A stretch of 64,000 bases of DNA from an uncultured Pirellulales bacterium. GTDB taxonomy: Bacteria; Planctomycetota; Phycisphaerae; Sedimentisphaerales; SM23-30. Made by a program: the position numbers and the translations under genes. The DNA is taken from NCBI GenBank assembly GCA_964537505.1, contig CAZICK010000007.1, positions 311 through 64,310 of the forward strand, in the 5' to 3' direction. Positions 1 to 64,000 of the stretch are shown one piece after another. The notes beneath the pieces were generated by a model. It was given only the letters and a program-made list of their open reading frames with translations, was not told the origin of the DNA and searched no databases. Numbering within the stretch: position 1 is the first letter of the stretch; the number at the start of each line of letters is the position of its first letter.

Positions 1-195
1 GAGTAGAACGCGGATATGATGGATTGTCGCGGATCAGGTGGAAAAATAGGGACAGGGAGAAGGAGCAAGGCAACAGGCACCGGAAGAAGGCACGAGGCAC
101 GAGGCACAAGGCATGAGGCACTAGGGGGGAAGAAAAAAGGAGAAGGGAAAGGATAGTATCCGCAGATTACGCCGATTCTCGCAGATTAAAAACAA
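1..195. repeat. Purine-rich low-complexity tract of short-period tandem repeats
   Basis: Read directly. About 10-bp-period GGAT-core units at 9-37 (cgcggatatg/atggattgt/cgcggatcag). 7-bp units x4.5 at 89-121 (ggcacga ggcacga ggcacaa ggcatga ggcac). 10-bp units x3 at 161-190 (cgcagattac/gccgattctc/gcagattaaa). No credible ORF. Confidence 0.7.
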
Positions 196-300
196 GTCTT
201 TTATATTGCAGGCTGGCAGAAGATGGGCCGACGATGTTTCGACTTTCGCTGATCTTTGTTGTGTGTGGTTGTGGCTGTCTGCTTTGGTACGGTGTTGCGG

Positions 301-368
301 GTTTACAATGTAATGATGTTGTCGCTTTACATCGTGGCATTGTTGGCTTACAATGAGGCATTGTAAAC
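301..368. repeat. Perfect 10-bp inverted repeat GTTTACAATG / CATTGTAAAC with nested TTACAATG and GCATTGT copies; candidate operator upstream of mod
   Basis: gtttacaatg at 301-310 and its reverse complement cattgtaaac at 359-368. Internal ttacaatg (348-355), ttacatcg (327-334) and gcattgt (337-343, 358-364). Lies 51-118 nt upstream of the mod ATG (419). Confidence 0.6.
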
Positions 369-418
369 GGGCAAAACAACAGGTAAGTTGTTGTATTTAA
401 TGGAGTTAGGCAAAAAAT

Positions 419-2500
419 ATGGCGAAAATAGCGAAAATCCCGAAGATGGACGGTAAGTCGTTAAGTCCGCAAAAGGAGCTGGGGGAGCTGTTAAAAACAC
501 AATTTCCGCAGGTATTCGCCGAGGGCAAGGTTAATCCCGATAAGCTCAAACAGGCATTAGGCGAAGAACTCGATACCAATAACGAACGATACGGCCTATC
601 GTGGGCGGGGAAGGCCGAATGCTTTCACCATATTCAGGAAACGACAACCGCAACCTTAAAACCCATAAAAAGCGAATCCGTTGACTTTGACAAAACGGAA
701 AATATCTTTATCGAAGGCGATAACCTTGAAGTCCTCAAAATCCTGCAAAAGGCCTATCAGAATAAAATCAAAATGATCTATATCGATCCGCCGTATAATA
801 CCGGCAATGACAGTTTTATCTATCCTGACCGCTTCAAAGAAGAAAAGGCGGACTACGAAGAACGAGCGGGGATAAAAGATGCAGAAGGACTTCTGACAAA
901 GGATGGTTTTTTCAGGAAGAACTCCAAGGACGCCGGCCACTTCCACTCAAACTGGCTCTCAATGATGTATCCCCGCCTTTTCCTTGCTAAAAATCTCCTC
1001 CGTGAAGATGGCGTTATCTTTGTCTCAATAGATGATAACGAAGTTCATAACCTGAGAATGATTATGGATGAGGTCTTTGGAGAAGAAAACTTTGTTGCGC
1101 AGATAACATGGAAGAAAAAAACTGGTGCGGGTTCAAAAATCAATCTTGTTTTTGATGAACATGAATATGTTTTAACATATGTGAAAAGTAGTGACGCCGT
1201 TATGAAATGGCGGATCAAGAGTGAGGAAGATGGGACGTTCCGCAATCCAGATAATGATACAAGAGGTTCATGGGAAAGTTGTGCAATAACGGCTCCATCT
1301 TCAAATAGAAACCCCAATCAACTGTTCGCAATAGAAATATTTTTTAATAAAAAGGTGGAACCTAGCAAAGAAGATAAAAAGGGAAGAAAGCTTATTAAAA
1401 CTGTATCCTATGGTAAACATACAGTAGTTTTACGGGAATTGATTGCAAATGATAAGGAATCATACGAAGAGTATGACGAAAAAAACCAGCATGCTTTATT
1501 TATACGGCGATGGGTAAATACTAAGGACAGCATTCTGAAATTATTTGAACAAGAACGAGTTTATTTTAATGGCCCAAATTTGCCCAGATATAAAAAGTTT
1601 GAAAGTGAATATGAAGGCAAAGCCATGCGAAGTATTTATTTTGATGATTTTAGCACTCAAGAAGGCAGTGAAGATTTTATAAAATTAATGGGTTTTCCTT
1701 TTGTTGGATATCCTAAACCTATATCTCTGAATCGCCATTTAATACAAATCATTGATAACGAAGATATTGTCCTCGATTTTTTTGCCGGGTCTTGCACGAC
1801 TGCTCATGCGGTTATGCAGTTAAACGCAGAAGACGGGGGAGACAGGAAATTTATCTGCGTTCAATTGGCGGAGCCGTGCGAGAAAGAGAGCGAGGCGTTC
1901 AAGGCGGGATTTAAAACAATTGCCGATATTGGCAAGGAAAGAATCCGCAGGGCGGGAAAGAAGATAAAGAAGGAATCGAGCGGCAAGCTGGATTTTGATA
2001 AGAACAAGCTCGACCTGGGCTTTAAGGTCTTTCGATTGGAGGAGAGCAATTTCAAGCAATGGCGGGAGAATATAAAAGAGCCTGAGGAGTTCAAGAAACA
2101 GCTTTGGGAAATGGTGGATAACGTCAAGAAGGGCGCAGCCGGCGAAGATATGCTGTTTGAGATAATATTGAAGAACAGCAGATTTGATTTGAATGTAGCC
2201 ACAGAGAAAAGAAACTATGATGGGATAGATTATTATATTTTAGCCACAGAGCACACAGAGGACACAGAGGGTAAAAAAGCAAAAGATAAAAAGGTTAACC
2301 ACGGATTAGCACGAATTAACACGGATTTTGAAATAGTTTGTCTGGACTTGAAGATTACGAAGAAATTCGTTGATAAGGTATTGGCGGAGAAGCCGGAGAG
2401 GTTTACTTGTCTGGATGCGGCCTTTAAGAACAACGACCAGTTGAAAACCAACACCGCCCTGCAAATGGAAAACGCGAAGATAGAGTTTAAGGTTATTTAA
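419..2500 (+). CDS. mod: Type III restriction-modification methyltransferase (Mod subunit, beta-class N6-adenine/N4-cytosine MTase)
   Basis: 693-aa ORF. Motif IV 'IYIDPPYNTGND' precedes SAM motif I 'LDFFAGSCTTAHA' (beta-class order), with a long AT-rich variable region between them. It is upstream of a Type III res gene. The C-terminal region carries an in-frame repeat insertion (2246-2329). Confidence 0.9.
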   Translation: MAKIAKIPKMDGKSLSPQKELGELLKTQFPQVFAEGKVNPDKLKQALGEELDTNNERYGLSWAGKAECFHHIQETTTATLKPIKSESVDFDKTENIFIEGDNLEVLKILQKAYQNKIKMIYIDPPYNTGNDSFIYPDRFKEEKADYEERAGIKDAEGLLTKDGFFRKNSKDAGHFHSNWLSMMYPRLFLAKNLLREDGVIFVSIDDNEVHNLRMIMDEVFGEENFVAQITWKKKTGAGSKINLVFDEHEYVLTYVKSSDAVMKWRIKSEEDGTFRNPDNDTRGSWESCAITAPSSNRNPNQLFAIEIFFNKKVEPSKEDKKGRKLIKTVSYGKHTVVLRELIANDKESYEEYDEKNQHALFIRRWVNTKDSILKLFEQERVYFNGPNLPRYKKFESEYEGKAMRSIYFDDFSTQEGSEDFIKLMGFPFVGYPKPISLNRHLIQIIDNEDIVLDFFAGSCTTAHAVMQLNAEDGGDRKFICVQLAEPCEKESEAFKAGFKTIADIGKERIRRAGKKIKKESSGKLDFDKNKLDLGFKVFRLEESNFKQWRENIKEPEEFKKQLWEMVDNVKKGAAGEDMLFEIILKNSRFDLNVATEKRNYDGIDYYILATEHTEDTEGKKAKDKKVNHGLARINTDFEIVCLDLKITKKFVDKVLAEKPERFTCLDAAFKNNDQLKTNTALQMENAKIEFKVI
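2246..2329 (+). repeat. In-frame short-period repeats inside the mod 3' region (9-bp x3 and 10-bp x3)
   Basis: acagagcac/acagaggac/acagagggt (2246-2272) encodes TEHTEDTEG. cacggattag/cacgaattaa/cacggatttt (2300-2329) encodes HGLARINTDF. Same GGATT-core 10-bp family as 9-37 and 161-190. Confidence 0.75.
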
Positions 2501-2535
2501 TCGGACCCGTCGGACAGGTCAGGCAAGTCGGACGG
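2501..2535 (+). repeat. 9-bp-period tandem array filling the mod to four-helix-bundle intergenic space
   Basis: tcggacccg/tcggacagg/tcaggcaag/tcggacgg. Contains the 21-mer gtcggacaggtcaggcaagtc (2509-2529), which recurs exactly at 3102-3122. Confidence 0.85.
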
Positions 2536-2551
2536 ATTGGAAAGGGAAATA

Positions 2552-3148
2552 ATGGACGACTCGCAAAGGATAATTTTGCCGCATGGAGGATACCGGAAGC
2601 TGCGAAGTTTTCAGACGGCGCAGATGGCGTATGATGCGACGGTGGTTTTCTGCGAGCGGTTTATCGAGAGAACGTCGCGGACGCGCGACCAGATGGTGCA
2701 GGCGGCGCGCAGCGGAGTACAGAATATCGCCGAAGGCAGTATGGCTTCGGCCACGTCGAAGAAAACGGAACTGAAACTGACAGGCGTGGCACGGGCCAGT
2801 TTGGAAGAACTGTTGCTGGATTACGAGGATTTTCTGAGACAGCGGGGGCTTTTACAATGGGCGAAGGATTCGCCTGAGGCGACGGCGGTCAGGGGAAGAT
2901 ATAAGTCGGACAGGTCGGACGCGTCAGACAATTCAGACCCTTATTCCTTCCGCACGGCCAGCGTGGAAACGGCGGCTAATACGCTGATTTGCCTTATTAA
3001 CCAGGCGAGTTTTCTTTTGGGACGGCAAATCCAGAGGCTGGAGGAATCGTTTGTGAACGAGGGCGGATTCACGGAGCGTCTGTACCAGTCGCGGATGAAG
3101 AGTCGGACAGGTCAGGCAAGTCAGACAGGTCGGAATGGTCAGACATGA
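2552..3148 (+). CDS. Four-helix-bundle protein (23S rRNA-intervening-sequence / Avd family) with C-terminal suffix domain
   Basis: ATG 2552 (in-frame TTG 2537 also possible) preceded by ggaaaggga. The N-terminal half has the family pattern ('QMVQAARSGVQNIAEG', 'ASLEELLLDYEDFL'). The C-terminal 'NEGGFTERLYQSR' resembles the four-helix-bundle suffix domain. Its stop overlaps the res start (ATGA, 3145-3148). Family assignment is by eye only. Confidence 0.75.
   Translation: MDDSQRIILPHGGYRKLRSFQTAQMAYDATVVFCERFIERTSRTRDQMVQAARSGVQNIAEGSMASATSKKTELKLTGVARASLEELLLDYEDFLRQRGLLQWAKDSPEATAVRGRYKSDRSDASDNSDPYSFRTASVETAANTLICLINQASFLLGRQIQRLEESFVNEGGFTERLYQSRMKSRTGQASQTGRNGQT
2905..2938 (+). repeat. 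Internal 9-bp-period array at the junction of the helical-bundle and suffix parts
   Basis: gtcggacag/gtcggacgc/gtcagacaa/ttcagac encodes SDRSDASDNSD. Shares the 12-mer gtcggacaggtc with 2509-2520 and 3102-3113. Confidence 0.8.
3102..3144 (+). repeat. 9-bp-period tandem array forming the 3' tail of the four-helix-bundle gene, ending at the res ATG
   Basis: gtcggacag/gtcaggcaa/gtcagacag/gtcggaatg/gtcagac. Its first 21 nt are identical to 2509-2529. Confidence 0.85.
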
Positions 3149-5826
3149 AATTACAATTTGACGCTAATCAGACGTTTCAGTTAGACGCTATAATCGCGGC
3201 GGTGGAAATATTCAAGGGTCAGCCCGCCGGAGCCAGCGATTTTGCTTATTCGAAGGCGGCATCGGTTAGCGGGACTTTTTTAAGCGTTGTGGCGAATAAC
3301 TTAATCCTCGATGAAGAGACAATCCTGAAGAATCTCCAGACGGTGCAAAAGACGAATAAAGTCGAGGAATCGAAGAATCTTGACGGTATGCACTTTTCAA
3401 TTGAAATGGAGACGGGGACGGGCAAGACTTATGTATATCTAAGAACAATTCACGAATTGCACAAGCAATACGGCTTTAAGAAATTCATAATCGTTGTGCC
3501 TTCCATTGCCATAAAAGAAGGGGCTTTGAAGAACCTCGAAATAACAAAAGAGCATTTCGAGATAATCTATGAAAAGCCCGTGATGAACAGCTTTGAGTTT
3601 GACCCGAAGAAAAGGTCATTATCGAAAAACTTCGCCACGACAAACAGCTTGCAGATTATGGTAATGAATATCGACCAGTTCGCAAGGGCGATTCCCAAAG
3701 AAGATGATATAAAAAAGAAAAAGATAAATGTGTTTTATAAGGAAAGCGACTGGGGCATACCCGCCGAATTCATAAAGGCAACAAGGCCGATTGTGATTGT
3801 CGATGAGCCGCAGAATATGGAAACAGACATAAGAAGAACCGCGATAAGCAATCTTAACCCATTATGCACACTAAGGTATTCGGCAACGCATACTGTCAAA
3901 TATAATGAAATATACCGGCTCGACCCCGTGAGCGCCTATGACAAGGGATTAGTCAAGAGAATCGAGGTGGATGGGATAACGGAGGCGGAAAATTTCAATC
4001 AGGCGTATATCGAGGTAAAGAGCATAAGGCGGTTGAAGAACAAAATTACCGCCAAGCTTAAAATAGATGCCAACGCCAGGGAAGGGGTCTTAAAGAAGGA
4101 TATTACCGTAAAGGCGGGCGATAACCTGTTTGAGAAGTCAAACAGGCGGGATTTATACAAAGATGGTTTCATAGTAAGCGAAATGGATGGTGAAACAATA
4201 ACCTTCAATAACGGTCTTGTGCTGAATATCGGTCAAAGACAGGGCGGGATTACCGATGAGATAATGAAATACCAGATTGAAAGCACGCTCAAGAACCACT
4301 TAGAGAAGGAAAAACGGTTAAAGGCCAAGGGGATTAAGGTTCTTTCCCTTTTTTTTATAGACCGGGTTGCCAATTACCGTGGTTACGAAAATGAAATCGG
4401 AGTAAAGGGGAAGATTGCCCGGTGGTTCGAGGAGATTTACGAAAATTTGCGTAAGCAGGATAAATTCAAGGGCATACTCGAATATAAAGCCGAACAAGTT
4501 CATAACGGCTATTTCGCCCAGGATAAAAGAGGCAACTGGAAGGATTCGAGCGAGGGCGGGGATACCCACGACGATGATTCGGCGTATCAGTTGATTATGA
4601 AAGACAAGGAACGGCTTTTAGATATTAACGAGCCGCTGCGATTTATCTTTTCTCATTCGGCATTGCGTGAGGGATGGGATAATCCGAACGTATTTCAGAT
4701 TTGTACGCTTAACGAGACGCAATCGACGCTCAAAAAGAGGCAGGAAATCGGAAGGGGGCTTCGATTGCCGGTTAATCAGGATGGAATAAGGATATTCGAT
4801 GAATCGATAAATGTTTTGACGGTTACGGCCAATCAGCATTATGAGGAATTTGCCCGCCAGTTGCAGGCGGAAGTCGAGGCGGAATGCGGCGTTAAGTTCG
4901 ACGGTGGAAGGATAAAGGACAAAAATAAAAAGAAGCCGATTAAACTGACGAAGAACCTTAAACTTGATGAGAACTTTAAGACATTATGGGAGAAAATAGA
5001 GCATAAGACCCGATACAGTATTGATTATAAAACGGCTGAGCTTATTAAACGTGCATCAAAGAGGATTAAGGATATTGTAATATCAAGGCCAAAACTTGTC
5101 CGAAGCAAGGCGGATATAATAATGGATAAGGATTCTATCCGGGCGGGATTAACCAAGACGCAGGATGCAAGAGAGCTATATGCGGGAATAAATATAATCC
5201 CCGACGTTCTTTCCTATATCCAGAGCAAGACCCGCCTGACCCGCGATACTATCTGCCGGATTTTAATCGAATCGGGCCGGGTAGATGATGTTTTTGTGAA
5301 TCCGCAACAGTTTATGGACAAGGTATGCTCGGAGATAAATACCGTTCTTAATGAGTTGATTGTTGACGGGATTAAATACGAGAAAATCGCCGGGGCTTAC
5401 TGGGAGCAGACGCTTTTCGATGATAAAGAGCTTTACGGTTACTTGGATGAGCGATTTGGTAACCTTTATGCAGTGCAGAAAAGGGATAAGACCGTTTACG
5501 ATTATGTCCAGTTTGACAGTGAAATAGAGCGGCTATTTGCTGAAGAGTGTGAGAATAGGAACGATATAAAGTTTTATTTCAAGCTGCCGTGGTGGTTTTT
5601 GATCGATACGCCTATCGGGAAATATAATCCTGACTGGGCGTTAGTTTATGAGAATGATAAGAAAGTGTATTTTGTCGCCGAAACCAAAGGAACAAATGAC
5701 ATTAACGACCCATCCCTTTCAGTAGGCGAACGACATAAAATCAAATGCGGAAAAGCACATTTTAAGGGTTTCGATGGAGTTGAATTCAAAGCACCTGTTA
5801 AAACTTTAAATGATGTGACACGGTAA
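3145..5826 (+). CDS. res: Type III restriction endonuclease (Res subunit, SF2 helicase/ATPase plus PD-(D/E)XK nuclease)
   Basis: 893 aa. Helicase motif I 'EMETGTGKTY', motif II 'VIVDEPQNM', 'RYSATH', motif VI-like 'RQEIGRGLRLP'. C-terminal nuclease motif 'YNPDWALV...YFVAETKG'. Confidence 0.9.
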   Translation: MKLQFDANQTFQLDAIIAAVEIFKGQPAGASDFAYSKAASVSGTFLSVVANNLILDEETILKNLQTVQKTNKVEESKNLDGMHFSIEMETGTGKTYVYLRTIHELHKQYGFKKFIIVVPSIAIKEGALKNLEITKEHFEIIYEKPVMNSFEFDPKKRSLSKNFATTNSLQIMVMNIDQFARAIPKEDDIKKKKINVFYKESDWGIPAEFIKATRPIVIVDEPQNMETDIRRTAISNLNPLCTLRYSATHTVKYNEIYRLDPVSAYDKGLVKRIEVDGITEAENFNQAYIEVKSIRRLKNKITAKLKIDANAREGVLKKDITVKAGDNLFEKSNRRDLYKDGFIVSEMDGETITFNNGLVLNIGQRQGGITDEIMKYQIESTLKNHLEKEKRLKAKGIKVLSLFFIDRVANYRGYENEIGVKGKIARWFEEIYENLRKQDKFKGILEYKAEQVHNGYFAQDKRGNWKDSSEGGDTHDDDSAYQLIMKDKERLLDINEPLRFIFSHSALREGWDNPNVFQICTLNETQSTLKKRQEIGRGLRLPVNQDGIRIFDESINVLTVTANQHYEEFARQLQAEVEAECGVKFDGGRIKDKNKKKPIKLTKNLKLDENFKTLWEKIEHKTRYSIDYKTAELIKRASKRIKDIVISRPKLVRSKADIIMDKDSIRAGLTKTQDARELYAGINIIPDVLSYIQSKTRLTRDTICRILIESGRVDDVFVNPQQFMDKVCSEINTVLNELIVDGIKYEKIAGAYWEQTLFDDKELYGYLDERFGNLYAVQKRDKTVYDYVQFDSEIERLFAEECENRNDIKFYFKLPWWFLIDTPIGKYNPDWALVYENDKKVYFVAETKGTNDINDPSLSVGERHKIKCGKAHFKGFDGVEFKAPVKTLNDVTR

Positions 5827-6070
5827 AACAATCAGTCTAAACTTGTACTGGTTGAGCGTGAATTGGCCAAACGCGTTTAAGCGGTTCCCTGAAGCAATAC
5901 AGAGGGATGGTTATGGGGTAGTTATCGGTCCTTTTTTTAATAAATTGCCCCGGGAATAAGGATATGGGGGGCAAAAAGCCGATTAATTAGTGGTATTGCG
6001 GTGGAAGACTAGGTGAAATCGATAGCATAGCCTTGTAAGATTTATATATACTGAATTAAGGAGCGTAAAG

Positions 6071-6811
6071 ATGAGGTATGTCAGGGTAATGGCGGTTGTG
6101 TTGGTATTTGTTATTTGCGCAGGTATGACGGGATGTTTTTCATCTAAGCCCAAGGCGATAGAGGCGTTTGTGAAGCCTTTTCAAAGAGATGTAACCTGCG
6201 CTGATTATGTTTTGTATCCTCCGGATGAGGTTGAAATCCACTGCGCGCGAGTTCCGGAAATTAATCTGCAACGTCAGCAGATTCGACCAGATGGGAGAAT
6301 ATCTTTCGAGAGCTTAGGTGAAATAGAAGCCGCTGGTAAAACGACTGCGCAAGTCGCCGATATTTTACGTGAAAAAGCTACCAAGCTGTATTCCCTGACG
6401 GGCGATAAGCCTGTAGATGTGCGTGTAGTCGCTTATGAAAGTAAAGTTTACTATGTTGTCGGCGAAGTGAGTTATCCTGGGACCAAGTCCTATACTGGGC
6501 GCGACACTTTGTTAACGGCTGTCACCGCGGCGAATATCGAGATTACCGGCTGGGAACAACATATCCAGGTAATACGGCCGTCGGCTGATAAGGAGGTCAA
6601 GCCGCAAGTCTTCGAAATAAATCTTCTGAGTATGATCGTTCACGGCGATACGAGCAAAAACGTTCTATTACAGGAAGGCGATATTGTTTATATACCGCCA
6701 ACACCTTTGGCGGCTGCGGGCAACCTAATTGCTGAGTTTGTCCGTCCGATAGGGCTGGCATTGTCACCGGTGCTTACCGCAACACGAATTTCCTCAGGAG
6801 GAGGTTATTAG
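6071..6811 (+). CDS. Polysaccharide export lipoprotein (Wza-like, Poly_export plus SLBB)
   Basis: Signal peptide with lipobox 'AGMTGC'. 'RPDGRISFESLGEIEAAGKTTAQVADIL', 'YYVVGEVSYPG', 'LQEGDIVYIP' are typical of Wza/OPX proteins. AGGAG RBS upstream. Confidence 0.75.
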   Translation: MRYVRVMAVVLVFVICAGMTGCFSSKPKAIEAFVKPFQRDVTCADYVLYPPDEVEIHCARVPEINLQRQQIRPDGRISFESLGEIEAAGKTTAQVADILREKATKLYSLTGDKPVDVRVVAYESKVYYVVGEVSYPGTKSYTGRDTLLTAVTAANIEITGWEQHIQVIRPSADKEVKPQVFEINLLSMIVHGDTSKNVLLQEGDIVYIPPTPLAAAGNLIAEFVRPIGLALSPVLTATRISSGGGY

Positions 6812-6833
6812 TGTCGAACCGGGTAATACTTAG

Positions 6834-7955
6834 TTAATACGTGCACTCCTTTGCGGCATCGGCGAAGGCGATCAGGTTTTCGACGGGCGTTTCAAAAAAA
6901 TGGTCGCTGGCGGAGAGGATGTAGCCGCCGTGGCTGCCGAAACCTTCAAACAAGCGATGGACCTCATCGCGTATCCGCTGTTTAGTGCCGATGGTAAGGA
7001 TGTTGAACTGGTCCATACCGCCTATCATAGCAACTTTTCCGGAATAAGCCTGACGGACCTTTTGCGGCTGCGTGATGTTGCCGCCGGTTCCGGGTGGCGA
7101 GAGAGTTTCCGAGACGTCTGTTTCATTGGCGATGATCAGGTCGAGGATGTTTATCATTCCGCCACAGGTATGATAAGTGCTGATATGTCCCGCATCATGT
7201 AATGCCTGATGTATCCGGCGGTCATACGGCAGGCAAAATTCGCGATGCATATTCGGCGAGATCAAGGTGTCGCTGGCAGCGCCGCCGCCGGTTTCGATCA
7301 GGTCGAATTTGGCGCCTCTGAGCGATTCGTCGATAAAACGCAATTTTTTTTCCAGCAGTACGTTCATAAAACGATGGACCCAGTCGGGATTGTCAATCGC
7401 TTCCATTATGAGGCGTGTGGTGTCCATCAGGCAGCAGGCGTGCTGCCAACAGCCGGCCTGGTCTCCCCAAACAAAACCTCGCAAGATACCGGCATCGGCA
7501 AGGTTGTCATAGGCTTGTGCGATATTGTCTTTGTTTAGCGTCGCTACGGGCATGTATTTTTCCACCAAATCGAGGTCCTCGTGGGCTTTTACCATGTATT
7601 CGGTGATCCATGTGGTAGTAAGATTGCCGCCGGTTTTGTAAGTGAGGGTTCCGCCAGGCGTGGCGATGGTGTGATGTAAGAGTTTGTTTTGCGGGTCGGA
7701 GTTTATGACGTTTATTTTCTCGTGCCATTGGGGCGTCTGGACTATGTATTGTTCGGCATTGGGGACCCAAAACTGTCCCATAGCTTCAAAATACTGGATG
7801 GCGGCGTCCAGGCCGGTCTGCTTGAAAGCGGTTAAGTCATCAACGCCATCCATGTACTCGTTCAAATGGTACTGCTGCCATTGATGGATGCTAACGGGCA
7901 GGCGATCGGGTTTTTCTAATCGCAAGGCCCGCATCATACGTTCTTTTGACGTCAT
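6834..7955 (-). CDS. Uroporphyrinogen decarboxylase (URO-D) / MtaA-like family protein
   Basis: The track ORF (6834..8234) overlaps the upstream gene. I moved the start to ATG 7955 ('MTSKERMMRALRLEKPDRLPV'), 11 nt after the upstream stop and preceded by aaaggaaa. 'YHTCGG' motif. Paralogous to the neighbouring gene. Confidence 0.7.
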   Translation of the reverse strand: MTSKERMMRALRLEKPDRLPVSIHQWQQYHLNEYMDGVDDLTAFKQTGLDAAIQYFEAMGQFWVPNAEQYIVQTPQWHEKINVINSDPQNKLLHHTIATPGGTLTYKTGGNLTTTWITEYMVKAHEDLDLVEKYMPVATLNKDNIAQAYDNLADAGILRGFVWGDQAGCWQHACCLMDTTRLIMEAIDNPDWVHRFMNVLLEKKLRFIDESLRGAKFDLIETGGGAASDTLISPNMHREFCLPYDRRIHQALHDAGHISTYHTCGGMINILDLIIANETDVSETLSPPGTGGNITQPQKVRQAYSGKVAMIGGMDQFNILTIGTKQRIRDEVHRLFEGFGSHGGYILSASDHFFETPVENLIAFADAAKECTY

Positions 7956-7966
7956 TTTTTTTTCCT

Positions 7967-9019
7967 TTACCGGTCGTAAATTCCAAATTCTTTGATCGTA
8001 TCGAACATCGCGAGTACATTTTCGAGCGGTGTCTCTTCGAGAATACAATCGTGACTGGCGCCGGCAATGTAACCGCCGCCAGGCATCATAACACTGAGTA
8101 CTTCCCTGGTTTTTGTTCTGACAAATTTTTCGGTGCCTTCGATCAGAATTCTCTGGGAATCGATGGCACCATTGAAAAGTATCCTGTCGCCATATTTGGC
8201 TTTCAATTTTTTCAGATCCATACCGCGACAGCACGGCTGAATACTATGCAAGCCGTCAATGCCTGCTTTTATCATTGGGTCGATAAGCTCGGCAAAGCCG
8301 CCGCAACAATGCAGCATAACCTTGAGACCGTAAGAATGGCCCAGGTCGGCGAATCGCTGAAGATGCGGTGCGACAAAACGGTTAAACAGGTCCAGGCCGA
8401 GCATGGGGCCGGTCTGAGTGCCCAGGTCGTTACCGATAAAAAAGATGTCGATAACATCAGCGGCGGCGTCAAATATACGCTGAGAAACCTCGCAATAGAA
8501 ATCGACAAGATGAGTTAATACGGCGTCAACGAGTTCGGGCTGATCGTACATTTGCAGGAACAGGCTTTCCATTCCCAACAGATCGATAAGGTCGTGCCAA
8601 AAAGGCGACCAGTCACCACCGAGAATGGCATACTGCCGCTGGTACTGCGCAGCCTCAGCGTGGATATGACTGGCGTCCCACCACTTTGGATCGGGCCAGG
8701 GATATTCGTGCACGTCTTTGATTGAGGCGTTGGCCAAAGGATGGCTGGTGGGTTGTCCGTAGCCGATGCCGGCGTGCCCAACGCCAAACGGCGTGCAGGA
8801 GGTTGCGTCGGGAGGCAACTTGAAATCCGGGCCGTTGTACCTGGAATAGACCCGGCGAAAATCGTCTGCGAAACGAATTCGCAGACCTTTATCGTCGAGG
8901 TTTAACCGGCGTTTTGCCTTGGCCCAGAATTCTGGCGAGGCGCCACACCATGTCGGCACACGGTCGGGTTCGAGATGCTCGAACGCAGTTAAGACTCTTT
9001 CTCTGGATGTCATGGACAA
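7967..9019 (-). CDS. Uroporphyrinogen decarboxylase (URO-D) / MtaA-like family protein
   Basis: 350 aa. 'SRERVLTAFEHLEPDRVP' N-terminus and 'LHCCGG' motif. In tandem with 6834..7955. Confidence 0.7.
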   Translation of the reverse strand: MSMTSRERVLTAFEHLEPDRVPTWCGASPEFWAKAKRRLNLDDKGLRIRFADDFRRVYSRYNGPDFKLPPDATSCTPFGVGHAGIGYGQPTSHPLANASIKDVHEYPWPDPKWWDASHIHAEAAQYQRQYAILGGDWSPFWHDLIDLLGMESLFLQMYDQPELVDAVLTHLVDFYCEVSQRIFDAAADVIDIFFIGNDLGTQTGPMLGLDLFNRFVAPHLQRFADLGHSYGLKVMLHCCGGFAELIDPMIKAGIDGLHSIQPCCRGMDLKKLKAKYGDRILFNGAIDSQRILIEGTEKFVRTKTREVLSVMMPGGGYIAGASHDCILEETPLENVLAMFDTIKEFGIYDR

Positions 9020-9154
9020 TGGAACACCATTTTAGTTGCGAATATTGACTTTTGACGCCAACATCAATTTTAACGGTTGTCAGAATAAATACATAACAAA
9101 AAAAACGGAAAAACTCAATCGTTATGAGTATAAAGGATTCACGAAAAAGCAACC

Positions 9155-9184
9155 TTGCAAACTCACAAGTGATTGGTATATAAT
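9155..9184 (+). promoter_or_regulatory. Sigma70-like promoter candidate (TTGCAA-N18-TATAAT)
   Basis: ttgcaa at 9155-9160 and tataat at 9179-9184, about 40 nt upstream of the 9221 ORF start. Sequence match only. Confidence 0.35.
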
Positions 9185-9220
9185 GGTCCCCGGCAGTAAA
9201 GCAGCAGTCTGCGGGCTTTC

Positions 9221-11290
9221 GTGTTGAAGGCCGGCGGTCGTTTTTTGGCTTTGGTAAAGGTCATGATTGTGATCGAAAAACATACTGATACACAAAAAAC
9301 GGCACAATACAATTCAATGGTTATTCCATCTCTTACGGTATTTGTCACCAGTTTCTGCATAATGGCGATGGAACTCGTGGCGGGCCGGATCGTGGCCCGT
9401 TCACTCGGTTCAAGCCTGTACACGTGGACATCCGTTATCGGTGTGGTGTTGGCTGGCATTACCATCGGCAATTACACGGGCGGCCGTATGGCAGACCGTT
9501 TCCAATCGAAAACCACTTTAGCATGTCTGTTTGCTATTTCTTCCATGATATGCGTCGCAATCATAATATGGAATAACCTGGTCGGAAGCTGGATGTGGCT
9601 GTGGAAGCTTGGCTGGTCAATACACATTTTTACCCATGTTTGCCTGGTGTTTCTGTTGCCATCGATACTACTCGGAGCTATAAGCCCCATAGTGGCTAAA
9701 GCCGCCCTTGACAAGGGTCTGCCGAGAGGGAAAACGGTTGGTAACATTTATGCGTGGGTGGCAATCGGCAGTATTGCGGGGACGTTTTCCGCAGGATATT
9801 ACCTGATCGGGATAATAGGCAGTATAGCAGTGATCTGGATCATCGCGGCAATACTTTTGCTGATGGCTATGTTTTATTGCATACGTCTTCAGGTGGTTTA
9901 TGTCTGGGCGGTGGTGTTTTTGGGTATGGTGATTGTAGGGATCGGGCCGTGGGGATGGGCCGAGAAGGCCGGCGCTTATCTGGCCATTAGAAAACCAGTC
10001 TCCGAGAACACTATCTACGAAGATGAAACCGCATATTGTTATGTTGCGGTGAAGCAATTGTCTTCCAGTCCCGACCGGCGAGCTTTTATGCAGGACAAGC
10101 TCAAACACAGTGAAATACTGATGGATGACATATTGGATTTGCAGTATTTTTACAGTCATATTTTCGCGGCGATAACGGGCAAGCTCAGCGACGATAAGGA
10201 CGATTTGACGGTTTTGGTAATTGGAGGAGGCGGATATTCGTATCCGAGATATGTTAAGAAGGTTTGGCCGAACAGCCAGGTCGATGTGGCTGAGATCGAT
10301 CCAGGGGTCACCGAAGCGGCTATTCGTGGTTTCGGTCTGGCCCGTGACAGCTCGATAAGAACATTCGCGATGGATGGGCGAAATTACATTAACGGTCTGC
10401 TGGAACAGGAAACTCAAGGCGGTCCGTCAATGCGTTACGATTTCATCTATGAAGACGCTATCGATAATTATTCGGTGCCCTATCACCTGACTACCCGCGA
10501 ATTCAACGATAAGATTTCACGGCTACTTACTGACGACGGCGTGTATATGCTTAATCTGATAGATATTTTCGAGAGCGGTTTGTTCCTGGGTGCGATAGTC
10601 AATACTCTGGAGAAAACTTTTCCTTATGTTTACGTTGTGGCGCGTGGCGATCTGCCTCGTGCGGCACGGAGCACCTTTGTGGTTATCGCGGCAAAGCAAA
10701 GTCTCGATATCGATGAACTCTGCATCAAATACAAGAAACGCCAAAATTTGTGGCATCTGAGTGAATCGGATATGCAACGGCTCAGGGAAAAGAACAACGG
10801 TCTGGTTTTGACGGACGACTATGCTCCTATTGAAAGCCTGGTTTGCCCGGTTGTCCAGGCAGACGCGATAAGTTTTTTGTGTGTTGAGTACTTTGATGAG
10901 GCTAAAGAGCTCTTCCAGCAAGGCGAGTTAGACGCCTGCTTAAGAAAATACCGTGAAATTATTGACATTGCTCCGACAATGTCGGTGCAGGCGTATAATG
11001 AAATGGGAATGATTCTCTTCGAACGGCGTAAATGGATGGAAGCGGCTGAGGCATTTGAGAGTTGTCTGAAATATATTGCCCAAGAAAAGTTAATAACCAA
11101 TACGGGGAATATTCATTACAATCTGGCGGAGGCCCTGAACGGCGGCGGCAATATAAAACGGGCGTATGAAGAGTTTCAAAGAGCAATCGAGGAGTATCGC
11201 AGAGAACTGCGGGAAGACGCCGCTACAAAACTGCAGGAATATCTTCAATCACTGCAGGCTAAGCAATCACAGAAAACCGATGGACCTTGA
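9221..11290 (+). CDS. Fused MFS-like membrane domain / spermidine-synthase-like protein with C-terminal TPR region
   Basis: Polytopic N-terminal region, a SAM-fold segment 'VLVIGGGGYSYPRY...VDVAEIDPGV', and C-terminal TPR-like helices. The start is uncertain (GTG 9221 or ATG 9263). Confidence 0.7.
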   Translation: MLKAGGRFLALVKVMIVIEKHTDTQKTAQYNSMVIPSLTVFVTSFCIMAMELVAGRIVARSLGSSLYTWTSVIGVVLAGITIGNYTGGRMADRFQSKTTLACLFAISSMICVAIIIWNNLVGSWMWLWKLGWSIHIFTHVCLVFLLPSILLGAISPIVAKAALDKGLPRGKTVGNIYAWVAIGSIAGTFSAGYYLIGIIGSIAVIWIIAAILLLMAMFYCIRLQVVYVWAVVFLGMVIVGIGPWGWAEKAGAYLAIRKPVSENTIYEDETAYCYVAVKQLSSSPDRRAFMQDKLKHSEILMDDILDLQYFYSHIFAAITGKLSDDKDDLTVLVIGGGGYSYPRYVKKVWPNSQVDVAEIDPGVTEAAIRGFGLARDSSIRTFAMDGRNYINGLLEQETQGGPSMRYDFIYEDAIDNYSVPYHLTTREFNDKISRLLTDDGVYMLNLIDIFESGLFLGAIVNTLEKTFPYVYVVARGDLPRAARSTFVVIAAKQSLDIDELCIKYKKRQNLWHLSESDMQRLREKNNGLVLTDDYAPIESLVCPVVQADAISFLCVEYFDEAKELFQQGELDACLRKYREIIDIAPTMSVQAYNEMGMILFERRKWMEAAEAFESCLKYIAQEKLITNTGNIHYNLAEALNGGGNIKRAYEEFQRAIEEYRRELREDAATKLQEYLQSLQAKQSQKTDGP

Positions 11291-11328
11291 GAAAACGGTA
11301 GTTAGATACACATTCCCGCAGGTTGATA

Positions 11329-11898
11329 CTATTTGATGATAATTTGGTCGAGTGGTCGTTTTGGTACGTGATGGATACCCTGCTGGTCGCGATAGTATTC
11401 GATGCCTGTTTGCGTTGTCATATCCTCCAGGACAACGCGTTCGGCGGGCCGGCCCAGTGCGATGACCAGTAGAATCTGTAAATGGTCATCTATGTCCAGC
11501 TTTTTGCGAAGTGCATCGCGATCGATCGAGCCGATCATGCATCCGCCCAAGCCCCTCTCAGCAGCGCCGAGCAGAATGCTCTGAGCGGCAATACCGTGAT
11601 CGCAACCAAAGGTTTTGCTGATGCCGGTATCGCCCAAGATGATAATATAAGCTGAAGGCCGCTGGCCTTCGGCGGGTCCGGGCCAATCCTTCAGGTAACC
11701 GGCCCATGCGAGGTGATTGAAAATCGAGGCATTTTGGGTCGGCTCACAAGAAAGTATATATTTGAGCGGCTGCAAATTAGCCGCGGAAGGTGACATGCGG
11801 GCCAAATCGACCAGTTCCCGCAGGGCGGCCCGGTCGATAAGATAACTCTGATCAAAACGACGATAACTTCGGCTTTTCCGGACCAAATCCTTTACCAT
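11329..11898 (-). CDS. Nitroreductase family protein
   Basis: 'RSYRRFD' and 'ARMSPSAANLQPLKY' motifs. Start moved from 11970 to ATG 11898, which has a GGGAG RBS. Confidence 0.75.
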   Translation of the reverse strand: MVKDLVRKSRSYRRFDQSYLIDRAALRELVDLARMSPSAANLQPLKYILSCEPTQNASIFNHLAWAGYLKDWPGPAEGQRPSAYIIILGDTGISKTFGCDHGIAAQSILLGAAERGLGGCMIGSIDRDALRKKLDIDDHLQILLVIALGRPAERVVLEDMTTQTGIEYYRDQQGIHHVPKRPLDQIIIK

Positions 11899-12071
11899 GC
11901 TATGCTCCCGTTTACTCAAAATAAGCCATCTATGAGATTGAAGCGACAGAAACAACCAGCCAAGGTACACTGAAGGGATAATATTGTCAACCCAAAGACG
12001 GCAATTTCGATATTGAAAATCGCATTCCGGGGCAGGTTTTGATAGAATTTTTTAGTCACTAATTTTTTTTG

Positions 12072-12100
12072 TTGACAATGGTTGACGGTGCAGTTAAACT
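12072..12100 (+). promoter_or_regulatory. Sigma70-like promoter candidate upstream of dnaA (TTGACA-N17-TAAACT)
   Basis: ttgaca at 12072-12077 and taaact at 12095-12100. This would give a leader of about 270 nt before dnaA. Sequence match only. Confidence 0.3.
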
Positions 12101-12370
12101 CCCGCTTGCTCAATGAAATGAAGCGGCCAAGGAGTTGCTCTCGCTGGCCTGTTGAGTGAGTTTTTCGGTGGCTGTATGGGCTGCGGTTTTAATGATGCCT
12201 TTAATCCGAGCCGCGATGGCTCGTCTTTTATTTCGTACATTATTGCTCCATGGATGGGTAACGATGTTCAGGGGAACGGAATCTGTTTTGTTGCGTGTTT
12301 TCAGCTCTTTTGAGCAGGTTGAGACAGCCTACATAAGACAGAAAAAAAACACAGCGAAAGGAATGCGTGC

Positions 12371-13702
12371 GTGGCTGATGTTTTAACGAATATCTGGGAT
12401 GAGATTCTTCGCCACTTACAAAAACACAACAGCCAACTTTGGCGTAGTTGGTTTGAACAAATAGAGCCGATCAGTCTGGATAATGGTCTGCTGAGGGTTG
12501 GAGTTCCTGAACGTTCGTGGCTTCAGTTTCTCAGGCAGGAATGTAATGTTGGTTTCCGTGAGGCGGCACAGAGGGTCACGGGGCATTTGATCGGTCTGGA
12601 ATACGTTCATACCGAGCAAGATGATATGTCCGGCCAGATTGATTCGGATTTGGCCGGCGATTATAACGAAAATGTAGATTTATTTTGCCTGAATCCTGAC
12701 TATACGTTTAATAATTTTGTAGTAGGGCCGTGCAATCGATTGGCGCACGCGGCATGCGTGGCGGTAAGCGAATCGCCCGGTTGTACGTATAATCCTTTGT
12801 TTCTCCATGGTTCGGTTGGGCTGGGCAAGTCGCATTTAATGCAGTCAACCTGCCAAGTAATGCTAAAGCAGTCACCCCAGGCCCGGATTATGTATATGAC
12901 GTGCGAGACGTTTGTCAATGATTTCATTCAGGCGGTGGAAAACGGCAAGCTTTACGATTTTCGATATAAGTACCGCTATGTGGATACACTGGTAATCGAC
13001 GACGTTCAGTTTCTTTCCGAACGGGAAGGTTCGCAGGAAGAATTTTTTCACACATTCAACAGTCTCTATCAGGCGCGTAAGCAAATAATTTTGTCGTCGG
13101 ACTGCTGTCCGTCGGAGATACCCAAACTTGAGGATCGCCTGGTCAGTCGTTTTAATCAGGGGCTGGTTACGCGAATCGATAAGCCGGGCTACGAGACGCG
13201 GATGGCTATTTTACACAAGAAAGCGTCTTTGCGGAGCATTGATCCACCGGAAGAGGTGATCAGCTTTATCGCCCGCAAAATTGACAGCAATACCCGGGAG
13301 TTGGAAGGCGCCCTGACCAAGGTGCATGGCCTGGCGATGCTGGATGACGGCCAAATCACACTGGAATTGGCCCGTCAGGCGCTGGGAGAGGAGCCGACGC
13401 CGGCCCATCGGCAGATAACCATTTCGCAGATAATCGAATCGATAACCGATCATTTTGATATTCGTTTGAGCGACCTGCAGGGCAGACGTCGCAGTCGCAG
13501 CATTGCCTTTCCGCGACAGATATGCATGTATCTGGCTCGTGATCTTACCGGCCACAGTCTGGAAGAAATCGGTGGGTATTTCGGAGGTCGCGATCATACC
13601 ACAGTTCTTCACGCTTATCGTAACATCGACAAGCTCTGTGATCACGACGAAAACGTTCGTCGCCTGGTTAATGGGCTGGTGACAAGCCTGACGCAGCACT
13701 GA
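12371..13702 (+). CDS. dnaA: Chromosomal replication initiator protein DnaA
   Basis: 443 aa with a GTG start. 'FVVGPCNRLAHAA', Walker A 'GSVGLGKSHL', 'LVIDDVQFL', and C-terminal DNA-binding 'FGGRDHTTVLHAYRNI'. Confidence 0.92.
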   Translation: MADVLTNIWDEILRHLQKHNSQLWRSWFEQIEPISLDNGLLRVGVPERSWLQFLRQECNVGFREAAQRVTGHLIGLEYVHTEQDDMSGQIDSDLAGDYNENVDLFCLNPDYTFNNFVVGPCNRLAHAACVAVSESPGCTYNPLFLHGSVGLGKSHLMQSTCQVMLKQSPQARIMYMTCETFVNDFIQAVENGKLYDFRYKYRYVDTLVIDDVQFLSEREGSQEEFFHTFNSLYQARKQIILSSDCCPSEIPKLEDRLVSRFNQGLVTRIDKPGYETRMAILHKKASLRSIDPPEEVISFIARKIDSNTRELEGALTKVHGLAMLDDGQITLELARQALGEEPTPAHRQITISQIIESITDHFDIRLSDLQGRRRSRSIAFPRQICMYLARDLTGHSLEEIGGYFGGRDHTTVLHAYRNIDKLCDHDENVRRLVNGLVTSLTQH

Positions 13703-13720
13703 GAACCCGGCAGTTTCCGT

Positions 13721-14413
13721 TTATATTTCTATATTGGTAATGTCTTGTTCCAGTTCGCTGGGACGATAGAACATTTTAGGTTGAGGTATATCCACGCGAA
13801 AACCTAATTCACCCAATCGTCGCGCCAATCCCGGATAATACGGATCGGCCTTGAATGCCAGGATGAGATGATCGATAGCCTTTTCGTCGTTGCCTTGCGT
13901 AAAAAAGTGTTCGGCCAAGGTCATTAGAGGCTCAGCGTTGTGCGGTTCGGCTTTGGCCGCGGCGAGATAGGTAAGAATGGCGTGTTGTTCCATCTGGTCG
14001 CGGAAGAAACTTTCCGCTAAAGGTACAAACTCGCTGGCGGCATCTTTGTGTTCCAGGAATAAATTAGTTGCTTCTATAGATTTGTCAATTTGTTTGTTAC
14101 GATAAAGGGCCTTGATATAGGCCATTTGTGCAACGTCCATGGCCGGGTCAAAACGTACCGCTAATTCGTACTCCCAAATGGCATTGGTCCGATCGTTCAG
14201 TGTCTCATGGCACAGCCCCAGCCAGTAGTGCGAAGCGGAGTTTTCGTAATCGGATTCAAGGCTTTCCGTAAGCACTTTTTTGGCCATATCGTATTGATTG
14301 TGTTTGATATACACCTGAGCCCGACGGTTCAATCGAACAGCATCAAAGGTGCAACCCTGACAAACGATCAAAACCAGAATCAAAATTGTTGTGTTGCGTA
14401 TATAAGCTACCAT
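13721..14413 (-). CDS. TPR-repeat lipoprotein
   Basis: Signal peptide with lipobox 'LIVCQGC'. Several TPR-like repeats ('AIWEYELAVRFDP', 'ILTYLAAAKAEPHN'). Confidence 0.6.
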   Translation of the reverse strand: MVAYIRNTTILILVLIVCQGCTFDAVRLNRRAQVYIKHNQYDMAKKVLTESLESDYENSASHYWLGLCHETLNDRTNAIWEYELAVRFDPAMDVAQMAYIKALYRNKQIDKSIEATNLFLEHKDAASEFVPLAESFFRDQMEQHAILTYLAAAKAEPHNAEPLMTLAEHFFTQGNDEKAIDHLILAFKADPYYPGLARRLGELGFRVDIPQPKMFYRPSELEQDITNIEI

Positions 14414-14648
14414 TACTATTCTCCGTAAAAGCGTATGTGAGCCGGTTTTTCATGATTCCACGCTGCCGAACGGGACACTCAGCCAAACTGATCAGTAATT
14501 CTCCCTTTCAGCTATAAAATGCAGGTGTATCAAAGCTTTTCTCTTTTTGCAAGTAAAAACAGAGTCACTGAGCAAAAAAAATGGGCCGACCAAAGGGGAT
14601 CTGTGTGCGTCCTGGCATGAGCAGCGGATGCGTCCACCACCGTAATTG

Positions 14649-14813
14649 ATGTTAACGGATTCAATTCATTCCCGCATTAAATCCCTCTGGACAGGGCTGC
14701 GGGGGAATTGGCTGGAAGGCGTTCCACGTCTGATGGCGCACTGGAAGCTGGATGAGTTGAGTGGTACTAGAGTGAGTGGTAATGACGGAACGCTTAATGG
14801 TGATCCGACGTAA
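14649..14813 (+). pseudogene. Remnant of a LamG/concanavalin-like-domain secreted protein gene (N-terminal fragment only)
   Basis: The 54-codon ORF ends '...MAHWKLDELSGTRVSGNDGTLNGDPT*'. This is the characteristic 'HWKLDE..G...D.SGNGNDGTL.G.P.W' opening of LamG-domain proteins, cut by a stop after GDPT. It abuts the flagellin 3' end. Confidence 0.4.
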
Positions 14814-14839
14814 AGTCGAAGATATACTTCTTTGACTGA

Positions 14840-16237
14840 TTACGATAACAGGTTTACAGTGCTAAGTATAGAAAGTACGTTACTTGCGATCAGGCTCGAA
14901 GATGTTAGGGCTGTAATTCCGGCGTCCATAAGTAGTTGCAATCGTTCGTTGTTGGCGGTTTCGGCGACGTAATCAAGGTCTATTATGTTGCTTTTTGCTG
15001 TTTCCATAGCGGTTTTGGCGACGGTAAGGGAGTTTGTGGAACTCTCGATGGTGCAGGATTTGATCGCACCCCATCGTCCATGGTCCGCGGCTATCTGGGA
15101 AGAAGCTCGTTGTATGATTGCGGCGGCCGCTGAGTAGTTTTCCGACGCTATGTCGTTGTCGCCGCCGCTTTTGAGACTGCTGAGGTAGCCCAGGGAGCCG
15201 TTACCCAGATTGGTGGATCGCAGCGAGACTTGGCCGAAATTGATTCGGCTGGCAGCGGAGGTACCCAAGGCCCAGTCAGTTCCGTTACCGCGGACCGTGA
15301 AAATGGTGGTGCCGGCAGTGAAAGAGTCAGCGAGCGTAAGGGAAATAGAGGTGTTGCCACTGGTGTAGTAGGCATCGTTGCCACTTACCGATGTGCTGGC
15401 ACCATTGACGGTTGCAGTGGCATCGGCTCCATAGTCAACAGTCTGATTGCCATTACGCATGGTAAGACTACCCTGCTGAAAAGTGATTTCCACGTTGTTG
15501 CCCTCGCCGGCGTTCTCCGGTCGGAAATACACGTACGTATCGTATTCCGCCACGATGCCTGTACTGTCTGTCTCAAGGTTAACAAGAGCTGCTAATGTGG
15601 CTTTGGATTGACCTGCCTGCCAGGTAATCTGGGCTGACCCGTTTGGTCCAGTCAGCGTAAATATGACATCCGCGACGGGGTTTGCACCACCGTAAGATAT
15701 TTCGGCTTTAGTCGCCGCGACGGCCTCGACAGTATAGGTAACCGGGGTATCGCTGTGATTGGCAGATTTGACGCGGACATCAGCGAGATCGTCACTGTCC
15801 ACTCCGGAAACTGTATATGCGTACGATCCGTCGAGCAGATTAGTGTTGTTAAAAGAGGTCGTGTTGACCAAGGTGTCAATGGCGTCAATGGCGGTGTCGA
15901 TCTCGGCCTGGTAGGCGGCCTTATCTTCCTCAGTGGCTGCGCTGGCTGCGGCCAACTGTGCGGTCTCAATGGTGCCCATCAATGTCGATATTTCGGTTAG
16001 AGCGGCGTCAGCAGTATCGACAATGCTGCTTATTCTCTGTGCATTGCGGAGTTGACCGTCGATCCTGGCGATTTCAGCCGAGAAATTGCTAGCGGCAATG
16101 ATTCCGGAAGGATCGTCGGAAGCCCTGTTGACGCGGTAACCGGTGGTCAAACGCTCGTTTGACGTCGCCAGTTGCGTACCAAGCTCGATCAGATGACTGA
16201 CAATGCTGGATGAACCTAAATTATGTATGCTAAACAT
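14840..16237 (-). CDS. Flagellin
   Basis: 465 aa. Conserved N-terminal helix region 'LTTGYRVNRASDDPSGIIAASNF...IDGQLRNAQ' and C-terminal 'IIDLDYVAETANNERLQLLMDAG'. Thr/Ser/Ala/Gly-rich central domain. AGGAGG RBS. No other flagellar genes in the window. Confidence 0.85.
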   Translation of the reverse strand: MFSIHNLGSSSIVSHLIELGTQLATSNERLTTGYRVNRASDDPSGIIAASNFSAEIARIDGQLRNAQRISSIVDTADAALTEISTLMGTIETAQLAAASAATEEDKAAYQAEIDTAIDAIDTLVNTTSFNNTNLLDGSYAYTVSGVDSDDLADVRVKSANHSDTPVTYTVEAVAATKAEISYGGANPVADVIFTLTGPNGSAQITWQAGQSKATLAALVNLETDSTGIVAEYDTYVYFRPENAGEGNNVEITFQQGSLTMRNGNQTVDYGADATATVNGASTSVSGNDAYYTSGNTSISLTLADSFTAGTTIFTVRGNGTDWALGTSAASRINFGQVSLRSTNLGNGSLGYLSSLKSGGDNDIASENYSAAAAIIQRASSQIAADHGRWGAIKSCTIESSTNSLTVAKTAMETAKSNIIDLDYVAETANNERLQLLMDAGITALTSSSLIASNVLSILSTVNLLS

Positions 16238-16412
16238 CTCTTCCTTCTCACCTCCTGATTACCGTGGACCAGCCACAGCAGGTCTCAAGATACCATCTCA
16301 CTTGCGCCGGGCCATTTTGCGTCGAGCCGGTCGCATCACGTTAACTTGTTGTAATAACGTAAGTTAAGAACACATTCCTATTTGTTCGAGACACCCGTTC
16401 CCTGGATCGCAC

Positions 16413-16463
16413 AAAAAAGAGGCACCAACGACGTCACATTCAACGACGACGCTAGTGCCTCTT
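16413..16463 (-). terminator. Terminator-like hairpin plus T-tract on the minus strand, inside the flagellin upstream region
   Basis: On the minus strand, aagaggcac (16463-16455) pairs with gtgcctctt (16425-16417), followed by tttt. The loop is long (29 nt), so this is a weak call. Confidence 0.3.
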
Positions 16464-16507
16464 GAGGCGCTGTTGATGTAAGGACCCTGGTTTTGCCAAC
16501 AGCCGGC

Positions 16508-16534
16508 AAATCGGCCACAAAAAGCCTGCCTTCA
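16508..16534 (-). promoter_or_regulatory. Sigma28 (FliA)-like promoter candidate for flagellin (TGAA-N15-GCCGATTT)
   Basis: The minus strand reads cgTGAAggcaggctttttgtgGCCGATTTgcc, compared with the consensus TAAA-N15-GCCGATAA. It lies about 270 nt upstream of the flagellin ATG. Confidence 0.25.
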
Positions 16535-17220
16535 CGGGAGACTCTACGCTTAATTTCTGTGTCCAAATCTAAGATAAAATACAATTGTTCCTGAAGCAAA
16601 TGGTCGTGAATCGCGAGCAAGCAGAAAAAGCCATATTAAAGAATAACTATTCTGATTTTGCGGATTATCTGGTTTGGATCGCGGGCAATAGTTGCGTTAT
16701 CTCCGTTGCCATCGCGCAATTATTGCGTCTGATTTTTGGCGTTTTCTGCGTGGAAAGCTGGGTAATTGTCCTTGGCTATTATTTTTAGGCGGCAACAAAG
16801 GACAAGCTGATATTCCCATAACTTCTTTATTTGGAACCGTTTACGTATGATTTGGTTGTCTGTTGTCCCGTTTGTTCGGGCTGTGTTTAAGGGGGAATTG
16901 GCACAGTTTTTGCGGAACTGGTCTTTTGTAGCGGAAAATGTGGATAGAAATCGCGACGAGATGGTCGCTGCCAGGGTGGAGACCCGGTATATGAGCTTAA
17001 GGATGAGCTATGTTTCTTAATGAGCATGTACTTAATGACAATGTATTAGTTGTCTGTGGGGTATGCGCATACGTTCTATTGGGTAATGTTCGGTTTTTTG
17101 CCTTTTACGTTTGGTCGGACCAGAATTTACTTGTATTGGAGAGAGTGTAAAAATCCATTTTTGCGTAACAGGCCCTGTTGAATAAAAATTGGGTTAAAAA
17201 AACTGCGAAAGTAAATACCA

Positions 17221-17685
17221 ATGAGCGTGGGTCTTATTGTATCAAAACTGTTTGGTAACAATGCCGCTGCAGTTCAAACGGTAGCGGCAGCTTTCGTTGT
17301 TGTCGCGTTGAATGTGGGCACTATTTTGATGTTTGACGCTGTCAGCGGAGACCCTCAGTCGGCAGAGGGAACAGATACGATTGCCGCAATATCTGAAGGA
17401 TCGATCCCTGAACAGCAGGTAACCGTGGAGCCTGAGCAGGTGGAGGCTGTTATTATGGTTGACGGTGGCGGATGTGTAGGTATCGGCGAAGAAATGATCT
17501 CCGATGGCGACGGTGATGAAGGTGTCCAGGACTCCGGGCAAGATCAACAGAGGGATTTTGAGCGGGGGGAGGAATCATCCGGTTCGGATACGGAACCGGT
17601 AGAGATTACTGATCAGGGCAGCGTAACATCGGAGGTGCGTGTTCCAGAACGGCTTTTGGACAGAAGCCCATATCAGCCACCGTAA
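17221..17685 (+). CDS. Hypothetical acidic protein with N-terminal membrane anchor (first ORF of the polysaccharide cluster)
   Basis: 154-aa ORF with a hydrophobic N-terminus and a D/E/G-rich remainder. No recognisable family. Coding status rests on ORF length and position only. Confidence 0.4.
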   Translation: MSVGLIVSKLFGNNAAAVQTVAAAFVVVALNVGTILMFDAVSGDPQSAEGTDTIAAISEGSIPEQQVTVEPEQVEAVIMVDGGGCVGIGEEMISDGDGDEGVQDSGQDQQRDFERGEESSGSDTEPVEITDQGSVTSEVRVPERLLDRSPYQPP

Positions 17686-17697
17686 TAGAAACGTCGT

Positions 17698-18888
17698 GTG
17701 AGACAAGTGATGAAACATGGATGTTTAATTAGTGTTCTTGCAACGGGAATGAGTTTTGGGATTGGCTTGTTGCTTGTTCCAGGGTGTGGTTCTGCGCCGG
17801 CCGATATGGCGATATGGCGAAGCCGATCTTTGTCCGGGGTTCATAATATAGATTTGCAGAGCAACAAGAACTCAAATGTTTCGGTTGTGGAGAAATTGTA
17901 CCAGTTTGAGCGTGCCGGTCCTATTCGGCCGACTACAGATGTATCCGAGTTGATGAGGTCACGGCGAGTTACCGGTGGTTTGTACTGTGTAGTGCCTGGG
18001 GATGTGCTGGAGTTTCGGATGCCGGCGATATTACGGGTGGTCACGCCGGAGATGATCGATTCACTGGGACAGATAGAGCCTTATATTTGCCGGGTCACCT
18101 CATCGGGTACGATACCGATTCCCATCGTTGGGTCGATTATGGTGGCCGGTAGAAGTATCGATCAGGTTGAAGCGATGATCGCAAGTGCCTACCATCCGAA
18201 ATACGTTAATATGCCTCCTGCGGTGGTCGGCAAAGTGGTCAGCTATCGGGAAGCGAGAATTTCTATTCTCGGTGCAGTTAACGAACCAGGCAGTTACCTT
18301 TGTCACAGCGACGAGATGACGCTTGTCAATTTGATAATGAAGGCGAAAGGGATTGTGAACGATGGAGCCGCAGTGATTCGTATTTGTCGTGCCGGCGACG
18401 CTAACGGGAACAATACTGTAGTGTTGCCCGTTAAGGGATTGAATATTCCGTTTGCGGACGTGGCTTTGAACGAAGGAGATATTGTCGAAGTCGAGCAGCT
18501 CAACCCACAGGTATTTACCGTTATCGGTCTTGTTAACAAGAGCGGTGTTTTTTCTTATCCGCCGGGTGTGAGATACAATCTGATGCAGGCGTTGGCTTTT
18601 GCGGGTGGAGTCAACAAGATTGCCGCCCCGCGTTACGCGAGGGTGTACCGTCAATGTGCCGACGGTAGTGTAATTTCGGCGTCTTTCCGTCTTAAAGGCA
18701 CTTCGCCTGAGGATGCAGCCAATCTTGTCATTAAGCCGGGCGATATTGTTGCGGTTGAGCAAACGTTCAGTACTCAGACGCGATTACTTTTTGCCCAGAT
18801 ATTTCGTGTTACTACTGGTCTTAACGCTTTTGCGACGTATCGTCTTGATACGTCTTTTGAAGATGCTACCAGCAGGAGCAATGATTAG
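17698..18888 (+). CDS. Polysaccharide export protein (Wza/OPX family, SLBB repeats)
   Basis: Lipoprotein signal 'LLLVPGCGS'. 'VVPGDVLEF', 'SSGTIPIPIVGSIMVAGRSIDQVEAMIA', 'ISILGAVNEPGSY', 'FTVIGLVNKSGVF'. Start is GTG 17698 or ATG 17710. Confidence 0.8.
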   Translation: MRQVMKHGCLISVLATGMSFGIGLLLVPGCGSAPADMAIWRSRSLSGVHNIDLQSNKNSNVSVVEKLYQFERAGPIRPTTDVSELMRSRRVTGGLYCVVPGDVLEFRMPAILRVVTPEMIDSLGQIEPYICRVTSSGTIPIPIVGSIMVAGRSIDQVEAMIASAYHPKYVNMPPAVVGKVVSYREARISILGAVNEPGSYLCHSDEMTLVNLIMKAKGIVNDGAAVIRICRAGDANGNNTVVLPVKGLNIPFADVALNEGDIVEVEQLNPQVFTVIGLVNKSGVFSYPPGVRYNLMQALAFAGGVNKIAAPRYARVYRQCADGSVISASFRLKGTSPEDAANLVIKPGDIVAVEQTFSTQTRLLFAQIFRVTTGLNAFATYRLDTSFEDATSRSND

Positions 18889-18960
18889 GAGCAGTAGAAG
18901 CGTTTGGTTTACGCATGTATATAAAAAATATGGCAGGTGAGATGTGTGTGAGTAGTTAAT

Positions 18961-21258
18961 TTGAAGTCTTACAAGGCTAAGACAATTGAAAACGAAAGCC
19001 ATTTAGTATCAGTTCCGAGAACCGGTGAGTTTTTCGGCGAGGGGCTGATTCATGTAATATGGCAGCGTAGATTGATTGTACTGCTGGCCGTGGTCATTAC
19101 GGTCGGAGCGACTCTTGTCTATCTGACCCGTGTCACGCCCGTCTATACGAGCACTTCGCGGCTATATGTGGAGCAAACCGGTCCTGAGATCATCACCGAG
19201 CAGGAAGGGGTTATGACCCAATCGAAGAACTATCTGCACACCCAGAAGGAATTACTAAGATCGACGCCGATTCTTGCTCTCGTCGCAGACGATCCGGCCA
19301 TCAGGCAGATGAAAACATTACGCCGGGTCAGTAATATCATTGCTTATCTGAAAGGGAGACTGAATGTTACCGTCGGCAACAGAGACGACCTTATCAGTGT
19401 TTCGTTCGATAGTCCGTATCCCCAGGAGGCGGCTCAACTGGTCAATGCGGTAGTGGATTCCTACATTACTAATCAATCTACCAGCAAGCGCAGCAGTTCC
19501 AGAGACGTGCTGAAAATACTCTACGAGGGCAAGGTCCGGCGTGATAAAGAATCAGACGAAAAGCTTCGCGCCTTATTGGAGTTTACCCGCGTCAACGGGG
19601 TTATATCTCTGGAAAACAGTGACGACAATATTATCGTGCATCGTCTTGGTCGTCTCTGCGATGTTCTGACGGAAGTCCAACTGGAAATTATGGCGGTCAA
19701 AGCAGATTATATCGCTGTCAACGCGATAATGGGTGACGCTGAGCAAGTTAAACACTTTCTCAATTCCCATCGTGGTCAGGGCGAGTATCTGTCTTCGAGG
19801 AGCCAGTACGATCAACTGGGCAAAGAGATGGATGGGCTTCAGGAGCAATTGAAAACTCTGCTGCAGTTGGGTACTTGCGATCTTCCAGCCGTCCAGACAA
19901 TCGAGATAGAAATTGCTCGACTGAAACGACGTATTACCGAGGAGGAAAACAACCTTATCCAGGGATACCGGGCCTTTCTTGTCCAGCGGTGGACCGCTGC
20001 CCTGCAAAAAGAAGCGGGAATTCGTGATTCTCTGGAAAAGCAGCAGAAGCTGGCATTGGAGCTTAACGCCAAGGCGGCGGAATATGCCATGCTGAAATCG
20101 GACCTCGATCGGTCCAAGAAGTTATGTGATGAGATCGACAATCGCATCAAGAATTCCAACGTAACCGAAGATACCGGCGCTCTTAATATCAGCATTGTGG
20201 AAATAGCGCGTCCCGCAGATCGTGCTACGTTTCCCCAGAAAGATCGCTTTGTGGCGGTATCGTTGGTTTTGGGACTGATGCTGGGGCTGGTTCTGGCGTT
20301 GTTGTGCGACTGGATGGATCATCGGCTTCGCAGCGCCGATGAGATTTCTGTTTTGCTTGGGGTGCCGGTGCTTGGCGCCGTTCCCACCATGTCTGGGAAT
20401 GAATCGAACCTGACCCGAGGCCAAAAGGTATTTCTTGAGCCGGTTTGTCCGGCGGCCGAGGCATATCGTGCGATTCGCACCGCCATTTATTTTGGCGCAG
20501 GCTGGGACAAGGTCAAGACGATTCTGGTTACGTCTGCGTCAGAAGGGGACGGCAAAACCACGGTCATCAGTAATTTGGCTGCGGCCATGGCACAGTCCGG
20601 TCAGCGTACACTTATTATCGACGCGGACTTCCGCAAACCGATGCAGCACAAGATTTTCAAGATTAATCGGCTTGACGGTCTCTCTGGTGTGCTGTCCGGG
20701 AAGTGTCAACTGGATCAGGCCATTGAGTCCACTGTTGTTAGCGGTCTGGATATACTGCCAAGTGGCGTGGTGACAGCCAATCCCTCAGAAATGCTCAGCA
20801 GTGGGGGGTTCATGGGTGTACTTGAAGAAGTTTCTCAAATGTATGATCGGATACTTATCGACTCCCCCCCGGTTCTGAACGTTACCGACTCCTGTATCCT
20901 GGGAGCGATATGCGATGGGGCCGTTTTGGTGGTTCATGCAGAAAAGACCGCCCGCAAGTCCGCTGAGCAGGCCTGTGATAATCTGTTTAGTGTTGGGACA
21001 AATGTACTTGGAGTAGTGGTTAACGATGTGTCCCCTGCCAAGAATCGTTATGGTTATTACGGCAGCTACAAATACTATTCGTACCGCTATGGGGACAGTT
21101 CTACTGGCAGAGAATCACCAGAAGATATGTCTCCAAAACCCGTAGTAATCAAGACGCAAGCGGAAAATATCAATCAGTACCGCGGTCCGTCTCGAAATGA
21201 AAAGAAACTGTCAAGGTCCAGCGGGACGGCAAAAAGCGATACCGACAAGAATGAGTGA
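18961..21258 (+). CDS. Polysaccharide co-polymerase / tyrosine autokinase (Wzc/GumC-like, Wzz domain plus BY-kinase)
   Basis: 765 aa with a TTG start. Two TM segments flank a coiled-coil periplasmic domain. Walker A 'SASEGDGKTTV', 'IIDADFRKP', and a C-terminal tyrosine cluster 'RYGYYGSYKYYSYRYG'. Confidence 0.85.
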   Translation: MKSYKAKTIENESHLVSVPRTGEFFGEGLIHVIWQRRLIVLLAVVITVGATLVYLTRVTPVYTSTSRLYVEQTGPEIITEQEGVMTQSKNYLHTQKELLRSTPILALVADDPAIRQMKTLRRVSNIIAYLKGRLNVTVGNRDDLISVSFDSPYPQEAAQLVNAVVDSYITNQSTSKRSSSRDVLKILYEGKVRRDKESDEKLRALLEFTRVNGVISLENSDDNIIVHRLGRLCDVLTEVQLEIMAVKADYIAVNAIMGDAEQVKHFLNSHRGQGEYLSSRSQYDQLGKEMDGLQEQLKTLLQLGTCDLPAVQTIEIEIARLKRRITEEENNLIQGYRAFLVQRWTAALQKEAGIRDSLEKQQKLALELNAKAAEYAMLKSDLDRSKKLCDEIDNRIKNSNVTEDTGALNISIVEIARPADRATFPQKDRFVAVSLVLGLMLGLVLALLCDWMDHRLRSADEISVLLGVPVLGAVPTMSGNESNLTRGQKVFLEPVCPAAEAYRAIRTAIYFGAGWDKVKTILVTSASEGDGKTTVISNLAAAMAQSGQRTLIIDADFRKPMQHKIFKINRLDGLSGVLSGKCQLDQAIESTVVSGLDILPSGVVTANPSEMLSSGGFMGVLEEVSQMYDRILIDSPPVLNVTDSCILGAICDGAVLVVHAEKTARKSAEQACDNLFSVGTNVLGVVVNDVSPAKNRYGYYGSYKYYSYRYGDSSTGRESPEDMSPKPVVIKTQAENINQYRGPSRNEKKLSRSSGTAKSDTDKNE

Positions 21259-21260
21259 AA

Positions 21261-23834
21261 ATGAATAGTAAAATGTTATCAGAAGACATCGAAAATAATT
21301 TGAAGGCAACCGACATGCCGGTTTCGTCAGAACAAGTATGCCTGTTTGATCGTGTCATCGAAGCTTTGATGATCGGTCTGTTGTTTTTCATGCCTCTTGC
21401 CCTTGGAGTCGTTCATGCCTGGAGCGAGCAGGTAATTATTGTGTTTGCCGGCGCCATGGCGTTTTGTCTGGCTCTTAAGTTTGCTGTCAGGAAAGAAGCC
21501 AAGCCGGTCTGGACGTGGGCATATATACCGATGGTACTGTTTGTCCTTGCGGTTGTTATTCAACTGGCGTCTCTTGGCAGCCGGCTGGTGAGAATCGTCT
21601 CGCCCAATACCGCGGCGATGAAAACGGCTCTCCTGGGCGATCTGCCCAATATGCCCGAGATACGAGATTCAATGACGCTGAGTTTTTATCCCTGGGCGAC
21701 CGGTCGTGAACTGTGCCTGGTCCTGGTGGTGGTGACGGTTTTTATCGTGGTAGTCAACGTTTATCGCAGCGAACAACAGATCAAGCGGTTGCTGGGCGTT
21801 ATTGCCCTGGTCGGCGGCGGCATAGCGGTGCTGGCCCTGGCGGGCGGGCTGTTCGGCAACGGTAAGATTTACTGGTTGATACCTTCAGGTCATAAGGTTA
21901 CATACTCGGGTTCCTTCATCAACCATAGTCATTACGGTCAGTTTATGAATCTTTCAATTGGCGCAGCTTTTGGGTTGTTGTTGGTAAAACTGCAGGAAAA
22001 GTTTTCGCACCACAGGATTAAGTCGCCTATCGCTGTAACGAGATCGGACAAAGGCGGTATGCGAGTTGTCTGGCTTTTGACGATAATGATCATAATCGGC
22101 ATCGCTAGTATTTTCGCTTCGCTGACGCGTGGGGGCATGATTAGTTTTCTGATTGCCGGGGCCTTTACAACGATAGTCTTAACCAGGAATCGCCGACCGA
22201 ACGGTCGAAACTGGATTATGGCTGTGATAGCATTGGGAGCGTTTGTCTGCATACTCTATGTCGGTTTCGAGGCGGTATATGATCGGCTGGCTACCTTACG
22301 GGATGTGGACAAGTACGAAGACCGCTGGGGCGTTGTCAAGGACCTTATACCGTTGGCGTGTCAGTTTCCTCTTTTGGGTACGGGTCTGGGTTCGCTGGAA
22401 ATGGTCTATCAGATATTTGACAGATCGATGAGTTCCAAGCTGATGGTTCATGCGGACAATGAGTACATCCAAACGATAGTAGAGATGGGTATGATCGGCA
22501 TGAATCTGGTGGTAATTTTCGCGGTTATTGTCTGGTACAATTATTACCGCATTGTCAGGCATGTTCGTGTGCCGATCCGCTGGGCGGCCTTTGGTCTGGG
22601 ATTTGGCGTTTTGGCAGTAATGCTTCACAGCTTTAGTGACTATGGTCAACACGTGCCGGCCAATGCGTGTTTGTCGGCGGTGTTCTGCGGATTGATAATC
22701 AACCTGGCCCGTATGGGCCGCGGTCGTCAGGATGTCGGTGTAGATAATGAACCGCAAGTACAAGTTGCTGTCCGAGGCGGTTGGCGTTTATTGCGTGTCG
22801 GTCTGCTTATTAGTGTGGCGGCTGGGTGGAGCTGGTTGCTGGTTGGTGCCGACAAGGCCCGCAGGGCTGAGAGTTGCTGGAAACAGGCACTGCAAATCGA
22901 GAATAAACTTACCGCCGTCAAAACAGATTCCGGGACCGATCAGACGGATCACAAATGGCAGGGCGGCAGTGAAGAATATGCCGCCTTAATCCAGTATGCG
23001 TTAAAGGCCGTTTGTTATCAACCTCATAATGTTAAATACAGATATTGGCTGAACGTTTATCGGTGGCAATCCCTGAGCCGGGAAGATATCAGTTCAACCG
23101 AGTATAACAATGTCACGGCCCAAATCGTTGCCGATTTTCACCACAGCCGTGCATTGTGTGCGACATTCGGCCCGACATATTGTCTGGCCGGTCAGTTGGA
23201 AAAGTATATTTTGGGTTCTCCGGCGGGCGCCAAACATATTCGGCAGGGTTACTATCTGATGGGCAATGACGCTACGGCCTGTTTTACCGCTACGTTGCTG
23301 GATGTAGAGGAAGGTCGCTTTGCGGAATCGCTGAGGAAATTTCACCGCTATCTGCTGTTAAAAGGTTCGTTTGACGATGTGATCGATGTTTACGTTAATC
23401 AAGAAGATCGGCCGGACCTGGCGGTTTCTGCCGCGGGGAATGATGTCCGTCGTCTTATTTGTTTGTCAACGGTTCTGGAACGCAGCGATAAGCATCGTAA
23501 TCTGGCGGAAACGATACAAAAAAAGATTATTGACCTGCTCAAAAGACAATGCGAACAATCGGACGTATCGGCAGCGACGCTGGCTTATCTGGCGCGTGTC
23601 TATTACAAACAGGAAAAATATGATTTGGCAATAGAGTATTTTCGCCAGGCGATTGCCCTTGATTATGGGCAGGTCCAATGGCGAATATCGCTTGCCCGGA
23701 TGTTGGCTGAGGTGAATCGTGTTCCCGAAGCAATCCACGAAGCGCAGGTGTGCCTGCGGCTGGAGCCGCAGATGGAAGCGGCCAAAAAATTATTGGCGAG
23801 TTTGGCCGTTATACCCAACGCACGGACGAATTGA
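21261..23834 (+). CDS. O-antigen ligase/polymerase-family membrane protein (Wzy_C) fused to a large C-terminal TPR domain
   Basis: Polytopic N-terminal 500 aa with 'HADNEYIQTIVEMGMIG' (a Wzy_C-type motif). The C-terminal ~340 aa are TPR-like. Start is ATG 21261 (or GTG 21255, overlapping the Wzc stop). Confidence 0.75.
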   Translation: MNSKMLSEDIENNLKATDMPVSSEQVCLFDRVIEALMIGLLFFMPLALGVVHAWSEQVIIVFAGAMAFCLALKFAVRKEAKPVWTWAYIPMVLFVLAVVIQLASLGSRLVRIVSPNTAAMKTALLGDLPNMPEIRDSMTLSFYPWATGRELCLVLVVVTVFIVVVNVYRSEQQIKRLLGVIALVGGGIAVLALAGGLFGNGKIYWLIPSGHKVTYSGSFINHSHYGQFMNLSIGAAFGLLLVKLQEKFSHHRIKSPIAVTRSDKGGMRVVWLLTIMIIIGIASIFASLTRGGMISFLIAGAFTTIVLTRNRRPNGRNWIMAVIALGAFVCILYVGFEAVYDRLATLRDVDKYEDRWGVVKDLIPLACQFPLLGTGLGSLEMVYQIFDRSMSSKLMVHADNEYIQTIVEMGMIGMNLVVIFAVIVWYNYYRIVRHVRVPIRWAAFGLGFGVLAVMLHSFSDYGQHVPANACLSAVFCGLIINLARMGRGRQDVGVDNEPQVQVAVRGGWRLLRVGLLISVAAGWSWLLVGADKARRAESCWKQALQIENKLTAVKTDSGTDQTDHKWQGGSEEYAALIQYALKAVCYQPHNVKYRYWLNVYRWQSLSREDISSTEYNNVTAQIVADFHHSRALCATFGPTYCLAGQLEKYILGSPAGAKHIRQGYYLMGNDATACFTATLLDVEEGRFAESLRKFHRYLLLKGSFDDVIDVYVNQEDRPDLAVSAAGNDVRRLICLSTVLERSDKHRNLAETIQKKIIDLLKRQCEQSDVSAATLAYLARVYYKQEKYDLAIEYFRQAIALDYGQVQWRISLARMLAEVNRVPEAIHEAQVCLRLEPQMEAAKKLLASLAVIPNARTN

Positions 23835-24101
23835 CCCGGGAAACCGGGATGTTGTTGATGATGTTAAAATTCAGGTTTCGGATGCGGATGTATCGAACCT
23901 GAAAAAATAGCGACGAAGGCCCCGGCTTGTCAGGGTCGCAAAAGCGCCGAGAGCGAAGATGGCCTGACACCGACGGGGACGGAGTTTGCCCCGATCGGCA
24001 TCGTAGATTACAAGTTTTATGTTTATATTTGTTGTGGCCGATCACTGAGACGTGCAGTTTGAGTTTGCAACACATTGTTTTTTTGTAAAGGATGGATTTG
24101 T

Positions 24102-25646
24102 ATGACTACTTATTTGCTTGTTTATTTCGGATCGGTTCTGCTGGCAGCCTTGTGCACTCCTGTGATGATATTTGCCGCCCGCTCACTGAATATCTATGAT
24201 GACATGAATGTTCGCAAGGTGCATGCCAAGGCAATTCCGCGTATCGGCGGCGTAACAATTGTGCTGTCAATGCTGGGGTTGACAATACCAGTTCTTATGC
24301 TGAATAATTTTGTAGGCAAGAGTTTTCGTGAGGTTCAGCTCAAGATAATCGTACTGTTGGCCGGGGGCGTTTTAGTTTTTGCGATGGGGCTGGTCGATGA
24401 TCTGTGTCGTTTGAGGGTTCGCACAAAGTTTCTGTCGCAACTTGTCGTAGCCGTGGCGGTATGTGCCTTCGGCATTCGCATAGAAAGCGTTTCTTTGGTC
24501 GATTGGTTTACGCTTTCTTTCGGCTGGTTTTCCTGGCCGATCACGATTTTATGGATTGTCGGTATTACTAATGCTGTCAACCTGATCGACGGTCTCGATG
24601 GATTGGCGGCCGGGATTTCCGCCATTGCCTGTGGCGTCATTGCGGTGTTTGCCATTTATTCGGGACAACCGGTCATGGCGGTACTGATGCTGGCGTTGCT
24701 GGGCAGTCTTACCGGATTTTTGTTTTTCAATTTTAATCCGGCGAGGATATTTATGGGTGACTGTGGCAGTATGTTTCTGGGTTTTATGTTGGCGACGTCC
24801 AGCGTTCTGTGCGCTACCAAGAGCGCGACGTTTGTGGGCCTGGCCCTTCCGACACTGGCTTTAGGGATACCTATTTTCGATACTCTTTTCAGTATGCTGC
24901 GTCGTTTTCTGGAACGGCGTTCGATTTTCTCTCCGGACCGCAGCCACTTTCACCATCGATTGCTCGATATGGGACTGCATCAACGTCATGTGGTCCTTCT
25001 AATCTATACTTTGACGCTCGTGATTGCGGGCCTGGGAATGTTCATGATGGCTACGCGTAATACCGGTACGATTGTCATATTTATCTGTGCACTGGTTTTG
25101 CTGCTGCTGGTGTTTCGGATATTCGGCGCGGTACGGCTGGGCGAGATCATTAATAAGCTGCAGCACAACCGGAATCTGGTCATTCAAACCAAAGGAGACA
25201 AGCGTGATTTCGATATTGCTCAACTACAGCTTCGTTTGGCCGTCACGTTCGACCAGTGGTGGCATGGAGTTCAAAGTGCCGCTGACCGAATGGAGTGTTC
25301 CTGGGTGATGCTACCTCTTCAAAGTCGCGACGGAAGTAAAAAGACACTGCTGTGGCGCAGCAAGGGGCCGGAACCAGCTCCTGAGAAGCTGCTGGAAATG
25401 ACCTTACCCTTACGCCAGCGACGCGCCAACGAATCGTTGCGGATAGTAGTGGCTGTCAAGGTTAACGGTTCTCTGGAATCGGCCGGCAATCGTGCGGCGC
25501 TGTTCAGCCGTCTTATCGATGAACACAATCTGGAAAACCTGTCCACGGCGGTACCGGATATCAATTGGCTGGAAATTTGGACTGGACAATCAAGTTCCGG
25601 CGATGCCGTCAAACCTTCAAAACGAAAATATATTACCATTAGCTGA
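24102..25646 (+). CDS. Polyprenyl-phosphate hexose/HexNAc-1-phosphate transferase (WecA/MraY family) with a ~170-aa C-terminal extension
   Basis: 'NAVNLIDGLDGLAAG' and 'FMGDCGSMFLGF' motifs in a polytopic membrane domain. The soluble C-terminal tail has no recognisable family. Confidence 0.8.
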   Translation: MTTYLLVYFGSVLLAALCTPVMIFAARSLNIYDDMNVRKVHAKAIPRIGGVTIVLSMLGLTIPVLMLNNFVGKSFREVQLKIIVLLAGGVLVFAMGLVDDLCRLRVRTKFLSQLVVAVAVCAFGIRIESVSLVDWFTLSFGWFSWPITILWIVGITNAVNLIDGLDGLAAGISAIACGVIAVFAIYSGQPVMAVLMLALLGSLTGFLFFNFNPARIFMGDCGSMFLGFMLATSSVLCATKSATFVGLALPTLALGIPIFDTLFSMLRRFLERRSIFSPDRSHFHHRLLDMGLHQRHVVLLIYTLTLVIAGLGMFMMATRNTGTIVIFICALVLLLLVFRIFGAVRLGEIINKLQHNRNLVIQTKGDKRDFDIAQLQLRLAVTFDQWWHGVQSAADRMECSWVMLPLQSRDGSKKTLLWRSKGPEPAPEKLLEMTLPLRQRRANESLRIVVAVKVNGSLESAGNRAALFSRLIDEHNLENLSTAVPDINWLEIWTGQSSSGDAVKPSKRKYITIS

Positions 25647-25720
25647 AAGTAGAAGACTGGTTGTCTGTGCTGAAGACTACGGCAGTTCAAATTGGGCATA
25701 AATATTTTGACGGGGCAAAC

Positions 25721-26554
25721 ATGCCATTAGAAACAGAGTTGAGCCTTGTAAAATCCGCTGCGCGTCTGGCAGGTGAGGCGATTTTGCGAATCGCTCAAGA
25801 AGATTTCGAAACGAATCAAAAAAAAGATCGTAGTTTTGTCACTGCCGCTGATCTGGAGGCAAATCGTATTCTAAAAAATCTGTTGACTGTGGAATTTCCC
25901 GAATATGGATGGCTCTCAGAAGAGACAAGCGATGACCATAAACGGCTGGGTCAGCAGCGTGTCTGGATTGTGGACCCTGTGGACGGTACGCGGGAATTTG
26001 TTAAGAAGATTCCGGAGTTCGCTGTTTCCGTGGCGTTGGTCGAGCAGAACAGGGTGGTTTTGGGTGTAGTGTATAATCCTTCGACAGGAGAGCTTTTCGA
26101 AGCAGTACGAAACAGTGGAGCAAAGCTTAACGGTCAGGTAATTATGTCTGACCATTCGCTGGGTGCCAAACCGATAGTGGAAGCCAGCCGATCGGATCTC
26201 AAAAAGGGGAAGTTCGAGTTTTTGGAAACTTTGATGGAGATCAATCCCTGCGGGTCAATCGCTTATAAGCTGGCCCGGGTGGCTGCCGGCCGGGCCGATG
26301 GGGTGCTCAGCCTTACCCCGAAAAACGAATGGGACATTGCCGCTGGGGTGTTACTGGTCGAAGAGGCGGGCGGAAAGGCGCGGCGGTGCTCCGGTGAGCC
26401 GTTTGTTTTCAATCAGCGACAGACGCTCGTTGACGGTATTATTGCCGCCAGTGCGACCGCATACGATACAATTCGAGAGATAGTCAGGCATCAAGAGATA
26501 ATCGAAACAGTACAAATAGAAACATGTGATAAACCCATTGATGTGGAGATATGA
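25721..26554 (+). CDS. cysQ: 3'(2'),5'-bisphosphate nucleotidase (CysQ / inositol monophosphatase family)
   Basis: 'WIVDPVDGTREF' and 'EWDIAAG' IMPase-family motifs. It sits directly upstream of the PAPS-synthesis genes. Start ATG 25721 preferred over TTG 25661. Confidence 0.7.
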   Translation: MPLETELSLVKSAARLAGEAILRIAQEDFETNQKKDRSFVTAADLEANRILKNLLTVEFPEYGWLSEETSDDHKRLGQQRVWIVDPVDGTREFVKKIPEFAVSVALVEQNRVVLGVVYNPSTGELFEAVRNSGAKLNGQVIMSDHSLGAKPIVEASRSDLKKGKFEFLETLMEINPCGSIAYKLARVAAGRADGVLSLTPKNEWDIAAGVLLVEEAGGKARRCSGEPFVFNQRQTLVDGIIAASATAYDTIREIVRHQEIIETVQIETCDKPIDVEI

Positions 26555-27212
26555 TTTGAATAAGGCAGTGAAGGAAACGAATATTATCTGGCAGTCGAGT
26601 CGGATAAGTCTCGAAGATCGCGAAAGACTGCTCGGTCAGCGAGGCTGCGTTGTCTGGCTGACGGGTTTGTCGGGGTCCGGCAAAAGCACAATTGCCTGTA
26701 TGCTGGAAGAACAGTTGGTACGCTGTGGTCACCCGGCTTGTGTACTGGATGGTGATAATGTTCGCCATGGTCTTAACCGCGATTTGGGTTTTTCGGCTGA
26801 GGATCGTCGTGAAAACATCCGCCGGATCGGAGAAGTAGCAGCTCTGTTCGCGCGGTCAGGTATGATCGCGATTACTTCGTTCATTTCGCCTTACAGAGCT
26901 GGGAGAGATACCGCACGCCAGGCCCTTGATGATGGGATATTCATAGAAATCTACCTCGATACGCCTCTGGAAGAGTGCGAAAAGCGTGATCCAAAAGGGC
27001 TTTACCAAAGGGCACGAGTTGGTGAAATTGTTGAGTTCACCGGTATCGATGCGCCCTACGAACCGCCGAGAGATCCCGAAATGATTCTGCACACCCACAA
27101 GATGTCCCTACAGGAGTGTGTTGAGGCTATCTGGGACTATCTTCTTAAGCGTGGGGTACTTTGCAGATCCGAAGGTCAGGTCAAAACGCAGGAGTTTAGC
27201 CATTGTCGATAG
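26541..27212 (+). CDS. cysC: Adenylyl-sulfate (APS) kinase
   Basis: '[18 protein letters not shown]' P-loop, '[17 protein letters not shown]', 'SFISPYR'. Overlaps the cysQ stop. Confidence 0.9.
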
Positions 27213-27337
27213 AGTTTGAGGAGCCAGAGATGGTTGACGTATCCGATGATTATGCTGCGAATAAGTACGCTACCGGGTCGTGCGATGCTTTACGGTCTTC
27301 CAAGGCGATCCGAGCAACACAACCAGACGAAAAAACA

Positions 27338-28240
27338 ATGCAGTACAATATCTCGCACCTGAAGCAGTTGGAAGCTGAAAGCATCCATATTATGAGGGAA
27401 GTGGCCGGGGAGTTCGAGAACCCTGTGATGCTATACTCGGTAGGAAAAGATTCCTCGGTAATGGTGCGGCTGGCGCAAAAGGCTTTTGCACCAGGGCCGA
27501 TTCCTTTTCCCCTGCTGCACGTTGATACCACTTTTAAGTTTCGTGAAATGATCGAGTTTCGCGACTGGTTTACGCAAGAGGTTAGCGCCCGATTGATTGT
27601 GTGCACTAATCAGGAGGCTCTGGATCGCATCGGTCCGGCGGAAAACTGGACGTGTACGATGTGTGCGAACATGCTGAAAACACAGGCGCTTATCGACGCG
27701 TTAAAGAAATATAATTTTGACGCTGCTTTCGGAGGCGCCAGGCGCGACGAAGAGAAATCCCGAGCCAAGGAAAGGATATTTTCGTTTCGCGACTCGTTTA
27801 TGCAGTGGGATCCTAAAAACCAGCGTCCCGAGTTGTGGAACCTCTATAACACCCGGCATGTTAAAGGTGAATCGTTTCGGATATTCCCGCTTTCCAACTG
27901 GACCGAGCTTGATATATGGCATTACATTTATGTGGAGAAGATACCGATCGTTCCGCTGTATTTCGCGGCCAAGCGACCTGTTATCAAACGGAACGGAATG
28001 TTACTGTTGGCCGGCGAGCTCAATCGGCCCAAACCCGGCGAAATGGTGGAAGAAATGATGGTTCGATTCCGAACGCTCGGCTGTCAGTTGTGTACCGGAG
28101 CCATCCGGTCCGAGGCGACCACCCTTGAAGAGATCATCGAAGAAACCATGCTGACATGTAAAAGCGAACGTGAAAGTCGCGCTGTGGACCAGGATTGTGA
28201 AGGATCGATGGAAGAGAAGAAAAAAGAAGGTTACTTCTAA
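27338..28240 (+). CDS. cysD: Sulfate adenylyltransferase subunit 2
   Basis: '[36 protein letters not shown]' is near-identical in pattern to enterobacterial CysD. Start placed at ATG 27338 to match the CysD N-terminus. Confidence 0.9.
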
Positions 28241-28268
28241 CCAAATTTTCAGTACTTGAAGGTTAATA

Positions 28269-30263
28269 ATGAGTACCGCTACATTACTGTACCGCGATGA
28301 ACGCAAGCGTCAGCTTCGCCGTGGGCCGAGGGTCAGTCTCGACGCCGCGACCTTACTGCGGCGGGATGAGCAGAAAGACCTGCTTCGTTTTGTTACCGCC
28401 GGGAGCGTGGACGACGGGAAAAGCACGCTTATCGGCCGATTACTGTTCGAGGCCAAGGGTATCTACGAAGATCAGCTTGCCGCTGTGCGTGATGCTTCCG
28501 GCAGGAAAGGTTCGACGCAGAGCGAACTGGACCTGGCTTTGATTACCGATGGATTGAAGGCCGAGCGTGAACAGGGTATTACCATAGATGTGGCGTATCG
28601 ATATTTCTCGACGCCCAAAAGGAAGTTTATTATCGCCGATACGCCGGGCCATGAACAATATACCCGCAACATGGCGACCGGGGCATCGACGGCCAATTTG
28701 GCCATTGTTTTGATCGACGCCCAAAAGGGGGTGGTCACTCAATCTAAAAGGCATACTTTTATTGCCTCATTGCTGGGTATCCCTCACATAGTAGTGGCGA
28801 TCAACAAAATGGACCTGGTGGATTATTCACAGGAGGTTTACGAGCGGATATGTGGGGAGTTTCGTAACTTCGCGGCCAAACTTGAGGTTACAGACCTGAC
28901 GTTCATTCCGGTCAGCGCGATGAAAGGCGATAATATTGTCACCGCCGGCGAAAACATGCCCTGGCATCAGGGCGGCACCCTGTTGCACCATTTGGAGACG
29001 GTACACATTGCTTCCGACCGTAACCTGATTGATCTGCGTTTTCCGGTGCAGTATGTGCTGCGGCCGGACCAGACGTTCAGGGGTTATCTGGGAACGATAG
29101 CTTCCGGGACAATCAAGCCGGGAGATGAAGTTATGGTAATCCCTTCTGGGATGCGCAGCCGGGTCAGGACGGTCTTTGGCCCGGACGGCGAACTCGCCGA
29201 GGCTTTTGCGCCACTGGCGGCCGGGATAACAATCGAAGACGAAATCGATATTAGTCGCGGTGATATGCTGGTACATATACATAATGTGCCAAGGGTTGAT
29301 CGGACATTGGATACTATGCTGGTCTGGATGGCTCAAGAACCTATGCAGGTTGGGAAAGAATACTTTATCAAACACGCTACCCGTACTGTTTTGGCAACTG
29401 TTTCGACATTGCGTTATCGGGTGGACGTCAATACGCTGCACCGCGACACAGCCGACGAACTGAAACTTAACGAGATAGGTCGGTGTGTCCTGACGACCAG
29501 TCGGCCGATTGCCCACGATCCGTATTCGCGTAACCGTGCGACCGGTTCATTTATCGTTATAGATCGCATTACGAATAATACGGTGGGCGCCGGGATGATC
29601 CTCGACCGTGAACCGAACGAACTGCAGCCGTCGTCCGAAAAAATTCACAGCGAACCCAAAAGCAAGCATGTCAATCGTCATACGAGCCAAATCACCGTTG
29701 TGGAACGGGCCAGGCTCATGGGGCATGAGCCGATGACTATTTGGCTGACCGGCTTGACCGGTTCGGGCAAAAGTACGATTGCTTACTCGCTGGAACGGCG
29801 GCTTTTCGATGCCGGGCGAAACTGTTATGTGCTGGACGGTGAAAACGCCCGCTTAGGTTTCAGTAAGGACCTGGGTTTCAGTGCCGATGACCGCTGCGAA
29901 AATATCCGACGGGCCGGGGAAGTGGCCCGGCTTCTTAACGATGCAGGACTTATTGCGATCTGTAGTTTTCTTTCGCCTTATAAAGAAGGCCGAAAGCTTG
30001 TCAGGGAAATCATCGGTGCAGATCGTTTCTTTGAGATATACCTTTCGGCTCCGATAGAGGTTTGTCGGCAAAGAGACAACAGCGGTATATACGATTTGGC
30101 CGGCAGCGGCCAAATTAAAAACTTTTCGGGCGTTACCGCTCCCTACGAGGCACCGGATGAGGCGGACCTGATTGTGCCCACCCACGAATGGTCGGTGAGT
30201 GAATGTGTGGAAAAAATCATACACTTTTTCACACAAAAAGGTTTTCGTTTTGATCCGAACTGA
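28269..30263 (+). CDS. cysNC: Bifunctional sulfate adenylyltransferase subunit 1 / APS kinase (CysN-CysC fusion, NodQ-like)
   Basis: GTPase G1 'GSVDDGKSTLIGRLL' and 'DTPGHEQY'. The C-terminal kinase domain has '[15 protein letters not shown]' and 'LDGENARLGFSKDLGFS'. Confidence 0.9.
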   Translation: MSTATLLYRDERKRQLRRGPRVSLDAATLLRRDEQKDLLRFVTAGSVDDGKSTLIGRLLFEAKGIYEDQLAAVRDASGRKGSTQSELDLALITDGLKAEREQGITIDVAYRYFSTPKRKFIIADTPGHEQYTRNMATGASTANLAIVLIDAQKGVVTQSKRHTFIASLLGIPHIVVAINKMDLVDYSQEVYERICGEFRNFAAKLEVTDLTFIPVSAMKGDNIVTAGENMPWHQGGTLLHHLETVHIASDRNLIDLRFPVQYVLRPDQTFRGYLGTIASGTIKPGDEVMVIPSGMRSRVRTVFGPDGELAEAFAPLAAGITIEDEIDISRGDMLVHIHNVPRVDRTLDTMLVWMAQEPMQVGKEYFIKHATRTVLATVSTLRYRVDVNTLHRDTADELKLNEIGRCVLTTSRPIAHDPYSRNRATGSFIVIDRITNNTVGAGMILDREPNELQPSSEKIHSEPKSKHVNRHTSQITVVERARLMGHEPMTIWLTGLTGSGKSTIAYSLERRLFDAGRNCYVLDGENARLGFSKDLGFSADDRCENIRRAGEVARLLNDAGLIAICSFLSPYKEGRKLVREIIGADRFFEIYLSAPIEVCRQRDNSGIYDLAGSGQIKNFSGVTAPYEAPDEADLIVPTHEWSVSECVEKIIHFFTQKGFRFDPN

Positions 30264-30419
30264 CCGTCCGGCAGCAAAATGTGCTGTATGTATATCCATA
30301 CCGAATGAAAATGCCAAGTAGTAAAGGTTATATTTACATAAACTATAAGGCTTTACAATTGGCCCTGTCAGGCGCAGTGACACCCATTGGGTATAGAACC
30401 TTAGGATAGTAAGAACAAT

Positions 30420-32255
30420 ATGAATATTCTGGGAATTTCCGCTTTCTATCACGATAGTGCCGCATCGCTGGTACGCGACGGAGAGATTATCGCTGCCGCT
30501 CAGGAAGAGCGGTTCACCAGGAAAAAACACGATTACGACTTTCCATGCAATGCGGTTAACTATTGTCTGGAAGCCGGCGGGATTTCCGCCGAGGATATTG
30601 ATTATGTTGTGTTCTATGAAAAACCGTTGTTGAAGTTCGAGAGACTGCTGGAAACTTATGTCGGCTATGGTCCGCGCGGGTTTCGGCAGTTTTTGACGGC
30701 CCTTCCGTTGTGGCTACGCCAAAAGCTTCATCTGCCCCGTGAAATGGATAAGGCGCTGAACTACAAATACAAGGGACGTTATGTATTTCCCGAACACCAT
30801 GAATCACATGCGGCCAGTGCCTTTTTTCCTTCGCCTTTTCAAGAAGCCGCTATCCTGACGCTGGATGGCGTGGGCGAATGGACCACCAGCGGCTTTGGGA
30901 CCGGCAGGGACAACAAAATCGAGCTAACGCATACGATACAATTTCCTCATTCGCTGGGACTGCTTTATTCAGCATTTACATACTACAGCGGATTTCGCGT
31001 TAATTCGGGCGAATACAAGCTGATGGGCCTGGCGCCGTACGGCAAACCTAAATACTATGATCTGATAATGGAAAAACTGATCGACTTGAAAGAAGATGGC
31101 TCTTTCCGCCTGAATATGTCGTACTTTGCCTACTGCCACAAAATGGTAATGATTAGTTCCAGGTTCGAAAAGCTGTTTGGCGCACCCGCCCGCAGTTCCG
31201 AGGCGCCCCTGACCGAGCTGTACATGGATGTTGCCGCATCGATCCAGGCGGTTACCGAGGAGATTATGCTCCGGGCTGCTCGATATGTGCATTGTCAAAC
31301 GGGAATGAAGAATCTGGTGCTGGCCGGGGGCGTAGCTTTGAATTGTGTTGGTAACGGCCGAATTTTACGGGAAAGTCCATTCGAGAACATCTGGATTCAG
31401 CCGGGGGCCGGAGACGCCGGCGGGGCGCTGGGGGCGGCACTGTTTGTGTGGTATCAGTTGCTGGACAATGAGCGTAAAGTCGATGGAGTTAATGATCGGC
31501 AGCGGGCATCTCTTCTGGGGCCCGCCTACAGCAACGAGCAAATCAAACAGTTTCTCGATACGGTCAATGCCGAATACCATTCTTTTGCCGATGACCAGCA
31601 ATTGTTCGACGAGGTCTCGGATCTAATCAATCAGGAAAAGGTGATCGGCTGGTTCCAGGGGCGTATGGAATTTGGTCCCCGTGCTCTTGGAAACCGCAGT
31701 ATCATCGGCGATGCCCGTAGCGAAAAAATGCAGTCGGTAATGAACCGCAAAATCAAGTTTCGTGAGTCCTTTCGCCCTTTTGCCCCTTGCGTGTTGCGTG
31801 AGGATGTGGATACTTATTTTCAGATGCGACCGGAAGAGGACAGTCCTTATATGCTGCTGGTGGCGCCGGTTCGGGAAGACAAACGTTTGTCATTGGATGA
31901 GACGGACCAGGCCAAAGGGCTGGATAAACTGAAGACCAGACGCAGTGTCGTGCCGGCTGTTACCCATGTGGATTTTTCGGCGCGGGTACAGACAGTTGAC
32001 CCCAACCGCCATCCGAAAATGCATCGCCTGATGAGTTTGTTTAAGGAGAAGACCGGCTGTTCGGTGATTATCAATACAAGTTTTAACATTCGCGGCGAAC
32101 CGATCGTCTGTTCTCCTGAACATGCATACCGATGCTTTATGGCCACCAATATGGATGTGCTCGTCCTTGAAAACCAACTGCTGTATAAAGAAGAACAACC
32201 GCAGGCCACCCGTCACGAAGTGGACGAATACAAAGCCCAATTCCAGTTGGATTAA
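30420..32255 (+). CDS. Carbamoyltransferase (NodU/CmcH/SxtI family)
   Basis: 'MNILGISAFYHDSAASLVRDGEIIAAAQEERFTRKKHD' is the canonical N-terminus. 611 aa. Confidence 0.88.
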   Translation: MNILGISAFYHDSAASLVRDGEIIAAAQEERFTRKKHDYDFPCNAVNYCLEAGGISAEDIDYVVFYEKPLLKFERLLETYVGYGPRGFRQFLTALPLWLRQKLHLPREMDKALNYKYKGRYVFPEHHESHAASAFFPSPFQEAAILTLDGVGEWTTSGFGTGRDNKIELTHTIQFPHSLGLLYSAFTYYSGFRVNSGEYKLMGLAPYGKPKYYDLIMEKLIDLKEDGSFRLNMSYFAYCHKMVMISSRFEKLFGAPARSSEAPLTELYMDVAASIQAVTEEIMLRAARYVHCQTGMKNLVLAGGVALNCVGNGRILRESPFENIWIQPGAGDAGGALGAALFVWYQLLDNERKVDGVNDRQRASLLGPAYSNEQIKQFLDTVNAEYHSFADDQQLFDEVSDLINQEKVIGWFQGRMEFGPRALGNRSIIGDARSEKMQSVMNRKIKFRESFRPFAPCVLREDVDTYFQMRPEEDSPYMLLVAPVREDKRLSLDETDQAKGLDKLKTRRSVVPAVTHVDFSARVQTVDPNRHPKMHRLMSLFKEKTGCSVIINTSFNIRGEPIVCSPEHAYRCFMATNMDVLVLENQLLYKEEQPQATRHEVDEYKAQFQLD

Positions 32256-32275
32256 AACACTTTGCCCAAAAAGGA

Positions 32276-32701
32276 ATGATTTTGATGGCAATGATAGAAA
32301 TAAACTGGAGTCCCAGCAATAAGGAGCTTCGAAATTTCGGCAGGATCGCCCTGATTGCGCTGCTCATCATTGCGCTGTTATTCTACTGGAAGGGGCTTGC
32401 GCTTGATTGGGCCTTGATTATTTTTGCTGCCGGCGTCGTAATTTTTATAGTTAGTCTGATTTCACTCCAACTGACCAGAATAATCTATCTCGGTTTAACG
32501 CTGGTGACGCTGCCGATCGGTTTGGTGATCAGCCATGTTTTACTGGCAGTGCTTTACTTTCTGCTGATAACGCCGATGGGACTATTGTTTCGCCTGATCG
32601 GCCGTGATCTGATGCACCGCAAATTTGATGTGGATACCAAGAGCTATTGGCATCCCCGAGATACTCCGAAAGACATAGAGCGGTATTTCCGGCAATTTTA
32701 G
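32276..32701 (+). CDS. SxtJ-like small membrane protein
   Basis: 141 aa with 'EINWSPSNKELRNFG' followed by hydrophobic helices. It follows the carbamoyltransferase, as SxtJ-family genes typically do. Confidence 0.6.
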   Translation: MILMAMIEINWSPSNKELRNFGRIALIALLIIALLFYWKGLALDWALIIFAAGVVIFIVSLISLQLTRIIYLGLTLVTLPIGLVISHVLLAVLYFLLITPMGLLFRLIGRDLMHRKFDVDTKSYWHPRDTPKDIERYFRQF

Positions 32702-32825
32702 ACAATTGGAGGTGGCGTGGCCACTTTTTATGTTCCAGATGGTTGGCAAAGGACCGCTCTCGTTGGTCGCTCGCTGGAATGGTAAAATCACGAGATTAAA
32801 GGAATTTTAACAAAGGAAAACATAA

Positions 32826-33035
32826 ATGTCTGAGGATACTCAGAAGCCCAAAAAGGATGAATTTGACAAGCTGGCCCGGCAAGAACGCACCTCTCTGCCG
32901 GGAGAGTTCTGGCTTTTCCTGAAACACAATAAAAAATGGTGGCTGCTACCGATAGTAATTGTTGTGTTGCTCATGGGGCTTTTGGTAATGCTCACCAGTA
33001 CGGGGGTGGGGCCATTTATTTACACGCTGTTCTAG
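32826..33035 (+). CDS. DUF5989 (SxtK-like) small membrane protein
   Basis: 69 aa. 'EFWLFLKHNKKWWLLPIVIVVLLMGLLV...GPFIYTLF' is the typical pattern. Confidence 0.6.
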   Translation: MSEDTQKPKKDEFDKLARQERTSLPGEFWLFLKHNKKWWLLPIVIVVLLMGLLVMLTSTGVGPFIYTLF

Positions 33036-33111
33036 AGATTACATACTGTTCTGGGGATTACTCGCTGTTTTGGAGAGGTAGTTTGTTGAATTTTTCAAGA
33101 GCAGAAATTTC

Positions 33112-34443
33112 ATGATGAGGAGATTATTTTCCAGCCAGCTCCGCGTCAATATGGCCAGCGGTGTTGTAACGTCGATCTTAAATATTGCTGTTCTGGGGGT
33201 CGCATATCCGGTTTATTTGAGCTTTTTGGATTATGAGCTTTATGGGATATGGCTGGTTTTAGCTGTTGTACTCAATCTCGCCCAATTAGGAGACCTGGGA
33301 ATTTCCCAGGCTGTTACCAAGTTAGTAGCGGAAGAATATGGTCAAAACAACCTCAGGAACATCGAAAGTTATGTTTTTACCGCCCTGGCTGTCCTTTGTG
33401 TCAGCGGTAGCGTCATATTGCTTGTCATTCTCCGCTTTGACAGGCAGATCATCGGACTGTTCAAGCTGAGCGTGGCAAACGAGGCGATAGCCCTGAAGTT
33501 ATTGCCTTATATCGGCGTTCTGTCGGTGTATGTTTTGATGGTTCAGGTTTTCGGCGCAACACTGTCCGGTCTGGGCCGAATGGATATTACCAATTATTGC
33601 CGGACCCTGAACAAGGTTATAACCGTTGGTATTGCAACGACGCTGCTATGGAAAGGATACGGTATAGAAAGCCTTTTGTTGGGCAACGTATTCGCGTTTA
33701 TAACTATGAATGCCGTGTGTTTGATATTCATTCGTCGAACGGCAAAAATACGGTTTTTGAAAACCGCTCGATTGGATACTCAGCGATTGAAAAAACTCCT
33801 GAATTTCGGCGGAACAGTTTTTGGCAGTTCTATTATGGCAATGCTTTTGGGTCCCTTCAATAAGATGATGCTTTCGCGTTATGCCGGAGTGGAATTGATT
33901 GCGATATATGAAATTGCTTATAACAGTTCCGTTCGGATACGCGCCCTGATTGAATCTATGCTGCGGCCTATTATGCCGGAGATCAGCATTCTGTCGCAAC
34001 GCACTGCCGGTACTACCATCAAACGGATCAGGGCCATAAATCGAAAAAGTATGGCATTAATCATTTTCGGCGGTTTGCCCCTTTTTGCCATACTTCTTCT
34101 GGTGGCGCGACCTTTACTGCAACTATGGCTACAGGAAAAATATAACGAGGCTATTCCAATGGCGTTTCGTCTGATGCTCGTGTGTACTTTTGTCAGTCTG
34201 GTCGGCGTTCCCGCTTTTCATACGCTGCTTGGGCTTGGTAAGGCGAAATGTTATTTGGTTTCCAGCATGATAGTCGCCGGAGGGAATTTTGTTTTGGTGG
34301 GCGCAACGGCTTTGCTGGTCGGACGTGTTTGGTTGAACGGGATTCTGGCAGGTTTGTTTTTTTTGTCCGCTCTTTCAGCTGCCTATTTGATTATTGAGGC
34401 ATCGCGCGAGATCGGCAGGAACCAGTCAGATTGCCATAGATAG
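33112..34443 (+). CDS. Oligosaccharide flippase (Wzx / MOP superfamily)
   Basis: 443 aa, about 12 predicted TM helices, located in a polysaccharide cluster. Confidence 0.7.
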   Translation: MMRRLFSSQLRVNMASGVVTSILNIAVLGVAYPVYLSFLDYELYGIWLVLAVVLNLAQLGDLGISQAVTKLVAEEYGQNNLRNIESYVFTALAVLCVSGSVILLVILRFDRQIIGLFKLSVANEAIALKLLPYIGVLSVYVLMVQVFGATLSGLGRMDITNYCRTLNKVITVGIATTLLWKGYGIESLLLGNVFAFITMNAVCLIFIRRTAKIRFLKTARLDTQRLKKLLNFGGTVFGSSIMAMLLGPFNKMMLSRYAGVELIAIYEIAYNSSVRIRALIESMLRPIMPEISILSQRTAGTTIKRIRAINRKSMALIIFGGLPLFAILLLVARPLLQLWLQEKYNEAIPMAFRLMLVCTFVSLVGVPAFHTLLGLGKAKCYLVSSMIVAGGNFVLVGATALLVGRVWLNGILAGLFFLSALSAAYLIIEASREIGRNQSDCHR

Positions 34444-34464
34444 TAGAAATCAGGGGATGCCGGA

Positions 34465-35547
34465 ATGACTTGTCATTTGGTTTATACTGTTCCACTCAAA
34501 GGATATGCCGGGAGGGCAAGTCACCGAATTTGCCGGTTTCTGCAGAAATCAGGTTTGCCTGTGAGTTTTTTCGGCAGCCGAAGAAACCCGGATATGGACT
34601 GGTGGCCCAAACAGTCGCCCTTTGAGAATACAAGACACATTTTTCATGGACTTTCTTCCCACATGCCAACGCTGCTTTACAGTTTCAACGAACAACTACG
34701 CTGCCGGTTTAAGTCCGATGATATTTTTCTCGGGCATCCGTACTTCCCATTTCGGTCTGGAGAGCAAGGTGTGACGGAGTTGTCTCTTGGCCAGTCAGTC
34801 CGGCCGAGGGTTTTTGGATTGATCTCACCTTTGCATTGTGATACCGATATCGAGACGATTCATATAAACAAGGCATATCTTGACGCTATTGACAGACTGC
34901 TTCCGCGGGCGGATATTCTCTTTGGCATAATGGGGCAGTATTGGTGGGATCAGTGGCCGGCGAGTCCTTTTGCTCATTGGATACCCAAAATGGTCCGGCT
35001 GGATATGGCCATAGATACGGAACATTTCCCGCGTGTTAAAACCGGTTTTAACCCGCCGGGTAAGCGGCGTTTCCTTTACATCGGCAAGAATGATCCGATG
35101 AAAGGGGTGGATTTTCTCAGCAGATTGTTTTCCCGTGAAGACAGTTTTTCGTGTGGTTGGATCGGCCGTGGTTCGGAGATAGCTGGAGTCTCCAGGATCA
35201 GCACAGTAAGGCCTTTGACCGGTGAGTTCATGAAAAAAATAGCTCAGGATTTCGACTTTTTTGTCAGTCCCTCGCGTGCCGATCCCAATCCGACAACGAT
35301 TCTGGAGAGCATGGCCTGGGGTTTCCCGGTGGTCTGTACGCCACAATCGGGCTATTACGAGACGGAATACATGCGAAATATTTTTCGCGACGATGAGGAC
35401 CGAAGTGTCGAAGTGTTACGCGACCTTCAATATGCCGACGAAGCAGAGCTGATGAAGATAGCTGATAAGGCCAGAGAAACCGTAGAACGTCAATATACGT
35501 GGGAAAGATTTGTCGGTACGATCCGCAAGAAACTTGACATCACTTGA
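34465..35547 (+). CDS. Glycosyltransferase (GT-B fold, GT1/GT4-like C-terminal domain)
   Basis: 'FFVSPSRADPNPTTILESMAWGFPVVCT' resembles the GT4 E-x7-E region. The N-terminal half is divergent. Confidence 0.55.
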   Translation: MTCHLVYTVPLKGYAGRASHRICRFLQKSGLPVSFFGSRRNPDMDWWPKQSPFENTRHIFHGLSSHMPTLLYSFNEQLRCRFKSDDIFLGHPYFPFRSGEQGVTELSLGQSVRPRVFGLISPLHCDTDIETIHINKAYLDAIDRLLPRADILFGIMGQYWWDQWPASPFAHWIPKMVRLDMAIDTEHFPRVKTGFNPPGKRRFLYIGKNDPMKGVDFLSRLFSREDSFSCGWIGRGSEIAGVSRISTVRPLTGEFMKKIAQDFDFFVSPSRADPNPTTILESMAWGFPVVCTPQSGYYETEYMRNIFRDDEDRSVEVLRDLQYADEAELMKIADKARETVERQYTWERFVGTIRKKLDIT

Positions 35548-35589
35548 GGATATCCGGCATTGACATGATTTTGGAGAGTAACTGAAACA

Positions 35590-36423
35590 ATGTCCACCGT
35601 ATTCTCTTGGAAACCGGAAAACTTTGATTATCTGTTGGCTTCCTGCGAAGAAGATCCGCTGACCCCGTATATTTTCAAGTATTTTTCCAGGTCCGGCAGG
35701 ATACTCGAGGCCGGGTGTGGCGCAGGCCGGTACGTGAAGTATCTTCACGAAAGGGGCTACGATTGCGCCGGCATCGAATATAACCAGACGACAGTTGAGA
35801 ATGTGAGAGAAAAATGGCCGGAATTGCCGGTTGTTCAGGGTGATGTCGAAAAAATGCCTTACGAAGACGAAACGTTTGACGGGGTAATCTCGATTGGGGT
35901 TGTCGAACATTTTGTGGAAGGGCCGTATCGGCCGCTGGCTGAGATGCTGAGAGTTTTGAAACCCGGCGGAATCGCACTGATCACTATACCATGCCTGAAC
36001 CGGTTGAGAAGACTGAAAGGACCGTTCTGTGGAATCACCCATATAGTATCCGCCAATCCACTTCTAAGGAAAATGCTTGGTAAGAAGCAACTCGAACATC
36101 CCGGCTGGAATTTATATAATCCAAGATACAAATGGCACGTTTTTCCCGAATGGGGAGATTTTTATGAGTATCGTTTTGCTCCTGATGAGTTCAAAAGAAT
36201 TCTCCATGAATCTCAATATGAAATCCTGGAAAGCATACCTCTTTATCAGACCGACGGTCTGTACCACGAATTCGGCCGGTTATTTGCCAAATATGTGCAT
36301 TGCAAATTTGTGGTGTATCCGCACGGCAGAATGATAAACCGGCTATTTTCACAGATTCCATTTTTCCATAACCACATGCATCTTTGCGTTGCCAGGAAGA
36401 AAGATAATGAAAATCACAACTAA
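35590..36423 (+). CDS. Class I SAM-dependent methyltransferase
   Basis: Motif I 'ILEAGCGAGRY', then 'FDGVISIGVVEHF' and 'LKPGGIALI'. Confidence 0.8.
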   Translation: MSTVFSWKPENFDYLLASCEEDPLTPYIFKYFSRSGRILEAGCGAGRYVKYLHERGYDCAGIEYNQTTVENVREKWPELPVVQGDVEKMPYEDETFDGVISIGVVEHFVEGPYRPLAEMLRVLKPGGIALITIPCLNRLRRLKGPFCGITHIVSANPLLRKMLGKKQLEHPGWNLYNPRYKWHVFPEWGDFYEYRFAPDEFKRILHESQYEILESIPLYQTDGLYHEFGRLFAKYVHCKFVVYPHGRMINRLFSQIPFFHNHMHLCVARKKDNENHN

Positions 36424-36443
36424 GACCGGAAAGGATTTGTTCT

Positions 36444-37184
36444 ATGTATAAAGATATCGGGCTGGAGCAGTGGGAAAGTGCCCAAAAGTGGGAAAAAAGT
36501 TTCTGGGATCGATTTGTCAAACAACAGCAGAGTATCGGTAAACTGCGGTTCTTAAAAACGTTTATAAAGAAGTATTTCAAAAGTATTGAGGGTGAAACCT
36601 CTAACTACTGGTGGGAAAAGGCATTTGACGGATATAATTTTGTGCCGCAGGAGTTAGGCAATGTAATTGAGTTTGGCTGTGGTCCGTTCACCAATCTTCG
36701 GCTTATTCTGAAAAACCGCAATGCGCATCATGTCGTGGCGAGTGACCCACTGGCACGACACTATGTTACTTATAACGGCATTCTTGCCAAAAAGTGGAAA
36801 AAACGTCAGTGGCTGATCGACGATCATCCTCTGGAAGAAAAGTTGTATGCCGATGGAGTTTTTGATCTGGCGGTGTGCATCAACGTCCTCGATCATGTGA
36901 GGGACGTTAATCTGTGCCTGGCGAATTTGATCCGAGTTGTCAGGGCGGGAGGGATTCTGATCCTGGGGCAGGAACTGACAAATGACGATGATCTGCGGGC
37001 AACCGCCGAGAAGCGTCAGGCGGCAGGGGATGTAGGCCATCCACACAAATTTTCTACAGAAGAAACTCTCGTCCCTTATCTTGAGGATTTCAAACCGATA
37101 TTACACAAGGTTGTGACACGAGAAAAAGGACGACTTCCGGCGTGGCACTGTGGAACGCTTGTCTTTGCAGGGGAAAAACAATAA
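36444..37184 (+). CDS. Class I SAM-dependent methyltransferase (divergent)
   Basis: 'VIEFGCGPFTNL', 'FDLAVCINVLDHV', 'VRAGGILILG'. Confidence 0.65.
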   Translation: MYKDIGLEQWESAQKWEKSFWDRFVKQQQSIGKLRFLKTFIKKYFKSIEGETSNYWWEKAFDGYNFVPQELGNVIEFGCGPFTNLRLILKNRNAHHVVASDPLARHYVTYNGILAKKWKKRQWLIDDHPLEEKLYADGVFDLAVCINVLDHVRDVNLCLANLIRVVRAGGILILGQELTNDDDLRATAEKRQAAGDVGHPHKFSTEETLVPYLEDFKPILHKVVTREKGRLPAWHCGTLVFAGEKQ

Positions 37185-37219
37185 AGGCAACAATTCAAAG
37201 GAACAGCCATAATCAAAAT

Positions 37220-38677
37220 ATGACCTTTACAACCATCACATTTTTCTTGTTTCTTTTACTGGTTTTTACCGTCCATTGGCGGCTGAAGACGCGACTGGGC
37301 CAGAATCTGACACTTCTTATATCAAGCTACTTATTCTATAGCTGGTGGGATTACCGGTTCTGTGTTTTGATGCTGGTATCGAGCGTGGTGGATTATTGCG
37401 TCGGCAGATTGCTGGCTGGGAGCACGAACGTACATAGAAGAAAATGTCTGTTACTTGTAAGCATTATTACAAATATCGGCGTCCTGGGCTTTTTCAAATA
37501 TTATAATTTCTTCATAGAAAACCTGGCATCCCTGACAAATGCGATGGGTCTGGAAGTCAATTTGAGGACCCTAAGCATCATACTGCCGGTAGGGATAAGT
37601 TTTTATACCTTTCAGACCTTGGCATACACCATAGACATTTACCGAAATAAGATAAAACCCGAACGCAGTATAATCGATTATTTAACCTTTATTTCATTCT
37701 TCCCGCAACTTGTTGCCGGCCCGATCGAAAGATCCAAGAACCTGCTTCCCCAATTTAAGGTACATCGAGAGTTTTCATACGATCAGGGGAAACTGGGCAG
37801 TAAAATGATTTTGTGGGGCGCGTTTAAGAAGATGGTGATTGCGGATAATCTGGCAATTGTAGTGGACAGAACTTATGGGTCAGTGTCTGACTGTTCAGGT
37901 GGGCTTTTGGTTCTGGCGACTGTATTTTTTGCCTTCCAGATATACTGTGATTTTTCCGGATATTCGGATATTGCCATAGGAACGGCAAAACTCTTTAGAA
38001 TTAATCTGATGCAAAACTTTAATTTCCCTTATTTTTCCAAAAATATATCTGAGTTTTGGCGCCGCTGGCATATATCGTTGTCCACATGGTTTCGTGATTA
38101 CGTCTATATACCTTTGGGTGGTAGTCACAAAGGGAAGTTTCGTCAGTGTGTGAATGTGCTGGCAACTTTTATGATAAGCGGTTTTTGGCATGGTGCGTCG
38201 TGGAATTTTGTACTTTGGGGTTTGGTCAATGGGGTGGCCGTGATTCCGGTGATCCTGTTGGAGGGTAAAAAAAGAAGGACGAATCCTGCCATGCCGCCCG
38301 GTGAGGAAGGGATATTTCCGTCTTTGAGCTATGTGTTCAAGGTTGCAGTAACCATGTCTATTATATGTTTTTCCTGGATATTCTTTCGAGCGGCTGACAT
38401 TTCCGAATCGTTTGCGATCATCAGCAGGATTGCCGGCGGAATTGCCGATTGGAAATCGATAAGCATTTTCGGCCATACGTTGGCCGGCCAATCCAAGTAC
38501 ATTTCATTGTGTGTGTTGCTAATTGCGGCCGAATGGCTTACGCGTTCGCAGAACAACCCATTCCTGTGCCTGAAGGTTCCACGTATTGTGAGACTTGCCA
38601 TGTACTCCGCGATTGTATGGATAATAGTGGTGTTTGGCGCGATATCGTCAGGCCAGTTCATCTATTTCCAGTTTTGA
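37220..38677 (+). CDS. MBOAT-family membrane O-acyltransferase (AlgI/DltB-like)
   Basis: Polytopic protein. 'FWRRWHISLSTWFRDYVYIPLGG' carries the conserved His. Start moved to ATG 37220. Confidence 0.88.
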   Translation: MTFTTITFFLFLLLVFTVHWRLKTRLGQNLTLLISSYLFYSWWDYRFCVLMLVSSVVDYCVGRLLAGSTNVHRRKCLLLVSIITNIGVLGFFKYYNFFIENLASLTNAMGLEVNLRTLSIILPVGISFYTFQTLAYTIDIYRNKIKPERSIIDYLTFISFFPQLVAGPIERSKNLLPQFKVHREFSYDQGKLGSKMILWGAFKKMVIADNLAIVVDRTYGSVSDCSGGLLVLATVFFAFQIYCDFSGYSDIAIGTAKLFRINLMQNFNFPYFSKNISEFWRRWHISLSTWFRDYVYIPLGGSHKGKFRQCVNVLATFMISGFWHGASWNFVLWGLVNGVAVIPVILLEGKKRRTNPAMPPGEEGIFPSLSYVFKVAVTMSIICFSWIFFRAADISESFAIISRIAGGIADWKSISIFGHTLAGQSKYISLCVLLIAAEWLTRSQNNPFLCLKVPRIVRLAMYSAIVWIIVVFGAISSGQFIYFQF

Positions 38678-38684
38678 GGGCGAA

Positions 38685-39635
38685 ATGAAGAAATTCGTCG
38701 TTGAAATGAGTTTGTTTGTTGTTGTTCAATTTGTGATTGGACTGCTCATCGTTGTCAATTATCCGACAAATGATAACGGCTATTACGCTGCGGCCAAAGA
38801 CAAGCATGTCCGCCTGGCGTCAACCGCCAGTCCTCGATTGGTTCTGGTGGGAGGATCCAATCTGGCGTTCGGACTCAAATCGGGTGTTCTGCAGGATAAA
38901 CTGGGCATAAACGTGGTAAATATGGCTCTTCATGCCAGATTGGGGCTTCCCTTTATGCTTAATGAAATTACCGGACAATTGGGCCGGGGAGATGTCGTTC
39001 TTATATCATTGGAGTACGAACAGTTTGGGCAGGTCAAATCCGGAAATTATGTTATGAGAGCTCTGCAGCACAGACCTGAAAGTATTAATTTTATCGAACT
39101 TGGGGATATGAAAGAACTTGCTGATAGTATGCATCTGTTCTTAGGAAGTATTGCACGGAAATCCTTTTACAATTTGGTCGGTAGAGACACAGCCCCTCAT
39201 AAACCATATACCAGAGATTCGTTTAATCAATATGGCGACGTTGTTTGTCATTATAAAATGGACCGGGATGTGGACCGTCGTTTTGAAATGCATGCATTAT
39301 TAGTAAACGAAAGATCCGCAAGGCGTATAATCAAACAGCTAAATGAATTTAAGAGTATTTGCGAGAGCAAAGGGGCAAGTGTATTCTTTGCCTATCCTTC
39401 AGTTCTTAACGAATACTATTTCAGATTCAAACCTGAAATAGAGTTAATAGACAACTTGATGTCCGCAGAATGTGACATTCCACGAATCACCGGACCGGAA
39501 GAAAGCATATTCAATGAAAACTACTTTTATGACAGCATTTATCATTTGAATTTATCGGGGATTGACAAACGAACTAACATCTTAGTTGAAAAATTAGATG
39601 TAATAAAGAATTATGAGCTTGTTATGAGCCAATGA
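38685..39635 (+). CDS. Membrane-anchored partner of the MBOAT acyltransferase (AlgJ/DltD/SGNH-like, tentative)
   Basis: N-terminal TM anchor followed by 'RLVLVGGSNLAFG' (resembles SGNH block I). It lies immediately after the MBOAT gene, the usual position of AlgJ/X- or DltD-type partners. Fold assignment is tentative. Confidence 0.45.
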   Translation: MKKFVVEMSLFVVVQFVIGLLIVVNYPTNDNGYYAAAKDKHVRLASTASPRLVLVGGSNLAFGLKSGVLQDKLGINVVNMALHARLGLPFMLNEITGQLGRGDVVLISLEYEQFGQVKSGNYVMRALQHRPESINFIELGDMKELADSMHLFLGSIARKSFYNLVGRDTAPHKPYTRDSFNQYGDVVCHYKMDRDVDRRFEMHALLVNERSARRIIKQLNEFKSICESKGASVFFAYPSVLNEYYFRFKPEIELIDNLMSAECDIPRITGPEESIFNENYFYDSIYHLNLSGIDKRTNILVEKLDVIKNYELVMSQ

Positions 39636-39737
39636 GGCGTAGAGGTTCATTTCTTCGTGAGGCGGCAGGGAATGCAGGCCATCTACAAAAACGGATTAAG
39701 CTAATTGTTCGATTATCACCAAGGTGATCAAGTTCTG

Positions 39738-40682
39738 ATGAAACCAATGGAAACAGCCAAAAACAATGTTGAACGGCAGCGGTGTCCCAGTTGTGAAAGC
39801 CGGGAAATAGTACCATTCGGACAGGTGTCTCTTATTCAGGTGGCGTTGCCGAAAGGTATCGAACCTGTTCGTAATCTGATAAGATGCAATCGCTGCGGTT
39901 CGACAGGTGTGAAATGTGTTCCCCATGCGGATTTCCTGAGACAATATTATAATGCATACGCTACTGCGACGAACAAGGACCTTGACCGGCATGGAAACGG
40001 TGAGTGGGAAAAGCGAATCGTTTTGAAATCGATACGTCGTATCGCCAAAAAAATAGGAAGAGGTCGGGTTCTCGATATAGGATGTGGAGATGGAACTCTT
40101 TTGGCTGCTCTTCCGTCGGTGATGGATAAATTTGGCGTGGATCTCTCTGAAGAAGCCTGTGATCGGGTGCGCGAAAAGGGATTTCAGGCCCTTTGCGATT
40201 CTTTTCTGTCGGCCAGTTTCCCGTGCAAATTCGATCTGATTATAGCCCTGGACGTGTTAGAACATTTTCCCAATCCGCGGGAGGCCGTTCACCATATAAC
40301 CGAAATGCTCGCTCCCAATGGATATTTGGTCATTCAAACAGGTAATGCGGACTGTTTGACAGCTCGAATTCTGCGTGAAAACTGGTACTATACGGCGATA
40401 TTCGGCCATTTGTGCGTGTTGACGCCCTCGGCGCTGAGAGAAATCACCACTCTGGAGGGTCTGTCGGAAATATCGTTTTTTACAGGCATGCGAATACAAA
40501 CAGACTGGAAAACGCGTATCCATCGCACATGCCGGGCCTGCGGTTTTCACGCATACCGAAAACTGTATGGAATGTTCAAACCGTTTGCCGAGAAGTATTC
40601 CTTTCTTTACGAGCTTAATCAACACAGTCCGCCGCCGGCTCGCAATCGCGATCACATGACATACATTGGTCGAAAAGTGTAA
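39738..40682 (+). CDS. Class I SAM-dependent methyltransferase with N-terminal 4-Cys zinc ribbon
   Basis: 'CPSCESRE...CNRCGS', then motif I 'VLDIGCGDGTLL' and 'DLIIALDVLEHF'. Confidence 0.75.
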   Translation: MKPMETAKNNVERQRCPSCESREIVPFGQVSLIQVALPKGIEPVRNLIRCNRCGSTGVKCVPHADFLRQYYNAYATATNKDLDRHGNGEWEKRIVLKSIRRIAKKIGRGRVLDIGCGDGTLLAALPSVMDKFGVDLSEEACDRVREKGFQALCDSFLSASFPCKFDLIIALDVLEHFPNPREAVHHITEMLAPNGYLVIQTGNADCLTARILRENWYYTAIFGHLCVLTPSALREITTLEGLSEISFFTGMRIQTDWKTRIHRTCRACGFHAYRKLYGMFKPFAEKYSFLYELNQHSPPPARNRDHMTYIGRKV

Positions 40683-40713
40683 GTTAAATGCAAATTCCCA
40701 TACGTTGGAAACT

Positions 40714-42111
40714 ATGCTTATGAATATCGGCTATCCGACCTTCGTGTTAATTATTCTTCTGGCTGTTGGAATCCCTCTGGCAATAATAAGGCCATACAAG
40801 GCTTTTCTTTTGGGTTGTCTGCTGATAGTGGGCGGCAGTGCGGCTGAGTTTAATGCGACGCGTATCTCGTTTCTAGGCCCTTATCTGAATCTGAAAGATG
40901 CGTGTGTTCTGATCGGGCTGCTGGGCTTGTTTGTTGACAGGTGGAACAATAAATCACGAGTTGTAATTCCGCAGGTTTTAGCCTTGATCTTGTTCGCCCT
41001 GTTTGTTGGCGCCATGCAAAGTTTTGCCATGTTTGGCTGGGCATATAACACCGTCCGGGCGACCCGTTGGGCTTTGGCATTTCCCATAGGTTTGTTCCTG
41101 GGGGCCAATTTTGTTAACAGTCCCCACAGAGCCAAACTTCTGATCGGTGTCCTTCTGGCTGGAGTGATCCTGGCGGCTCTCCAGCATTGCTGGCTTGTTA
41201 TCATTATGCAACGGTCGTTTTGGGTAGATGCAACAAACTATAATATGATCCGCTCTATCGATTTTTTAGGTGGTGGAGTAACTCCGGTATTTCTGGCAGT
41301 TGCGATAGTATGGAAGCTGCCCCAAAAAAACCTTCTCAAAACATTGTATCTTGCTGCCGGCGGTCTTTTGGTTCTCGGCGTATTTCTTACCCAAACACGG
41401 TCGATATGGTTTGCATTGGTGGCAACTGTTCCGGTAGTATTTCTGCTATTTGAACAGCGGCGTCGATTGGTTTCGAGCTTGCGCAACGCCATCATTGTTT
41501 TTGCGGCATGTACACTTGCTTTTGGTTTCTTTAGCAAAATGTCCCCCAATCTTGATCCGTTCGGAATAATATCACACCGGCTCTTTCGTTTGGATGATAC
41601 GTCGGAACATGCCTCGAGTGCAGGCTCTCGTATTAGGGCTTACACAACCGAACTTCAACACTGGTACGAAGGTACATTGGTTTTTGGGCGGGGGTTATCT
41701 TTCTTTCAGAACATGGATTTTGGAAGAGGGTCTTCGGAGACAAGAATCGCGTTTGGACATGCAGGACATGCCACTTATCTTTCCCAGCTTGGCCTTGTCG
41801 GCTTGTGCATTTATAGCGTATATCTTCCTCTGTCAATTATTCGCAGGGCCAGGACAATCTGGCTTTACGATGAGGACTCCGGCAATCGGTATTTATCCCT
41901 GCTGGGAGGAGGATGTATAATCTATCTTTCTTTTCTTCATGTGATGAGTTCGAGCCTGCTTGCGCCGGATTCGTTTGCCCCGGGAGTTCTGTGCGGCAGC
42001 GTATGGACTCTGAGCCAAAAATTCCCAGTACAACAACCGGTCGTCAGGATATACGGAAATAATCGCCGACTTGACCGCAATTTGCAGACTTGTGCCGAAA
42101 AACAGACATAA
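40714..42111 (+). CDS. O-antigen polymerase/ligase-family membrane protein (Wzy-like)
   Basis: Polytopic protein. 'LTQTRSIWFALV' and 'GHAGHATYLSQLGLVG' are typical Wzy_C patterns. Confidence 0.7.
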   Translation: MLMNIGYPTFVLIILLAVGIPLAIIRPYKAFLLGCLLIVGGSAAEFNATRISFLGPYLNLKDACVLIGLLGLFVDRWNNKSRVVIPQVLALILFALFVGAMQSFAMFGWAYNTVRATRWALAFPIGLFLGANFVNSPHRAKLLIGVLLAGVILAALQHCWLVIIMQRSFWVDATNYNMIRSIDFLGGGVTPVFLAVAIVWKLPQKNLLKTLYLAAGGLLVLGVFLTQTRSIWFALVATVPVVFLLFEQRRRLVSSLRNAIIVFAACTLAFGFFSKMSPNLDPFGIISHRLFRLDDTSEHASSAGSRIRAYTTELQHWYEGTLVFGRGLSFFQNMDFGRGSSETRIAFGHAGHATYLSQLGLVGLCIYSVYLPLSIIRRARTIWLYDEDSGNRYLSLLGGGCIIYLSFLHVMSSSLLAPDSFAPGVLCGSVWTLSQKFPVQQPVVRIYGNNRRLDRNLQTCAEKQT

Positions 42112-42132
42112 AACAAAAGGAAAAATACGGTA

Positions 42133-42957
42133 ATGTTTCCAACGTTTCTTGGCATAGGTGTTCCACGGTCCGGAACCACATGGCTGCACGAGTTATTGAA
42201 TAGTCATCCCGAAGTGTTTGTTCCCCGCCGCCGCAAGGAAATACACTTCTTTGACCGGGATTACCGTTACGGCCCACAATGGTATGAAAAGTTTTTTCCG
42301 TCTCAGGCAAATGGATATAAGGCGGTGGGAGAGATAACGCCTCACTATTTGTTCCCTGATTGCTGTCCGCAGCGGATTGCGACAATGCCGATGATCTCCC
42401 ATCTTATCCTGATTTTGCGCAATCCTATCGACAGAGCATACTCTCATTACCGCTTTCGCATCCAGTGGCAAAACTATAGAAAAACATTCGAAGAATTTAT
42501 GTCAGACGAACCGAAAAGTATCGAATGGGGTTTCTACAGCCGGTATCTCAAAAACTATCTGAATCATTTTTCGCGAGAGCAAATATTGATCTTAATTCAC
42601 GAGGAAATTTTTGACGACATTGTGCGAACTCGTCAAGCGATAGCTGACTTCCTTGGCATAGATGCACATCGATTCCCGGAACATGCCGGCACAGAAAGAG
42701 TCAACAGAAGTGCCGCTCCAGGATTCGCCCCGGTATGCAAGATCGCTTCCAGGGCAAACGCAGCTCTAAGGGCGCAAAATCTTGACTGGGTCGTCAATCT
42801 TGGGAAAAAACTCGGTGTCAAACAGTTATTCGGTACCAAAAAAGTGCCTGTTGACCCCATGTTGAAGGAAACTCGCGATCACCTGTACAAACTTTACGAA
42901 GAAGATATTCGTCAACTGGAAGCGATTCTGCAGAAAGATATGGTGCTTTGGAAATAA
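42133..42957 (+). CDS. PAPS-dependent sulfotransferase
   Basis: 5'-PSB motif 'GVPRSGTTWLHELL' and 3'-PB motif 'ILRNPIDRAYSHY'. Confidence 0.85.
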   Translation: MFPTFLGIGVPRSGTTWLHELLNSHPEVFVPRRRKEIHFFDRDYRYGPQWYEKFFPSQANGYKAVGEITPHYLFPDCCPQRIATMPMISHLILILRNPIDRAYSHYRFRIQWQNYRKTFEEFMSDEPKSIEWGFYSRYLKNYLNHFSREQILILIHEEIFDDIVRTRQAIADFLGIDAHRFPEHAGTERVNRSAAPGFAPVCKIASRANAALRAQNLDWVVNLGKKLGVKQLFGTKKVPVDPMLKETRDHLYKLYEEDIRQLEAILQKDMVLWK

Positions 42958-43241
42958 AAGAGATTGGAACCGAGGCGCTATGGTTTCCAAATTGAGCGAT
43001 TGGTACACTGCCAGGCTTTTTCATTCGGGTTAACTTTCGCAGTTTTTTTAACCCAATTTCCATTCAACAGGGCCTGTTACGCGAAAACGGATTTTTATAT
43101 GAATTCGATAAATGTTTCACTAACGTATAAAATTATCGTTCTTGGCTCCAAAGGCCCTGTTCTAACTTTGCGTATAAACAATACGCAAGAAAAAGTGCGA
43201 AATCGTACTTCGGTATGGATATGTAACGGCTTAAGAAGGTA

Positions 43242-43958
43242 ATGATGACTCAGGAAGAAAACACAATTGTTGCCACGGCTTATCGCGGCCGTGCCGCTGT
43301 CGAATACGACCAACAACGTTTTGTGACCAGCCGGGGACTTGCCTTTGATACGCTCGAATGGAAAGAACTCCAAAGAGCCGTTGCCAGGGTTCCACAGGAC
43401 GCCTTGGTACTTGAAGTGGGCTGTGGCACGTCGCGATTTGCCAAACGTCTTGCCGAAAGAGGTTTTTGTGTTCGGGCTGTCGATCCGTCAGCAGATATGA
43501 TCGAAGTTTCCACCCGAAAATGCCGTGGGATGGATAACATGACTTTTGCCCAAGAGGAGGCGGCCGCTCTGAGTTCAGAAAACGAAACGTTCGGCTTGGT
43601 TTACTCGATCAGGGTTACGAACCAAACCCAGTCCAAAGAGTACGCCTTTCGAATGATACGGGAAATGATTCGCGTAGCGAAACCAGGCGGATTAGTGCTG
43701 GTCGAATTCGCCAACAGTCAGCGCCCCTTAAAGAAAGATAACAAGAGTACTAAATTGTCTTTTGACCAGATCGCACAGCTTGCCGACGAATTGGACTGTT
43801 GTGTTGAAAGCCGACGAGGCATATTGATTTTCTCGCAGACAATTTTGAACAGGATACCTTCTTTGCTGGTTCCAGCGTGGTGTATTGTCGAAAAAATCGC
43901 CGGAGTGTTTTTCTGGCGGTGGGCATCCAGGGGCTATTGCATTATCAAAAAACGGTGA
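43242..43958 (+). CDS. Class I SAM-dependent methyltransferase
   Basis: 'VLEVGCGTSRFAKRL' and 'AKPGGLVLVEF'. Confidence 0.8.
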   Translation: MMTQEENTIVATAYRGRAAVEYDQQRFVTSRGLAFDTLEWKELQRAVARVPQDALVLEVGCGTSRFAKRLAERGFCVRAVDPSADMIEVSTRKCRGMDNMTFAQEEAAALSSENETFGLVYSIRVTNQTQSKEYAFRMIREMIRVAKPGGLVLVEFANSQRPLKKDNKSTKLSFDQIAQLADELDCCVESRRGILIFSQTILNRIPSLLVPAWCIVEKIAGVFFWRWASRGYCIIKKR

Positions 43959-43982
43959 ACCGGCAAGGGAAACAAACTGAAA

Positions 43983-45122
43983 ATGAAAATAGGAATTTTT
44001 GTTGTCGGAGCATTTTGTCAGGCTGAATACCGCAATGCGGTTTCAGGACATGTGCAAATACCACTGATGGCGGCGAAAATGCTGGCCAATGCCGGCCATG
44101 ACGTAACTGTCATTACAACAAAATCAAACCAGACAGATATTCTTCCCGGTGATATTGGTCAGGATGTTGCGGTTCATGTTATTGAACATGCCTCGCGCAA
44201 CTGGCCCCAAAAAGGCGTGCGCATGAGTAAAGCGCCAAAACATGTATGGCAGTTATTCTCATTCTTGAGAAGAGAATCTTTCGATACTGTTCATTTTTTT
44301 GGAGGAAGCAACACCGGGTTCATTCTGGGTTGCCTGAAACGGCTTGGCATTAATTCTCACGCATTTTTTAGCCCTGTTAAAAACCCGGTAAAGTACACTT
44401 CCGTATTGTCGCATCTGGCCGCAAAAAAGGTGTTCGGAGGTATCGATAAATTTATTGCTACTTCAAGTTATGTTCGTGACGGATGGAAGCAACTGTATGG
44501 AAATAACAGGTGCAGCACTTTGCATCCGGGAGTCTTCAAGAATATGCCCATGCCAAGACTGAACGCACCAAAAAACTCTGTTCTGTTCTGGCGCAACGCA
44601 GGTTATCAAAACGGCGCCGATCTTGCCATGAGTTCGTTTGTGGAATTAGCTCCGAAATATCCGGATGTCCGTTTCGTTTTCGCCGTCCGTCCGCATGATG
44701 TATTTGAGCAGGATATGCTTGAATTGGAAAAACGAGTAGCGAATATCGACGTACACATCTATCCATACGACAGCGGTGTGACTCTGGAAAAACTTCTCGA
44801 ACAGGCTCTGCTTGTGGTACAGCCGTTTCGCAAACTTTCCATAAATCCACAAATGTCGATTTTAGAAACTTTATATGCAGGCGTTCCCGTGATAACAACC
44901 AGAATTGAATCGAATGCGGAACTGATCGAAGATGGCCAAACCGGGCTTTTAATCCCCCCTGGTGATAAAGATGCTCTGACCCAGGCGATTGTCGCTATGC
45001 TGGAAAATCGGAGCCTGTGTGAAAAGATGGCGTATAATGCTCGGCCCAGAACTGAGAATCTCTGGAACTGGCAATCTTTTGGAAAGGAACTCGTGGAAAT
45101 ATATGAAAACACCATCTCCTGA
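43983..45122 (+). CDS. Glycosyltransferase family 1/4
   Basis: 'ILETLYAGVPVITTRIESNAELIEDGQTGLLIPPGD' (GT4 E-x7-E region). Confidence 0.8.
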   Translation: MKIGIFVVGAFCQAEYRNAVSGHVQIPLMAAKMLANAGHDVTVITTKSNQTDILPGDIGQDVAVHVIEHASRNWPQKGVRMSKAPKHVWQLFSFLRRESFDTVHFFGGSNTGFILGCLKRLGINSHAFFSPVKNPVKYTSVLSHLAAKKVFGGIDKFIATSSYVRDGWKQLYGNNRCSTLHPGVFKNMPMPRLNAPKNSVLFWRNAGYQNGADLAMSSFVELAPKYPDVRFVFAVRPHDVFEQDMLELEKRVANIDVHIYPYDSGVTLEKLLEQALLVVQPFRKLSINPQMSILETLYAGVPVITTRIESNAELIEDGQTGLLIPPGDKDALTQAIVAMLENRSLCEKMAYNARPRTENLWNWQSFGKELVEIYENTIS

Positions 45123-45996
45123 AAACCATCCACGAATTACGATTGTGACTCCTTCGCTCAATCAGGGGCGGTACATCAGGGAAACCATCGAATCGATTAT
45201 CACCCAGGATTATCCTAATCTGGAATATTTCATAATCGACGGCGGCAGTACCGACGGCAGCGTGGATATCATCCGCGAGTATGAAGACCAGGTGGATTAC
45301 TGGGTCAGTGAAAATGACAGGGGACAATCAGATGCGATCATGAAGGGATTCGCCCGGGCTACCGGAGAGCTTTTTGCCTGGGTCAATAGCGATGATGTCC
45401 TGCTGCCCGGCTGCCTGACAGAGATCGCGGAGAACTACTTACAAAATCAAAAACCGGATATTGTAACCGCAAACGTAACATACATGGATGATGATGGGAA
45501 AATCACGCGATATGTTCGACTTCCCCAACAAAGCAGATTCTTTTTCTTCCGTGGCATTTGGCATGCATCGGCGCCGGCGGTCTTTTTCAAGACTTCTCTT
45601 TTTCACGCGGCCGGCGGTCTTAATCCCGATTACCATTTGTGTATGGACCTCGATCTGTGGATGAAAATGATGAAAAAAGGCGCCCGGGTGGCACATATAT
45701 CGCGATATCTGGGAGCATTCCGCTGGCACGCAAACGCCAAAACAGTGTTATCTATTGATAAACAAACAGCAGCCTTAAGTTCAGAAAGAACCGAAATCTT
45801 GAAAGAAAACATCACAGGTTTTTCTATCCGAAAAGTATTGTTTTGGAGAAAAGTTTATAAACTCTATCAAATAGCCAATCTTAACTACCTCCGAGAATAC
45901 CTCTCCTGTCGTTCCGTTAAAGGAAAACTGTGGTGGCAGATATTCCGTGCCGGCCCTTCTGCACTACTATCCTGTAAAAACTCGAATTCTCGTTAA
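45103..45996 (+). CDS. Glycosyltransferase family 2
   Basis: 'ITIVTPSLNQGRYIRETIESIITQDYPNLEYFIIDGGSTDGS' is the classic GT2 opening. ATG 45103 overlaps the upstream gene by 20 nt. Confidence 0.85.
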   Translation: MKTPSPENHPRITIVTPSLNQGRYIRETIESIITQDYPNLEYFIIDGGSTDGSVDIIREYEDQVDYWVSENDRGQSDAIMKGFARATGELFAWVNSDDVLLPGCLTEIAENYLQNQKPDIVTANVTYMDDDGKITRYVRLPQQSRFFFFRGIWHASAPAVFFKTSLFHAAGGLNPDYHLCMDLDLWMKMMKKGARVAHISRYLGAFRWHANAKTVLSIDKQTAALSSERTEILKENITGFSIRKVLFWRKVYKLYQIANLNYLREYLSCRSVKGKLWWQIFRAGPSALLSCKNSNSR

Positions 45997-46035
45997 GATT
46001 CTATCTCGCGTTTTCTCGTTGAGTTATTGGTCACA

Positions 46036-47040
46036 ATGAGCAAAAATATGAAAAGTATTATTAAGAAAATGTTTCGTGAGTTTGTATTATGCTGTTTGCA
46101 TCCATTGTTAGATGTTATTTTGTCACCTATTATAACGCTATCGGCGACCGCTCTTTATTATTTCAGAAAGAAGAGATTTAAGGGCTTGTTCTTGAGTAGG
46201 GCAATTTTATACAAGATAGGTGTATTCCCTATAAACGACCATTATTGTGAGCCTTTATTTAATCCGAAGCGACTGCGAAAGTCACTTCGTGAGGACAGGA
46301 ATTTACCAGGAATTGATTTTAACATAAACGAACAACTCGATGTCCTCAATAAGTTCGATTTTAATGAAGAACTAAAGCGATTCCCGGTTGAAAGAACAAA
46401 AAATAAACTGGAATATTTCTATAATAATGATTCATTTAAATCCGGTGATGCAGAATATTTATACAATATAATCCGACTTTTCAAGCCGAAAAAAATGATC
46501 GAGGTTGGCAGCGGCAACTCCACACTGATGGCCTTAAATGCCACAAATAAGAACAAATTGGAGGATTCTGATTATCATTGTGAACTTGTTTGTATCGAGC
46601 CGTATAAAAACAACTGGTTGGAAAAAACAGGTGCGCGGATATTAAGAAGCAAGGTCGAAGATATTGACCTGACCATATTTAAGAGTCTGAATTCTAAAGA
46701 TATACTATTCATTGACTCTTCACACATGATAAGGCCGCAAGGAGACGTTCTCTTTGAATATCTGGAAATATTGCCAACATTAAAATCAGGTGTTTTGATT
46801 CACCTTCATGATATTTTCACTCCAAAAGATTATTTGGATGAATGGATTTATGATAGTGTCCTTTTTTGGAATGAACAATATCTTCTGGAAGCCTTTTTGA
46901 CCTTTAACAGCCAATTTAGAATTATAGGCGCAATAAATTATTTGATGCATAACCACTATAAAAAACTTTCAGAAAAATGTCCCATCTTGAAAAATCAAGT
47001 AAATAGAGAGCCAGGCTCTTTTTGGCTCATTAAAAATTAA
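46036..47040 (+). CDS. Class I SAM-dependent methyltransferase (Methyltransf_24-like), in a conspicuously AT-rich segment
   Basis: 'MIEVGSGNSTLMAL' and 'ILFIDSSHM'. By eye, the local base composition is much lower in G+C than the neighbouring genes. Confidence 0.65.
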   Translation: MSKNMKSIIKKMFREFVLCCLHPLLDVILSPIITLSATALYYFRKKRFKGLFLSRAILYKIGVFPINDHYCEPLFNPKRLRKSLREDRNLPGIDFNINEQLDVLNKFDFNEELKRFPVERTKNKLEYFYNNDSFKSGDAEYLYNIIRLFKPKKMIEVGSGNSTLMALNATNKNKLEDSDYHCELVCIEPYKNNWLEKTGARILRSKVEDIDLTIFKSLNSKDILFIDSSHMIRPQGDVLFEYLEILPTLKSGVLIHLHDIFTPKDYLDEWIYDSVLFWNEQYLLEAFLTFNSQFRIIGAINYLMHNHYKKLSEKCPILKNQVNREPGSFWLIKN

Positions 47041-47055
47041 CTGGGTTTAAAACTC

Positions 47056-48243
47056 ATGAAAATCGCTTATGTATTGGGTTATCTGGCCGAGAAATATGGG
47101 GGAGTTCCGAGGGTGGCTCTAAATGTTGGAGAATCTCTCGATAGAATGGGACATTCCATCTCCTGCTGGGCTACCGGAAACAAGAACGACAAACAGGAAT
47201 TCTCCGATACCCCGTTTCCGGTACATCTGTTCAATACCGCCTGGCCTAAAAGATGGTTTCGCTCACCCGATCTGGTACGAGAACTTTCATCGCAGATCAC
47301 ATCCTTCGATCTCCTACACATGCACGGAACCTGGAACCATCCCGTTTATAGTGGAATCAAAATCGCCTCTAAAACCGGGATGCCCTGCCTTTTAACGCCA
47401 CATGGCACCTTTCAACCCTGGAGCTTTGCTAAAAAAAGGCTAAAAAAGAAACTATACCTTACCCTTCTTGGCAGAAAAATGTTTAAGGCGGTCGCATGCC
47501 TGCATGCGGTAACCTCCCGCGAGGCCCAACACTTTCGCATGGCCGGATATCGGGGACCGATCACCGTTATTCCAAACGGAGTGGATGTGGAGGAAAACAC
47601 GCAATTGCCTGACCGAACCGAAGCCCAAAATCGCCGCCCGCAACTGAAAGATCGACCGATAGTGCTGTTTATGTCACGTCTAAGCCCGGAAAAAGGGTTG
47701 GATCAACTGATTCCAGTCTGGTCGGAGTTGGTCAGAACCCCCGCCTATAGGGACGCATTGCTTGTCATTGCTGGTCCAGACAGTCGTGGTTATAAGAAAG
47801 TGATCGATGGGATGATCGATAAATATGGTTTGGCTTCAAAAATCCTTTTGACAGGTATGGTAACAGGTCGCGATAAATTAGCACTGTTGAGACGGGCTGA
47901 CGTTTTTGTGCTGCCGTCCTATTCCGAAAACTTTGGGATCGTTGTAGCAGAGGCATTGGCTTGTGGAACACCCGTTATCACCACTACAGGCACGCCCTGG
48001 AAGCAGTTGCAGGATGTTGACGCGGGACGCTGGGTGCCGCCGAGAGAAGCCGAGTTGGCTCAAGCTCTTCGAGAACTGTTAAATATGTCACGGTCGGAAC
48101 GTGTGGCAATGGGGCAAAGAGGGCAGGATTTGATCCAGGAGAATTATGCTTGGGATAGAATTGTGAAAAAGTATCTGACAGTATATGATTGTATCCTAAG
48201 TGGAAAGTCTATACCGCTTTATCCGGAGCCAAGTATCGAATGA
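47056..48243 (+). CDS. Glycosyltransferase family 1/4
   Basis: 'VFVLPSYSENFGIVVAEALACGTPVITT'. Confidence 0.85.
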   Translation: MKIAYVLGYLAEKYGGVPRVALNVGESLDRMGHSISCWATGNKNDKQEFSDTPFPVHLFNTAWPKRWFRSPDLVRELSSQITSFDLLHMHGTWNHPVYSGIKIASKTGMPCLLTPHGTFQPWSFAKKRLKKKLYLTLLGRKMFKAVACLHAVTSREAQHFRMAGYRGPITVIPNGVDVEENTQLPDRTEAQNRRPQLKDRPIVLFMSRLSPEKGLDQLIPVWSELVRTPAYRDALLVIAGPDSRGYKKVIDGMIDKYGLASKILLTGMVTGRDKLALLRRADVFVLPSYSENFGIVVAEALACGTPVITTTGTPWKQLQDVDAGRWVPPREAELAQALRELLNMSRSERVAMGQRGQDLIQENYAWDRIVKKYLTVYDCILSGKSIPLYPEPSIE

Positions 48244-49463
48244 GTTTAAAGGTTTGTTATCTTCTGCCTCGACTACTTCTGGGAGAATCCGGAATTGTCA
48301 TTGGGGCCGCCGCCGCAAATTGCGTTTCCCTGGCCTTCGAATTAAGGCAACAGGGGATACAGATAGAGATACTGGCGCCCGTTCCGGAAAAGAGTTTGGA
48401 ATATCTGTCTCGTCATCCTGTCGGAGAGATCGTCAGGCCGTTGCAAACTATTGGCACAGGTCTGGTCGGAAAAGCCATTAGTGCCGTTTGCTCGTTGCGC
48501 CACAATCTCAAAAAACGATTGCGAGAAATCCACTACGATGTTGTGCATTGTCACTCAGGAACTTATCCCTATGCGATTGTACCTTTAGCTGCCAACCAAG
48601 GCTCTATTGTTCGGCTTTACTCGCTGTATTGCCCTTTAGGCACAAGCGGCGGACTTTACGGCCAGTGGTGGGAAAAGTCGCTATCCGCAAAACTCCTTTT
48701 TAACAGGCTTGATAAAGTCATCGCAGTGACAAGTAATGTTCGCCGGTCTATAGAGAAGGCTGGAATATTACCCGAAAAAATTGAGTTAATCCCGATGTCT
48801 GTGGACTCGCGACGCTTCCGCCCCATGATGGAGCAAAAAAGTAGCGTTTACTTCCCTGAAGAATCGAAGGGGGCCAGAATCCTTTTTGTCGGCAACGCCT
48901 CGAAGGAAAAGGGGTTGGTTGAATTGCTTGAGGCTGTCCGGCTTCTTCTTCAGAAGGGATTTTCCCCTTATCTTGTAGCGACTATTGAGAATGCCAGCGA
49001 GATCGAGGAATATGCAGGCAGATATGATTACATTAAGGGGCTTGTTGACAAACTGGGACTCGCCCATAATGTTCGAATACTCGGTTTGGTCGATTGTATT
49101 GAAAACCTCTATGCGGAATCCGACCTTGTTGTTTTCCCATGGAATACCACCAGGGGGCCTTGTGATCATCCGATGGTTGCGCTGGAAGCCATGGCAATGG
49201 GAAAGTGTATTGTATCGACTCCTGTCGGAGGGTGCCCGGAGTTGCTGTTAGGAGGTAAAGCTGGAATATTAACGGATGGATTCTCCAGTGAATCCATTGC
49301 CAATGCCATCGAGTACACCATTAACCACCCCGAGATTTTAAGACAGAGAGGTCAGACTGCACTGGAGACAGCAAATAATTTCTCAGTGGAAAAAAACGGA
49401 AAGCGCATGATAAATCTGTATGAGCGATTACTGAAAGGGAAGGTTCGGCGCAATGAACAGTGA
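48240..49463 (+). CDS. Glycosyltransferase family 1/4
   Basis: The start ATG 48240 overlaps the upstream stop (ATGA). 'LVVFPWNTTRGPCDHPMVALEAMAMGKCIVSTPVGG'. Confidence 0.75.
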   Translation: MSLKVCYLLPRLLLGESGIVIGAAAANCVSLAFELRQQGIQIEILAPVPEKSLEYLSRHPVGEIVRPLQTIGTGLVGKAISAVCSLRHNLKKRLREIHYDVVHCHSGTYPYAIVPLAANQGSIVRLYSLYCPLGTSGGLYGQWWEKSLSAKLLFNRLDKVIAVTSNVRRSIEKAGILPEKIELIPMSVDSRRFRPMMEQKSSVYFPEESKGARILFVGNASKEKGLVELLEAVRLLLQKGFSPYLVATIENASEIEEYAGRYDYIKGLVDKLGLAHNVRILGLVDCIENLYAESDLVVFPWNTTRGPCDHPMVALEAMAMGKCIVSTPVGGCPELLLGGKAGILTDGFSSESIANAIEYTINHPEILRQRGQTALETANNFSVEKNGKRMINLYERLLKGKVRRNEQ

Positions 49464-50217
49464 ATCAAAATCTGACAAGGCAGATTACTTACTGTACGAA
49501 AAAACCGCCAAGACATACGACCGCCAACGATTTACCGGAAGGGCCGGGGAATGGGGGCATAATCGACAGATTTCAATACTGCAAAGCCTGGCTCAGGATT
49601 GGCAAGACAAAAAGGTACTGGAAATAGGATGTGGGACGGGTAGAATAACCGAGGTTCTCGCTCGCTGGGGAGCTGATGTCACTGCTACAGATATAAGCGA
49701 AGAAATGCTGAAAGTCGCGCAAACACGCTTCAGCAGTGACCGGGAGCTTCCGATGCCAAAATTTCGAGTTATGTCGGTATTTGATATCGATATGGATTTG
49801 CAGGAATATGATTATGTGATAATGGTGAATGTCCTGGGGCGTCTCTCACACGCTCGCGAGGCAATTCGGAAAATATCTTTGAACATATCTAAAACATGCA
49901 GGTTTGTCTTCACGTTTCCTTCTCTCACAAGCATTTTGCTGCCGTTTGGCCTCACGGTCAATCTTCGTGGCAAAAGTCTTGCTCGTGATGTGACATCGCA
50001 CTGGTACACGCCAAAAACAATTGAAAAATATTGCAACGATGCGGGCCTTGTAATTGTTGGATGGCGTGGAAACCACTATGTTCCAGTCCCCCGCTTACTT
50101 TTCCCGACACTTCCATTGTTTTGGATATGCGACAAATGCCTCGCTAAATCTTTCCCTAAGAAATGCCCAAGTGTTTTTGTTGTGTCCAGGCTTTGGTCAG
50201 CAGATAGGCCCGGTTAA
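49453..50217 (+). CDS. Class I SAM-dependent methyltransferase
   Basis: 'VLEIGCGTGRITEVL' and 'YDYVIMVNVLGRL'. Overlaps the upstream stop. Confidence 0.8.
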   Translation: MNSESKSDKADYLLYEKTAKTYDRQRFTGRAGEWGHNRQISILQSLAQDWQDKKVLEIGCGTGRITEVLARWGADVTATDISEEMLKVAQTRFSSDRELPMPKFRVMSVFDIDMDLQEYDYVIMVNVLGRLSHAREAIRKISLNISKTCRFVFTFPSLTSILLPFGLTVNLRGKSLARDVTSHWYTPKTIEKYCNDAGLVIVGWRGNHYVPVPRLLFPTLPLFWICDKCLAKSFPKKCPSVFVVSRLWSADRPG

Positions 50218-50239
50218 TCTGTGTTCTTGGAAACGGATA

Positions 50240-51670
50240 ATGGACTTGCCCATGAAGATAGCATTAATCAAACTTCCAGCCACTTATGCTGATTGGTATA
50301 AACAGCCGGCCCTGGGCATAGCGTATATAAGTGCCTGTCTCGAATCAAAAGGTTTTGATTGTAGAATATTCGATGCCTATTTCCATTCCTGGTCGCAAGA
50401 TGAATTGATATGCCGCGTCAAAGATTATAATCCTGATGTGATTGGCGTAACGGCAATGACGCACGAAATTAACCAGGCCGCCCGGGTCGCGGCCGAACTC
50501 AAATCGCTGCTGAACGTTCCAATAGTACTCGGAGGATGCCACGTAACCGCGTTGCCGGCCAAAACACTGGAAGAGTTCCCGGTTTTCGACTTTGGCATCT
50601 GTGGAGAGGGAGAACATACCACCATTGAACTGATGGAATTCCTACAGCAAAAAAGTTCGGCGTCACAACTTGATAATATCAAGGGTATTGTTTTCCGTAA
50701 GCAGGAGCAGGTAATAGTCAACGAAGCACGCCCGTTTATGACCTCCGCCGAGTTGGACGCTTTGCCATGCCCGGCTATGCATCACTACTATTTGGACAAC
50801 CCCCAGGCATTGGCGGCGCGAGATTCCTATTATGTTATGTTTAGCAGCAGGGGCTGTCCCTACAATTGCGCGTTCTGTATGCAGGTGCTGGGTAGAAAGG
50901 TCAGGCGAAGATCACCATTGCGCATTCTTCAGGAGATGGAATATGCTATTGAGCATTTCGGTGCTCATACGTTCAATTTTGCCGACGAAATCTTTCTGTT
51001 CGATAACCGGCAAACACGGGAACTGTTGGAATTATTTATCGAAAAAAACATTCCGGGGCGGATCAAATGGAGCGCCTTGACTCGTGCCAATTTTGTCAAT
51101 TCCGAGTTCATCGTTCTGGCCAAAAAAGCTGGCTGCTACAGCCTGGAAATGGGAGTCGAATCCGGAGACGACGAAATATTGAAAACCATCGACAAGGCAA
51201 TAACCGTTGAACAAGTCGAGCGGGCAGTCAAAATCATAAAGGATGCGGGAATTACGCTTGGCACCTACTATATTCTTGGACATCCGGGAGAAACACTCGA
51301 AACAGTGAAGAAGACATCGAACCTGGCGGTGAACCTGAATACTGATTTTATCGCCATAGGATTAATGGTGCCCTATCCCGGCACCCGAATCTTCGATTTG
51401 GCATTGCAGGGCAGGTACGGCTACCGCCTGCTCTCGCAGGACTGGAGCCAATACGATAAATACGGAGGGAAGGTGCTGGAAATCGAGGGTCTGCCTTACA
51501 GGCAATTATTGAAGTGGCAGAAAAAAACGCTCTTGAATTTATATCTGAAAAACTTCAGACTTATTGATTGCTTTAAGTTCTTTTGGAAAAGGCGGAAAGC
51601 ACTGTGCTTTATGATTAAGAAAAAGATGGGCATCAAAAGGCTTCTTGACCCGCGAGCGAACCCTGCGTAA
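50240..51670 (+). CDS. B12-binding-domain radical SAM protein
   Basis: N-terminal Rossmann-like 'IALIKLP...LGIAYISACLESKGFDCRIFDA...DVIGVTAM', then the radical SAM cluster motif 'SSRGCPYNCAFC'. Start is ATG 50240 or 50252. Confidence 0.85.
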   Translation: MDLPMKIALIKLPATYADWYKQPALGIAYISACLESKGFDCRIFDAYFHSWSQDELICRVKDYNPDVIGVTAMTHEINQAARVAAELKSLLNVPIVLGGCHVTALPAKTLEEFPVFDFGICGEGEHTTIELMEFLQQKSSASQLDNIKGIVFRKQEQVIVNEARPFMTSAELDALPCPAMHHYYLDNPQALAARDSYYVMFSSRGCPYNCAFCMQVLGRKVRRRSPLRILQEMEYAIEHFGAHTFNFADEIFLFDNRQTRELLELFIEKNIPGRIKWSALTRANFVNSEFIVLAKKAGCYSLEMGVESGDDEILKTIDKAITVEQVERAVKIIKDAGITLGTYYILGHPGETLETVKKTSNLAVNLNTDFIAIGLMVPYPGTRIFDLALQGRYGYRLLSQDWSQYDKYGGKVLEIEGLPYRQLLKWQKKTLLNLYLKNFRLIDCFKFFWKRRKALCFMIKKKMGIKRLLDPRANPA

Positions 51671-51699
51671 CTCTCAGGACAATACTCGAAAAGACAAAC

Positions 51700-52965
51700 A
51701 TGTCAGATACCAAAAACTGCCAAAAACCACCTGAACTACTGCTGCTATGCCAACTGTTTTATCCGGAACTTATCTCCACCGGACAAACGCTCACAGAATT
51801 ATGCGAGGAACTGACTGCCAGGGGAATGCGTATAGAAGTAGTTTGCGGCCCGCCCACAATTATGGATCGGAACTCAAAAATCCCCCGACACATAGACCAT
51901 CGGGGCATTCGTATAACCCGCGTGTGGGGCACACGATTCCCCAAACTTAATTTACCGGGTAGAATAATCAACCAGATTACATTTGCCGTATCGGTTTTCT
52001 TCTACCTGTTATTCGACCGCTCGAAACGGCCTGTCATGGTCCTTACCAATCCGCCATTTTTGGCCGTTTCCTGTGCACTGTTGAGAACCCTCAGAATAGG
52101 CAACCCTTACATCTATCTGATTTTCGATGTATATCCCGACACTGCCGTCCATCTGGGCCTGCTGAAAAAAAGAGGACTTCTGACCCGAATCTGGAACCGC
52201 ACTAACGCCTTTGTCTTCAAACATTCCGCCGCTATTATCGTTATTGGAAGATGTATGCGGGACGTGATCGCTGCCAAAATCAAATCCCACGAACGCAATG
52301 GCGAAAAAATTCACAATATCCACGTATGGAGCGACGATCGGTTGATACTATCCGCCAGGGGCAAACCAAACCCGTTTCTGGAAAAATGGAACCTCAAAGA
52401 CAAGTTCGTTGTCGGCTATTTCGGCAACATGGGCCGTTTCCACGACCTGGAAACTATCATGGAGGCCGCCAAAATCCTGAAAGAACAGGAAGATATTGTC
52501 TTTCTGTTTGTTGGTGAGGGCCAGAAAAAACAATACGCGATGGACTTCACCGCTAAATGGCACTTGACCAATTGCAGGTTCCATACCTACGTTGACCGGG
52601 AAAATCTGGGCTTTTCACTATCTACTGCGAACCTCAGCCTTGTATCCTTGTCCGCCGGCCAGGAGGGCCTTTCCGTACCTTCCAAAACTTTCGCATCAAT
52701 GGCCGCCGGCGTTCCAATTATCGCGATCATGTCCCCAAAATCAGAAATTGCTCGAATCGTCGTCGAAAACAAATGTGGACTTGTCGTAGAACTCGATGAC
52801 CACGAAGAATTGGCAAATACCATCTTAAGTCTTTATCATAACCGGAAAAAATTGAAAATAATGGGCGATAAGGCAAGACGGGCGATCGATACCAAATACA
52901 ACCTTCGCTCTGCCGCCCAGGCTTATTATGAGCTAATTGCTAACGTTAATCACCGACCATCATAG
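51700..52965 (+). CDS. Glycosyltransferase family 1/4 (WcaI-like)
   Basis: 'LLLCQLFYPELISTGQTLTELCEEL' N-terminus, 'GYFGNMGRFHDL', 'VPSKTFASMAAGVPIIAI'. Confidence 0.8.
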   Translation: MSDTKNCQKPPELLLLCQLFYPELISTGQTLTELCEELTARGMRIEVVCGPPTIMDRNSKIPRHIDHRGIRITRVWGTRFPKLNLPGRIINQITFAVSVFFYLLFDRSKRPVMVLTNPPFLAVSCALLRTLRIGNPYIYLIFDVYPDTAVHLGLLKKRGLLTRIWNRTNAFVFKHSAAIIVIGRCMRDVIAAKIKSHERNGEKIHNIHVWSDDRLILSARGKPNPFLEKWNLKDKFVVGYFGNMGRFHDLETIMEAAKILKEQEDIVFLFVGEGQKKQYAMDFTAKWHLTNCRFHTYVDRENLGFSLSTANLSLVSLSAGQEGLSVPSKTFASMAAGVPIIAIMSPKSEIARIVVENKCGLVVELDDHEELANTILSLYHNRKKLKIMGDKARRAIDTKYNLRSAAQAYYELIANVNHRPS

Positions 52966-52975
52966 GAGACTAATC

Positions 52976-54001
52976 ATGAAACAGGCTTTAGTTTGTGGCG
53001 CAGGAGGCTTCATAGGATCTCACTTGGCAAAAAGGCTCAAAGAAGAAGGATTTTGGATAAGGGGCGTGGACCTGAAATATCCCGAATTCGGCTCCATAGC
53101 GGCCGATGATTTCGTCATAGGGGATCTGCGCGACCCGGTACTCTGCAGGGACGTAACCGATCGACCATTCGATGAGGTCTATCAATTGGCTGCCGATATG
53201 GGCGGCGCCGGATACATCTTCACCGGTGAGCACGACTCCGAAGTCATGCACAATTCCGCGATGATAAACCTCAACATGGTTGATATATGCTCCAAAATCG
53301 GGGTCAAAAAGATTTTTTATTCCTCGTCCGCCTGTATTTATCCCGAATACAATCAGATGGACCCCGACAATCCAAAGTGTTCGGAAAATTCCGCTTATCC
53401 AGCCGCTCCGGACAGCGAATACGGATGGGAAAAACTCTTTAGCGAACGCATGTATTTGGCCTATCACAGAAATAACGGCTTAAACGTCCGCATCGCTCGG
53501 TTCCACAATATATTTGGCCCGCAGGGATCATGGAACAACGGCAAAGAAAAGGCGCCCGCCGCTCTGTCCCGCAAGGTTGCCGAGGCCGAAATCGGAGGTA
53601 AAATCGAAATGTGGGGCGACGGCAAACAAACACGTTCTTTCCTCTACATAGACGAATGCCTGGACGGCATTCGCAGACTGATGGACTCGGATCTCATAGC
53701 CCCCGTCAACATCGGCTCGGAAGAGATGATATCTATTAATGGCCTGGCCGAAATGATTATGGACATCGCCAACAAAAAACTGAGCATAAAACACATCAAT
53801 GGTCCCCTCGGCGTTCGCGGCAGAAACTCCGACAACGCATTCATTTACGAAAAGCTTGGCTGGAAACCCACCAGACCGCTCAGGGAAGGAATGACAAAAA
53901 CCTACCACTGGATAGAGCAACAGGTAAAAGACAGCCGATCCCAGCCGGCTAGAATCGAAACGATTCGTCCACTCGGCAGAAGAAGACTACTAAAGACATA
54001 A
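52976..54001 (+). CDS. GDP-mannose 3,5-epimerase (GME-like extended SDR)
   Basis: Block-by-block resemblance to plant and bacterial GME: 'CGAGGFIGSHLAKRLK', 'LAADMGGAGYI', 'SSACIYPEY', 'RFHNIFGPQGSWNNGKEKAPAALSRK', 'EMWGDGKQTRSFLYIDEC', 'GPLGVRGRNSDN'. AGGAG RBS before ATG 52976. Confidence 0.8.
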   Translation: MKQALVCGAGGFIGSHLAKRLKEEGFWIRGVDLKYPEFGSIAADDFVIGDLRDPVLCRDVTDRPFDEVYQLAADMGGAGYIFTGEHDSEVMHNSAMINLNMVDICSKIGVKKIFYSSSACIYPEYNQMDPDNPKCSENSAYPAAPDSEYGWEKLFSERMYLAYHRNNGLNVRIARFHNIFGPQGSWNNGKEKAPAALSRKVAEAEIGGKIEMWGDGKQTRSFLYIDECLDGIRRLMDSDLIAPVNIGSEEMISINGLAEMIMDIANKKLSIKHINGPLGVRGRNSDNAFIYEKLGWKPTRPLREGMTKTYHWIEQQVKDSRSQPARIETIRPLGRRRLLKT

Positions 54002-54123
54002 CCACGCCACCGGCCGGCCTTCCCTCGTGTTTTTTCCCGTCCGACAATACGCCAAAGTTGGCGAATTGCGACTGGTTTTGCCGACAATGACAATAGTTGT
54101 GTTGATGTTAAGGAAAATTATAA

Positions 54124-55254
54124 ATGAACATTCTTATATGCGGCAGTTCAGGCTTCATCGGAACACACCTGGTCAAACTGCTGGCGGACAATGGACACGA
54201 AATTACAGGCCTGGACCTGAATATGCCGCAAACTTATGCGGGACTTAGCGATTTCTATCAGGGTGATATCCTGGAAAAACAGGATATTCGTCCCGCTTTA
54301 CGCGGCACGGATTGCGTAATCAACCTGGCCGCCAGGCACAGCGATTTTGGTATTACCCGCCGGGAGTACTTTGAAACAAACGAGACCGGAAGCAGACGAC
54401 TTCTCGAATGTATGACTGACGCTCGCGTTGACAAGTACATATTCTTCAGTTCCGTAGCTGTGTATGGCGATCATCCGGAGGAGGCCGATGAAACCACCCT
54501 ACCGAGGCCGACCAGTCACTATGGCGATTCTAAGGTCGCCGCCGAAAACGTAACTCGCCAATGGGCCAGGGCAAACACTCGAAGGTCTGTTGTGATAATC
54601 AGACCCACACTGGTCTTTGGACCGGGCAATACTGCCAATATGTACAGCCTCATCCGCCAGATCGACCGCGGACAATTTTTTCACTTCGGCTCCGGTCGTG
54701 CAATCAAAAGTCTTTGTTACGTGGAAAATCTCACGGAGGCTACTGACTTTTGCCTCGACCGAATGGCCCCTGGCGTTGCCACATTCAACTACGTGGACAA
54801 GAAAGACCTCGAAGTCAACCAGATGATAGATATTATTTCCGGATCATTGAACAAAAAAGTCCCATCGGTTCATTTGCCTTTATGGTTGGGCCTGGGAATT
54901 GGGCGGGTATTTGACCTCGCCTCGAAACTGACCGGCAGAAACCTGGCGGTTTCCTCCGCACGTGTGAAAAAACTGACCACTCCAACAAGATTCGCCGCTG
55001 GGCTCATCAGAGACTGTGGTTTCCTCCCTCGATACTCCTTGAAAGAAGGCTTGCAAAACATGGTTGACTGGTACACAAACCGCCTCTACGGACGCCCGGA
55101 CTTGGCCGAACAGTTTCAAAAAATATCACAAACTTTACTTGATAAAGATATTGTATTCGATGTCCCACTTATGGTACAATTCCCAGGCCCTGTTGAGATC
55201 ACTGAATATATGCCCAGCCAACCATTGGCAGCGGTGGAAAGGATAGCCAAATGA
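54124..55254 (+). CDS. NAD-dependent nucleotide-sugar epimerase/dehydratase (extended SDR)
   Basis: '[18 protein letters not shown]' and catalytic 'YGDSK'. Substrate not inferable. Confidence 0.65.
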
Positions 55255-56276
55255 CCAAAAAAACTCTTGTCACCGGCATTACCGGGCAGGATGGCAGCTA
55301 CCTGGCGGAACTCCTTCTCTCAAAGGGTTATGAAGTGCATGGCCTGATCCGCAGGTCGAGCTCGTTCAACACTCAGCGCATTGACCACCTCTACCAGGAT
55401 CCGCACGAAACCTCCGCTCGCTTGTTTCTTCACTACGGCGACATGACCGACGGCATCGGTATTCGGGAGGTGCTTACCCGCGTTCAGCCCGACGAGGTGT
55501 ACAACCTTGCCGCCCAGTCGCATGTCCACGTCAGTTTCCATCAGCCCGTTTATACCGCTCAGGTGGGAGCCATTGGCACCATTCGTCTGCTGGAGGCCAT
55601 TCGCGATACCGGGATAAATATCCGTTTCTATCAGGCCTCCTCCAGCGAAATGTTCGGACAGGCAATCGAAACTCCCCAGTCCGAAAAAACACCTTTTCAC
55701 CCACGCAGTCCTTACGGTTGCTCGAAGGTTTACAGTTATTGGCAGACCATTAATTATCGTGAAAGTTATGATATGTTCTGCTGTAACGGCATACTATTCA
55801 ATCACGAATCGCCGCGACGCGGTGAAACTTTTGTCAGCCGAAAAATAACACGCGCCGCCACACGCATCAAGGAAGGGCTACAGAAAAAACTCTACCTCGG
55901 CAATCTCGACGCCAAACGAGACTGGGGATTTACAGGTGATTACGTCGAGGCCATGTGGCTTATGTTGCAGGCCGACAAACCGGACGATTACATAATCGCC
56001 ACTGGCCAAACACATTCGATACGCGAGTTTCTTGACCTGGCTTTTGCTCGACTTGAGATGGACTGGCACGATTATGTCGAAGTTGACCCTCGTTATTTCA
56101 GACCGGCCGAAGTCGATGTCCTGCAGGGCGACGCCTCAAAGGCCAAAAAACTGCTCAACTGGCAGCCCAAAGTCAATTTCGAACAACTCGTTGCTATGAT
56201 GATCGACGCCGACTTGGCTCTGGCCAGACAGGAACGCGTCCTGGCGGAACACAACGCCAAAAATCTTCCTGACTGA
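55251..56276 (+). CDS. gmd: GDP-mannose 4,6-dehydratase
   Basis: '[43 protein letters not shown]', '[11 protein letters not shown]', 'SPYGCSKVY', '[15 protein letters not shown]'. Confidence 0.92.
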
Positions 56277-56315
56277 CACAATGACAGCCCGATTTGTTCC
56301 AAAGGACACTTACCA

Positions 56316-57269
56316 ATGCTCAAGCTCGACTGTGAACGCATTGTCATTACCGGGGGAGATGGTTTTCTCGGCCGGCATCTACAGCAGCAGCTCTTACACA
56401 GTGGCCTCAAAAAAGAAAACCTCCTCATACCACGCATTGAACAATACGACCTTACGAGTGAATCCGCTGTCACCGCCATGTACCGTGACATGCAGCCCAC
56501 CGTTGTAATTCACCTGGCTGCCGAGGTAGGCGGTATCGGCGCCAATCAGGCCAATCCCGGCCGATTCTTTTATGCCAACATGGCTATGGGAATGCACCTG
56601 ATCGAACATGCACGCCTCTACGGCCTGAAAAAATTCGTACAGGCAGGTACCATTTGCGCCTATCCAAAGTTCACCCCGGTACCATTCCAGGAGAAAAACC
56701 TCTGGAACGGCTATCCTGAGGAGACCAACGCCCCTTACGGTATCGCCAAAAAAGCCCTATTGGTTATGCTCCAGGCTTATCGTCAGCAGTATAACCTTAA
56801 CGGCATATATCTGTTGCCCGTCAACCTGTACGGCCCAGGCGACAATTTCGACCTTCAGACCAGTCATGTCATCCCAGCTATGATCCGAAAATTCTGCCAT
56901 GCCGTCGATACCGACGCACAGGAAGTTATCCTTTGGGGTACCGGCTCAGCCAGCCGCGAGTTCCTTTATGTCGAAGACGCCGCCCGCGCAATCACCCTCG
57001 CCACCACCAACTACGACGGCCAAAAACCGGTCAACCTTGGCTCCGGCTTTGAAATCACCATTAAGAACCTCGCCGAAAAAATAAAATCCATCACCGGCTT
57101 CCAGGGACGCATAACCTGGGACACCTCCAAACCCGACGGTCAGCCACGCCGCTGCCTCGACGTCACACAGGCCAAAAACCTCTTCAACTTCACCGCCGCG
57201 ACACCTTTCGACCTGGGCCTCGAACAAACCATCGACTGGTGGCGACTACAACAACCAAATCAGCCCTGA
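56316..57269 (+). CDS. fcl: GDP-L-fucose synthase (GDP-4-keto-6-deoxymannose 3,5-epimerase/4-reductase)
   Basis: '[24 protein letters not shown]', '[10 protein letters not shown]', '[25 protein letters not shown]', '[17 protein letters not shown]'. Confidence 0.88.
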
Positions 57270-57429
57270 CCTTCCATTTCCCAAACCAAACGCCTGCCAT
57301 GGTTTATACTGCCACGAAACAGCTTGCCTTATAAACTCCTTCCGATATAATAAGCAATACACAGGAAAAAGTGCGACACATAAAACCGCGTAAGCGAAAT
57401 CGCACATCAAAACGATTGAGTCTTTACTT

Positions 57430-58488
57430 ATGTCAGACCACAATTCACAATATGTCGATTTCGAAGATCACGACCGCTATTCCCGGCAGATGTTTTTCGC
57501 CCCCATTGGCACAAGCGGTCAGCAGAGGTTGGGAGCGGCAAAAGTAACGCTGATCGGCTGTGGCGGACTGGGGGCGTCCTTGGCACAGACAATGGTCCGC
57601 GCCGGAGTGGGCCATCTGCGGATTGTGGACCGCGACTTCCTGGAGTTGAACAACTTACAGCGGCAGGTGCTTTTCGACGAAGACGATGTAAAAGAAAACC
57701 TGCCAAAGGCCGAAGCCGCCGCCCGTAAACTGCGCCGCATAAACCGCAATGTCAAAATTACACCTATCGTTGCCGACGCCAACCACGAAAGCATCGAATC
57801 TCTCATCGAGCGAGCCGATTTGATCCTGGACGGAACCGATAATCTGCAAACCCGATTCCTGATTAACGATGCAGCCGTAAAAAACTCGATCCCCTGGATA
57901 TACGGCGCCTGCATTGGCGCCAATGGTATGGCCATGGTAATTACCGCGGGCGGTAAGCCGTGTTTACGCTGCCTGATCGAAGCGCCGCCGGATGCCGGGC
58001 AATTGGAAACCTGTGAAACAGCCGGAATCATTGCTCCCATCGTGACAATCGTAGCCGGCTTTCAGGCGGCAGAGGCGATCAAATTACTCACCGGAAACCA
58101 CGAAGCGGTCAATCGAAAATTTGTCACCTTCGACTTATGGGAAAACCGCTTCCATCAAATGTCACTGGACGCCCTCACCAAAGGATGCTCCTGCTGTGGG
58201 CAGAATAATTTTGAGTACCTCGCCGGCAGGGGCGGTCTGAACATTGTAAATCTGTGCGGCCGAAACTCCGTTCAGATTCGCCCAGATACTCACGGCAAAA
58301 AAATCGACCTGACCGCGTTGGCCCAAAGACTCAAAGAAACCGGCAAGGTTATCCAAAACGAATTTATACTGCGGCTTAACCTGCCCGACCACCCAATCAC
58401 CATCTTCCCCGACGCCCGGGCCATCATAAAAGGCACTAACAATATCGACGAAGCCCGCAGCCTTTACGACAAATACATCGGCCATTAA
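57430..58488 (+). CDS. ThiF/MoeB/HesA-family E1-like adenylyltransferase
   Basis: 'YSRQMFFAPIGTSGQQRLGAAKVTLIGCGGLGASLAQTMVRAGVGHLRIVDRDFLELNNLQRQ' and CxxC pairs ('CLRC', 'CSCC'). No sulfur-carrier gene is adjacent. Confidence 0.8.
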   Translation: MSDHNSQYVDFEDHDRYSRQMFFAPIGTSGQQRLGAAKVTLIGCGGLGASLAQTMVRAGVGHLRIVDRDFLELNNLQRQVLFDEDDVKENLPKAEAAARKLRRINRNVKITPIVADANHESIESLIERADLILDGTDNLQTRFLINDAAVKNSIPWIYGACIGANGMAMVITAGGKPCLRCLIEAPPDAGQLETCETAGIIAPIVTIVAGFQAAEAIKLLTGNHEAVNRKFVTFDLWENRFHQMSLDALTKGCSCCGQNNFEYLAGRGGLNIVNLCGRNSVQIRPDTHGKKIDLTALAQRLKETGKVIQNEFILRLNLPDHPITIFPDARAIIKGTNNIDEARSLYDKYIGH

Positions 58489-58549
58489 CCCTTCTGTCAC
58501 TTCGCACCTTATTCTTTTCTGGAGTAACCCTGACCGCCCAAATTTTTTT

Positions 58550-58572
58550 TGTCAACTTATTGACAGTTTTTT
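58550..58572 (+). terminator. Weak hairpin plus T-tract after the ThiF-family gene
   Basis: tgtcaa-ctta-ttgaca followed by gtttttt. The stem is AT-rich and only 6 bp. It overlaps the -35 of the tRNA promoter candidate. Confidence 0.3.
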
Positions 58573-58588
58573 CGTAAGTACTTACAAT
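58560..58588 (+). promoter_or_regulatory. Near-consensus sigma70 promoter for tRNA-Asn (TTGACA-N17-TACAAT)
   Basis: ttgaca at 58560-58565 and tacaat at 58583-58588. The tRNA starts 30 nt downstream. Confidence 0.5.
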
Positions 58589-58618
58589 GCACCGTTCGAT
58601 AATACCAGTGAGTCTTGA

Positions 58619-58691
58619 TCCCCGATAGCTCAATTGGTAGAGCGAGCGGCTGTTAACCGCTAGGTTTCTGGTCCGAGTCCAGATCGGGGAG
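58619..58691 (+). tRNA. tRNA-Asn (anticodon GTT)
   Basis: Manual cloverleaf: acceptor tccccga/tcgggga, D arm gctc-aattggta-gagc, anticodon arm agcgg-cTGTTAa-ccgct, variable aggtt, T arm tctgg-tccgagt-ccaga, discriminator g. CCA is not encoded. Confidence 0.85.
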
Positions 58692-59022
58692 TCTTGATAA
58701 AGCCTTGTAAACCAGAAGGTTACGAGGCTTTTTCTTCGCGCCATACCAAGTGCAAAACCCGCTGGAATGTGTTGCAAACTGCTCCAAGAGACCCCATCTT
58801 GACACTAAAACCGCTGCAAGAAATTGGCACATATTTTTCCCAAAGAACTGGCCTTATCTCCACCATCCCATTATCTCAATCACAAAATACAATCCCAGGC
58901 TTTCCCGTGCCTAAAAAAACCTTGATTTGCCAAAGCCCGAAATTCAATCTGAATCGCAACACTTGGGTTTGCTCCAGAAGACCTCTGTCGGGCTTATTTA
59001 TCTATCCTGGCAGCATAAAGCG

Positions 59023-59051
59023 AAAAACTCCAGCCCGCCCACGGCGGGCTG
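59023..59051 (-). terminator. Rho-independent terminator for the 1245-aa gene
   Basis: GC-rich 9-bp stem cagcccgcc/ggcgggctg (59031-59039 / 59043-59051) with a 3-nt loop, followed on the minus strand by gagTTTTT. A second 8-bp hairpin lies at 59060-59078. Confidence 0.65.
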
Positions 59052-59190
59052 CTCTTAACCTGAAGCGTTGCGCTTCAGATTAAAATGCGCCGCATTAGAA
59101 ATTATTCTCTCAGGTCTGCCAGCCAGAATTCGCAGGATTACATTGGTTACGATTCTAATCGCCAGCTATGCTGAAAGTATTTTTGCTACA

Positions 59191-62100
59191 CTAATATTCA
59201 ATCTCCTCCAACCAATATTTGGCTAATTCAGCAAAGTCTAACAGGTTAACGATACCATCTATTGGCTCCGGCGCGATATCAGCCGTCAAAGGTCCTATAG
59301 TCTTCAGCCATTCTGCCAACAATACAGTCATATCATCCATATCCACATCACGGTCTGGCTCAAAGTCAGCAGAGGCAAAAACAAGTACGCTGGCTGTGTT
59401 ATTTAGCAGTGATACTTCGTCTGAGCCATCGGAGTCGGGATTAACAGTCATGTCAACACGGCCACTCCCAACGGTCTGCGAAAGGGAGACTATGACATCC
59501 ACGGAATCTCCAGGATCGAGCGAGCTTACGGTCTCTTCCCCAAGAGTTTGCCCCTCGTATGTGACGCGAGCTACATTAGAGCTGCTTGGCTTGGCACCTG
59601 TATTACGGACTGTTACAGAAGCTGTTGTACCATCGAGTTGCGGACTCCATGGCTCGGCCTGCAGATCGGGCAGAACCGGCACCTGACCAGAGGTGGTATT
59701 GTTATCATCATTCGCTTCATCTACCTGGTCATCGCTATCAGCTATAACCACCAGAGTACAAATGCCTGGTGTTTCACCTGCTACATCCCATGTAAACTGT
59801 GAACTGGTGGATGTGCCGGAATCAAGTGAGCCTATCTGACTTGTGAAAACAACATCACCGGTTTCGCTGTCTTTGCGAACTTCACAGGCAAAGGCTTCAG
59901 AATCTGCATCACCATCGTTTCGAACCGAAAAACCAACCAGTACTGTATCAGACCCCGGATATCCAATAACAGAAAGATTAGTTGCCCGGAGATCCGGCTT
60001 AAATAAGATAACACTGGCTTTGTTGTTAGTGATATCATCCGTTTCTGGAATTGTATCGTCAGGATCGACTACCACATAAATGCTATGAGATTGGCCATCA
60101 TTAGGATCCTGCCAGCTTGCCGATGCCAATGCAACCTGGCCGGGCAGCATAGAACTTATTGTCTGTGAGTCAATAAGTATGCCGGAATCGCCAGGATCAC
60201 CATCATAGAATCTTACCAGCACGTCTTCGACCGTAAAATCACCTGACAGATGAATATCCGCGGATACAACGCAACTGGCACTTCTTGTCACGGGATATGG
60301 GTCAAAGGAGATATCATCCGTCGAGACAGACAAGTCCTTTTCCGGCACATGTTCCAGCAGATAGATGTCTGAGGCCCCTATCACCGGCGGTTCGTTCGGG
60401 TCTGAAAGATCGATACGCCGTTTGACATAGCCGGCCAGAATATTTCCGCCGCTTTCGGTAAGTGATATCATCGTCTCTGCCCCCTGGTCGTGGGTTATCT
60501 GCTGCGGATCGCCCCAGGCTTGTAAGTCGGCATCATATACACTGTAGTAGATATCAGAAAATTCCTCAGATACAGATACCCAGAAAAGAATAAGCTTACC
60601 GGCCTCATTCTTTATCAACTTGGGTTCTGCGATGCCATCGGTTTCAATCGCCAACTCCGGTGAGTCCCAATCGCTGCCATTCCACCGGGCAAACCACAAT
60701 TGGTCAACAGAGGTTTCGGTTTCATCAGGCAATGTTGTCGATACCATCTTCCTGACCCAAACGGCCAGCGGAGTATCGGTAGAATCCGTTGCCATCTGGA
60801 CTGCGGTGTAGGAATTTGGATCGGTAGTAAGTTGCTCATCTGTTCCCCATACCCCGCCAATTTCACGAGCACGGGCCGCAACTTGCCGATCATCTGCCGT
60901 GGCGGAATTATAGTCCGTATCCTCTATGTAGGCCAGGAATTCATGTGTGGCTGTCCGACAAACAGAAGGCGGAGATGTGGTCACCAGGTCGCTGGCCACG
61001 ACATAAGGAGAACCAAACGTCGAACCATTCCAGTCAGCAGCCATCATATCCAATAGCGGGCTGATCTCCTCATCGTGCCAGACAGGAATGGAATTAGTTG
61101 CGCTCGCTATCCAGCAAACCCGCAAATCATCCGTTGGTAGTGTCTCGAACCAGGGTAGCAAATCAGCGTAACTGTTTGCTGTAATGTCCTGAGGAGCTGC
61201 CCACACTTCGCCCACGGTATCATACTTTGAAAAAGTTATCTCAAATCCCGGCAGTACATCGCGAGGACCTGTCTCAAGTCCGTCAGGTTCGGGAGCGCTC
61301 ATCCAGACAGCGATTTCCTTGCCGCTGGTATCTATTGCCGCCACAGGGAAACTGTCAGGATTCAAGTTATCAGTTAAAGGGGCATGTGAAGTCCAATTTG
61401 AACCATTCCATCTTGCATAGTAGATTTCCTGGTGCTTACCCGTGGGTTTGCCCGCATCGTCATAGGTAAACAGCAATAACCCTTCATTACTCGTAGCAGC
61501 CACCGAGGGTGTCGGCATCGTTCCAACATTCAGAATCGGATCAGGAAGACCACCAACGGCTAAGATACCAAGACCACCTTTTGTGTCGGGAAACACGCAA
61601 TATCCCTCAGGAGCATCGAGATACTCACGTTCAACCAGCACAATTTGCTTCTCATCGGAGGGTGTGCCAAGGGCATACATCCCGCCGGTTTCGGGACAGG
61701 TATAAATATTGAATACCCATTCCTCTTCTATTTTCCACCAACCGCATTCAACAACGAATTTCGCTTCAAGGTCAAATGCCACCTGCTTGATATATTCATT
61801 CACACAGCAGTTGCCGGAATCAGGTGGAAACTGAAGGACAATGTATGGTTTGCCCCCGATCGTTCCAGCAATGTAATAAATACTGCCTTCAGAACCGGCA
61901 CCGACCGTTCCAGCTACGGTAACGCCAATGTTCAACTCTGCGTTCTTAAACTTCAAGCCTGCCACGATTGCCGGTTCACCCTCTTCCATACCCACGGTTC
62001 CACTGACCTCGGGTGCTATACTGGCCTGGAAGTAGGGGCAATATCCCGTATGACAGCAGCCCGTCCATTGACATAACAACGGAACTCGCGGGAATAGGAA

Positions 62101-62928
62101 AGTAAAACTGCCTGCAAGTTCGGCTGATACATCAGTCAGCTTAAGTTCTGGATAGAATTCACCATCGCCTGACAGAGTGGCTGATATTTCACCCTTTCTC
62201 TTGCTGCCGCAGGAAGCTTCCGCTCCCCATTTACCACCCAAACCGAACAAGCCCGTCAGTCCGGCGCCATCGCCAAATCTTGGTTGAGCCGACAGTTCCC
62301 ACTCGAAGTTAAGCGGGTTGATCTCTACTCCCCACTTGCCGCCGATTTCAGGGATGCTCTTCGGAATATTTATGGTTCCACCGGCTCCGCCTTTGAGTAC
62401 CTCCACCTCACCGTAGAAAGTTAGTTTTCCCGTAGATTCAATTTTGTAGTTAATAGGCCCTTTCTTGCTCTCCATGGAAATCGCCCATTGGGGCAATTCC
62501 AGGCCCCACAAGCTAAGGCTGTATTGTTGCGAAACGGCACCATCGTCCGCCACGGCATAAGCAATAAGCTCATTCTTGGCTCCACTGCGCGAATACTCCA
62601 AGTCGCAGCCCATGTTATATATTGTCTGCGCACTATTGCCCCCAGTTACCACCTCGGTATCAGCCCCGTTGAGATTGAATACCACCCTGGATGGTGTCTT
62701 GTCATCCCAATCCACCTCTGCGGTAATAGTATTGATAACATCGACACCTTCAGCAAACACACCAATGTAAGTCGATCTCAGCGAAGTTATGCGGAATTCT
62801 TCACCGTCCCGGTTGTCGATGGTAAAGATATTCGATAGCCCAGAGCCGGTTTCCGCACACGCAATTCCGGACATGCCCGCCAGAATCACCCCACACATCA
62901 ATGTTCGTTTAATACCGTTCATCACCAA
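59191..62928 (-). CDS. Large secreted protein: Cys-rich N-terminal region, W-rich propeller-like repeats, three CARDB-like domains, dockerin-like C-terminus
   Basis: Signal peptide 'MCGVILAGMSGIACA'. Repeats of type 'YYARWNGSNWTSHAPLT' and 'WFARWNGSDWDSPELA'. Three CARDB-like modules each ending '...VDPDDTIPETDDITNNKASV', '...DSDDQVDEANDDNNTTSG' and '...NPDSDGSDEVSLLNNTASV'. C-terminal 'DGIVNLLDFAELAKYWL'. Confidence 0.8.
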   Translation of the reverse strand: MVMNGIKRTLMCGVILAGMSGIACAETGSGLSNIFTIDNRDGEEFRITSLRSTYIGVFAEGVDVINTITAEVDWDDKTPSRVVFNLNGADTEVVTGGNSAQTIYNMGCDLEYSRSGAKNELIAYAVADDGAVSQQYSLSLWGLELPQWAISMESKKGPINYKIESTGKLTFYGEVEVLKGGAGGTINIPKSIPEIGGKWGVEINPLNFEWELSAQPRFGDGAGLTGLFGLGGKWGAEASCGSKRKGEISATLSGDGEFYPELKLTDVSAELAGSFTFLFPRVPLLCQWTGCCHTGYCPYFQASIAPEVSGTVGMEEGEPAIVAGLKFKNAELNIGVTVAGTVGAGSEGSIYYIAGTIGGKPYIVLQFPPDSGNCCVNEYIKQVAFDLEAKFVVECGWWKIEEEWVFNIYTCPETGGMYALGTPSDEKQIVLVEREYLDAPEGYCVFPDTKGGLGILAVGGLPDPILNVGTMPTPSVAATSNEGLLLFTYDDAGKPTGKHQEIYYARWNGSNWTSHAPLTDNLNPDSFPVAAIDTSGKEIAVWMSAPEPDGLETGPRDVLPGFEITFSKYDTVGEVWAAPQDITANSYADLLPWFETLPTDDLRVCWIASATNSIPVWHDEEISPLLDMMAADWNGSTFGSPYVVASDLVTTSPPSVCRTATHEFLAYIEDTDYNSATADDRQVAARAREIGGVWGTDEQLTTDPNSYTAVQMATDSTDTPLAVWVRKMVSTTLPDETETSVDQLWFARWNGSDWDSPELAIETDGIAEPKLIKNEAGKLILFWVSVSEEFSDIYYSVYDADLQAWGDPQQITHDQGAETMISLTESGGNILAGYVKRRIDLSDPNEPPVIGASDIYLLEHVPEKDLSVSTDDISFDPYPVTRSASCVVSADIHLSGDFTVEDVLVRFYDGDPGDSGILIDSQTISSMLPGQVALASASWQDPNDGQSHSIYVVVDPDDTIPETDDITNNKASVILFKPDLRATNLSVIGYPGSDTVLVGFSVRNDGDADSEAFACEVRKDSETGDVVFTSQIGSLDSGTSTSSQFTWDVAGETPGICTLVVIADSDDQVDEANDDNNTTSGQVPVLPDLQAEPWSPQLDGTTASVTVRNTGAKPSSSNVARVTYEGQTLGEETVSSLDPGDSVDVIVSLSQTVGSGRVDMTVNPDSDGSDEVSLLNNTASVLVFASADFEPDRDVDMDDMTVLLAEWLKTIGPLTADIAPEPIDGIVNLLDFAELAKYWLEEIEY

Positions 62929-62960
62929 ATCTCCTAATTGGTTAATAGTAGTAAAAAGTT

Positions 62961-63027
62961 AGAAGCGAGAAGTCAGGAGCAAAAAAAGCAGGAAAACCAC
63001 TACTTCTTCTCGCTTCTCGCTTCTCAG
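62961..63027. repeat. Heptamer repeats and an inverted copy at the 3' side of the second four-helix-bundle gene
   Basis: agaagcgagaag (62961-62972) is the reverse complement of cttctcgcttct (63006-63017 and 63013-24). 63003-63027 is a 7-bp-period array, cttcttc/tcgcttc/tcgcttc/tcag, that contains the gene's stop codon. Confidence 0.75.
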
Positions 63028-63395
63028 TTCTTATTCCCTTCCAACTTACTAATAAAACTATTCAACATTTTTTCAACTTCGTTTGCATCAGCCAGCGCAC
63101 CTTCGTATGCCTCACCATCTACATAGCCAAGGTCCAGGGCTATCTCGACCTGGGTTTCCAATTCATATAAGGAACCGCAGGCAATTCTCAGGAATCGCAG
63201 AAAGTCTGAATCCGAACGTCGCCCATAACCTTCAGCAATATTACTCGGAACCGAGACAGCACATCGCCTTATCTGAGAAGTCAGGCCGTAAGTATCTTCT
63301 TTCGGAAAGCTTTTGCTCAGTGCATAAATGTTCTTCACCAGAGCCTTAGACTTCTGCCAAACCAAAAGATCCCGAAATGTCCTAATATTACTCAT
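63024..63395 (-). CDS. Four-helix-bundle protein (23S rRNA-intervening-sequence / Avd family)
   Basis: 123 aa. 'FRDLLVWQKSKALVKNIYALSKSFPKEDTYGLTSQIRRCAVSVPSNIAEGYGRRSDSDFLRFLRIACGSLYELETQVEIALDLGY' is the textbook pattern of this family. Confidence 0.88.
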   Translation of the reverse strand: MSNIRTFRDLLVWQKSKALVKNIYALSKSFPKEDTYGLTSQIRRCAVSVPSNIAEGYGRRSDSDFLRFLRIACGSLYELETQVEIALDLGYVDGEAYEGALADANEVEKMLNSFISKLEGNKN

Positions 63396-63430
63396 CTTCT
63401 CACTTCTTCCTTCTCACTTCTCGCTTCTTC
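63396..63430. repeat. Five tandem heptamers immediately upstream of the second four-helix-bundle gene
   Basis: cttctca/cttcttc/cttctca/cttctcg/cttcttc on the plus strand. On the coding strand this is gaagaag cgagaag tgagaag gaagaag tgagaag, running straight into the ATG. Confidence 0.85.
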
Positions 63431-63440
63431 ATAATCGGAC

Positions 63441-64000
63441 TCAACGACACACCCGGAATCCTATGTAGCCGAACGTGAAGTCCAGGTCGCTGATGTTGCG
63501 GAACGAGACCTCGCAGAAGTCGTCGAAGTGGTTCCAACTGCCGCCGCGGATAACGCGGTAGCCTCCACTGCAATCCGTGTAATAACAACTGCTTGTCCAC
63601 TCCCACACGTTGCCTGCCATGTCATTCATCCCATAGCCGTAAGATGAGTAATGGTTAACCGGACTCGTATAGGGGTAACTTGTCAAGCCAAGCGGGTTGG
63701 CATCGTCATAGTTCGCTTTACTCTGGTTTATCGTGGTTCCGCAGCCATAGATGTAACTTCCATTATAGTCGGCTACCGCCTGCCATTCCCACTCCGTGGG
63801 CAGGCGCCAGCCGTAATAGTTACAGAATGCAGTAGCACCATACCAGCTTACCTCAACCACCGGATGATTGGCCATACTGTAACCATCCCGAGTACGAACA
63901 CTGAAAGTACCGCCGGAATAGGTAATCTGGCTGTATGAGCTTGCCGCGTAGGTGTCAAAATAGGGCTGAGAATGACTGGTGTCACTCATTGCGTACACAG
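63441..64000 (-). CDS. Formylglycine-generating-enzyme (FGE-sulfatase) / C-type-lectin-fold protein, 5'-truncated by the window edge; C-terminus resembles a DGR variable region
   Basis: 'HPVVEVSWYGATAFCNYYGWRLPTEWEWQ', 'MAGNVWEWT' and 'YRVIRGGSW...IGFRV' are the FGE-fold hallmarks. The expected N-terminal part of the domain is missing, so the gene continues beyond 64000. Confidence 0.8.
   Translation of the reverse strand, partial: VYAMSDTSHSQPYFDTYAASSYSQITYSGGTFSVRTRDGYSMANHPVVEVSWYGATAFCNYYGWRLPTEWEWQAVADYNGSYIYGCGTTINQSKANYDDANPLGLTSYPYTSPVNHYSSYGYGMNDMAGNVWEWTSSCYYTDCSGGYRVIRGGSWNHFDDFCEVSFRNISDLDFTFGYIGFRVCR

Follow-up and report, generated by a model that had tools for sequence, protein, structure and literature searches.

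On balance, positions 2,501 to 3,144 of the window (the whole stretch of DNA analysed, 64,000 nucleotides) are best read as an inserted copy of a widespread and very strongly conserved cassette, a promiscuous passenger of selfish or commensal habit rather than a component of the Type III restriction-modification (R-M) system in which it lies. The cassette would consist of an Avd/23S-IVS-like gene of the TIGR04258 type, together with three arrays of 9-nt palindromic units, one at each end and one in the helix 3-helix 4 loop of the protein. Comparison with related loci shows the insertion between mod and res with its exact limits, and supports the reading of the segment as a repeat-bounded cassette. 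A dedicated role as a Type III subunit or regulator, judged by sequence comparison, is not supported.

Layout of the locus and the bundle protein

The window encodes a co-oriented Mod methyltransferase and Res helicase-endonuclease, and thus a Type III R-M system, with the following features in and between the two genes.

419 to 2500, + strand: Type III mod (DNA methyltransferase), 693 aa; PF01555 at 1.2e-29, PADLOC MTase_III 592 bits
2498 to 2500, + strand: mod TAA, where the conserved mod C-terminus ends
2501 to 2536, + strand: 5' array of four 9-nt units (TCGGACccg TCGGACagg TCAGGCaag TCGGACgga), read from the sequence
2509 to 2529, + strand: left copy of an exact 21-bp direct repeat, GTCGGACAGGTCAGGCAAGTC, from the sequence
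2552 to 3148, + strand: four-helix-bundle suffix-domain gene, 198 aa, pI 9.2; alternative TTG start at 2537
2603 to 2842, + strand: helices 1 to 3 (aa 18-37, 43-65 and 70-97) of the AlphaFold2 model; family motif ..AARSGVQNIAEGS..
2903 to 2938, + strand: linker array of four 9-nt units encoding K-SDR-SDA-SDN-SD; low-confidence loop from helix 3 to helix 4
2963 to 3112, + strand: 'suffix' region, predicted as helix 4 (aa 138-170) and a short C-terminal helix (aa 175-187, GGFTERLY); TIGR04258 and AlphaFold2
3100 to 3144, + strand: 3' array of five 9-nt units, its last base just before the res ATG
3102 to 3122, + strand: right copy of the exact 21-bp direct repeat, from the sequence
3145 to 3148, + strand: ATGA, overlap of the res start codon and the bundle-gene stop, read from the sequence
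3145 to 5826, + strand: Type III res (helicase-endonuclease), 893 aa; NF012027 at 1.2e-94, PF04851, PF19778, PADLOC REase_III 926 bits

The gene arrangement of the original prediction holds: an ORF of about 200 aa fills the gap between the mod stop at 2500 and the res start at 3145, and its TGA, ending at 3148, overlaps the res ATG. The alignment of the mod C-terminus with 17 homologues extends to the final residue; the variant mod length at locus L085 (684 aa) is explained by contig truncation. The ATG at 2552 follows a Shine-Dalgarno-like AAGGGA and is the start chosen by the JGI gene calls, and the product is therefore taken as 198 aa. Because res has no native ribosome-binding spacer and starts within the ATGA overlap, its translational coupling to the bundle gene can reasonably be inferred. 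Res would then be translated through termination-reinitiation at the ATGA and its output would depend on translation of the passenger, a probable dependence that could set the Res:Mod ratio and hence the safety of establishment in a new host. The 4-bp overlap with the downstream gene recurs at 17 of the 80 genome loci that made up the homologue set (58-79% identical, more than 15 phyla).

Within 10 kb on either side the genes encode a peptidase, an LptD-like protein, a hydrolase, mod and res, Poly_export, URO-D, spermine synthase, a nitroreductase and DnaA. Promoter and terminator scans gave sites no more numerous than chance. The identical bundle protein occurs on 12 metagenome contigs. All ten contigs of the source strain are 99.98-100% identical and so offer no usable presence/absence polymorphism.

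Membership in the four-helix-bundle (Avd/23S-IVS) family with a suffix domain was borne out for the TIGR models but not for Pfam. TIGR04258 (four helix bundle suffix domain) matches at 75.5 bits (E = 2.2e-21, cut-off 40) over profile positions 2-48 of 49, corresponding to aa 144-190 of the 203-aa form, and TIGR02436 (four helix bundle protein) at 28.9 bits against a curated cut-off of 24, where the inserted loop breaks the alignment and confines it to profile positions 7-69 of 109. PF05635 (23S_rRNA_IVP) reaches 26.3 bits (E = 9.1e-6), below its gathering score of 33.8, and its precomputed hits are labelled 'weak'. The PF05635 motif is GxxRxxxSxxxNxxE (PMC3936711). At this site the bundle protein reads Q47-x2-Q50-x3-S54-x3-N58-x2-E61, with the S, N and E present and invariant, the G and R both replaced by Q, and an invariant R53 beside S54. 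Seventy columns are invariant among 45 homologues.

The AlphaFold2 monomer model (pLDDT 80.8, pTM 0.73) predicts four long helices, and together with Foldseek it points to the four-helix up-down bundle of PF05635. The best Foldseek match was to chains of 2RLD (probability 0.91-1.0, with weak E-values of 0.06-0.2), and Avd chains of 8UB7 were among the best matches (TM-score 0.61-0.71 normalised to the target); a PDB sequence profile search with the bundle protein gave no detectable similarity. The Foldseek alignments, of 142-161 columns, run across the loop and cover the whole of the 111-122-aa bundle proteins. The proposed layout of two modules separated by a repeat therefore gives way to a single bundle, and on the predicted structure the middle repeat forms the loop from helix 3 to helix 4, a feature of the whole family. 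The product would be an oligomeric, basic, nucleic-acid-binding bundle; among comparable proteins, Avd and Xcc0516 assemble as homo-pentameric barrels. Among ten long variants scanned, five carry a zinc ribbon of the topoisomerase type, joined via a similar linker. No fusions to Res or HsdR occur among the best 150 representatives, and many of the apparent 'alternative C-termini' in that group come from reading array and suffix in a shifted frame.

The mod-res junction and the contexts of the gene family

In about 28 related loci the mod C-terminus (..IEFKVI, then the stop) and the res N-terminus (MKLQFD..) abut with a gap of less than 100 bp, and conservation of the two genes extends to the last residue of mod and the first of res. 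The 21-bp repeat is absent from all of these approximately 28 directly abutting junctions. A single repeat copy had been expected to mark the empty site; since the empty junctions contain none, the repeat is not a target duplication. Rather, the flanking repeats travel with the gene, in keeping with the repeat-bounded cassette proposed originally. Neither a mobility enzyme nor a target-site duplication at an empty site was found, and no transposase, integrase or reverse transcriptase recurs among the gene's neighbours.

None of the 80 loci with a related res has the bundle gene and, conversely, none of the 80 homologue loci has a blastp relative of the window's mod or res, which leaves the suggested third subunit or regulator of the R-M system without support. 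About 33 of the 80 res-related loci (about half) have other co-oriented genes at the mod-res junction, including AAA_21/AAA_15 ATPases (AbiEii-like), Schlafen AlbA_2, RhuM, YhcG, SIR2, Fic and HepT. A passenger of the kind favoured here would settle in short spacers between co-transcribed genes. Its preferred site may be the boundary just upstream of the nuclease or helicase gene in defence operons, which would be tolerant of foreign genes, and in the window its insertion would have displaced the native mod-res spacer.

The bundle family is large. More than 8000 close relatives were found, the window protein is 58-96% identical to thousands of proteins annotated as four-helix-bundle suffix-domain, and a profile search yielded 746 clusters (50% identity) at E<=1e-30 and 4787 at E<=1e-3. 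The link of homologues to R-M genes looked for after the original prediction fails for mod and res, as above, and takes the form of a Type I R-M context at 14 of the 80 loci, usually with HsdS at -1 and, in 10, with HsdR at +1. Type I-C cas genes surround a further 11, with Cas7 at -1 in 8 and Cas4 at +1 in 10. Stop and start overlap by 4 bp with the gene on the HsdR or Cas4 side at 10 of the 14 hsd loci and 6 of the 11 cas loci. Other homologues lie in housekeeping operons, between fumarase alpha and beta genes, or beside tRNA synthetases and peptidases, and relatives at 75-82% identity adjoin lepA or murC-murB-ddl. Clustering of the bundle protein by operon context was considered and found weak; nearest sequence neighbours often occupy different contexts, e.g. 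L018 (cas) and L025 (hsd), which are 86% identical. The family combines thousands of members, 60-80% identical across phyla, with repeated placement just upstream of HsdR, Res and Cas4.

Among 72,556 plasmid records one has the bundle family, as a stand-alone copy in Prevotella, and among 50,697 phage records none does. PHROGs gave no match to the bundle protein, and PADLOC only a marginal match to PDC-M28B (E = 0.0026).

The ORF is richer in G+C (0.557) than mod (0.409) or res (0.428), as had been judged by eye, and GC3 follows the same order (0.646 against 0.452 and 0.513). Over 81 loci, however, the bundle gene follows the host DNA on either side of it in G+C (r = 0.88), exceeding it systematically where the host is low in G+C, and in the window it is mod and res that look foreign, whereas the GC3 of the bundle gene matches host core genes. 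The excess was therefore discarded as proof of foreign origin and is largely a family and host trait; most copies would be old residents rather than recent arrivals.

Several of these observations weigh against a passenger. Transposase, integrase and reverse transcriptase genes are missing beside it, plasmids almost never carry it and the phage records not at all, and its composition is ameliorated as just described; flanking direct repeats of at least 15 bp are present at only 2 of the 80 loci, the window included. The 70 invariant columns, the enrichment beside HsdR and Cas4 and the frequent 4-bp overlaps argue, in addition, for a useful protein.

These last points are the ground for a second reading, tentative and considerably less probable, in which the gene is a domesticated accessory and the bundle would be adaptor, chaperone, brake or 'guardian' to the enzyme encoded downstream (Res, HsdR or Cas4), in parallel with Avd and its reverse transcriptase and with PrrC in its Type Ic locus. 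Translational coupling would have the bundle made before, and along with, the nuclease. Type I R-M and Type I-C cas operons account for at least 25 of the 80 loci, the gene being directly upstream of HsdR in 10 and of Cas4 in 10, with the overlaps given above; the extreme conservation of the protein and the presence of Avd chains among the top structural matches also fit. PF05635 genes beside Cas4/Cas6 have been noted independently (PMC3936711), and R-M accessory genes embedded in their operons are already known (PMC12707154). Yet the gene is missing from every related-Res locus, its relatives adjoin lepA and mur genes or lie by fumarase, aminoacyl-tRNA synthetase and peptidase genes, and its sequence neighbours are not cleanly sorted by context. 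The PADLOC and PHROGs results also speak against such a role, and a single adaptor would need to serve three unrelated enzyme architectures.

Repeat arrays and their constraint

The perfect 21-bp repeat brackets the ORF as described in the original prediction, and the 9-bp-period arrays to which it belongs were confirmed, with registers that read as 4, 4 and 5 units. The 5' array begins one base past the mod stop and has no start codon upstream of it; the 3' array reads SDRSGKSDRSEWSD in the res frame and SRTGQASQTGRNGQT, followed by the stop, in the bundle frame. The 12-mer GTCGGACAGGTC has three exact copies in the 64 kb, all within the bundle-ORF region, and with two or fewer mismatches it has 12 matches against 3.25 +/- 1.86 expected, a number reached in 0 of 100 shuffles. 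Tandem Repeats Finder at score 30 reported none of the three arrays because their units are degenerate at three positions; they were located by hand reading and regular expressions. Mod and the bundle ORF share their frame with the 5' array and res shares its frame with the 3' array, a coincidence with a chance of about 1 in 9 that is therefore given no weight.

In each array interrupted palindromes of 9 nt, GTCNGAC-NN, follow one another in tandem, and a sister group has an array of the type ATARG-W-CYTAT. In nearly all homologues the loop between helices 3 and 4 is filled by an (S-D-x)n or (x-S/T-Y)n array. Arrays of the type seen 5' of the window gene are present in the 5' flank at 19 of the 81 family loci, where the background rate is 0.018 pairs per kb, and flank and linker agree in type throughout (17 SD/SD, 7 TY/TY, 0 mixed; Fisher p = 2.9e-6, 81 loci). 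Given this agreement and the array-free empty junctions, the arrays go with the gene rather than with the target site. Flank arrays of any kind are limited to 32 of the 81 loci, and two or more perfect adjacent units in both flanks to 4 (L022, L026, L039, L046). Repeat identities within a locus reach 21-26 bp, and at the 80 loci compared, the window included, no flank-to-flank identity exceeds the window's 21 bp; control flank pairs drawn from different loci share 12 bp or fewer. Long flanking direct repeats were considered as a family hallmark and rejected, those of at least 15 bp occurring only in the window (21 bp) and L059 (15 bp).

Constraint on the arrays is visible in the nucleotides themselves, at synonymous sites. 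In SD-type arrays the Ser codon is TCN in 177 of 179 units; outside the arrays these genes use AGY for 47% of their Ser. The variable codon ends in G in 110 of 115 cases (34% elsewhere) and Asp is GAC in 87% (61% elsewhere), while the Ser third base is free. The second array type behaves alike, with TAT for Tyr in 80 of 84 units (47% elsewhere) and G in 75 of 84. Flank units that are out of frame retain the motif, with the preceding G in 28 of 36 and the last-position C in 36 of 36. The 9-base palindromic repeats thus look selected at the DNA or RNA level, and the synonymous-site palindromes give a concrete experimental handle on them.

In the passenger the arrays may serve recombination (insertion, excision and in-frame length change), pairing of transcript ends, or both; the pairing predicted between the two end arrays surpasses that of randomly paired window segments by only about 2 sd. 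A further possibility, rather unlikely as it stands, goes beyond this. The arrays could be functional nucleic-acid sites of a new operon-dwelling element, bound by the bundle with or without the zinc ribbon and used in in-frame insertion, excision and module exchange or in an RNA panhandle processed as 23S rRNA intervening sequences are, with a preference for pre-nuclease spacers of R-M and CRISPR operons and control over translation. Should the arrays turn out to be functional, a small element would have a new lifestyle within operons and reading frames.

RNase III cleaves the stems of intervening sequences in 23S rRNA, the setting in which the bundle protein family was first found. By analogy, the palindromic 5' and 3' arrays could pair as an IVS-like RNA element, forming a panhandle that places the mod stop beside the res start and may be a substrate for a double-strand RNase, but this is improbable. 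The two arrays do pair in the MFE and centroid structures of 2490-3160, in a duplex of -34.8 kcal/mol (z = -4.2 against shuffles, 0 of 300 as good), and both the exact palindromes that synonymous-site constraint yields in two array types and the invariable match of flank and linker types are consistent with an RNA function. The helices, however, are just 3 bp long and broken by 1x1 and 2x2 mismatches, random window segment pairs go as low as -39.8 kcal/mol, the whole region has a z-score of only -1.2, and any unit pairs with any other by construction. The scarcity of loci with flank arrays also tells against it, and no Rfam family matched in 1-6500, even at E <= 1.

Equally doubtful is the reading that nothing is special here, i.e. 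that an ordinary small conserved protein has a low-complexity Ser/Asp linker grown by replication slippage, with decayed coding tails as flank copies and local gene conversion behind the 21-bp identity: translated N- and C-terminal SDx tails (L022, L033, L035, L010, L015), unit copy numbers that differ among homologues, many database relatives frameshifted past the array start (as slippage-prone repeats or assembly errors predict) and G+C largely ameliorated to the host are in its favour, but slippage and peptide selection leave unexplained the fixed TCN, the G-ending codons (96%), GAC and TAT beside a free Ser third base, the motif is kept in out-of-frame flank units, and every related mod-res locus is without the gene.

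Relation to known systems

The window protein scores above the curated cut-offs of both TIGR04258 and TIGR02436, and this copy is distinctive only by its place inside a Type III mod-res pair. With the 23S rRNA intervening-sequence proteins (PF05635, 'S23 ribosomal protein family') it shares the four-helix up-down bundle, with 2RLD as top match, and the central S-x3-N-x2-E-G of the family motif; 2GSC has also been cited as a PF05635-type structure (PMC10053308). It differs from them in lying in an mRNA operon, between mod and res, rather than inside a 23S rRNA gene, and in having a repeat-encoded helix 3-helix 4 loop and an extra C-terminal helix.

Avd is the obligatory scaffold for the reverse transcriptase of diversity-generating retroelements (DGRs). 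The bundle protein resembles it at the level of the fold, and both proteins are basic. Unlike a DGR avd, the window gene has no adjacent reverse transcriptase and no template/variable repeat pair within 10 kb, and Avd showed no detectable similarity to the window protein in the PDB sequence profile search.

Genes embedded in R-M loci offer a parallel in position. The anticodon nuclease PrrC sits inside the Type Ic locus EcoprrI, likewise a foreign gene that lies in the same orientation between those for modification and restriction (PMC12707154). The window protein, in contrast, has no enzymatic or toxin domain, and its family occurs beyond defence loci. The original statement that no role in R-M is established for the family is fair, and a literature search found nothing tying the family to R-M and no description of the arrays; extra genes embedded in R-M loci (PMC12707154) and PF05635 genes within cas loci, noted in 2014 (PMC3936711), were nevertheless already known.

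The arrays themselves may be compared with in-frame repeat DNA of other bacteria. Rickettsia palindromic elements are selfish DNA inserted in frame in protein-coding genes, as single elements of 100-150 bp. The window units are instead 9 nt long, tandem, and placed within and at the ends of one gene family; common to both is palindromic repeat DNA that is in frame and tolerated as protein surface loops.

The insert between mod and res

The mod-res region of the window is laid out as follows.

419-2500, + strand: Type III mod, with its TAA stop at 2498-2500
2501-2536: 5' array of 9-nt units
2537 (TTG) or 2552 (ATG) to 3148, + strand: four-helix-bundle ORF, TGA at 3146-3148; 198 aa and pI 9.2 from the ATG at 2552
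2903-2938: linker array, within the ORF
3100-3144: 3' array
3145 onward, + strand: Type III res, whose ATG shares ATGA with the bundle ORF stop

HMM and PADLOC matches clearly identify Mod and Res as Type III proteins. An AAGGGA stretch precedes the ATG at 2552, where public gene calls start. The original prediction described a G+C-rich ORF between the mod stop and the res start, overlapping the res ATG and bracketed by a 21-bp direct repeat, and the sequence reads so. The 21-mer GTCGGACAGGTCAGGCAAGTC has exact copies at 2509-2529 and 3102-3122; the 12-mer GTCGGACAGGTC has exactly three exact copies in 64 kb, all in the bundle ORF region; and G+C is 0.557 in the ORF versus 0.409 in mod and 0.428 in res. 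With up to two mismatches the 12-mer matches 12 times versus 3.25 expected, a count reached in 0 of 100 shuffles. The family assignment holds for TIGR04258 (75.5 bits, cut-off 40) and TIGR02436 (28.9 bits, cut-off 24), whereas the PF05635 match (26.3 bits) does not reach its cut-off of 33.8. One reading frame, split only by the TAA stop, runs through mod, the 5' array and the bundle ORF (2498-2554); the 3' array (3100-3147) shares the frame of res, and no stop intervenes before the res ATG. Read-through plus one frameshift across these segments would yield a single Mod-bundle-Res polypeptide; the frame coincidences have a chance of about 1 in 9.

No relative of the bundle ORF is found at any of 80 metagenome loci encoding Res relatives (38-76% identity to the window Res). 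The Mod C-terminus (..LQMxxAxIEFKxI*) and the Res N-terminus (MKLxF..) are conserved across these loci, and mod and res abut in about 28 of the 80, 3-80 bp apart; the extra DNA of the window is thus exactly 2501-3144, which supports the reading as an inserted cassette and sharpens its limits. The cassette appears to have taken the place of the native mod-res spacer with the res ribosome-binding site, e.g. ..TAAgaggaaataATG in L101, a locus with a related res. The original prediction proposed checking whether a single repeat copy marks the empty site. Empty junctions among the Res-relative loci carry no copy of the repeat, so the 21-bp repeat was not pre-existing at the site and is ruled out as a target-site duplication.

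Generally, the mod-res junction is a landing place for accessory genes. Other co-oriented genes lie there in about 33 of the 80 Res-relative loci, including (by Pfam) AAA_21 and AAA_15 ATPases, Schlafen AlbA_2 with HATPase_c_4, RhuM, YhcG/DUF1016, SIR2_2, Fic, HepT, OLD-type TOPRIM, DUF4276 and one IS200 transposase. Accessory genes embedded in R-M operons are a familiar picture, PrrC being the classic case (PMC12707154), and these extra genes resemble it.

Array sequence fills the 20 nt ahead of the res start codon and offers no more than a weak GGA at about -12; Res-relative loci have AGAGGA-type sites in the short spacer. Since stop and start overlap in ATGA, ribosomes terminating on the passenger ORF most likely go on to make Res, so that passenger translation would gate Res output. 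Among 80 genome loci carrying bundle gene homologues, a 4-bp overlap with the downstream gene occurs at 17, including 10 of 14 hsd loci and 6 of 11 cas loci.

Fold, family and genomic contexts

An AlphaFold2 model of the bundle protein, built on 45 homologues (pLDDT 80.8, pTM 0.73), contains three helices (residues 18-37, 43-65 and 70-97) followed by a short one (108-116), a loop of low confidence formed by the S-D-x repeat (117-137), a long helix (138-170) and a short C-terminal one (175-187). Foldseek against the PDB matches it best to the five chains of 2RLD (BT_0352, "S23 ribosomal protein family") and to Avd chains of the DGR ribonucleoprotein 8UB7; E-values are weak, as is usual for helical bundles, and a sequence profile search of the PDB found nothing. 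Because the alignments (142-161 columns) cover the whole 111-122-residue bundles, helix 138-170 is the fourth helix of the modelled bundle. The "suffix" thus comprises helix 4 and a short tail, while the middle array encodes extra residues inserted into the helix 3-helix 4 loop. The model replaces the proposed layout of two modules separated by a repeat with one bundle, its halves not being independent.

More than 8000 relatives of the protein were scored, the best 120 at 67-100% identity. Searching 1.84 billion representatives with a profile yielded 746 clusters at E<=1e-30, rising to 4787 at E<=1e-3, and 543 relatives were confirmed in GTDB, using one genome per species. The best 80 of these 543 loci, 58-79% identical to the bundle protein, are hosted by Planctomycetota, Nitrospirota, Acidobacteriota, Bacteroidota, Chloroflexota, Desulfobacterota, Verrucomicrobiota, Clostridia and others. 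The sole plasmid match is a stand-alone copy on a 568-kb Prevotella replicon; phage records contain no relatives.

Same-strand neighbours, tallied by Pfam family, include upstream Cas7 (8), HsdS (6), class I tRNA synthetase (2), RadC (2) and many singletons (KAP NTPase, Schlafen helicase, GmrSD, fumarase alpha and more), and downstream HsdR N-terminus (10), Cas4 (10), SWI2/SNF2 (8), ResIII (7) and singletons (fumarase beta, amidase, anthranilate synthase and more). Two architectures recur on clustering of neighbours: hsdM..hsdS / bundle gene / hsdR, and cas3-cas5-cas8c-cas7 / bundle gene / cas4-cas1-cas2. Two relatives, at 75% and 82% identity, adjoin lepA and murC-murB-ddl. Closest sequence neighbours often differ in context, e.g. 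L018 (cas) versus L025 (hsd), 86% identical, and tend to have host taxonomy rather than operon context in common. Eighteen PF05635 genes in cas loci, often adjoining Cas4 or Cas6, were described by Zhang, Doak and Ye (PMC3936711).

By context label, 14 of the 80 homologue loci fall in a Type I R-M setting and 11 in a Type I-C cas setting. The proposed role as third subunit or regulator of the R-M system is not supported: blastp-detectable relatives of the window Mod or Res occur at none of the 80 homologue loci and, reciprocally, all 80 related Res loci lack the gene. Found with Res, HsdR and Cas4 and also with housekeeping genes, the bundle gene is explained more simply as a passenger that prefers one kind of site, the boundary ahead of a nuclease module. 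It belongs to a known, curated, functionally uncharacterised family, and the kind of position is also known.

Additional copies and fusions are seen at some loci. In the Chloroflexi Type I-C cas locus L018, copies at 3892-4476 and 5184-5508 flank cas4 (cas7 / copy 1 / cas4 / copy 2), and L011 has a second copy less than 1 kb away. At L062 (7971-9425) the homologue continues in frame into a DUF1848 domain without its first ~43 profile positions, pointing to read-through or to insertion at the 5' end of another gene.

High G+C was rejected as a sign of a foreign bundle gene. Across the 81 loci including the window, its G+C follows that of the flanks (r = 0.88, slope 0.70), with an excess of 5-10 points in low-G+C settings that is largest in the window (+0.124). 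Its GC3 (0.646) resembles that of host core genes (0.59-0.63); mod (0.45) and res (0.51), against a window average of 0.48-0.50, are the compositionally odd genes. Most simply, a cassette already resident in the lineage would have entered a mod-res pair acquired more recently. A dnaA gene lies ~12.3 kb into the window (from gene calls on L081, a contig of the same strain), and cumulative GC skew climbs to ~50-52 kb and then drops, suggesting that the window includes an origin or terminus of replication.

Palindromic arrays

The helix 3-helix 4 loop is almost always an S-D-x run across the family, with 2-8 units per protein. These arrays also occur as translated N-terminal tails (L022, L033, L035), as links to an N-terminal 60-aa module (L040, L044, L046) or to a C-terminal topoisomerase-type zinc ribbon (PF01396; L022, L026, L030, L059, L078), and in flanks that are untranslated or out of frame. 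Of 81 loci, 19 have two or more perfect units side by side in the 5' flank and 10 have them at the 3' end, against a background of 0.018 per kb elsewhere in these loci.

Codon usage in the units departs from what a peptide repeat predicts. Ser is TCN in 177 of 179 cases (AGY is 47% elsewhere in the same genes), with a free third base (G60, A48, T31, C38); Asp is GAC in 87% (61% elsewhere). Although 14 different amino acids can serve as residue x, G is the last base in 110 of 115 x codons (34% elsewhere) and in 38 of 38 for K, E and Q. The unit is therefore G-TC-N-GAC plus NN, an interrupted palindrome of 9-nt period. Flank units out of frame with the gene still keep the motif. In a sister group, most cas-linked copies carry (x-S/T-Y)n instead, with Tyr as TAT in 80 of 84 (47% elsewhere) and x codons ending in G in 75 of 84, giving ATARG-W-CYTAT, likewise a palindrome.

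Flank and linker array types agree at every locus compared (17 SD/SD, 7 TY/TY, 0 mixed; p = 2.9e-6); since these loci are phylogenetically related, the match mainly shows that the gene and its flank arrays are inherited together across differing genomic contexts. Within-locus array identities of 21-26 bp in the window, L019, L029 and L059 indicate recent copying between arrays. No published description of the palindromic arrays or their co-inheritance with the gene was found in the literature searched, and this nucleotide-level structure and co-inheritance are the unexpected part.

Every unit is self-complementary, and any array could thus pair with any other. In the RNA fold of 2490-3160 the 5' array pairs with the 3' array in both MFE and centroid structures. 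The isolated duplex has -34.8 kcal/mol (z = -4.2 versus shuffles), with helices 3 bp long; random window segment pairs average -21 and reach -39.8 kcal/mol. Pairing of the cassette-end arrays in RNA is thus a possibility rather than a result. The protein family was first seen in 23S rRNA intervening sequences, and such pairing, if true, would echo the flanking stems there. At the DNA level, arrays could allow in-frame unequal recombination, 9 nt being three codons, or deletion between the 21-bp repeats. Many database relatives (P0135, P0149, P0204, P0213, P0214 and others) match only residues 1-110/120 and continue as out-of-frame array/suffix reading, e.g. GQVRPVRRFRQVRRVRP. These frameshifts from the array onward may be real decay, fitting unstable repeats, or assembly errors at repeats.

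Further repeats and locus borders

An in-frame insertion of ~22 aa in mod (2240-2330; ATEHTEDTEGKKAKDKKVNHGLARINTD), absent from 17 of 17 aligned homologues, is built from (CACAGAGGA)x3 and (TTAACACGGA)x3, the latter nearly the reverse complement of an array upstream of res in L092 (aaaatccgtgttaatcagtgtaatctgtggtt). L091 and L092 encode the closest Res relatives (76% and 73% identity), and in each a different 9-bp array lies immediately ahead of res: (AAATCTCAA)n at 1-80 in L091, and an ATCCGTG-type array at 3880-4000 in L092, where a SIR2-like gene and a 738-aa gene are also inserted between mod and res. Upstream of mod, window positions 1-420 hold dense short-period arrays, including (AGGCACG)n at 61-125. 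Arrays of gtttgtactat- and cagatttga-type sit just beyond the window start. Most contigs of the strain break in this array-rich DNA upstream of mod. Two contigs of the strain, L081 (6984-7450) and L082 (3778-4234), are only 89.5% identical over ~900 bp here and carry wholly different genes farther upstream, so the R-M island has a variable or rearranged left border.

Follow-up and report, generated by a model that had tools for sequence, protein, structure and literature searches.

A mixed set of substituents is known from the Nod factors of NGR234, which are described (Price 1992, as cited in PMC11681206) as carrying carbamoyl and methyl-fucose groups together with sulfate or acetyl. By that description, the decoration mix predicted for the locus examined here is not unprecedented, and the claim of the first-pass annotation that no characterised exopolysaccharide combines these substituents is weakened. 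Its suggestion that the product is probably undescribed fared better, as no close homologue of the cluster turned up for which the product is solved. Its repeat unit of up to about seven sugars with four or five types of substituent is to be read as a prediction. The system itself is not of a new kind; it belongs to a known one, for which its equipment is rich. We consider it likely that the locus is modular and makes a capsule or exopolysaccharide by a Wzx/Wzy-dependent route, a conserved frame with export and initiation genes being joined to a species-specific variable region. Judging by its genes, the product is probably an exported sugar polymer with sulfate, methyl and acyl groups.

Gene content and the conserved frame

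The window, a stretch of 64,000 nucleotides from an uncultured Phycisphaerae (Planctomycetota) bacterium, contains a 40-kb cluster of 34 co-directional ORFs at 17221-57269 (ORF listing and Pfam/NCBIfam scans, Table 1), close to the roughly 36 genes initially proposed. Eight junctions overlap, in line with the many overlapping stop/start codons noted before, and most others are shorter than 45 bp, if gene-caller starts are taken. Profile matches were obtained for every class of machinery, many above curated cut-offs, and they agree with almost all of the earlier assignments: Wza, Wzc, Wzx and two Wzy/ligase-like proteins (both Wzy_C); one WecA-like initiating transferase of the WecA/MraY family; six glycosyltransferases (five clear and one weak GT1-like, 34465-35547); genes for sulfation (a PAPS module and Sulfotransfer_1), carbamoylation (NodU/CmcH carbamoyltransferase) and O-acylation (MBOAT); six class-I SAM methyltransferases and one B12-radical SAM enzyme; and GDP-L-sugar synthesis genes (Gmd, an Fcl-like enzyme and two further SDR enzymes). 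The PNPT, the carbamoyltransferase, the sulfotransferase and the radical SAM enzyme have kept their catalytic or binding motifs, as have both APS kinases. The locus has one Wzx, one initiating transferase and one Wza/Wzc pair.

This is a real gene cluster and no assembly chimera, because independent assemblies of four JGI metagenomes give the same order of genes, on contigs up to 131 kb long. We rejected the idea that the locus is one evolutionary unit, in favour of a conserved four-gene frame followed by a species-specific variable region. The order of the frame, wza-wzc-wzyC/TPR-wecA-like (17698-25646), is kept in seven relatives and in at least 20 of the 80 other Phycisphaerae MAG loci examined, with different downstream genes each time. 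Everything downstream of the frame varies between genomes. In independent samples the variable region is collinear as a block, at about 98% identity. Two cluster genes have a GC content as low as 0.34-0.40, the strongest outlier being methyltransferase e (0.341 vs 0.492 for the genome); this shows a patchwork origin, so that the parts need not all work together.

Wza orthologues in relatives are 37-61% identical and hold the equivalent position. Wzc scores 202 bits with TIGR01007 (cut-off 108 bits) and has a YSYRY tyrosine cluster close to its C-terminus. The WecA-like transferase, which would start the repeat unit on undecaprenyl phosphate, has VDD and NAVNLIDGLDGL motifs, a C-terminal extension of about 170 aa beyond the assigned domain, and 592 relatives (50-61% identity within Phycisphaerae). 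At the other end of the pathway, the frame would export the finished polymer, with Wza as the outer-membrane channel and Wzc as co-polymerase and tyrosine kinase. The first ORF of the cluster, upstream of the frame, may not be a gene, having no Pfam/NCBIfam match and no tblastn match in relatives.

Table 1. Features in and around the cluster, in window coordinates (a bit score after "vs" is the cut-off)
Feature	Coordinates	Strand	Evidence
Partial copy (68 bp) of 180-bp dispersed repeat, cluster 5' edge	17148..17215		blastn vs genome, 92-96% identity to many copies
Doubtful gene, 154-aa ORF	17221..17685	+	N-terminal hydrophobic helix, acidic low-complexity tail
Wza, frame gene 1	17698..18888	+	Poly_export, SLBB, SLBB_2, all above cut-off
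Wzc-type PCP-2a co-polymerase with BY-kinase domain, frame gene 2	18961..21258	+	Wzz, GNVR, AAA_31
859-aa Wzy_C membrane protein (O-antigen polymerase/ligase superfamily), C-terminal TPR, frame gene 3	21255..23834	+	PF04932 64.6 bits; TPR
Polyprenyl-phosphate sugar-1-phosphate transferase (WecA/MraY family), frame gene 4	24102..25646	+	PF00953 145 bits
CysQ-like 3'(2'),5'-bisphosphate nucleotidase (PAP recycling)	25661..26554	+	Inositol_P 188 bits
CysC APS kinase	26526..27212	+	NF003013 272.6 bits vs 163; P-loop GLSGSGKS
CysD sulfate adenylyltransferase small subunit	27203..28240	+	NF003587 466.7 bits vs 195
CysN-CysC fusion (sulfate adenylyltransferase large subunit, second APS kinase)	28269..30263	+	NF004035 941.9 bits vs 715
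~105-bp dispersed repeat, cysNC-carbamoyltransferase gap	30291..30395		17 other genome copies, 78-88% identity
O-carbamoyltransferase (NodU/CmcH/TobZ family), cassette gene 1	30420..32255	+	Carbam_trans_N, Carbam_trans_C
141-aa polytopic membrane protein, SxtJ-like, cassette gene 2	32276..32701	+	Weak full-length SxtJ match, 17 bits vs 24.4
~115-bp dispersed repeat between cassette genes 2 and 3	32705..32821		30 other copies, 88-93% identity
69-aa DUF5989 membrane protein at SxtK position, cassette gene 3	32826..33035	+	PF19451 71.7 bits vs 27
Wzx flippase	33112..34443	+	Polysacc_synt, Polysacc_synt_3, MatE
Probable glycosyltransferase, GT-B, C-terminal half recognisable	34465..35547	+	Glyco_trans_1_4 34 bits, Glycos_transf_1 29 bits
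Class-I SAM methyltransferase a	35590..36423	+	Methyltransf_11 84 bits
Class-I SAM methyltransferase b	36444..37184	+	Methyltransf_23 43.7 bits
MBOAT membrane O-acyltransferase, DltB/AlgI-like	37142..38677	+	PF03062 107 bits; best NCBIfam DltB 166 bits, below cut-off
Membrane-anchored DltD-like SGNH-fold protein, 316 aa	38685..39635	+	Homologues, AF2/Foldseek
Class-I SAM methyltransferase c	39705..40682	+	Methyltransf_23 89.6 bits
Variable-region Wzy_C protein, 463-481 aa	40666..42111	+	PF04932 39.8 bits vs 31.7
PAPS-dependent carbohydrate-type sulfotransferase	42133..42957	+	Sulfotransfer_1 80.6 bits
180-bp MITE-like insertion, sulfotransferase-methyltransferase gap	43029..43208		At least 25 full-length genome copies
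Class-I SAM methyltransferase d	43242..43958	+	Methyltransf_25 65.5 bits
GT4 glycosyltransferase a	43983..45122	+	Glycos_transf_1, Glyco_transf_4
GT2 glycosyltransferase	45103..45996	+	Glycos_transf_2 101 bits; start as called in sister contigs
Methyltransf_24 methyltransferase e	46027..47040	+	PF13578 42.4 bits
GT4 glycosyltransferase b, HpsP-like	47056..48243	+	Glycos_transf_1 117 bits; HpsP 210 bits, below cut-off
GT4 glycosyltransferase c	48240..49463	+	Glyco_trans_1_4 83.5 bits
Class-I SAM methyltransferase f	49453..50217	+	Methyltransf_25 58.5 bits
B12-binding (class B) radical SAM enzyme	50246..51670	+	B12-binding, Radical_SAM; CPYNCAFC
GT4 glycosyltransferase, WcaI-like	51700..52965	+	NF007640 141.7 bits, below 276-bit cut-off; Glycos_transf_1
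SDR1, GDP-mannose 3,5-epimerase homologue (GDP-L-galactose/L-gulose supply)	52976..54001	+	Arabidopsis GME 2c59, 332 bits, E 3e-98
Extended SDR epimerase/reductase, predicted class only	54124..55254	+	Epimerase 141 bits; best solved structure MoeE5, 87 bits
GDP-mannose 4,6-dehydratase (Gmd)	55251..56276	+	TIGR01472 542 bits vs 415
GDP-L-fucose synthase-like epimerase/reductase	56316..57269	+	NF047922 277 bits, best match, below 500-bit cut-off
ThiF/MoeB adenylyltransferase, outside cluster	57430..58488	+	ThiF 255.6 bits
tRNA-Asn just past locus 3' end	58619..58691	+	ARAGORN and Rfam

Sulfation and carbamoylation

The sulfation genes noted at first pass comprise the locus's own PAPS supply as well as a sulfotransferase. 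The adjacent CysD, CysN-CysC (both P-loops intact) and CysC would make PAPS, and the CysQ-like protein, whose best NCBIfam match is CysQ (164 bits, below the 229-bit cut-off), would remove the by-product PAP. Sulfate from PAPS would then be added in the cytoplasm by the sulfotransferase, which has 5'-PSB (PRSGTTW) and 3'-PB (RNPIDRAYS) motifs and whose nearest matches among solved structures are 3rnl and heparan-sulfate 3-O-sulfotransferases. The PAPS module need not be dedicated to this polymer and may also serve four further sulfotransferase domains on contig C9.

Carbamoylation is represented by a cassette of three genes. The carbamoyltransferase matches GdmN, NovN and TobZ over its full length (E 1e-73 to 1e-91) and has an HHESH motif; the SxtJ-like protein has 48-61% identical orthologues directly 3' of the carbamoyltransferase in four relatives; and what appeared to be a gap at 32702-33111 actually contains the 69-aa DUF5989 gene, with 40-62% identical ORFs at the equivalent position in G036, G039, G025 and G007. 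Since relatives carry the cassette elsewhere in their genomes, in unrelated places in six of them, carbamoylation of this polymer can only be inferred; the enzyme and its two small membrane proteins would probably act on a hydroxyl of the glycan.

One may also consider, as a possible but unlikely explanation, that the locus is composite and yields fewer types of decoration, the carbamoyl cassette and/or the PAPS module being general-purpose and serving other acceptors (another glycan, a lipid, or the products of TPR-sulfotransferases on contig C9). Cassette orthologues (61-80% identity) are present in 12 of 40 relatives, where they have no neighbours in common and no frame lies anywhere near, and here the cassette is bounded by gaps of 156 bp and 76 bp and associated with the repeats at 30291-30395 and 32705-32821. 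The PAPS module encodes the genome's only APS kinases, and the four further domains on C9 are of the Sulfotransfer_1 family. In the 80 frame loci, cys genes never follow the wecA-like gene. On the other hand, the cassette is co-directional and lies inside an operon-like array; a carbamoyltransferase directly follows the frame in one other locus (L050) and a WecA-like gene in a locus from Omnitrophota (L119); the cassette's neighbours in relatives include glycan-modifying SGNH/AlgX-like proteins; and the variable region does contain a sulfotransferase, which accompanies it in sister contigs at 96% identity. On the reading that we consider likely, all tailoring enzymes would act on one polymer.

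Sugar supply and polymerisation

In this modular locus the six glycosyltransferases would extend the lipid-linked unit, using donors that probably include GDP-L-fucose (Gmd and the Fcl-like enzyme) and GDP-L-galactose or GDP-L-gulose. The latter rests on SDR1, which by sequence is a GDP-mannose 3,5-epimerase homologue, the next-best family scoring 114 bits vs 332 for GME. Wzx would flip the unit across the membrane, to be polymerised by the variable-region Wzy_C protein. This protein is likely the repeat-unit polymerase: two other loci, G008 and G013, also have their own Wzx and small Wzy_C downstream of the frame. A search of 185,579 species genomes gave no relative of it, and near-identical same-species contigs aside it has no close one. 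Of the two Wzy/ligase-like proteins announced at first pass, both were recovered as Wzy_C proteins, but the one in the frame is probably not the repeat-unit polymerase; its orthologues, 38-51% identical, occur in 11 of 40 relatives and in each case lie between wzc and the wecA-like gene.

A rather improbable reading of this pair is that two glycoconjugates are made, the Wzy_C/TPR protein being a WaaL-like ligase or the polymerase of a conserved glycan, and the repeat unit being polymerised and exported as a capsule as well as ligated to a lipid or protein anchor. The presence of two Wzy_C-domain proteins, the retention of the long one regardless of the variable region, and a further 770-820-aa Wzy_C paralogue elsewhere in each of the relatives inspected could all be so understood. 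However, the Pfam Wzy_C model does not separate ligases from polymerases, the locus has no lipid A-core or acceptor genes, and Wza/Wzc systems normally export one polymer.

Methylation, acylation and repeat insertions

Up to six SAM methyltransferases, together with the B12-radical SAM enzyme, would modify the sugars of that polymer, their sequences giving class, not substrate. The radical SAM enzyme belongs to a large uncharacterised family that occurs in the glycan loci of different phyla; it has over 2700 homologues, which are 57-82% identical across phyla. That it and several methyltransferases act instead on something other than a glycan, for instance a lipid or small metabolite, is very improbable: its best NCBIfam matches, none of which reaches cut-off, are BchE, HpnJ and a lipid-biosynthesis enzyme, and the methyltransferases weakly match quinone, fatty-acid and arsenic methyltransferase models, but its orthologues (62-69% identity) lie amid glycosyltransferases or NDP-sugar genes in all three contexts inspected, and the methyltransferase genes are scattered among glycosyltransferase genes, overlapping them in part.

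The MBOAT protein and its partner would O-acylate the polymer outside the cytoplasm. The partner, an unannotated 316-aa gene product from a family with no Pfam model, is by its predicted structure an extracytoplasmic DltD-like SGNH protein: about 90 homologues have invariant GGSN, D, D and H, the AF2 model has a pLDDT of 92, and the top eight Foldseek matches are all DltD. In two distant loci with a homologue, an MBOAT gene lies immediately upstream (L134) or two genes upstream (L135).

Four gaps had been put forward as possible sites of internal promoters. Two of these, 30264-30419 and 42958-43241, consist largely of dispersed, MITE-like repeats. The insertion at 43029-43208 is missing from two 97-98.5% identical contigs (L129 and L130), and the junction between cassette genes 2 and 3, which holds a repeat here, is about 20 bp in relatives. 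Within the operon, MITE insertions may have polar effects. The sister contig stays collinear up to 58935, beyond the tRNA-Asn gene.

A shared export frame and a variable region downstream

Judged from its genes, the locus is a well-equipped Wzx/Wzy cluster for a predicted sulfated polysaccharide, in which a frame conserved in Phycisphaerae is combined with mobile cassettes and with a tailoring region that appears species-specific. The first-pass annotation had described a 40-kb locus for an unusually heavily decorated polymer; its observation stands, in that the genes and the cluster are real, whereas its interpretation holds only in part, the locus being better read as frame, variable region and mobile cassettes. 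Almost every gene that it listed was recovered in our ORF listing and Pfam/NCBIfam searches, although there are 34 ORFs and not 36. As a system the locus follows known Wzx/Wzy logic, and profile searches place both a PCP-2a protein with a tyrosine autokinase domain and an OPX channel within it. It also contains six glycosyltransferases besides the initiating transferase, four SDR-type nucleotide-sugar enzymes (with Gmd among them, above its curated cut-off) and, as tailoring genes other than those for sulfation, a carbamoyltransferase, an MBOAT protein, six class-I methyltransferases and a B12-binding radical SAM protein.

Features of the locus, with window positions and supporting matches (bit scores against profile cut-offs where available)
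Feature	Position	Evidence
Wza	17698-18888	Poly_export and SLBB domains
Wzc with BY-kinase domain	18961-21258	Wzz and GNVR domains; TIGR01007 202 bits (cut-off 108)
Wzy_C/TPR protein, 859 aa	21255-23834	PF04932 64.6 bits (31.7)
WecA/MraY-family initiating transferase	24102-25646	PF00953 145 bits (27)
CysQ-like, CysC, CysD, CysN-CysC fusion	25661-30263	NCBIfam: CysD 466.7 bits (195), CysN-CysC 941.9 (715), CysC 272.6 (163); CysQ 164 (229), hence CysQ-like only
Carbamoyltransferase	30420-32255	PF02543 337.8 bits, PF16861 236.5 bits
Polytopic membrane protein, 141 aa		Weak SxtJ match, PF19588 17 bits (24.4), 97 of 99 profile positions aligned
DUF5989 member, 69 aa	32826-33035	PF19451 71.7 bits (27)
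Wzx flippase		PF01943 57.9 bits and PF13440 52.8 bits, both above cut-off
Second Wzy_C protein (variable region)	40666-42111	PF04932 39.8 bits (31.7)
Gap with repeat	30264-30419	About 105-bp repeat (30291-30395), 17 other copies
Gap with repeat	32702-32825	About 115-bp repeat (32705-32821), 30 other copies
Gap with repeat	42958-43241	180-bp element (43029-43208), at least 25 full-length copies in the genome
Cluster edges	17148-17215, 57350-57405	Fragments of the 180-bp family, at both edges
Gaps	23835-24101, 54002-54123	Unique sequence

Orthologues of the 859-aa Wzy_C/TPR protein were found in 11 of 40 related genomes, at 38-51% identity. In the seven whose surroundings we compared, the order wza, wzc, wzyC/TPR, wecA-like was identical wherever sequence was available (in one of them, G014, the contig ends before the wecA-like gene), and downstream of these four genes nothing matched the window except for generic GT4, GT2 or Gmd similarity. 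When the WecA-like protein was searched against 185,579 species genomes, 80 loci were returned, of which at least 20 have the same frame, nearly all of the relatives being MAGs labelled Phycisphaerae, Sedimentisphaerales or Planctomycetota (50-61% identity), which places the uncultured source organism in the class Phycisphaerae; in none of the 80 is the wecA-like gene followed by cysQ, cysC, cysD or cysN. Since the four genes recur while the genes downstream of them differ, 17698-25646 can be regarded as a frame for export and initiation that is shared across the lineage, and 25661-57269 as a variable region that appears to be species-specific. In the related genome G008 (contig C13, L034:7875-8216), a homologue of the window's four-helix-bundle gene at 63024-63395 (43% identity) lies in the gap between wzyC/TPR and the wecA-like gene.

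The frame Wzy_C/TPR protein persists irrespective of the content of the variable region, and two related genomes (G008 and G013) have, like the window, a Wzx of their own and a small Wzy_C protein (410-440 aa in the relatives) downstream of the frame. From conservation only, we infer that the variable-region Wzy would be the repeat-unit polymerase and that the target of the frame protein would be a conserved one; it might carry out a ligase-like step, or one linked to the conserved reducing-end sugar that the WecA-like enzyme determines. The variable-region Wzy has no relative among the 185,579 species genomes, and thus they offer no related repeat unit for comparison.

The variable-region sulfotransferase has a single relative at 96% identity, the next best being at 53-55%. 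The contigs that carry this relative (L129 and L130) are collinear with window positions 42116-58935 at 97-98.5% identity, and by this measure we assign them to the same species as the window. A recombination breakpoint upstream of the sulfotransferase, which could have explained where one of these sister contigs diverges from the window, was rejected in favour of an assembly break, because that contig begins with 137 bp of a high-copy repeat (97-100% identity). The window is contig C7 (311-64310) of a 3.79-Mb genome in 163 contigs (93% complete). The cluster is not an artefact of assembly, since four JGI metagenomes independently yielded the same gene order from cysNC through the methyltransferase gene at 49453, with contigs of up to 131 kb.

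The genes are closely packed, with eight overlapping junctions and most of the others below 45 bp when gene-caller starts are taken from the sister contigs, and their motifs are intact: VDD and NAVNLIDGLDGL in the initiating transferase (pattern besides VDD, NxxNxxDGxDGL), GLSGSGKS and GLTGSGKS in the two APS kinase enzymes, the PAPS-binding motifs PRSGTTW and RNPIDRAYS in the sulfotransferase, CPYNCAFC in the radical SAM enzyme and HHESH in the carbamoyltransferase. The first ORF (17221-17685, 154 aa) may not be a real gene; it had no homologue anywhere and no Pfam match even at E <= 1, a threshold at which the WecA-like protein also had no match in its C-terminal extension, nor the Methyltransf_24 protein at its N-terminus. 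GC content is about 0.50 in the frame, the PAPS genes and the carbamoyltransferase (0.492 for the genome), 0.44-0.49 in the central tailoring genes, and as low as 0.341 in the Methyltransf_24 gene and 0.404 in the gene for the MBOAT partner protein (38685-39635), a composition that fits a patchwork origin of the locus. Cumulative GC skew reaches its maximum at about 50000-51000, with the sign of the skew reversed for the remainder of the window. Just past the 3' end of the locus, a tRNA-Asn gene (58619-58691) lies directly 3' of ThiF, and collinearity with the sister contig stops about 250 bp beyond it, within a repeat patch.

Tailoring modules and sugar supply

The window sulfotransferase (PF00685, 80.6 bits) lies inside the Wzx/Wzy cluster, and its nearest solved structures (bacterial 3rnl, and heparan-sulfate 3-O- and N-sulfotransferases) point to a carbohydrate-type enzyme. 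Whether the PAPS genes at the start of the variable region are dedicated to it is another matter. A second cysDN pair, on contig C1, has no kinase, and the only APS kinases found in the genome are those in the window. Outside the window, contig C9 carries, within 16089-24046, a 1989-aa ORF with an N-terminal TPR region and three Sulfotransfer_1 domains and, next after it, a 687-aa ORF with a fourth; these would need the window's APS kinases for their PAPS, and the module may therefore be a genome-wide supply rather than a dedicated one. Of 151 genomes sampled in the class, 72 (about half) had Sulfotransfer_1 genes, and one relative with the frame (G035) has a sulfotransferase of its own some 10 kb downstream of it. 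Sulfated products probably recur among loci of the frame type.

The carbamoyltransferase matches TobZ, GdmN and NovN over its full length and is directly followed by the 141-aa membrane protein and then the DUF5989 ORF. Orthologues occur in 12 of the 40 relatives (61-80% identity), and neither shared synteny nor a nearby frame was seen in the six that we inspected around this gene. Four relatives (G036, G039, G025 and G007) still have the three genes in this order, and the neighbours there include an SGNH/GDSL-TPR protein and a GDSL-plus-AlgX protein. Such varied contexts could suggest an unrelated housekeeping gene that happens to lie in the window, but this reading is softened by those SGNH- and AlgX-like neighbours and by the placement of a carbamoyltransferase directly after the frame in a Phycisphaerae MAG (L050) and after a WecA-like gene in an Omnitrophota MAG (L119). 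The cassette therefore moves independently and comes repeatedly to lie in glycan settings, and it is plausible that it acts on this polymer. In gene order and in size (the O-carbamoyltransferase about 611 aa, the two membrane proteins after it about 135-141 and 55-69 aa) the cassette resembles sxtI-sxtJ-sxtK of the cyanobacterial sxt clusters, the small SxtJ and SxtK proteins having been proposed to act with the carbamoyltransferase (PMC2679770, PMC2684587). It differs from them in its context, a polysaccharide locus without any other sxt gene, and its SxtJ match falls below the cut-off whereas its third gene is well above that of DUF5989.

The MBOAT protein (107 bits) has DltB as its best NCBIfam match, and its 316-aa partner had no Pfam or NCBIfam match and nothing meaningful in a PDB sequence search. 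About 90 unannotated homologues of the partner share an invariant G-G-S-N, two Asp and one His, and an AlphaFold2 model built from 40 sequences (pLDDT 92) returned DltD as its top eight Foldseek matches in the PDB (probability 0.99-1.00, TM only 0.29-0.39), followed by SGNH esterases, OatA and PatB. The roughly 90 proteins of the family that the partner defines lack a Pfam model and, judged by this structure prediction, have a DltD-like fold. An MBOAT gene adjoins a partner homologue, or lies one gene away, in two distant loci (L134 and L135), the former with genes for an acyl-carrier protein and KAS III next to both, a hint that some family members receive their acyl groups from a carrier. 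The locus is not a Dlt operon, since the DltA ligase and the DltC carrier are absent from it (no AMP-binding or PP-binding domain in the 34 ORFs). The layout is instead that of DltB/DltD, PatA/PatB and AlgI/AlgJ/AlgX, in which an MBOAT precedes an extracytoplasmic SGNH-fold protein that is anchored in the membrane and has conserved Ser, Asp and His, and the pair would work like the MBOAT/SGNH acyl-transfer pairs DltB/DltD, PatA/PatB and AlgI/AlgJ. The partner is only 11-15% identical to DltD and belongs to the family lacking a Pfam model.

As for sugar supply, the SDR enzyme at 52976-54001 matches Arabidopsis GDP-mannose 3,5-epimerase (2c59) with 332 bits (E 3e-98; 114 bits for the next family), Gmd scores 542 bits against a cut-off of 415, and the Fcl-like enzyme, at 277 bits, has Fcl as its best match though below the cut-off of 500. 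Together they predict a supply of GDP-L-galactose or GDP-L-gulose, plus GDP-L-fucose. For the fourth SDR enzyme (54124-55254), the best solved structure was MoeE5, at 87 bits, which gives it no assignment.

We regard the B12-radical SAM gene as the most interesting single gene of the cluster. Its family gave more than 2700 matches at E <= 1e-30, with 57-82% identity across Planctomycetota, Chloroflexota and Omnitrophota, and all three of the orthologue contexts inspected (L136, L137 and L138) were glycan-related: among GT2 and lipid-glycan genes; between a phosphoglucomutase gene and two NDP-sugar pyrophosphorylase (sugar-1-phosphate nucleotidyltransferase) genes, in a Chloroflexota genome; and in the middle of a GT4/GT2/methyltransferase cluster. 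Its solved relatives are distant (AprD4 with 75 bits, then TsrM and TokK), and our literature search returned no paper tying cobalamin radical SAM enzymes to polysaccharide biosynthesis. A further reading of the locus is a speculative one that we consider rather unlikely as a whole: a bacterial fucoidan-like heteropolysaccharide with L-fucose and L-galactose, at once sulfated, poly-O-methylated, O-acylated and carbamoylated, one sugar of which would be altered by this conserved class-B (cobalamin) enzyme, whose family would be a general glycan/NDP-sugar tailoring enzyme.

Comparison with known glycan systems

Planctomycetota are usually seen as consumers, not producers, of sulfated glycans, and to our knowledge only a handful of sulfated polysaccharides from bacteria can be traced to a gene cluster, namely synechan and the Pontiella candidates. 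Against this background, the locus represents a complete, self-sufficient gene toolkit for a sulfated, heavily tailored polymer in an anaerobic member of the Phycisphaerae, which would make these organisms producers besides consumers. The four-gene frame with its swappable downstream regions offers a handle to mine glycan diversity in the class, and the locus brings together poorly known but testable families, i.e. the DltD-like MBOAT partner, the carbamoyltransferase/SxtJ-like/DUF5989 cassette and the B12-radical SAM enzyme of glycan loci. For Pontiella (Kiritimatiellae, of the same superphylum), which produces sulfated exopolymers, there is a candidate cluster (PMC7356697), and Planctomycetes sulfotransferases were noticed in a mat metagenome study (PMC9723792).

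Going by what the main text of Maeda et al. 2021 (PMC8205485) describes, the synechan xss cluster of Synechocystis sp. PCC 6803 comes closest among characterised systems. In it, Wzx, Wzy, a PCP, eight glycosyltransferases and two sulfotransferases yield a sulfated eight-sugar repeat, gene count roughly fitting repeat-unit composition. The likeness is one of architecture: Wzx/Wzy assembly with a PCP, many glycosyltransferases (eight against six plus the initiator) and embedded sulfotransferase(s). According to the same text, xss has its own regulators and no OPX gene in the cluster, and no PAPS genes are given ("methyl" and "PAPS" do not occur in that main text). The window, in contrast, has one sulfotransferase, full PAPS supply and recycling, and Wza and Wzc in the locus, and relative to xss as described there it adds the carbamoyl cassette, the MBOAT/DltD-like pair, six methyltransferases and the B12-radical SAM enzyme.

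With E. coli group 1 capsule and colanic acid loci the window shares an OPX protein, a PCP-2a tyrosine autokinase, Wzx, Wzy, an undecaprenyl-phosphate initiating transferase, the GDP-L-fucose genes gmd and fcl, and a WcaI-like GT4. Unlike in those loci, the initiator is a PNPT of the WecA family rather than a PHPT of the WbaP/WcaJ type, no Wzb phosphatase was found in the locus, and the conserved 859-aa Wzy_C/TPR protein and a far richer tailoring set are added.

According to the first-pass annotation, no characterised bacterial exopolysaccharide is known to combine sulfate, carbamoyl, acyl and multiple methyl groups. As stated, this claim needs qualifying, since these substituents occur together on an oligosaccharide, in the Nod factors of Rhizobium sp. 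NGR234: carbamoyl, methyl (2-O-methylfucose), sulfate or acetyl on one glycoconjugate (Price et al. 1992, as cited in PMC11681206). In enzyme families, the two systems share a NodU-type carbamoyltransferase, a PAPS-dependent sulfotransferase with NodPQ-like PAPS genes, and SAM methyltransferases. The likeness is confined to tailoring chemistry, Nod factors being short lipo-chitooligosaccharides from NodABC and not Wzx/Wzy polymers, and NodA, NodB and NodC are absent from the window.

Intergenic repeats and regulatory scans

Internal promoters had been proposed for the four larger gaps of the cluster. Two of these (42958-43241 and 30264-30419) consist largely of repeats, which leaves the unique sequences at 23835-24101 and 54002-54123 as candidate regulatory sites. 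The number of promoter-like sites did not clearly exceed that in shuffles (30 vs 22.9 +/- 4.3; 40 vs 32 +/- 5.5) under a consensus that does not cover Planctomycetota promoters, and terminator-like sites, somewhat in excess of shuffles (37 vs 22.0 +/- 4.3; 30 vs 21.8 +/- 4.8), were weak and mostly intragenic; such scans cannot place promoters or terminators. Rfam returned no riboswitch or leader, only the tRNA-Asn.

The 180-bp copy within the cluster is polymorphic between near-identical populations, being missing in both of the 98%-identical sister contigs and present in the JGI contigs. The roughly 115-bp repeat splits the genes of the carbamoyl cassette, which in relatives lie about 20 bp apart. 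The genome as a whole contains several MITE-like dispersed repeat families (about 180, 115, 105 and 137 bp), represented in the window also at 58849-59091.

Follow-up and report, generated by a model that had tools for sequence, protein, structure and literature searches.

In the window (the whole 64,000-nucleotide stretch that was analysed), a cysQ-like gene, cysC, cysD and a cysN-kinase fusion lie head to tail on the plus strand (25721-30263). With a probability of about two in three, we read them as a self-contained unit that supplies and recycles PAPS for sulfation within a Wzx/Wzy-type polysaccharide cluster, in which the kinase-like tail of CysN is a pseudo-kinase and which also supplies TPR-sulfotransferases. 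From the observed gene content, motifs, phylogeny, genomic presence or absence and co-occurrence patterns we infer a pathway, enzymatic activities and acceptor sugar included, in which CysD and the GTPase CysN would form APS from ATP and sulfate and the stand-alone CysC would phosphorylate APS to PAPS. The soluble sulfotransferase encoded at 42133-42957 would then add sulfate to a sugar of the lipid-linked repeat unit while this still faces the cytoplasm, before the flip by Wzx, and the CysQ-like phosphatase would clear the inhibitory by-product PAP. PAPS from the module would also feed the TPR-sulfotransferases encoded elsewhere.

Identity of the four genes

The first gene (25721-26554, with an alternative TTG start at 25661) encodes a predicted PAP (3',5'-bisphosphate nucleotide) phosphatase of the IMPase family (Pfam Inositol_P, 188 bits). 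Among NCBIfam models it scored best with CysQ TIGR01331, but the score (164.5 bits) is below the equivalog cut-off of 228.8. The protein has the metal-site motifs EET, DPVDGT and WDIAAG. Orthologues adjoin cysC or cysN in genome G007, with 59% identity, and in family f6, with 40-46% identity and the gene order cysC-cysD-cysN-tail-cysQ. The second gene, cysC (26526-27212, alternative ATG at 26541), encodes a canonical stand-alone APS kinase (PF01583, 229.5 bits; TIGR00455, 261.8 bits against a cut-off of 138.7) that matched Arabidopsis APK1 (3UIE) with an E-value of 1.7e-68. It showed no departure at 50 conserved columns, contains Asp77 and Lys157, and is predicted to be the true kinase of the module.

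The third gene, cysD (27203-28240), encodes the small subunit of ATP sulfurylase (NF003587, 466.9 bits against a cut-off of 195; TIGR02039, 456.1 bits, also above its cut-off), with the PP-loop SVGKDS. Translation could start at TTG 27203, at ATG 27230, which is preceded by GAGGAG at a distance of 6 nt, or at ATG 27338, the point at which CysD homology sets in. The last open reading frame (28269-30263) matched NCBIfam NF004035 with 941.9 bits (cut-off 715). Its GTPase part, CysN (28269-29660; TIGR02034, 599 bits; GTP_EFTU, 150 bits), has the motifs G1 GSVDDGKS, G3 DTPGH and G4 NKMD, and is followed by an APS-kinase-like tail (29703-30263; PF01583, 194.5 bits), the predicted pseudo-kinase. In comparisons with the CysN proteins of 60 relatives, the identity of the window CysN never exceeds 38%, whereas with CysN of distant phyla it is 58-64%. 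With domain E-values of 1e-48 to 1e-283 for the four genes, chance matches are out of question. All four open reading frames were confirmed at the positions given in the initial annotation, which had described the genes as contiguous and overlapping. They are contiguous, but the sole certain overlap is that of cysQ and cysC (14-29 nt); cysC and cysD overlap only if TTG 27203 is used as the start, and 28 nt lie between cysD and cysN.

The surrounding polysaccharide cluster

The ORF map and Pfam scans placed the module inside a one-strand Wzx/Wzy cluster of 33 co-directional genes (17221-58488, plus strand). Export and polymerisation genes (17698-23834) come first, encoding a Wza-like protein (17698-18888; Poly_export/SLBB), a Wzc-like protein (18961-21258; Wzz, AAA_31 and GNVR) and a Wzy_C/TPR protein (21255-23834; Wzy_C). 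Directly upstream of cysQ lies the gene for an initiating polyprenyl-phosphate sugar-phosphate transferase of the WecA/MraY family (24075-25646; Glycos_transf_4, 145 bits), and directly downstream of cysN that for a NodU/CmcH-type O-carbamoyltransferase (30420-32255; Carbam_trans_N, 337.8 bits; Carbam_trans_C, 236.5 bits). No terminator-like site was found in either gap flanking the module (the gap to cysQ and 30264-30419), and the four genes are probably co-transcribed within the cluster. The remainder (33112-58488) encodes a Wzx flippase (33112-34443), a second Wzy_C protein (40666-42111), glycosyltransferases, at least six methyltransferases, an MBOAT protein, a B12-radical SAM enzyme, a GDP-mannose dehydratase and epimerases.

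The same stretch encodes the intact, soluble sulfotransferase (42133-42957, plus strand; Sulfotransfer_1, 80.6 bits), which is of the carbohydrate type and is predicted to be the in-cluster user of PAPS. The clear 5'-PSB and 3'-PB motifs that had been reported for it were found as PRSGTTW (PRSGTT, aa 11-16) and RNPIDRAYS (aa 96-104). Its best matches among solved structures were 3RNL and the heparan-sulfate 3-O-sulfotransferase HS 3-OST-3A1 (E=5e-20).

The APS-kinase-like tail of CysN

The kinase-like part of the CysN fusion is probably a relic without catalytic activity rather than a second working kinase. Its P-loop, GLTGSGKST (nt 29751-29777), and that of CysC, GLSGSGKST (nt 26664-26690), are both intact and read as first quoted. 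In the tail, however, the motif LDGEN carries Glu525 (nt 29841-29843) in place of the catalytic-base Asp (LDGD to LDGE), and the lid reads RDNSGIY instead of the canonical RDPKGLY, with Ser605 (nt 30081-30083) replacing the lid Lys. The equivalents in M. tuberculosis CysC are Asp480, the proposed catalytic base, and Lys562, a transition-state stabiliser, and the residue equivalent to Asp480 is essential in the mouse enzyme (PMC4373884). A confident AF2 model of the tail (pLDDT 95) superposed not only on the APS-kinase domain of PAPSS1 (TM 0.92) but on a domain that has no catalytic function, that of fungal ATP sulfurylase (PDB 1M8P and 1I2D, TM 0.88-0.89). The tail is probably a folded, ligand-binding but catalytically crippled domain, most likely with a regulatory or scaffolding role through the binding of APS or PAPS.

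In the tree, the tail nested within a clade of 51 divergent CysN tails (split supported 98/91), which includes all Pseudomonas sequences, while every stand-alone kinase was canonical. This clade retained the P-loop Lys (51/51) and the APS-binding Arg80 (51/51) and Arg94 (48/51), and mostly had Gln, Ser or Lys at the position of the base. A separate, better-scoring kinase was present in 28 of the 38 genomes with a divergent tail versus 2 of the 12 with a canonical one (Fisher p=7e-4, with related genomes counting as non-independent samples). As the two tail classes are defined by the very Asp and Lys positions at issue, independent support comes from the tree and this count only. The "duplicated APS-kinase function" of the initial annotation is probably wrong as stated, since the fused domain did not arise by recent duplication but groups with an old, divergent clade. 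The other suggestion of that annotation, that one of the kinases might be regulatory or inactive, gained support, and the fused one is the candidate.

The alternative that CysC and the fused domain are both active kinases appears unlikely, at odds of around one in five; here the fused domain, with Glu525 as base, would be the first-line kinase to which nascent APS is channelled, and CysC would add capacity for the high PAPS flux of polymer synthesis. Of all members of its clade, the window tail has diverged least, with 5 departures at the 50 conserved columns, and it keeps the P-loop, both APS-binding Arg, the SFLSP serine, an apparently intact fold in the model and, through the conservative change of Asp to Glu, a carboxylate; together with its PF01583 score, this makes a weak residual kinase activity possible. 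Against this alternative stand the loss of the transition-state-stabilising Lys and the company of a clade that mostly lacks an acidic base. A canonical kinase also adjoins all four sampled LDGE-type tails for which a nearby kinase was identified (L029, L055, L056 and L072, in other phyla), and a second kinase is rarely kept where the tail is canonical. We found no paper describing pseudo-kinase CysN tails in the literature; the type is widespread, and genome annotation still calls such tails active enzymes.

Users of PAPS and the question of assimilation

The genome has no APS kinase domains outside the window module. Two TPR proteins encoded on contig C9 contain four strong Sulfotransfer_3 domains between them (156-172 bits), and the contig has no PAPS genes of its own; as the only source of PAPS, the module must also supply these domains. 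The polysaccharide is consequently not the sole possible sink. It is conceivable, but improbable, that PAPS serves mainly these TPR-sulfotransferases, on a protein, peptide or other substrate, and that the place of the module in the cluster is incidental: polysaccharide genes on the same strand flank it on both sides, the cluster has its own carbohydrate-type sulfotransferase, and a Chlorobium MAG has the same operon (cysC-cysD-cysN-tail) between two sulfotransferases and with several glycosyltransferase (GT4) genes. The two uses are not mutually exclusive. In a Kiritimatiellia MAG, cysC-cysD-cysN-tail lies beside a Sulfotransfer_2 gene.

Our results support a role of the module in sulfation rather than assimilation. 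We detected no cysH in the assembly (93% complete, 163 contigs), where PF01507 matched only the two cysD genes and the CysH of a relative matched nothing else; given this completeness, cysH could lie in the missing part. Sat and CysIJ were not found in the assembly either, the sole sulfite-reductase-like gene encoding a 220-aa NIR_SIR protein on contig C84. Less in line with the proposed reading, sulfate transporters of the SulP, DASS, PiT and Sbp types were not found. The search for a second, assimilatory cysDN/cysH set that had been proposed yielded a second cysDN-like pair elsewhere in the genome, which is not a plain assimilatory set and came without cysH. A sole cysDNC set with cysH or cysIJ nearby, which had been named as the sign of an assimilatory role, is not what the assembly shows.

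Relatives carry APS kinase and sulfotransferases as accessory traits, and the two occur together. In the other genomes of the family, 2 of 24 had any APS-kinase match and 0 of 24 a sulfotransferase; among 61 genomes, sulfotransferases were present in 6 of the 7 with a canonical stand-alone kinase versus 3 of the 54 without. A very improbable reading, that the module is assimilatory, with a PAPS reductase encoded in the unassembled 7% or belonging to an unrecognised family and the small siroheme-type NIR_SIR protein completing reduction to sulfide, can point to the incompleteness of the genome and to the cysH-cysD-cysN operons of some relatives, but cysH directly adjoins cysD in relatives and neither cysD here has such a neighbour, the 22 family members without a kinase match argue against a housekeeping role, the module sits among glycan genes that include one for a sulfotransferase, and simple reduction flux does not need CysQ. 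The initial annotation was thus borne out in preferring sulfation to assimilation, while its "dedicated" to polysaccharide was too narrow.

Comparison with known systems

The arrangement of CysD with a CysN GTPase bearing a C-terminal APS-kinase-fold domain is shared with NodP/NodQ of Sinorhizobium meliloti (PMC1780047) and CysD/CysNC, the sulfate-activating complex, of M. tuberculosis (PMC4373884), both of which supply PAPS for sulfated metabolites. In those systems, however, the fused kinase works, has LDGD and the lid Lys, and needs no separate CysC, whereas the window tail has Glu and Ser, belongs to another clade than the tails of Mycobacteriaceae/Nocardiaceae and of alphaproteobacteria, and is accompanied by a canonical CysC encoded two genes upstream of cysN.

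A parallel to the proposed pseudo-kinase is the ATP sulfurylase of Penicillium chrysogenum (1I2D, 1M8P), a sulfate-activating enzyme with a C-terminal non-catalytic APS-kinase-fold domain, in which phosphorylation is left to a separate true APS kinase. The fusion partner of that domain is a homo-oligomeric Sat-type sulfurylase and not a CysN GTPase, which indicates an independent origin. According to MacRae, Segel, Fisher and co-workers, the domain reportedly binds PAPS as an allosteric inhibitor. Allostery is demonstrated for the fungal domain, whereas for the window tail it is what we infer.

The capsule cluster of Vibrio sp. KMM 8419 contains second copies of cysC, cysN and cysD together with sulfotransferases, a combination that its authors regard as a hallmark of sulfated-polysaccharide synthesis (PMC11641403). 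Sulfation of that polymer is chemically proven, whereas it is predicted here; export is of the Kps/ABC type there and of the Wzx/Wzy type here, and neither cysQ nor a pseudo-kinase tail is reported for the Vibrio cluster. The genome studied here encodes many sulfatases. Pontiella (Kiritimatiellales, PVC group; PMC7356697) likewise both degrades and makes sulfated glycans. Its clusters and the synechan xss cluster of Synechocystis (PMC8205485) resemble the window cluster in that genes for glycosyltransferases, methyltransferases and sulfotransferases come together in the production of a sulfated exopolymer. Term searches of these two sources returned no mention of PAPS-supply genes in the text covered, and to that extent the window cluster differs from both in containing a complete set for PAPS supply and recycling.

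Gene content of the PAPS module

The four ORFs of the module lie head to tail on the plus strand at 25721-30263 of the window, in a 3.79-Mb assembly of 163 contigs (93% complete, 1.2% contamination). The first encodes an IMPase-family phosphatase, for which the NCBIfam CysQ model TIGR01331 was the best-scoring one of the family, at 164.5 bits, under its equivalog cut-off of 228.8; the metal-binding motifs EET, DPVDGT and WDIAAG of this family were all found. CysD contains the PP-loop SVGKDS (NF003587, 466.9 bits; cut-off, 195). CysN, a protein of 664 aa, contains the G1, G3 and G4 motifs GSVDDGKS, DTPGH and NKMD (TIGR02034, 599.3 bits; cut-off, 336.1) and, according to Pfam and NCBIfam, a C-terminal APS-kinase-family domain (nt 29703-30263), referred to below as the tail. 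PF01583 (cut-off, 21.1 bits) and TIGR00455 (cut-off, 138.7 bits) scored 229.5 and 261.8 bits, respectively, on the stand-alone CysC and 194.5 and 208.2 bits on the tail. Both P-loops quoted in the initial annotation were confirmed, GLSGSGKST in CysC and GLTGSGKST in the tail. The genes had also been described as contiguous and overlapping. They are contiguous, and the only certain overlap is that of cysQ with cysC; whether cysC overlaps cysD hinges on the choice among three candidate starts, and a gap of 28 nt separates cysD from cysN.

The CysN proteins of the 60 relatives of the order were at most 38% identical to the window CysN, versus 58-64% for those of distant Planctomycetota, Kiritimatiellia and Myxococcota, and because of this the cysD-cysN segment looks horizontally acquired. 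Unlike cysD-cysN, the cysQ-cysC pair is matched, at 59% identity, in one member of the family (G007), where the orthologue of the CysQ-like protein also adjoins cysC; in five genomes of another group, family f6, such orthologues follow cysN. Base composition was uninformative as a sign of transfer (GC 0.51-0.53 in the module versus about 0.49 nearby).

The kinase-like tail of CysN departs from canonical APS kinases

The stand-alone CysC keeps all conserved motifs of solved APS kinases, including the LDGDN aspartate (Asp77) and the lid lysine (Lys157). The tail departs from them in three places, with LDGEN (Glu525) where the canonical motif is LDGDN, RDNSGIY..AG (Ser605) where it is RDPKGLY..AR, and FSGVT where it is FTGID. 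In the structures of M. tuberculosis CysC, the catalytic base is proposed to be Asp480, the last residue of the invariant Leu-Asp-Gly-Asp; its equivalent in the mouse enzyme is essential as judged by mutagenesis, and Lys562, in the lid, stabilises the transition state (PMC4373884). Glu525 and Ser605 of the tail occupy the exact positions of Asp480 and Lys562. The arginines that bind the phosphosulfate of APS in the M. tuberculosis enzyme (Arg483 and Arg497) are kept both in CysC and in the tail (Arg528 and Arg542). An AF2 model of the tail (pLDDT 95.1) was compared with solved structures by Foldseek. It superimposed on the APS-kinase domain of PAPSS1 (2OFX) with a TM score of 0.92 and an rmsd of 1.4 Å, and on the non-catalytic kinase-like domain of fungal ATP sulfurylase (1M8P, 1I2D) with TM scores of 0.88-0.89.

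It had been proposed that one of the two kinases may be regulatory or inactive. The kinase-domain alignment points to the fused one, which has Glu for the base Asp and Ser for the lid Lys. The 'kinase' tail of CysN looks like a conserved pseudo-enzyme. The window CysN differs from characterised CysNC/NodQ proteins in that its tail is devoid of the two catalytic residues and is paired with a separate, canonical CysC.

Divergent tails form a widespread clade

Kinase domains were collected at 80 CysN-kinase loci from a wide range of phyla, and a tree of 88 domains was built with IQ-TREE. A split supported at 98/91 separated 37 domains retaining both the LDGD aspartate and the lid lysine from 51 divergent tails. 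Every stand-alone kinase fell on the side of the 37, the window CysC clustering with the stand-alone CysCs of Planctomycetota and Kiritimatiellia operons, while the window tail was placed inside the divergent group. The 'duplicated APS-kinase function' initially claimed for the module is therefore better explained as a true kinase accompanied by a putative pseudo-kinase. The divergent group takes in Planctomycetota, Bacteroidota, Chlorobium, Myxococcota, part of the Actinomycetota and every one of the 13 sampled Pseudomonas.

In this group Gln, Glu, Ser or Lys occupies the base position, Ala has in most cases replaced the serine of the FISP motif, and the lid Lys has mostly given way to Gln, Glu or Ser. 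Conservation persists at the P-loop Lys (51/51), Arg80 (51/51), Arg94 (48/51), Glu96 and Arg127. Such a pattern of conservation is the one expected of a domain that would bind nucleotide and APS or PAPS without phosphoryl transfer. No member of the clade has diverged less than the window tail, which differs at 5 of the 50 conserved columns (clade median, 17), and the replacement of Asp by Glu is a conservative one. For these two reasons, we consider that the tail may have retained residual kinase activity, though this appears unlikely to us.

Genomes with a divergent tail usually encode a second kinase

The whole genomes behind 50 CysN-kinase loci were searched with PF01583. A second kinase domain outscoring the tail was found in 28 of the 38 genomes with a divergent tail (29 of 38 if a frameshifted copy is counted), mostly as a stand-alone ORF of 190-360 aa. 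By comparison, only 2 of the 12 genomes with a canonical tail had a further kinase of any kind (Fisher p = 7e-4, a value inflated by relatedness, though many phyla are represented). Nine genomes had a divergent tail and no second kinase; they were mostly Bacteroidota, together with a Halopseudomonas, a Pirellula and a Kuenenia. Where a kinase was identified near an LDGE-type tail, a canonical kinase was adjacent in all four cases (loci L029, L055, L056 and L072). In Microthrix-like and Acidimicrobiales Actinomycetota, a divergent LDGE-type CysN tail is immediately followed by a canonical APS kinase ORF (L055:2464-3593, L056:7303-8497 and L072:7303-8476).

The stand-alone APS kinases of four Planctomycetota (G061, G069, G073 and G075) matched PF01583 in two pieces separated at model position 47/48, which points to an insertion immediately behind the P-loop helix or, for G069, alternatively to a frameshift.

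Six genomes of the same order (G005, G007, G012, G015, G026 and G046) contain assimilatory cysH-cysD-cysN operons (e.g. L097:6953-9745, minus strand). Their CysN is encoded by an open frame of about 600 aa, leaving room for a C-terminal extension, in which PF01583 had no match at E<=1e-10. The tails of family f6 scored just 44-56 bits with this model. These extensions and the f6 tails may be further-decayed pseudo-kinase tails.

Possible function of the divergent tails

The kinase-like domain of fungal ATP sulfurylase is non-catalytic, allosteric and regulated by PAPS, and represents the closest functional analogue of the window tail. One possibility, to which we give a probability of about 0.35, is that the divergent tail is a dedicated APS/PAPS-sensing allosteric domain, which would throttle GTP-driven sulfate activation or pass APS to the enzyme that follows. 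The domain would then be an independently evolved equivalent, in bacteria, of the fungal PAPS-regulated one; such tails are present in at least eight phyla and in every sampled Pseudomonas, and the label 'bifunctional CysN/CysC' would be wrong across the whole clade. Annotation pipelines do give this label to such tailed CysN proteins (through NCBIfam NF004035 in the present case). If the tail is inactive, the capacity to make PAPS is over-predicted in many genomes, including those of Pseudomonas, and the tail would have an as yet undiscovered role in sulfate activation, regulatory or scaffolding. We found no description of an inactive or degenerate CysN-fused kinase in the full texts searched; the CysDN structure paper (PubMed 16387658) possibly mentions one.

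The module probably serves sulfation rather than assimilation

An assimilatory role would be indicated by a single cysDNC set with cysH or cysIJ in its vicinity. No CysH, CysI or CysJ was found genome-wide, and a second cysD-cysN pair is present on another contig (C1). PF01507 matched just two genes of this 93%-complete assembly, both of the cysD type, and tblastn with the CysH of a family relative returned the same two cysD genes and no orthologue, which argues against a hidden cysH. The sole sulfite-reductase-like gene encodes a 220-aa NIR_SIR protein. Dissimilatory or Sat-based sulfate activation was discarded because PF01747 had no match in the genome. No sulfate transporter of the SulP, DASS, PiT or Sbp type was found in the genome either.

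The pair on C1 belongs to a conserved trio (C1:35840-39363; L008:8841-12363) encoding a PF01663 phosphodiesterase/nucleotide pyrophosphatase of 465 aa, a short CysD-like protein of 268 aa and a short CysN-like protein of 411 aa without kinase tail. In 12 family members, the gene just upstream of the short cysD is an orthologue of this phosphodiesterase (52-76% identical across the family); in two other families it is found within about 2 kb. Both cysH and an APS kinase are missing from most of these genomes, and hence the APS made there has no known consumer. The search for a second, assimilatory cysDN/cysH set yielded the second cysD-cysN pair and no cysH; because the pair is part of a conserved trio, and cysH is missing from this genome and from most relatives, we rejected its reading as an assimilatory copy.

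We compared 60 relatives of the same order (61 genomes with the source genome), 24 of which are the other members of its family. Among these 24, two had an APS-kinase match and none a sulfotransferase. Over the 61 genomes, of the 7 that have a canonical stand-alone kinase 6 had a sulfotransferase, versus 3 of the 54 that lack such a kinase; five of the six genomes with both belong to one lineage (family f6), so that this amounts to about two independent events. A Chlorobium MAG has the same cysC-cysD-cysN-tail operon, flanked there by two sulfotransferases and several GT4 genes, and in a Kiritimatiellia MAG the operon adjoins a Sulfotransfer_2 gene. In Vibrio sp. KMM 8419, the cluster for a sulfated CPS holds a second copy each of cysC, cysN and cysD along with sulfotransferases (PMC11641403). 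A PAPS-supply set within a sulfated-glycan cluster is of an already known kind, as exemplified by this cluster and NodPQ. Taken together, the gene absences, the co-occurrence, the presence of the same operon elsewhere and the Vibrio precedent support a role of the module in sulfation.

The further claim that the module is dedicated to the polymer is too narrow. Its APS kinase domains are the only ones in the genome; weak APS_kinase matches on contigs C111 and C68 (about 25 bits, in the P-loop region only) were taken as unrelated P-loop proteins. Contig C9 (16089-24046, minus strand; L090:7090-15047) encodes two TPR-sulfotransferase proteins. The smaller (687 aa) combines TPRs with a single Sulfotransfer_3 domain, the larger (1,989 aa) has three tandem TPR-sulfotransferase units, and no PAPS genes are found near them. 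The module is therefore the PAPS source of the cell and does not serve the polymer exclusively.

The contigs carry about 27 dispersed sulfatase genes (PF00884), and the end of the window (63441-63998, minus strand) encodes an FGE-type sulfatase-maturing enzyme. The organism therefore looks able to degrade sulfated glycans and probably makes one, both of which are reported for Pontiella (PMC7356697).

The polysaccharide cluster and its sulfotransferase

The module is embedded in a run of 33 genes on one strand (17221-58488), with an initiating WecA-family transferase directly upstream of cysQ. The Wzx/Wzy set is complete (Glycos_transf_4, Polysacc_synt/MatE, two Wzy_C proteins, Wzz+AAA_31+GNVR and Poly_export+SLBB), the cluster encoding Wza-, Wzc- and Wzy-like proteins, a Wzx flippase, many glycosyltransferases, and a GDP-mannose dehydratase with epimerases. 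A scan for promoters and terminators, which gave only consensus-level matches, disclosed no terminator-like site in the two gaps flanking the module.

The sulfotransferase at 42133-42957 (PF00685, 80.6 bits; cut-off, 22) contains both motifs attributed to it, PRSGTT (5'-PSB) and RNPIDRAYS (3'-PB). Its closest solved relatives are carbohydrate sulfotransferases, namely the bacterial enzyme 3RNL and heparan-sulfate 3-O-sulfotransferases (E=5e-20). The protein is predicted to be soluble and cytoplasmic because its nucleotide-binding loop begins at residue 11. A NodU-type carbamoyltransferase (30420-32255) is encoded directly downstream of cysN, and decorating enzymes are unusually dense for one glycan cluster, with at least six SAM methyltransferases, an MBOAT protein and a B12-radical SAM enzyme besides the carbamoyltransferase (30420-32255 and 35590-50217). 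The product predicted from the locus is a sulfated exopolysaccharide with many decorations (methylated, carbamoylated, acylated and possibly rich in fucose). Its producer, an uncultured PVC-like bacterium with a full PAPS supply inside the cluster, would be a new candidate among the few bacteria listed as making sulfated polysaccharides.

The presence of dnaA at 12371-13702 indicates that the locus is chromosomal. Further upstream (419-5826), the window contains a Type III restriction-modification pair (N6_N4_Mtase; ResIII plus an endonuclease domain), with a small gene of the 23S-IVS four-helix-bundle family between its two members.
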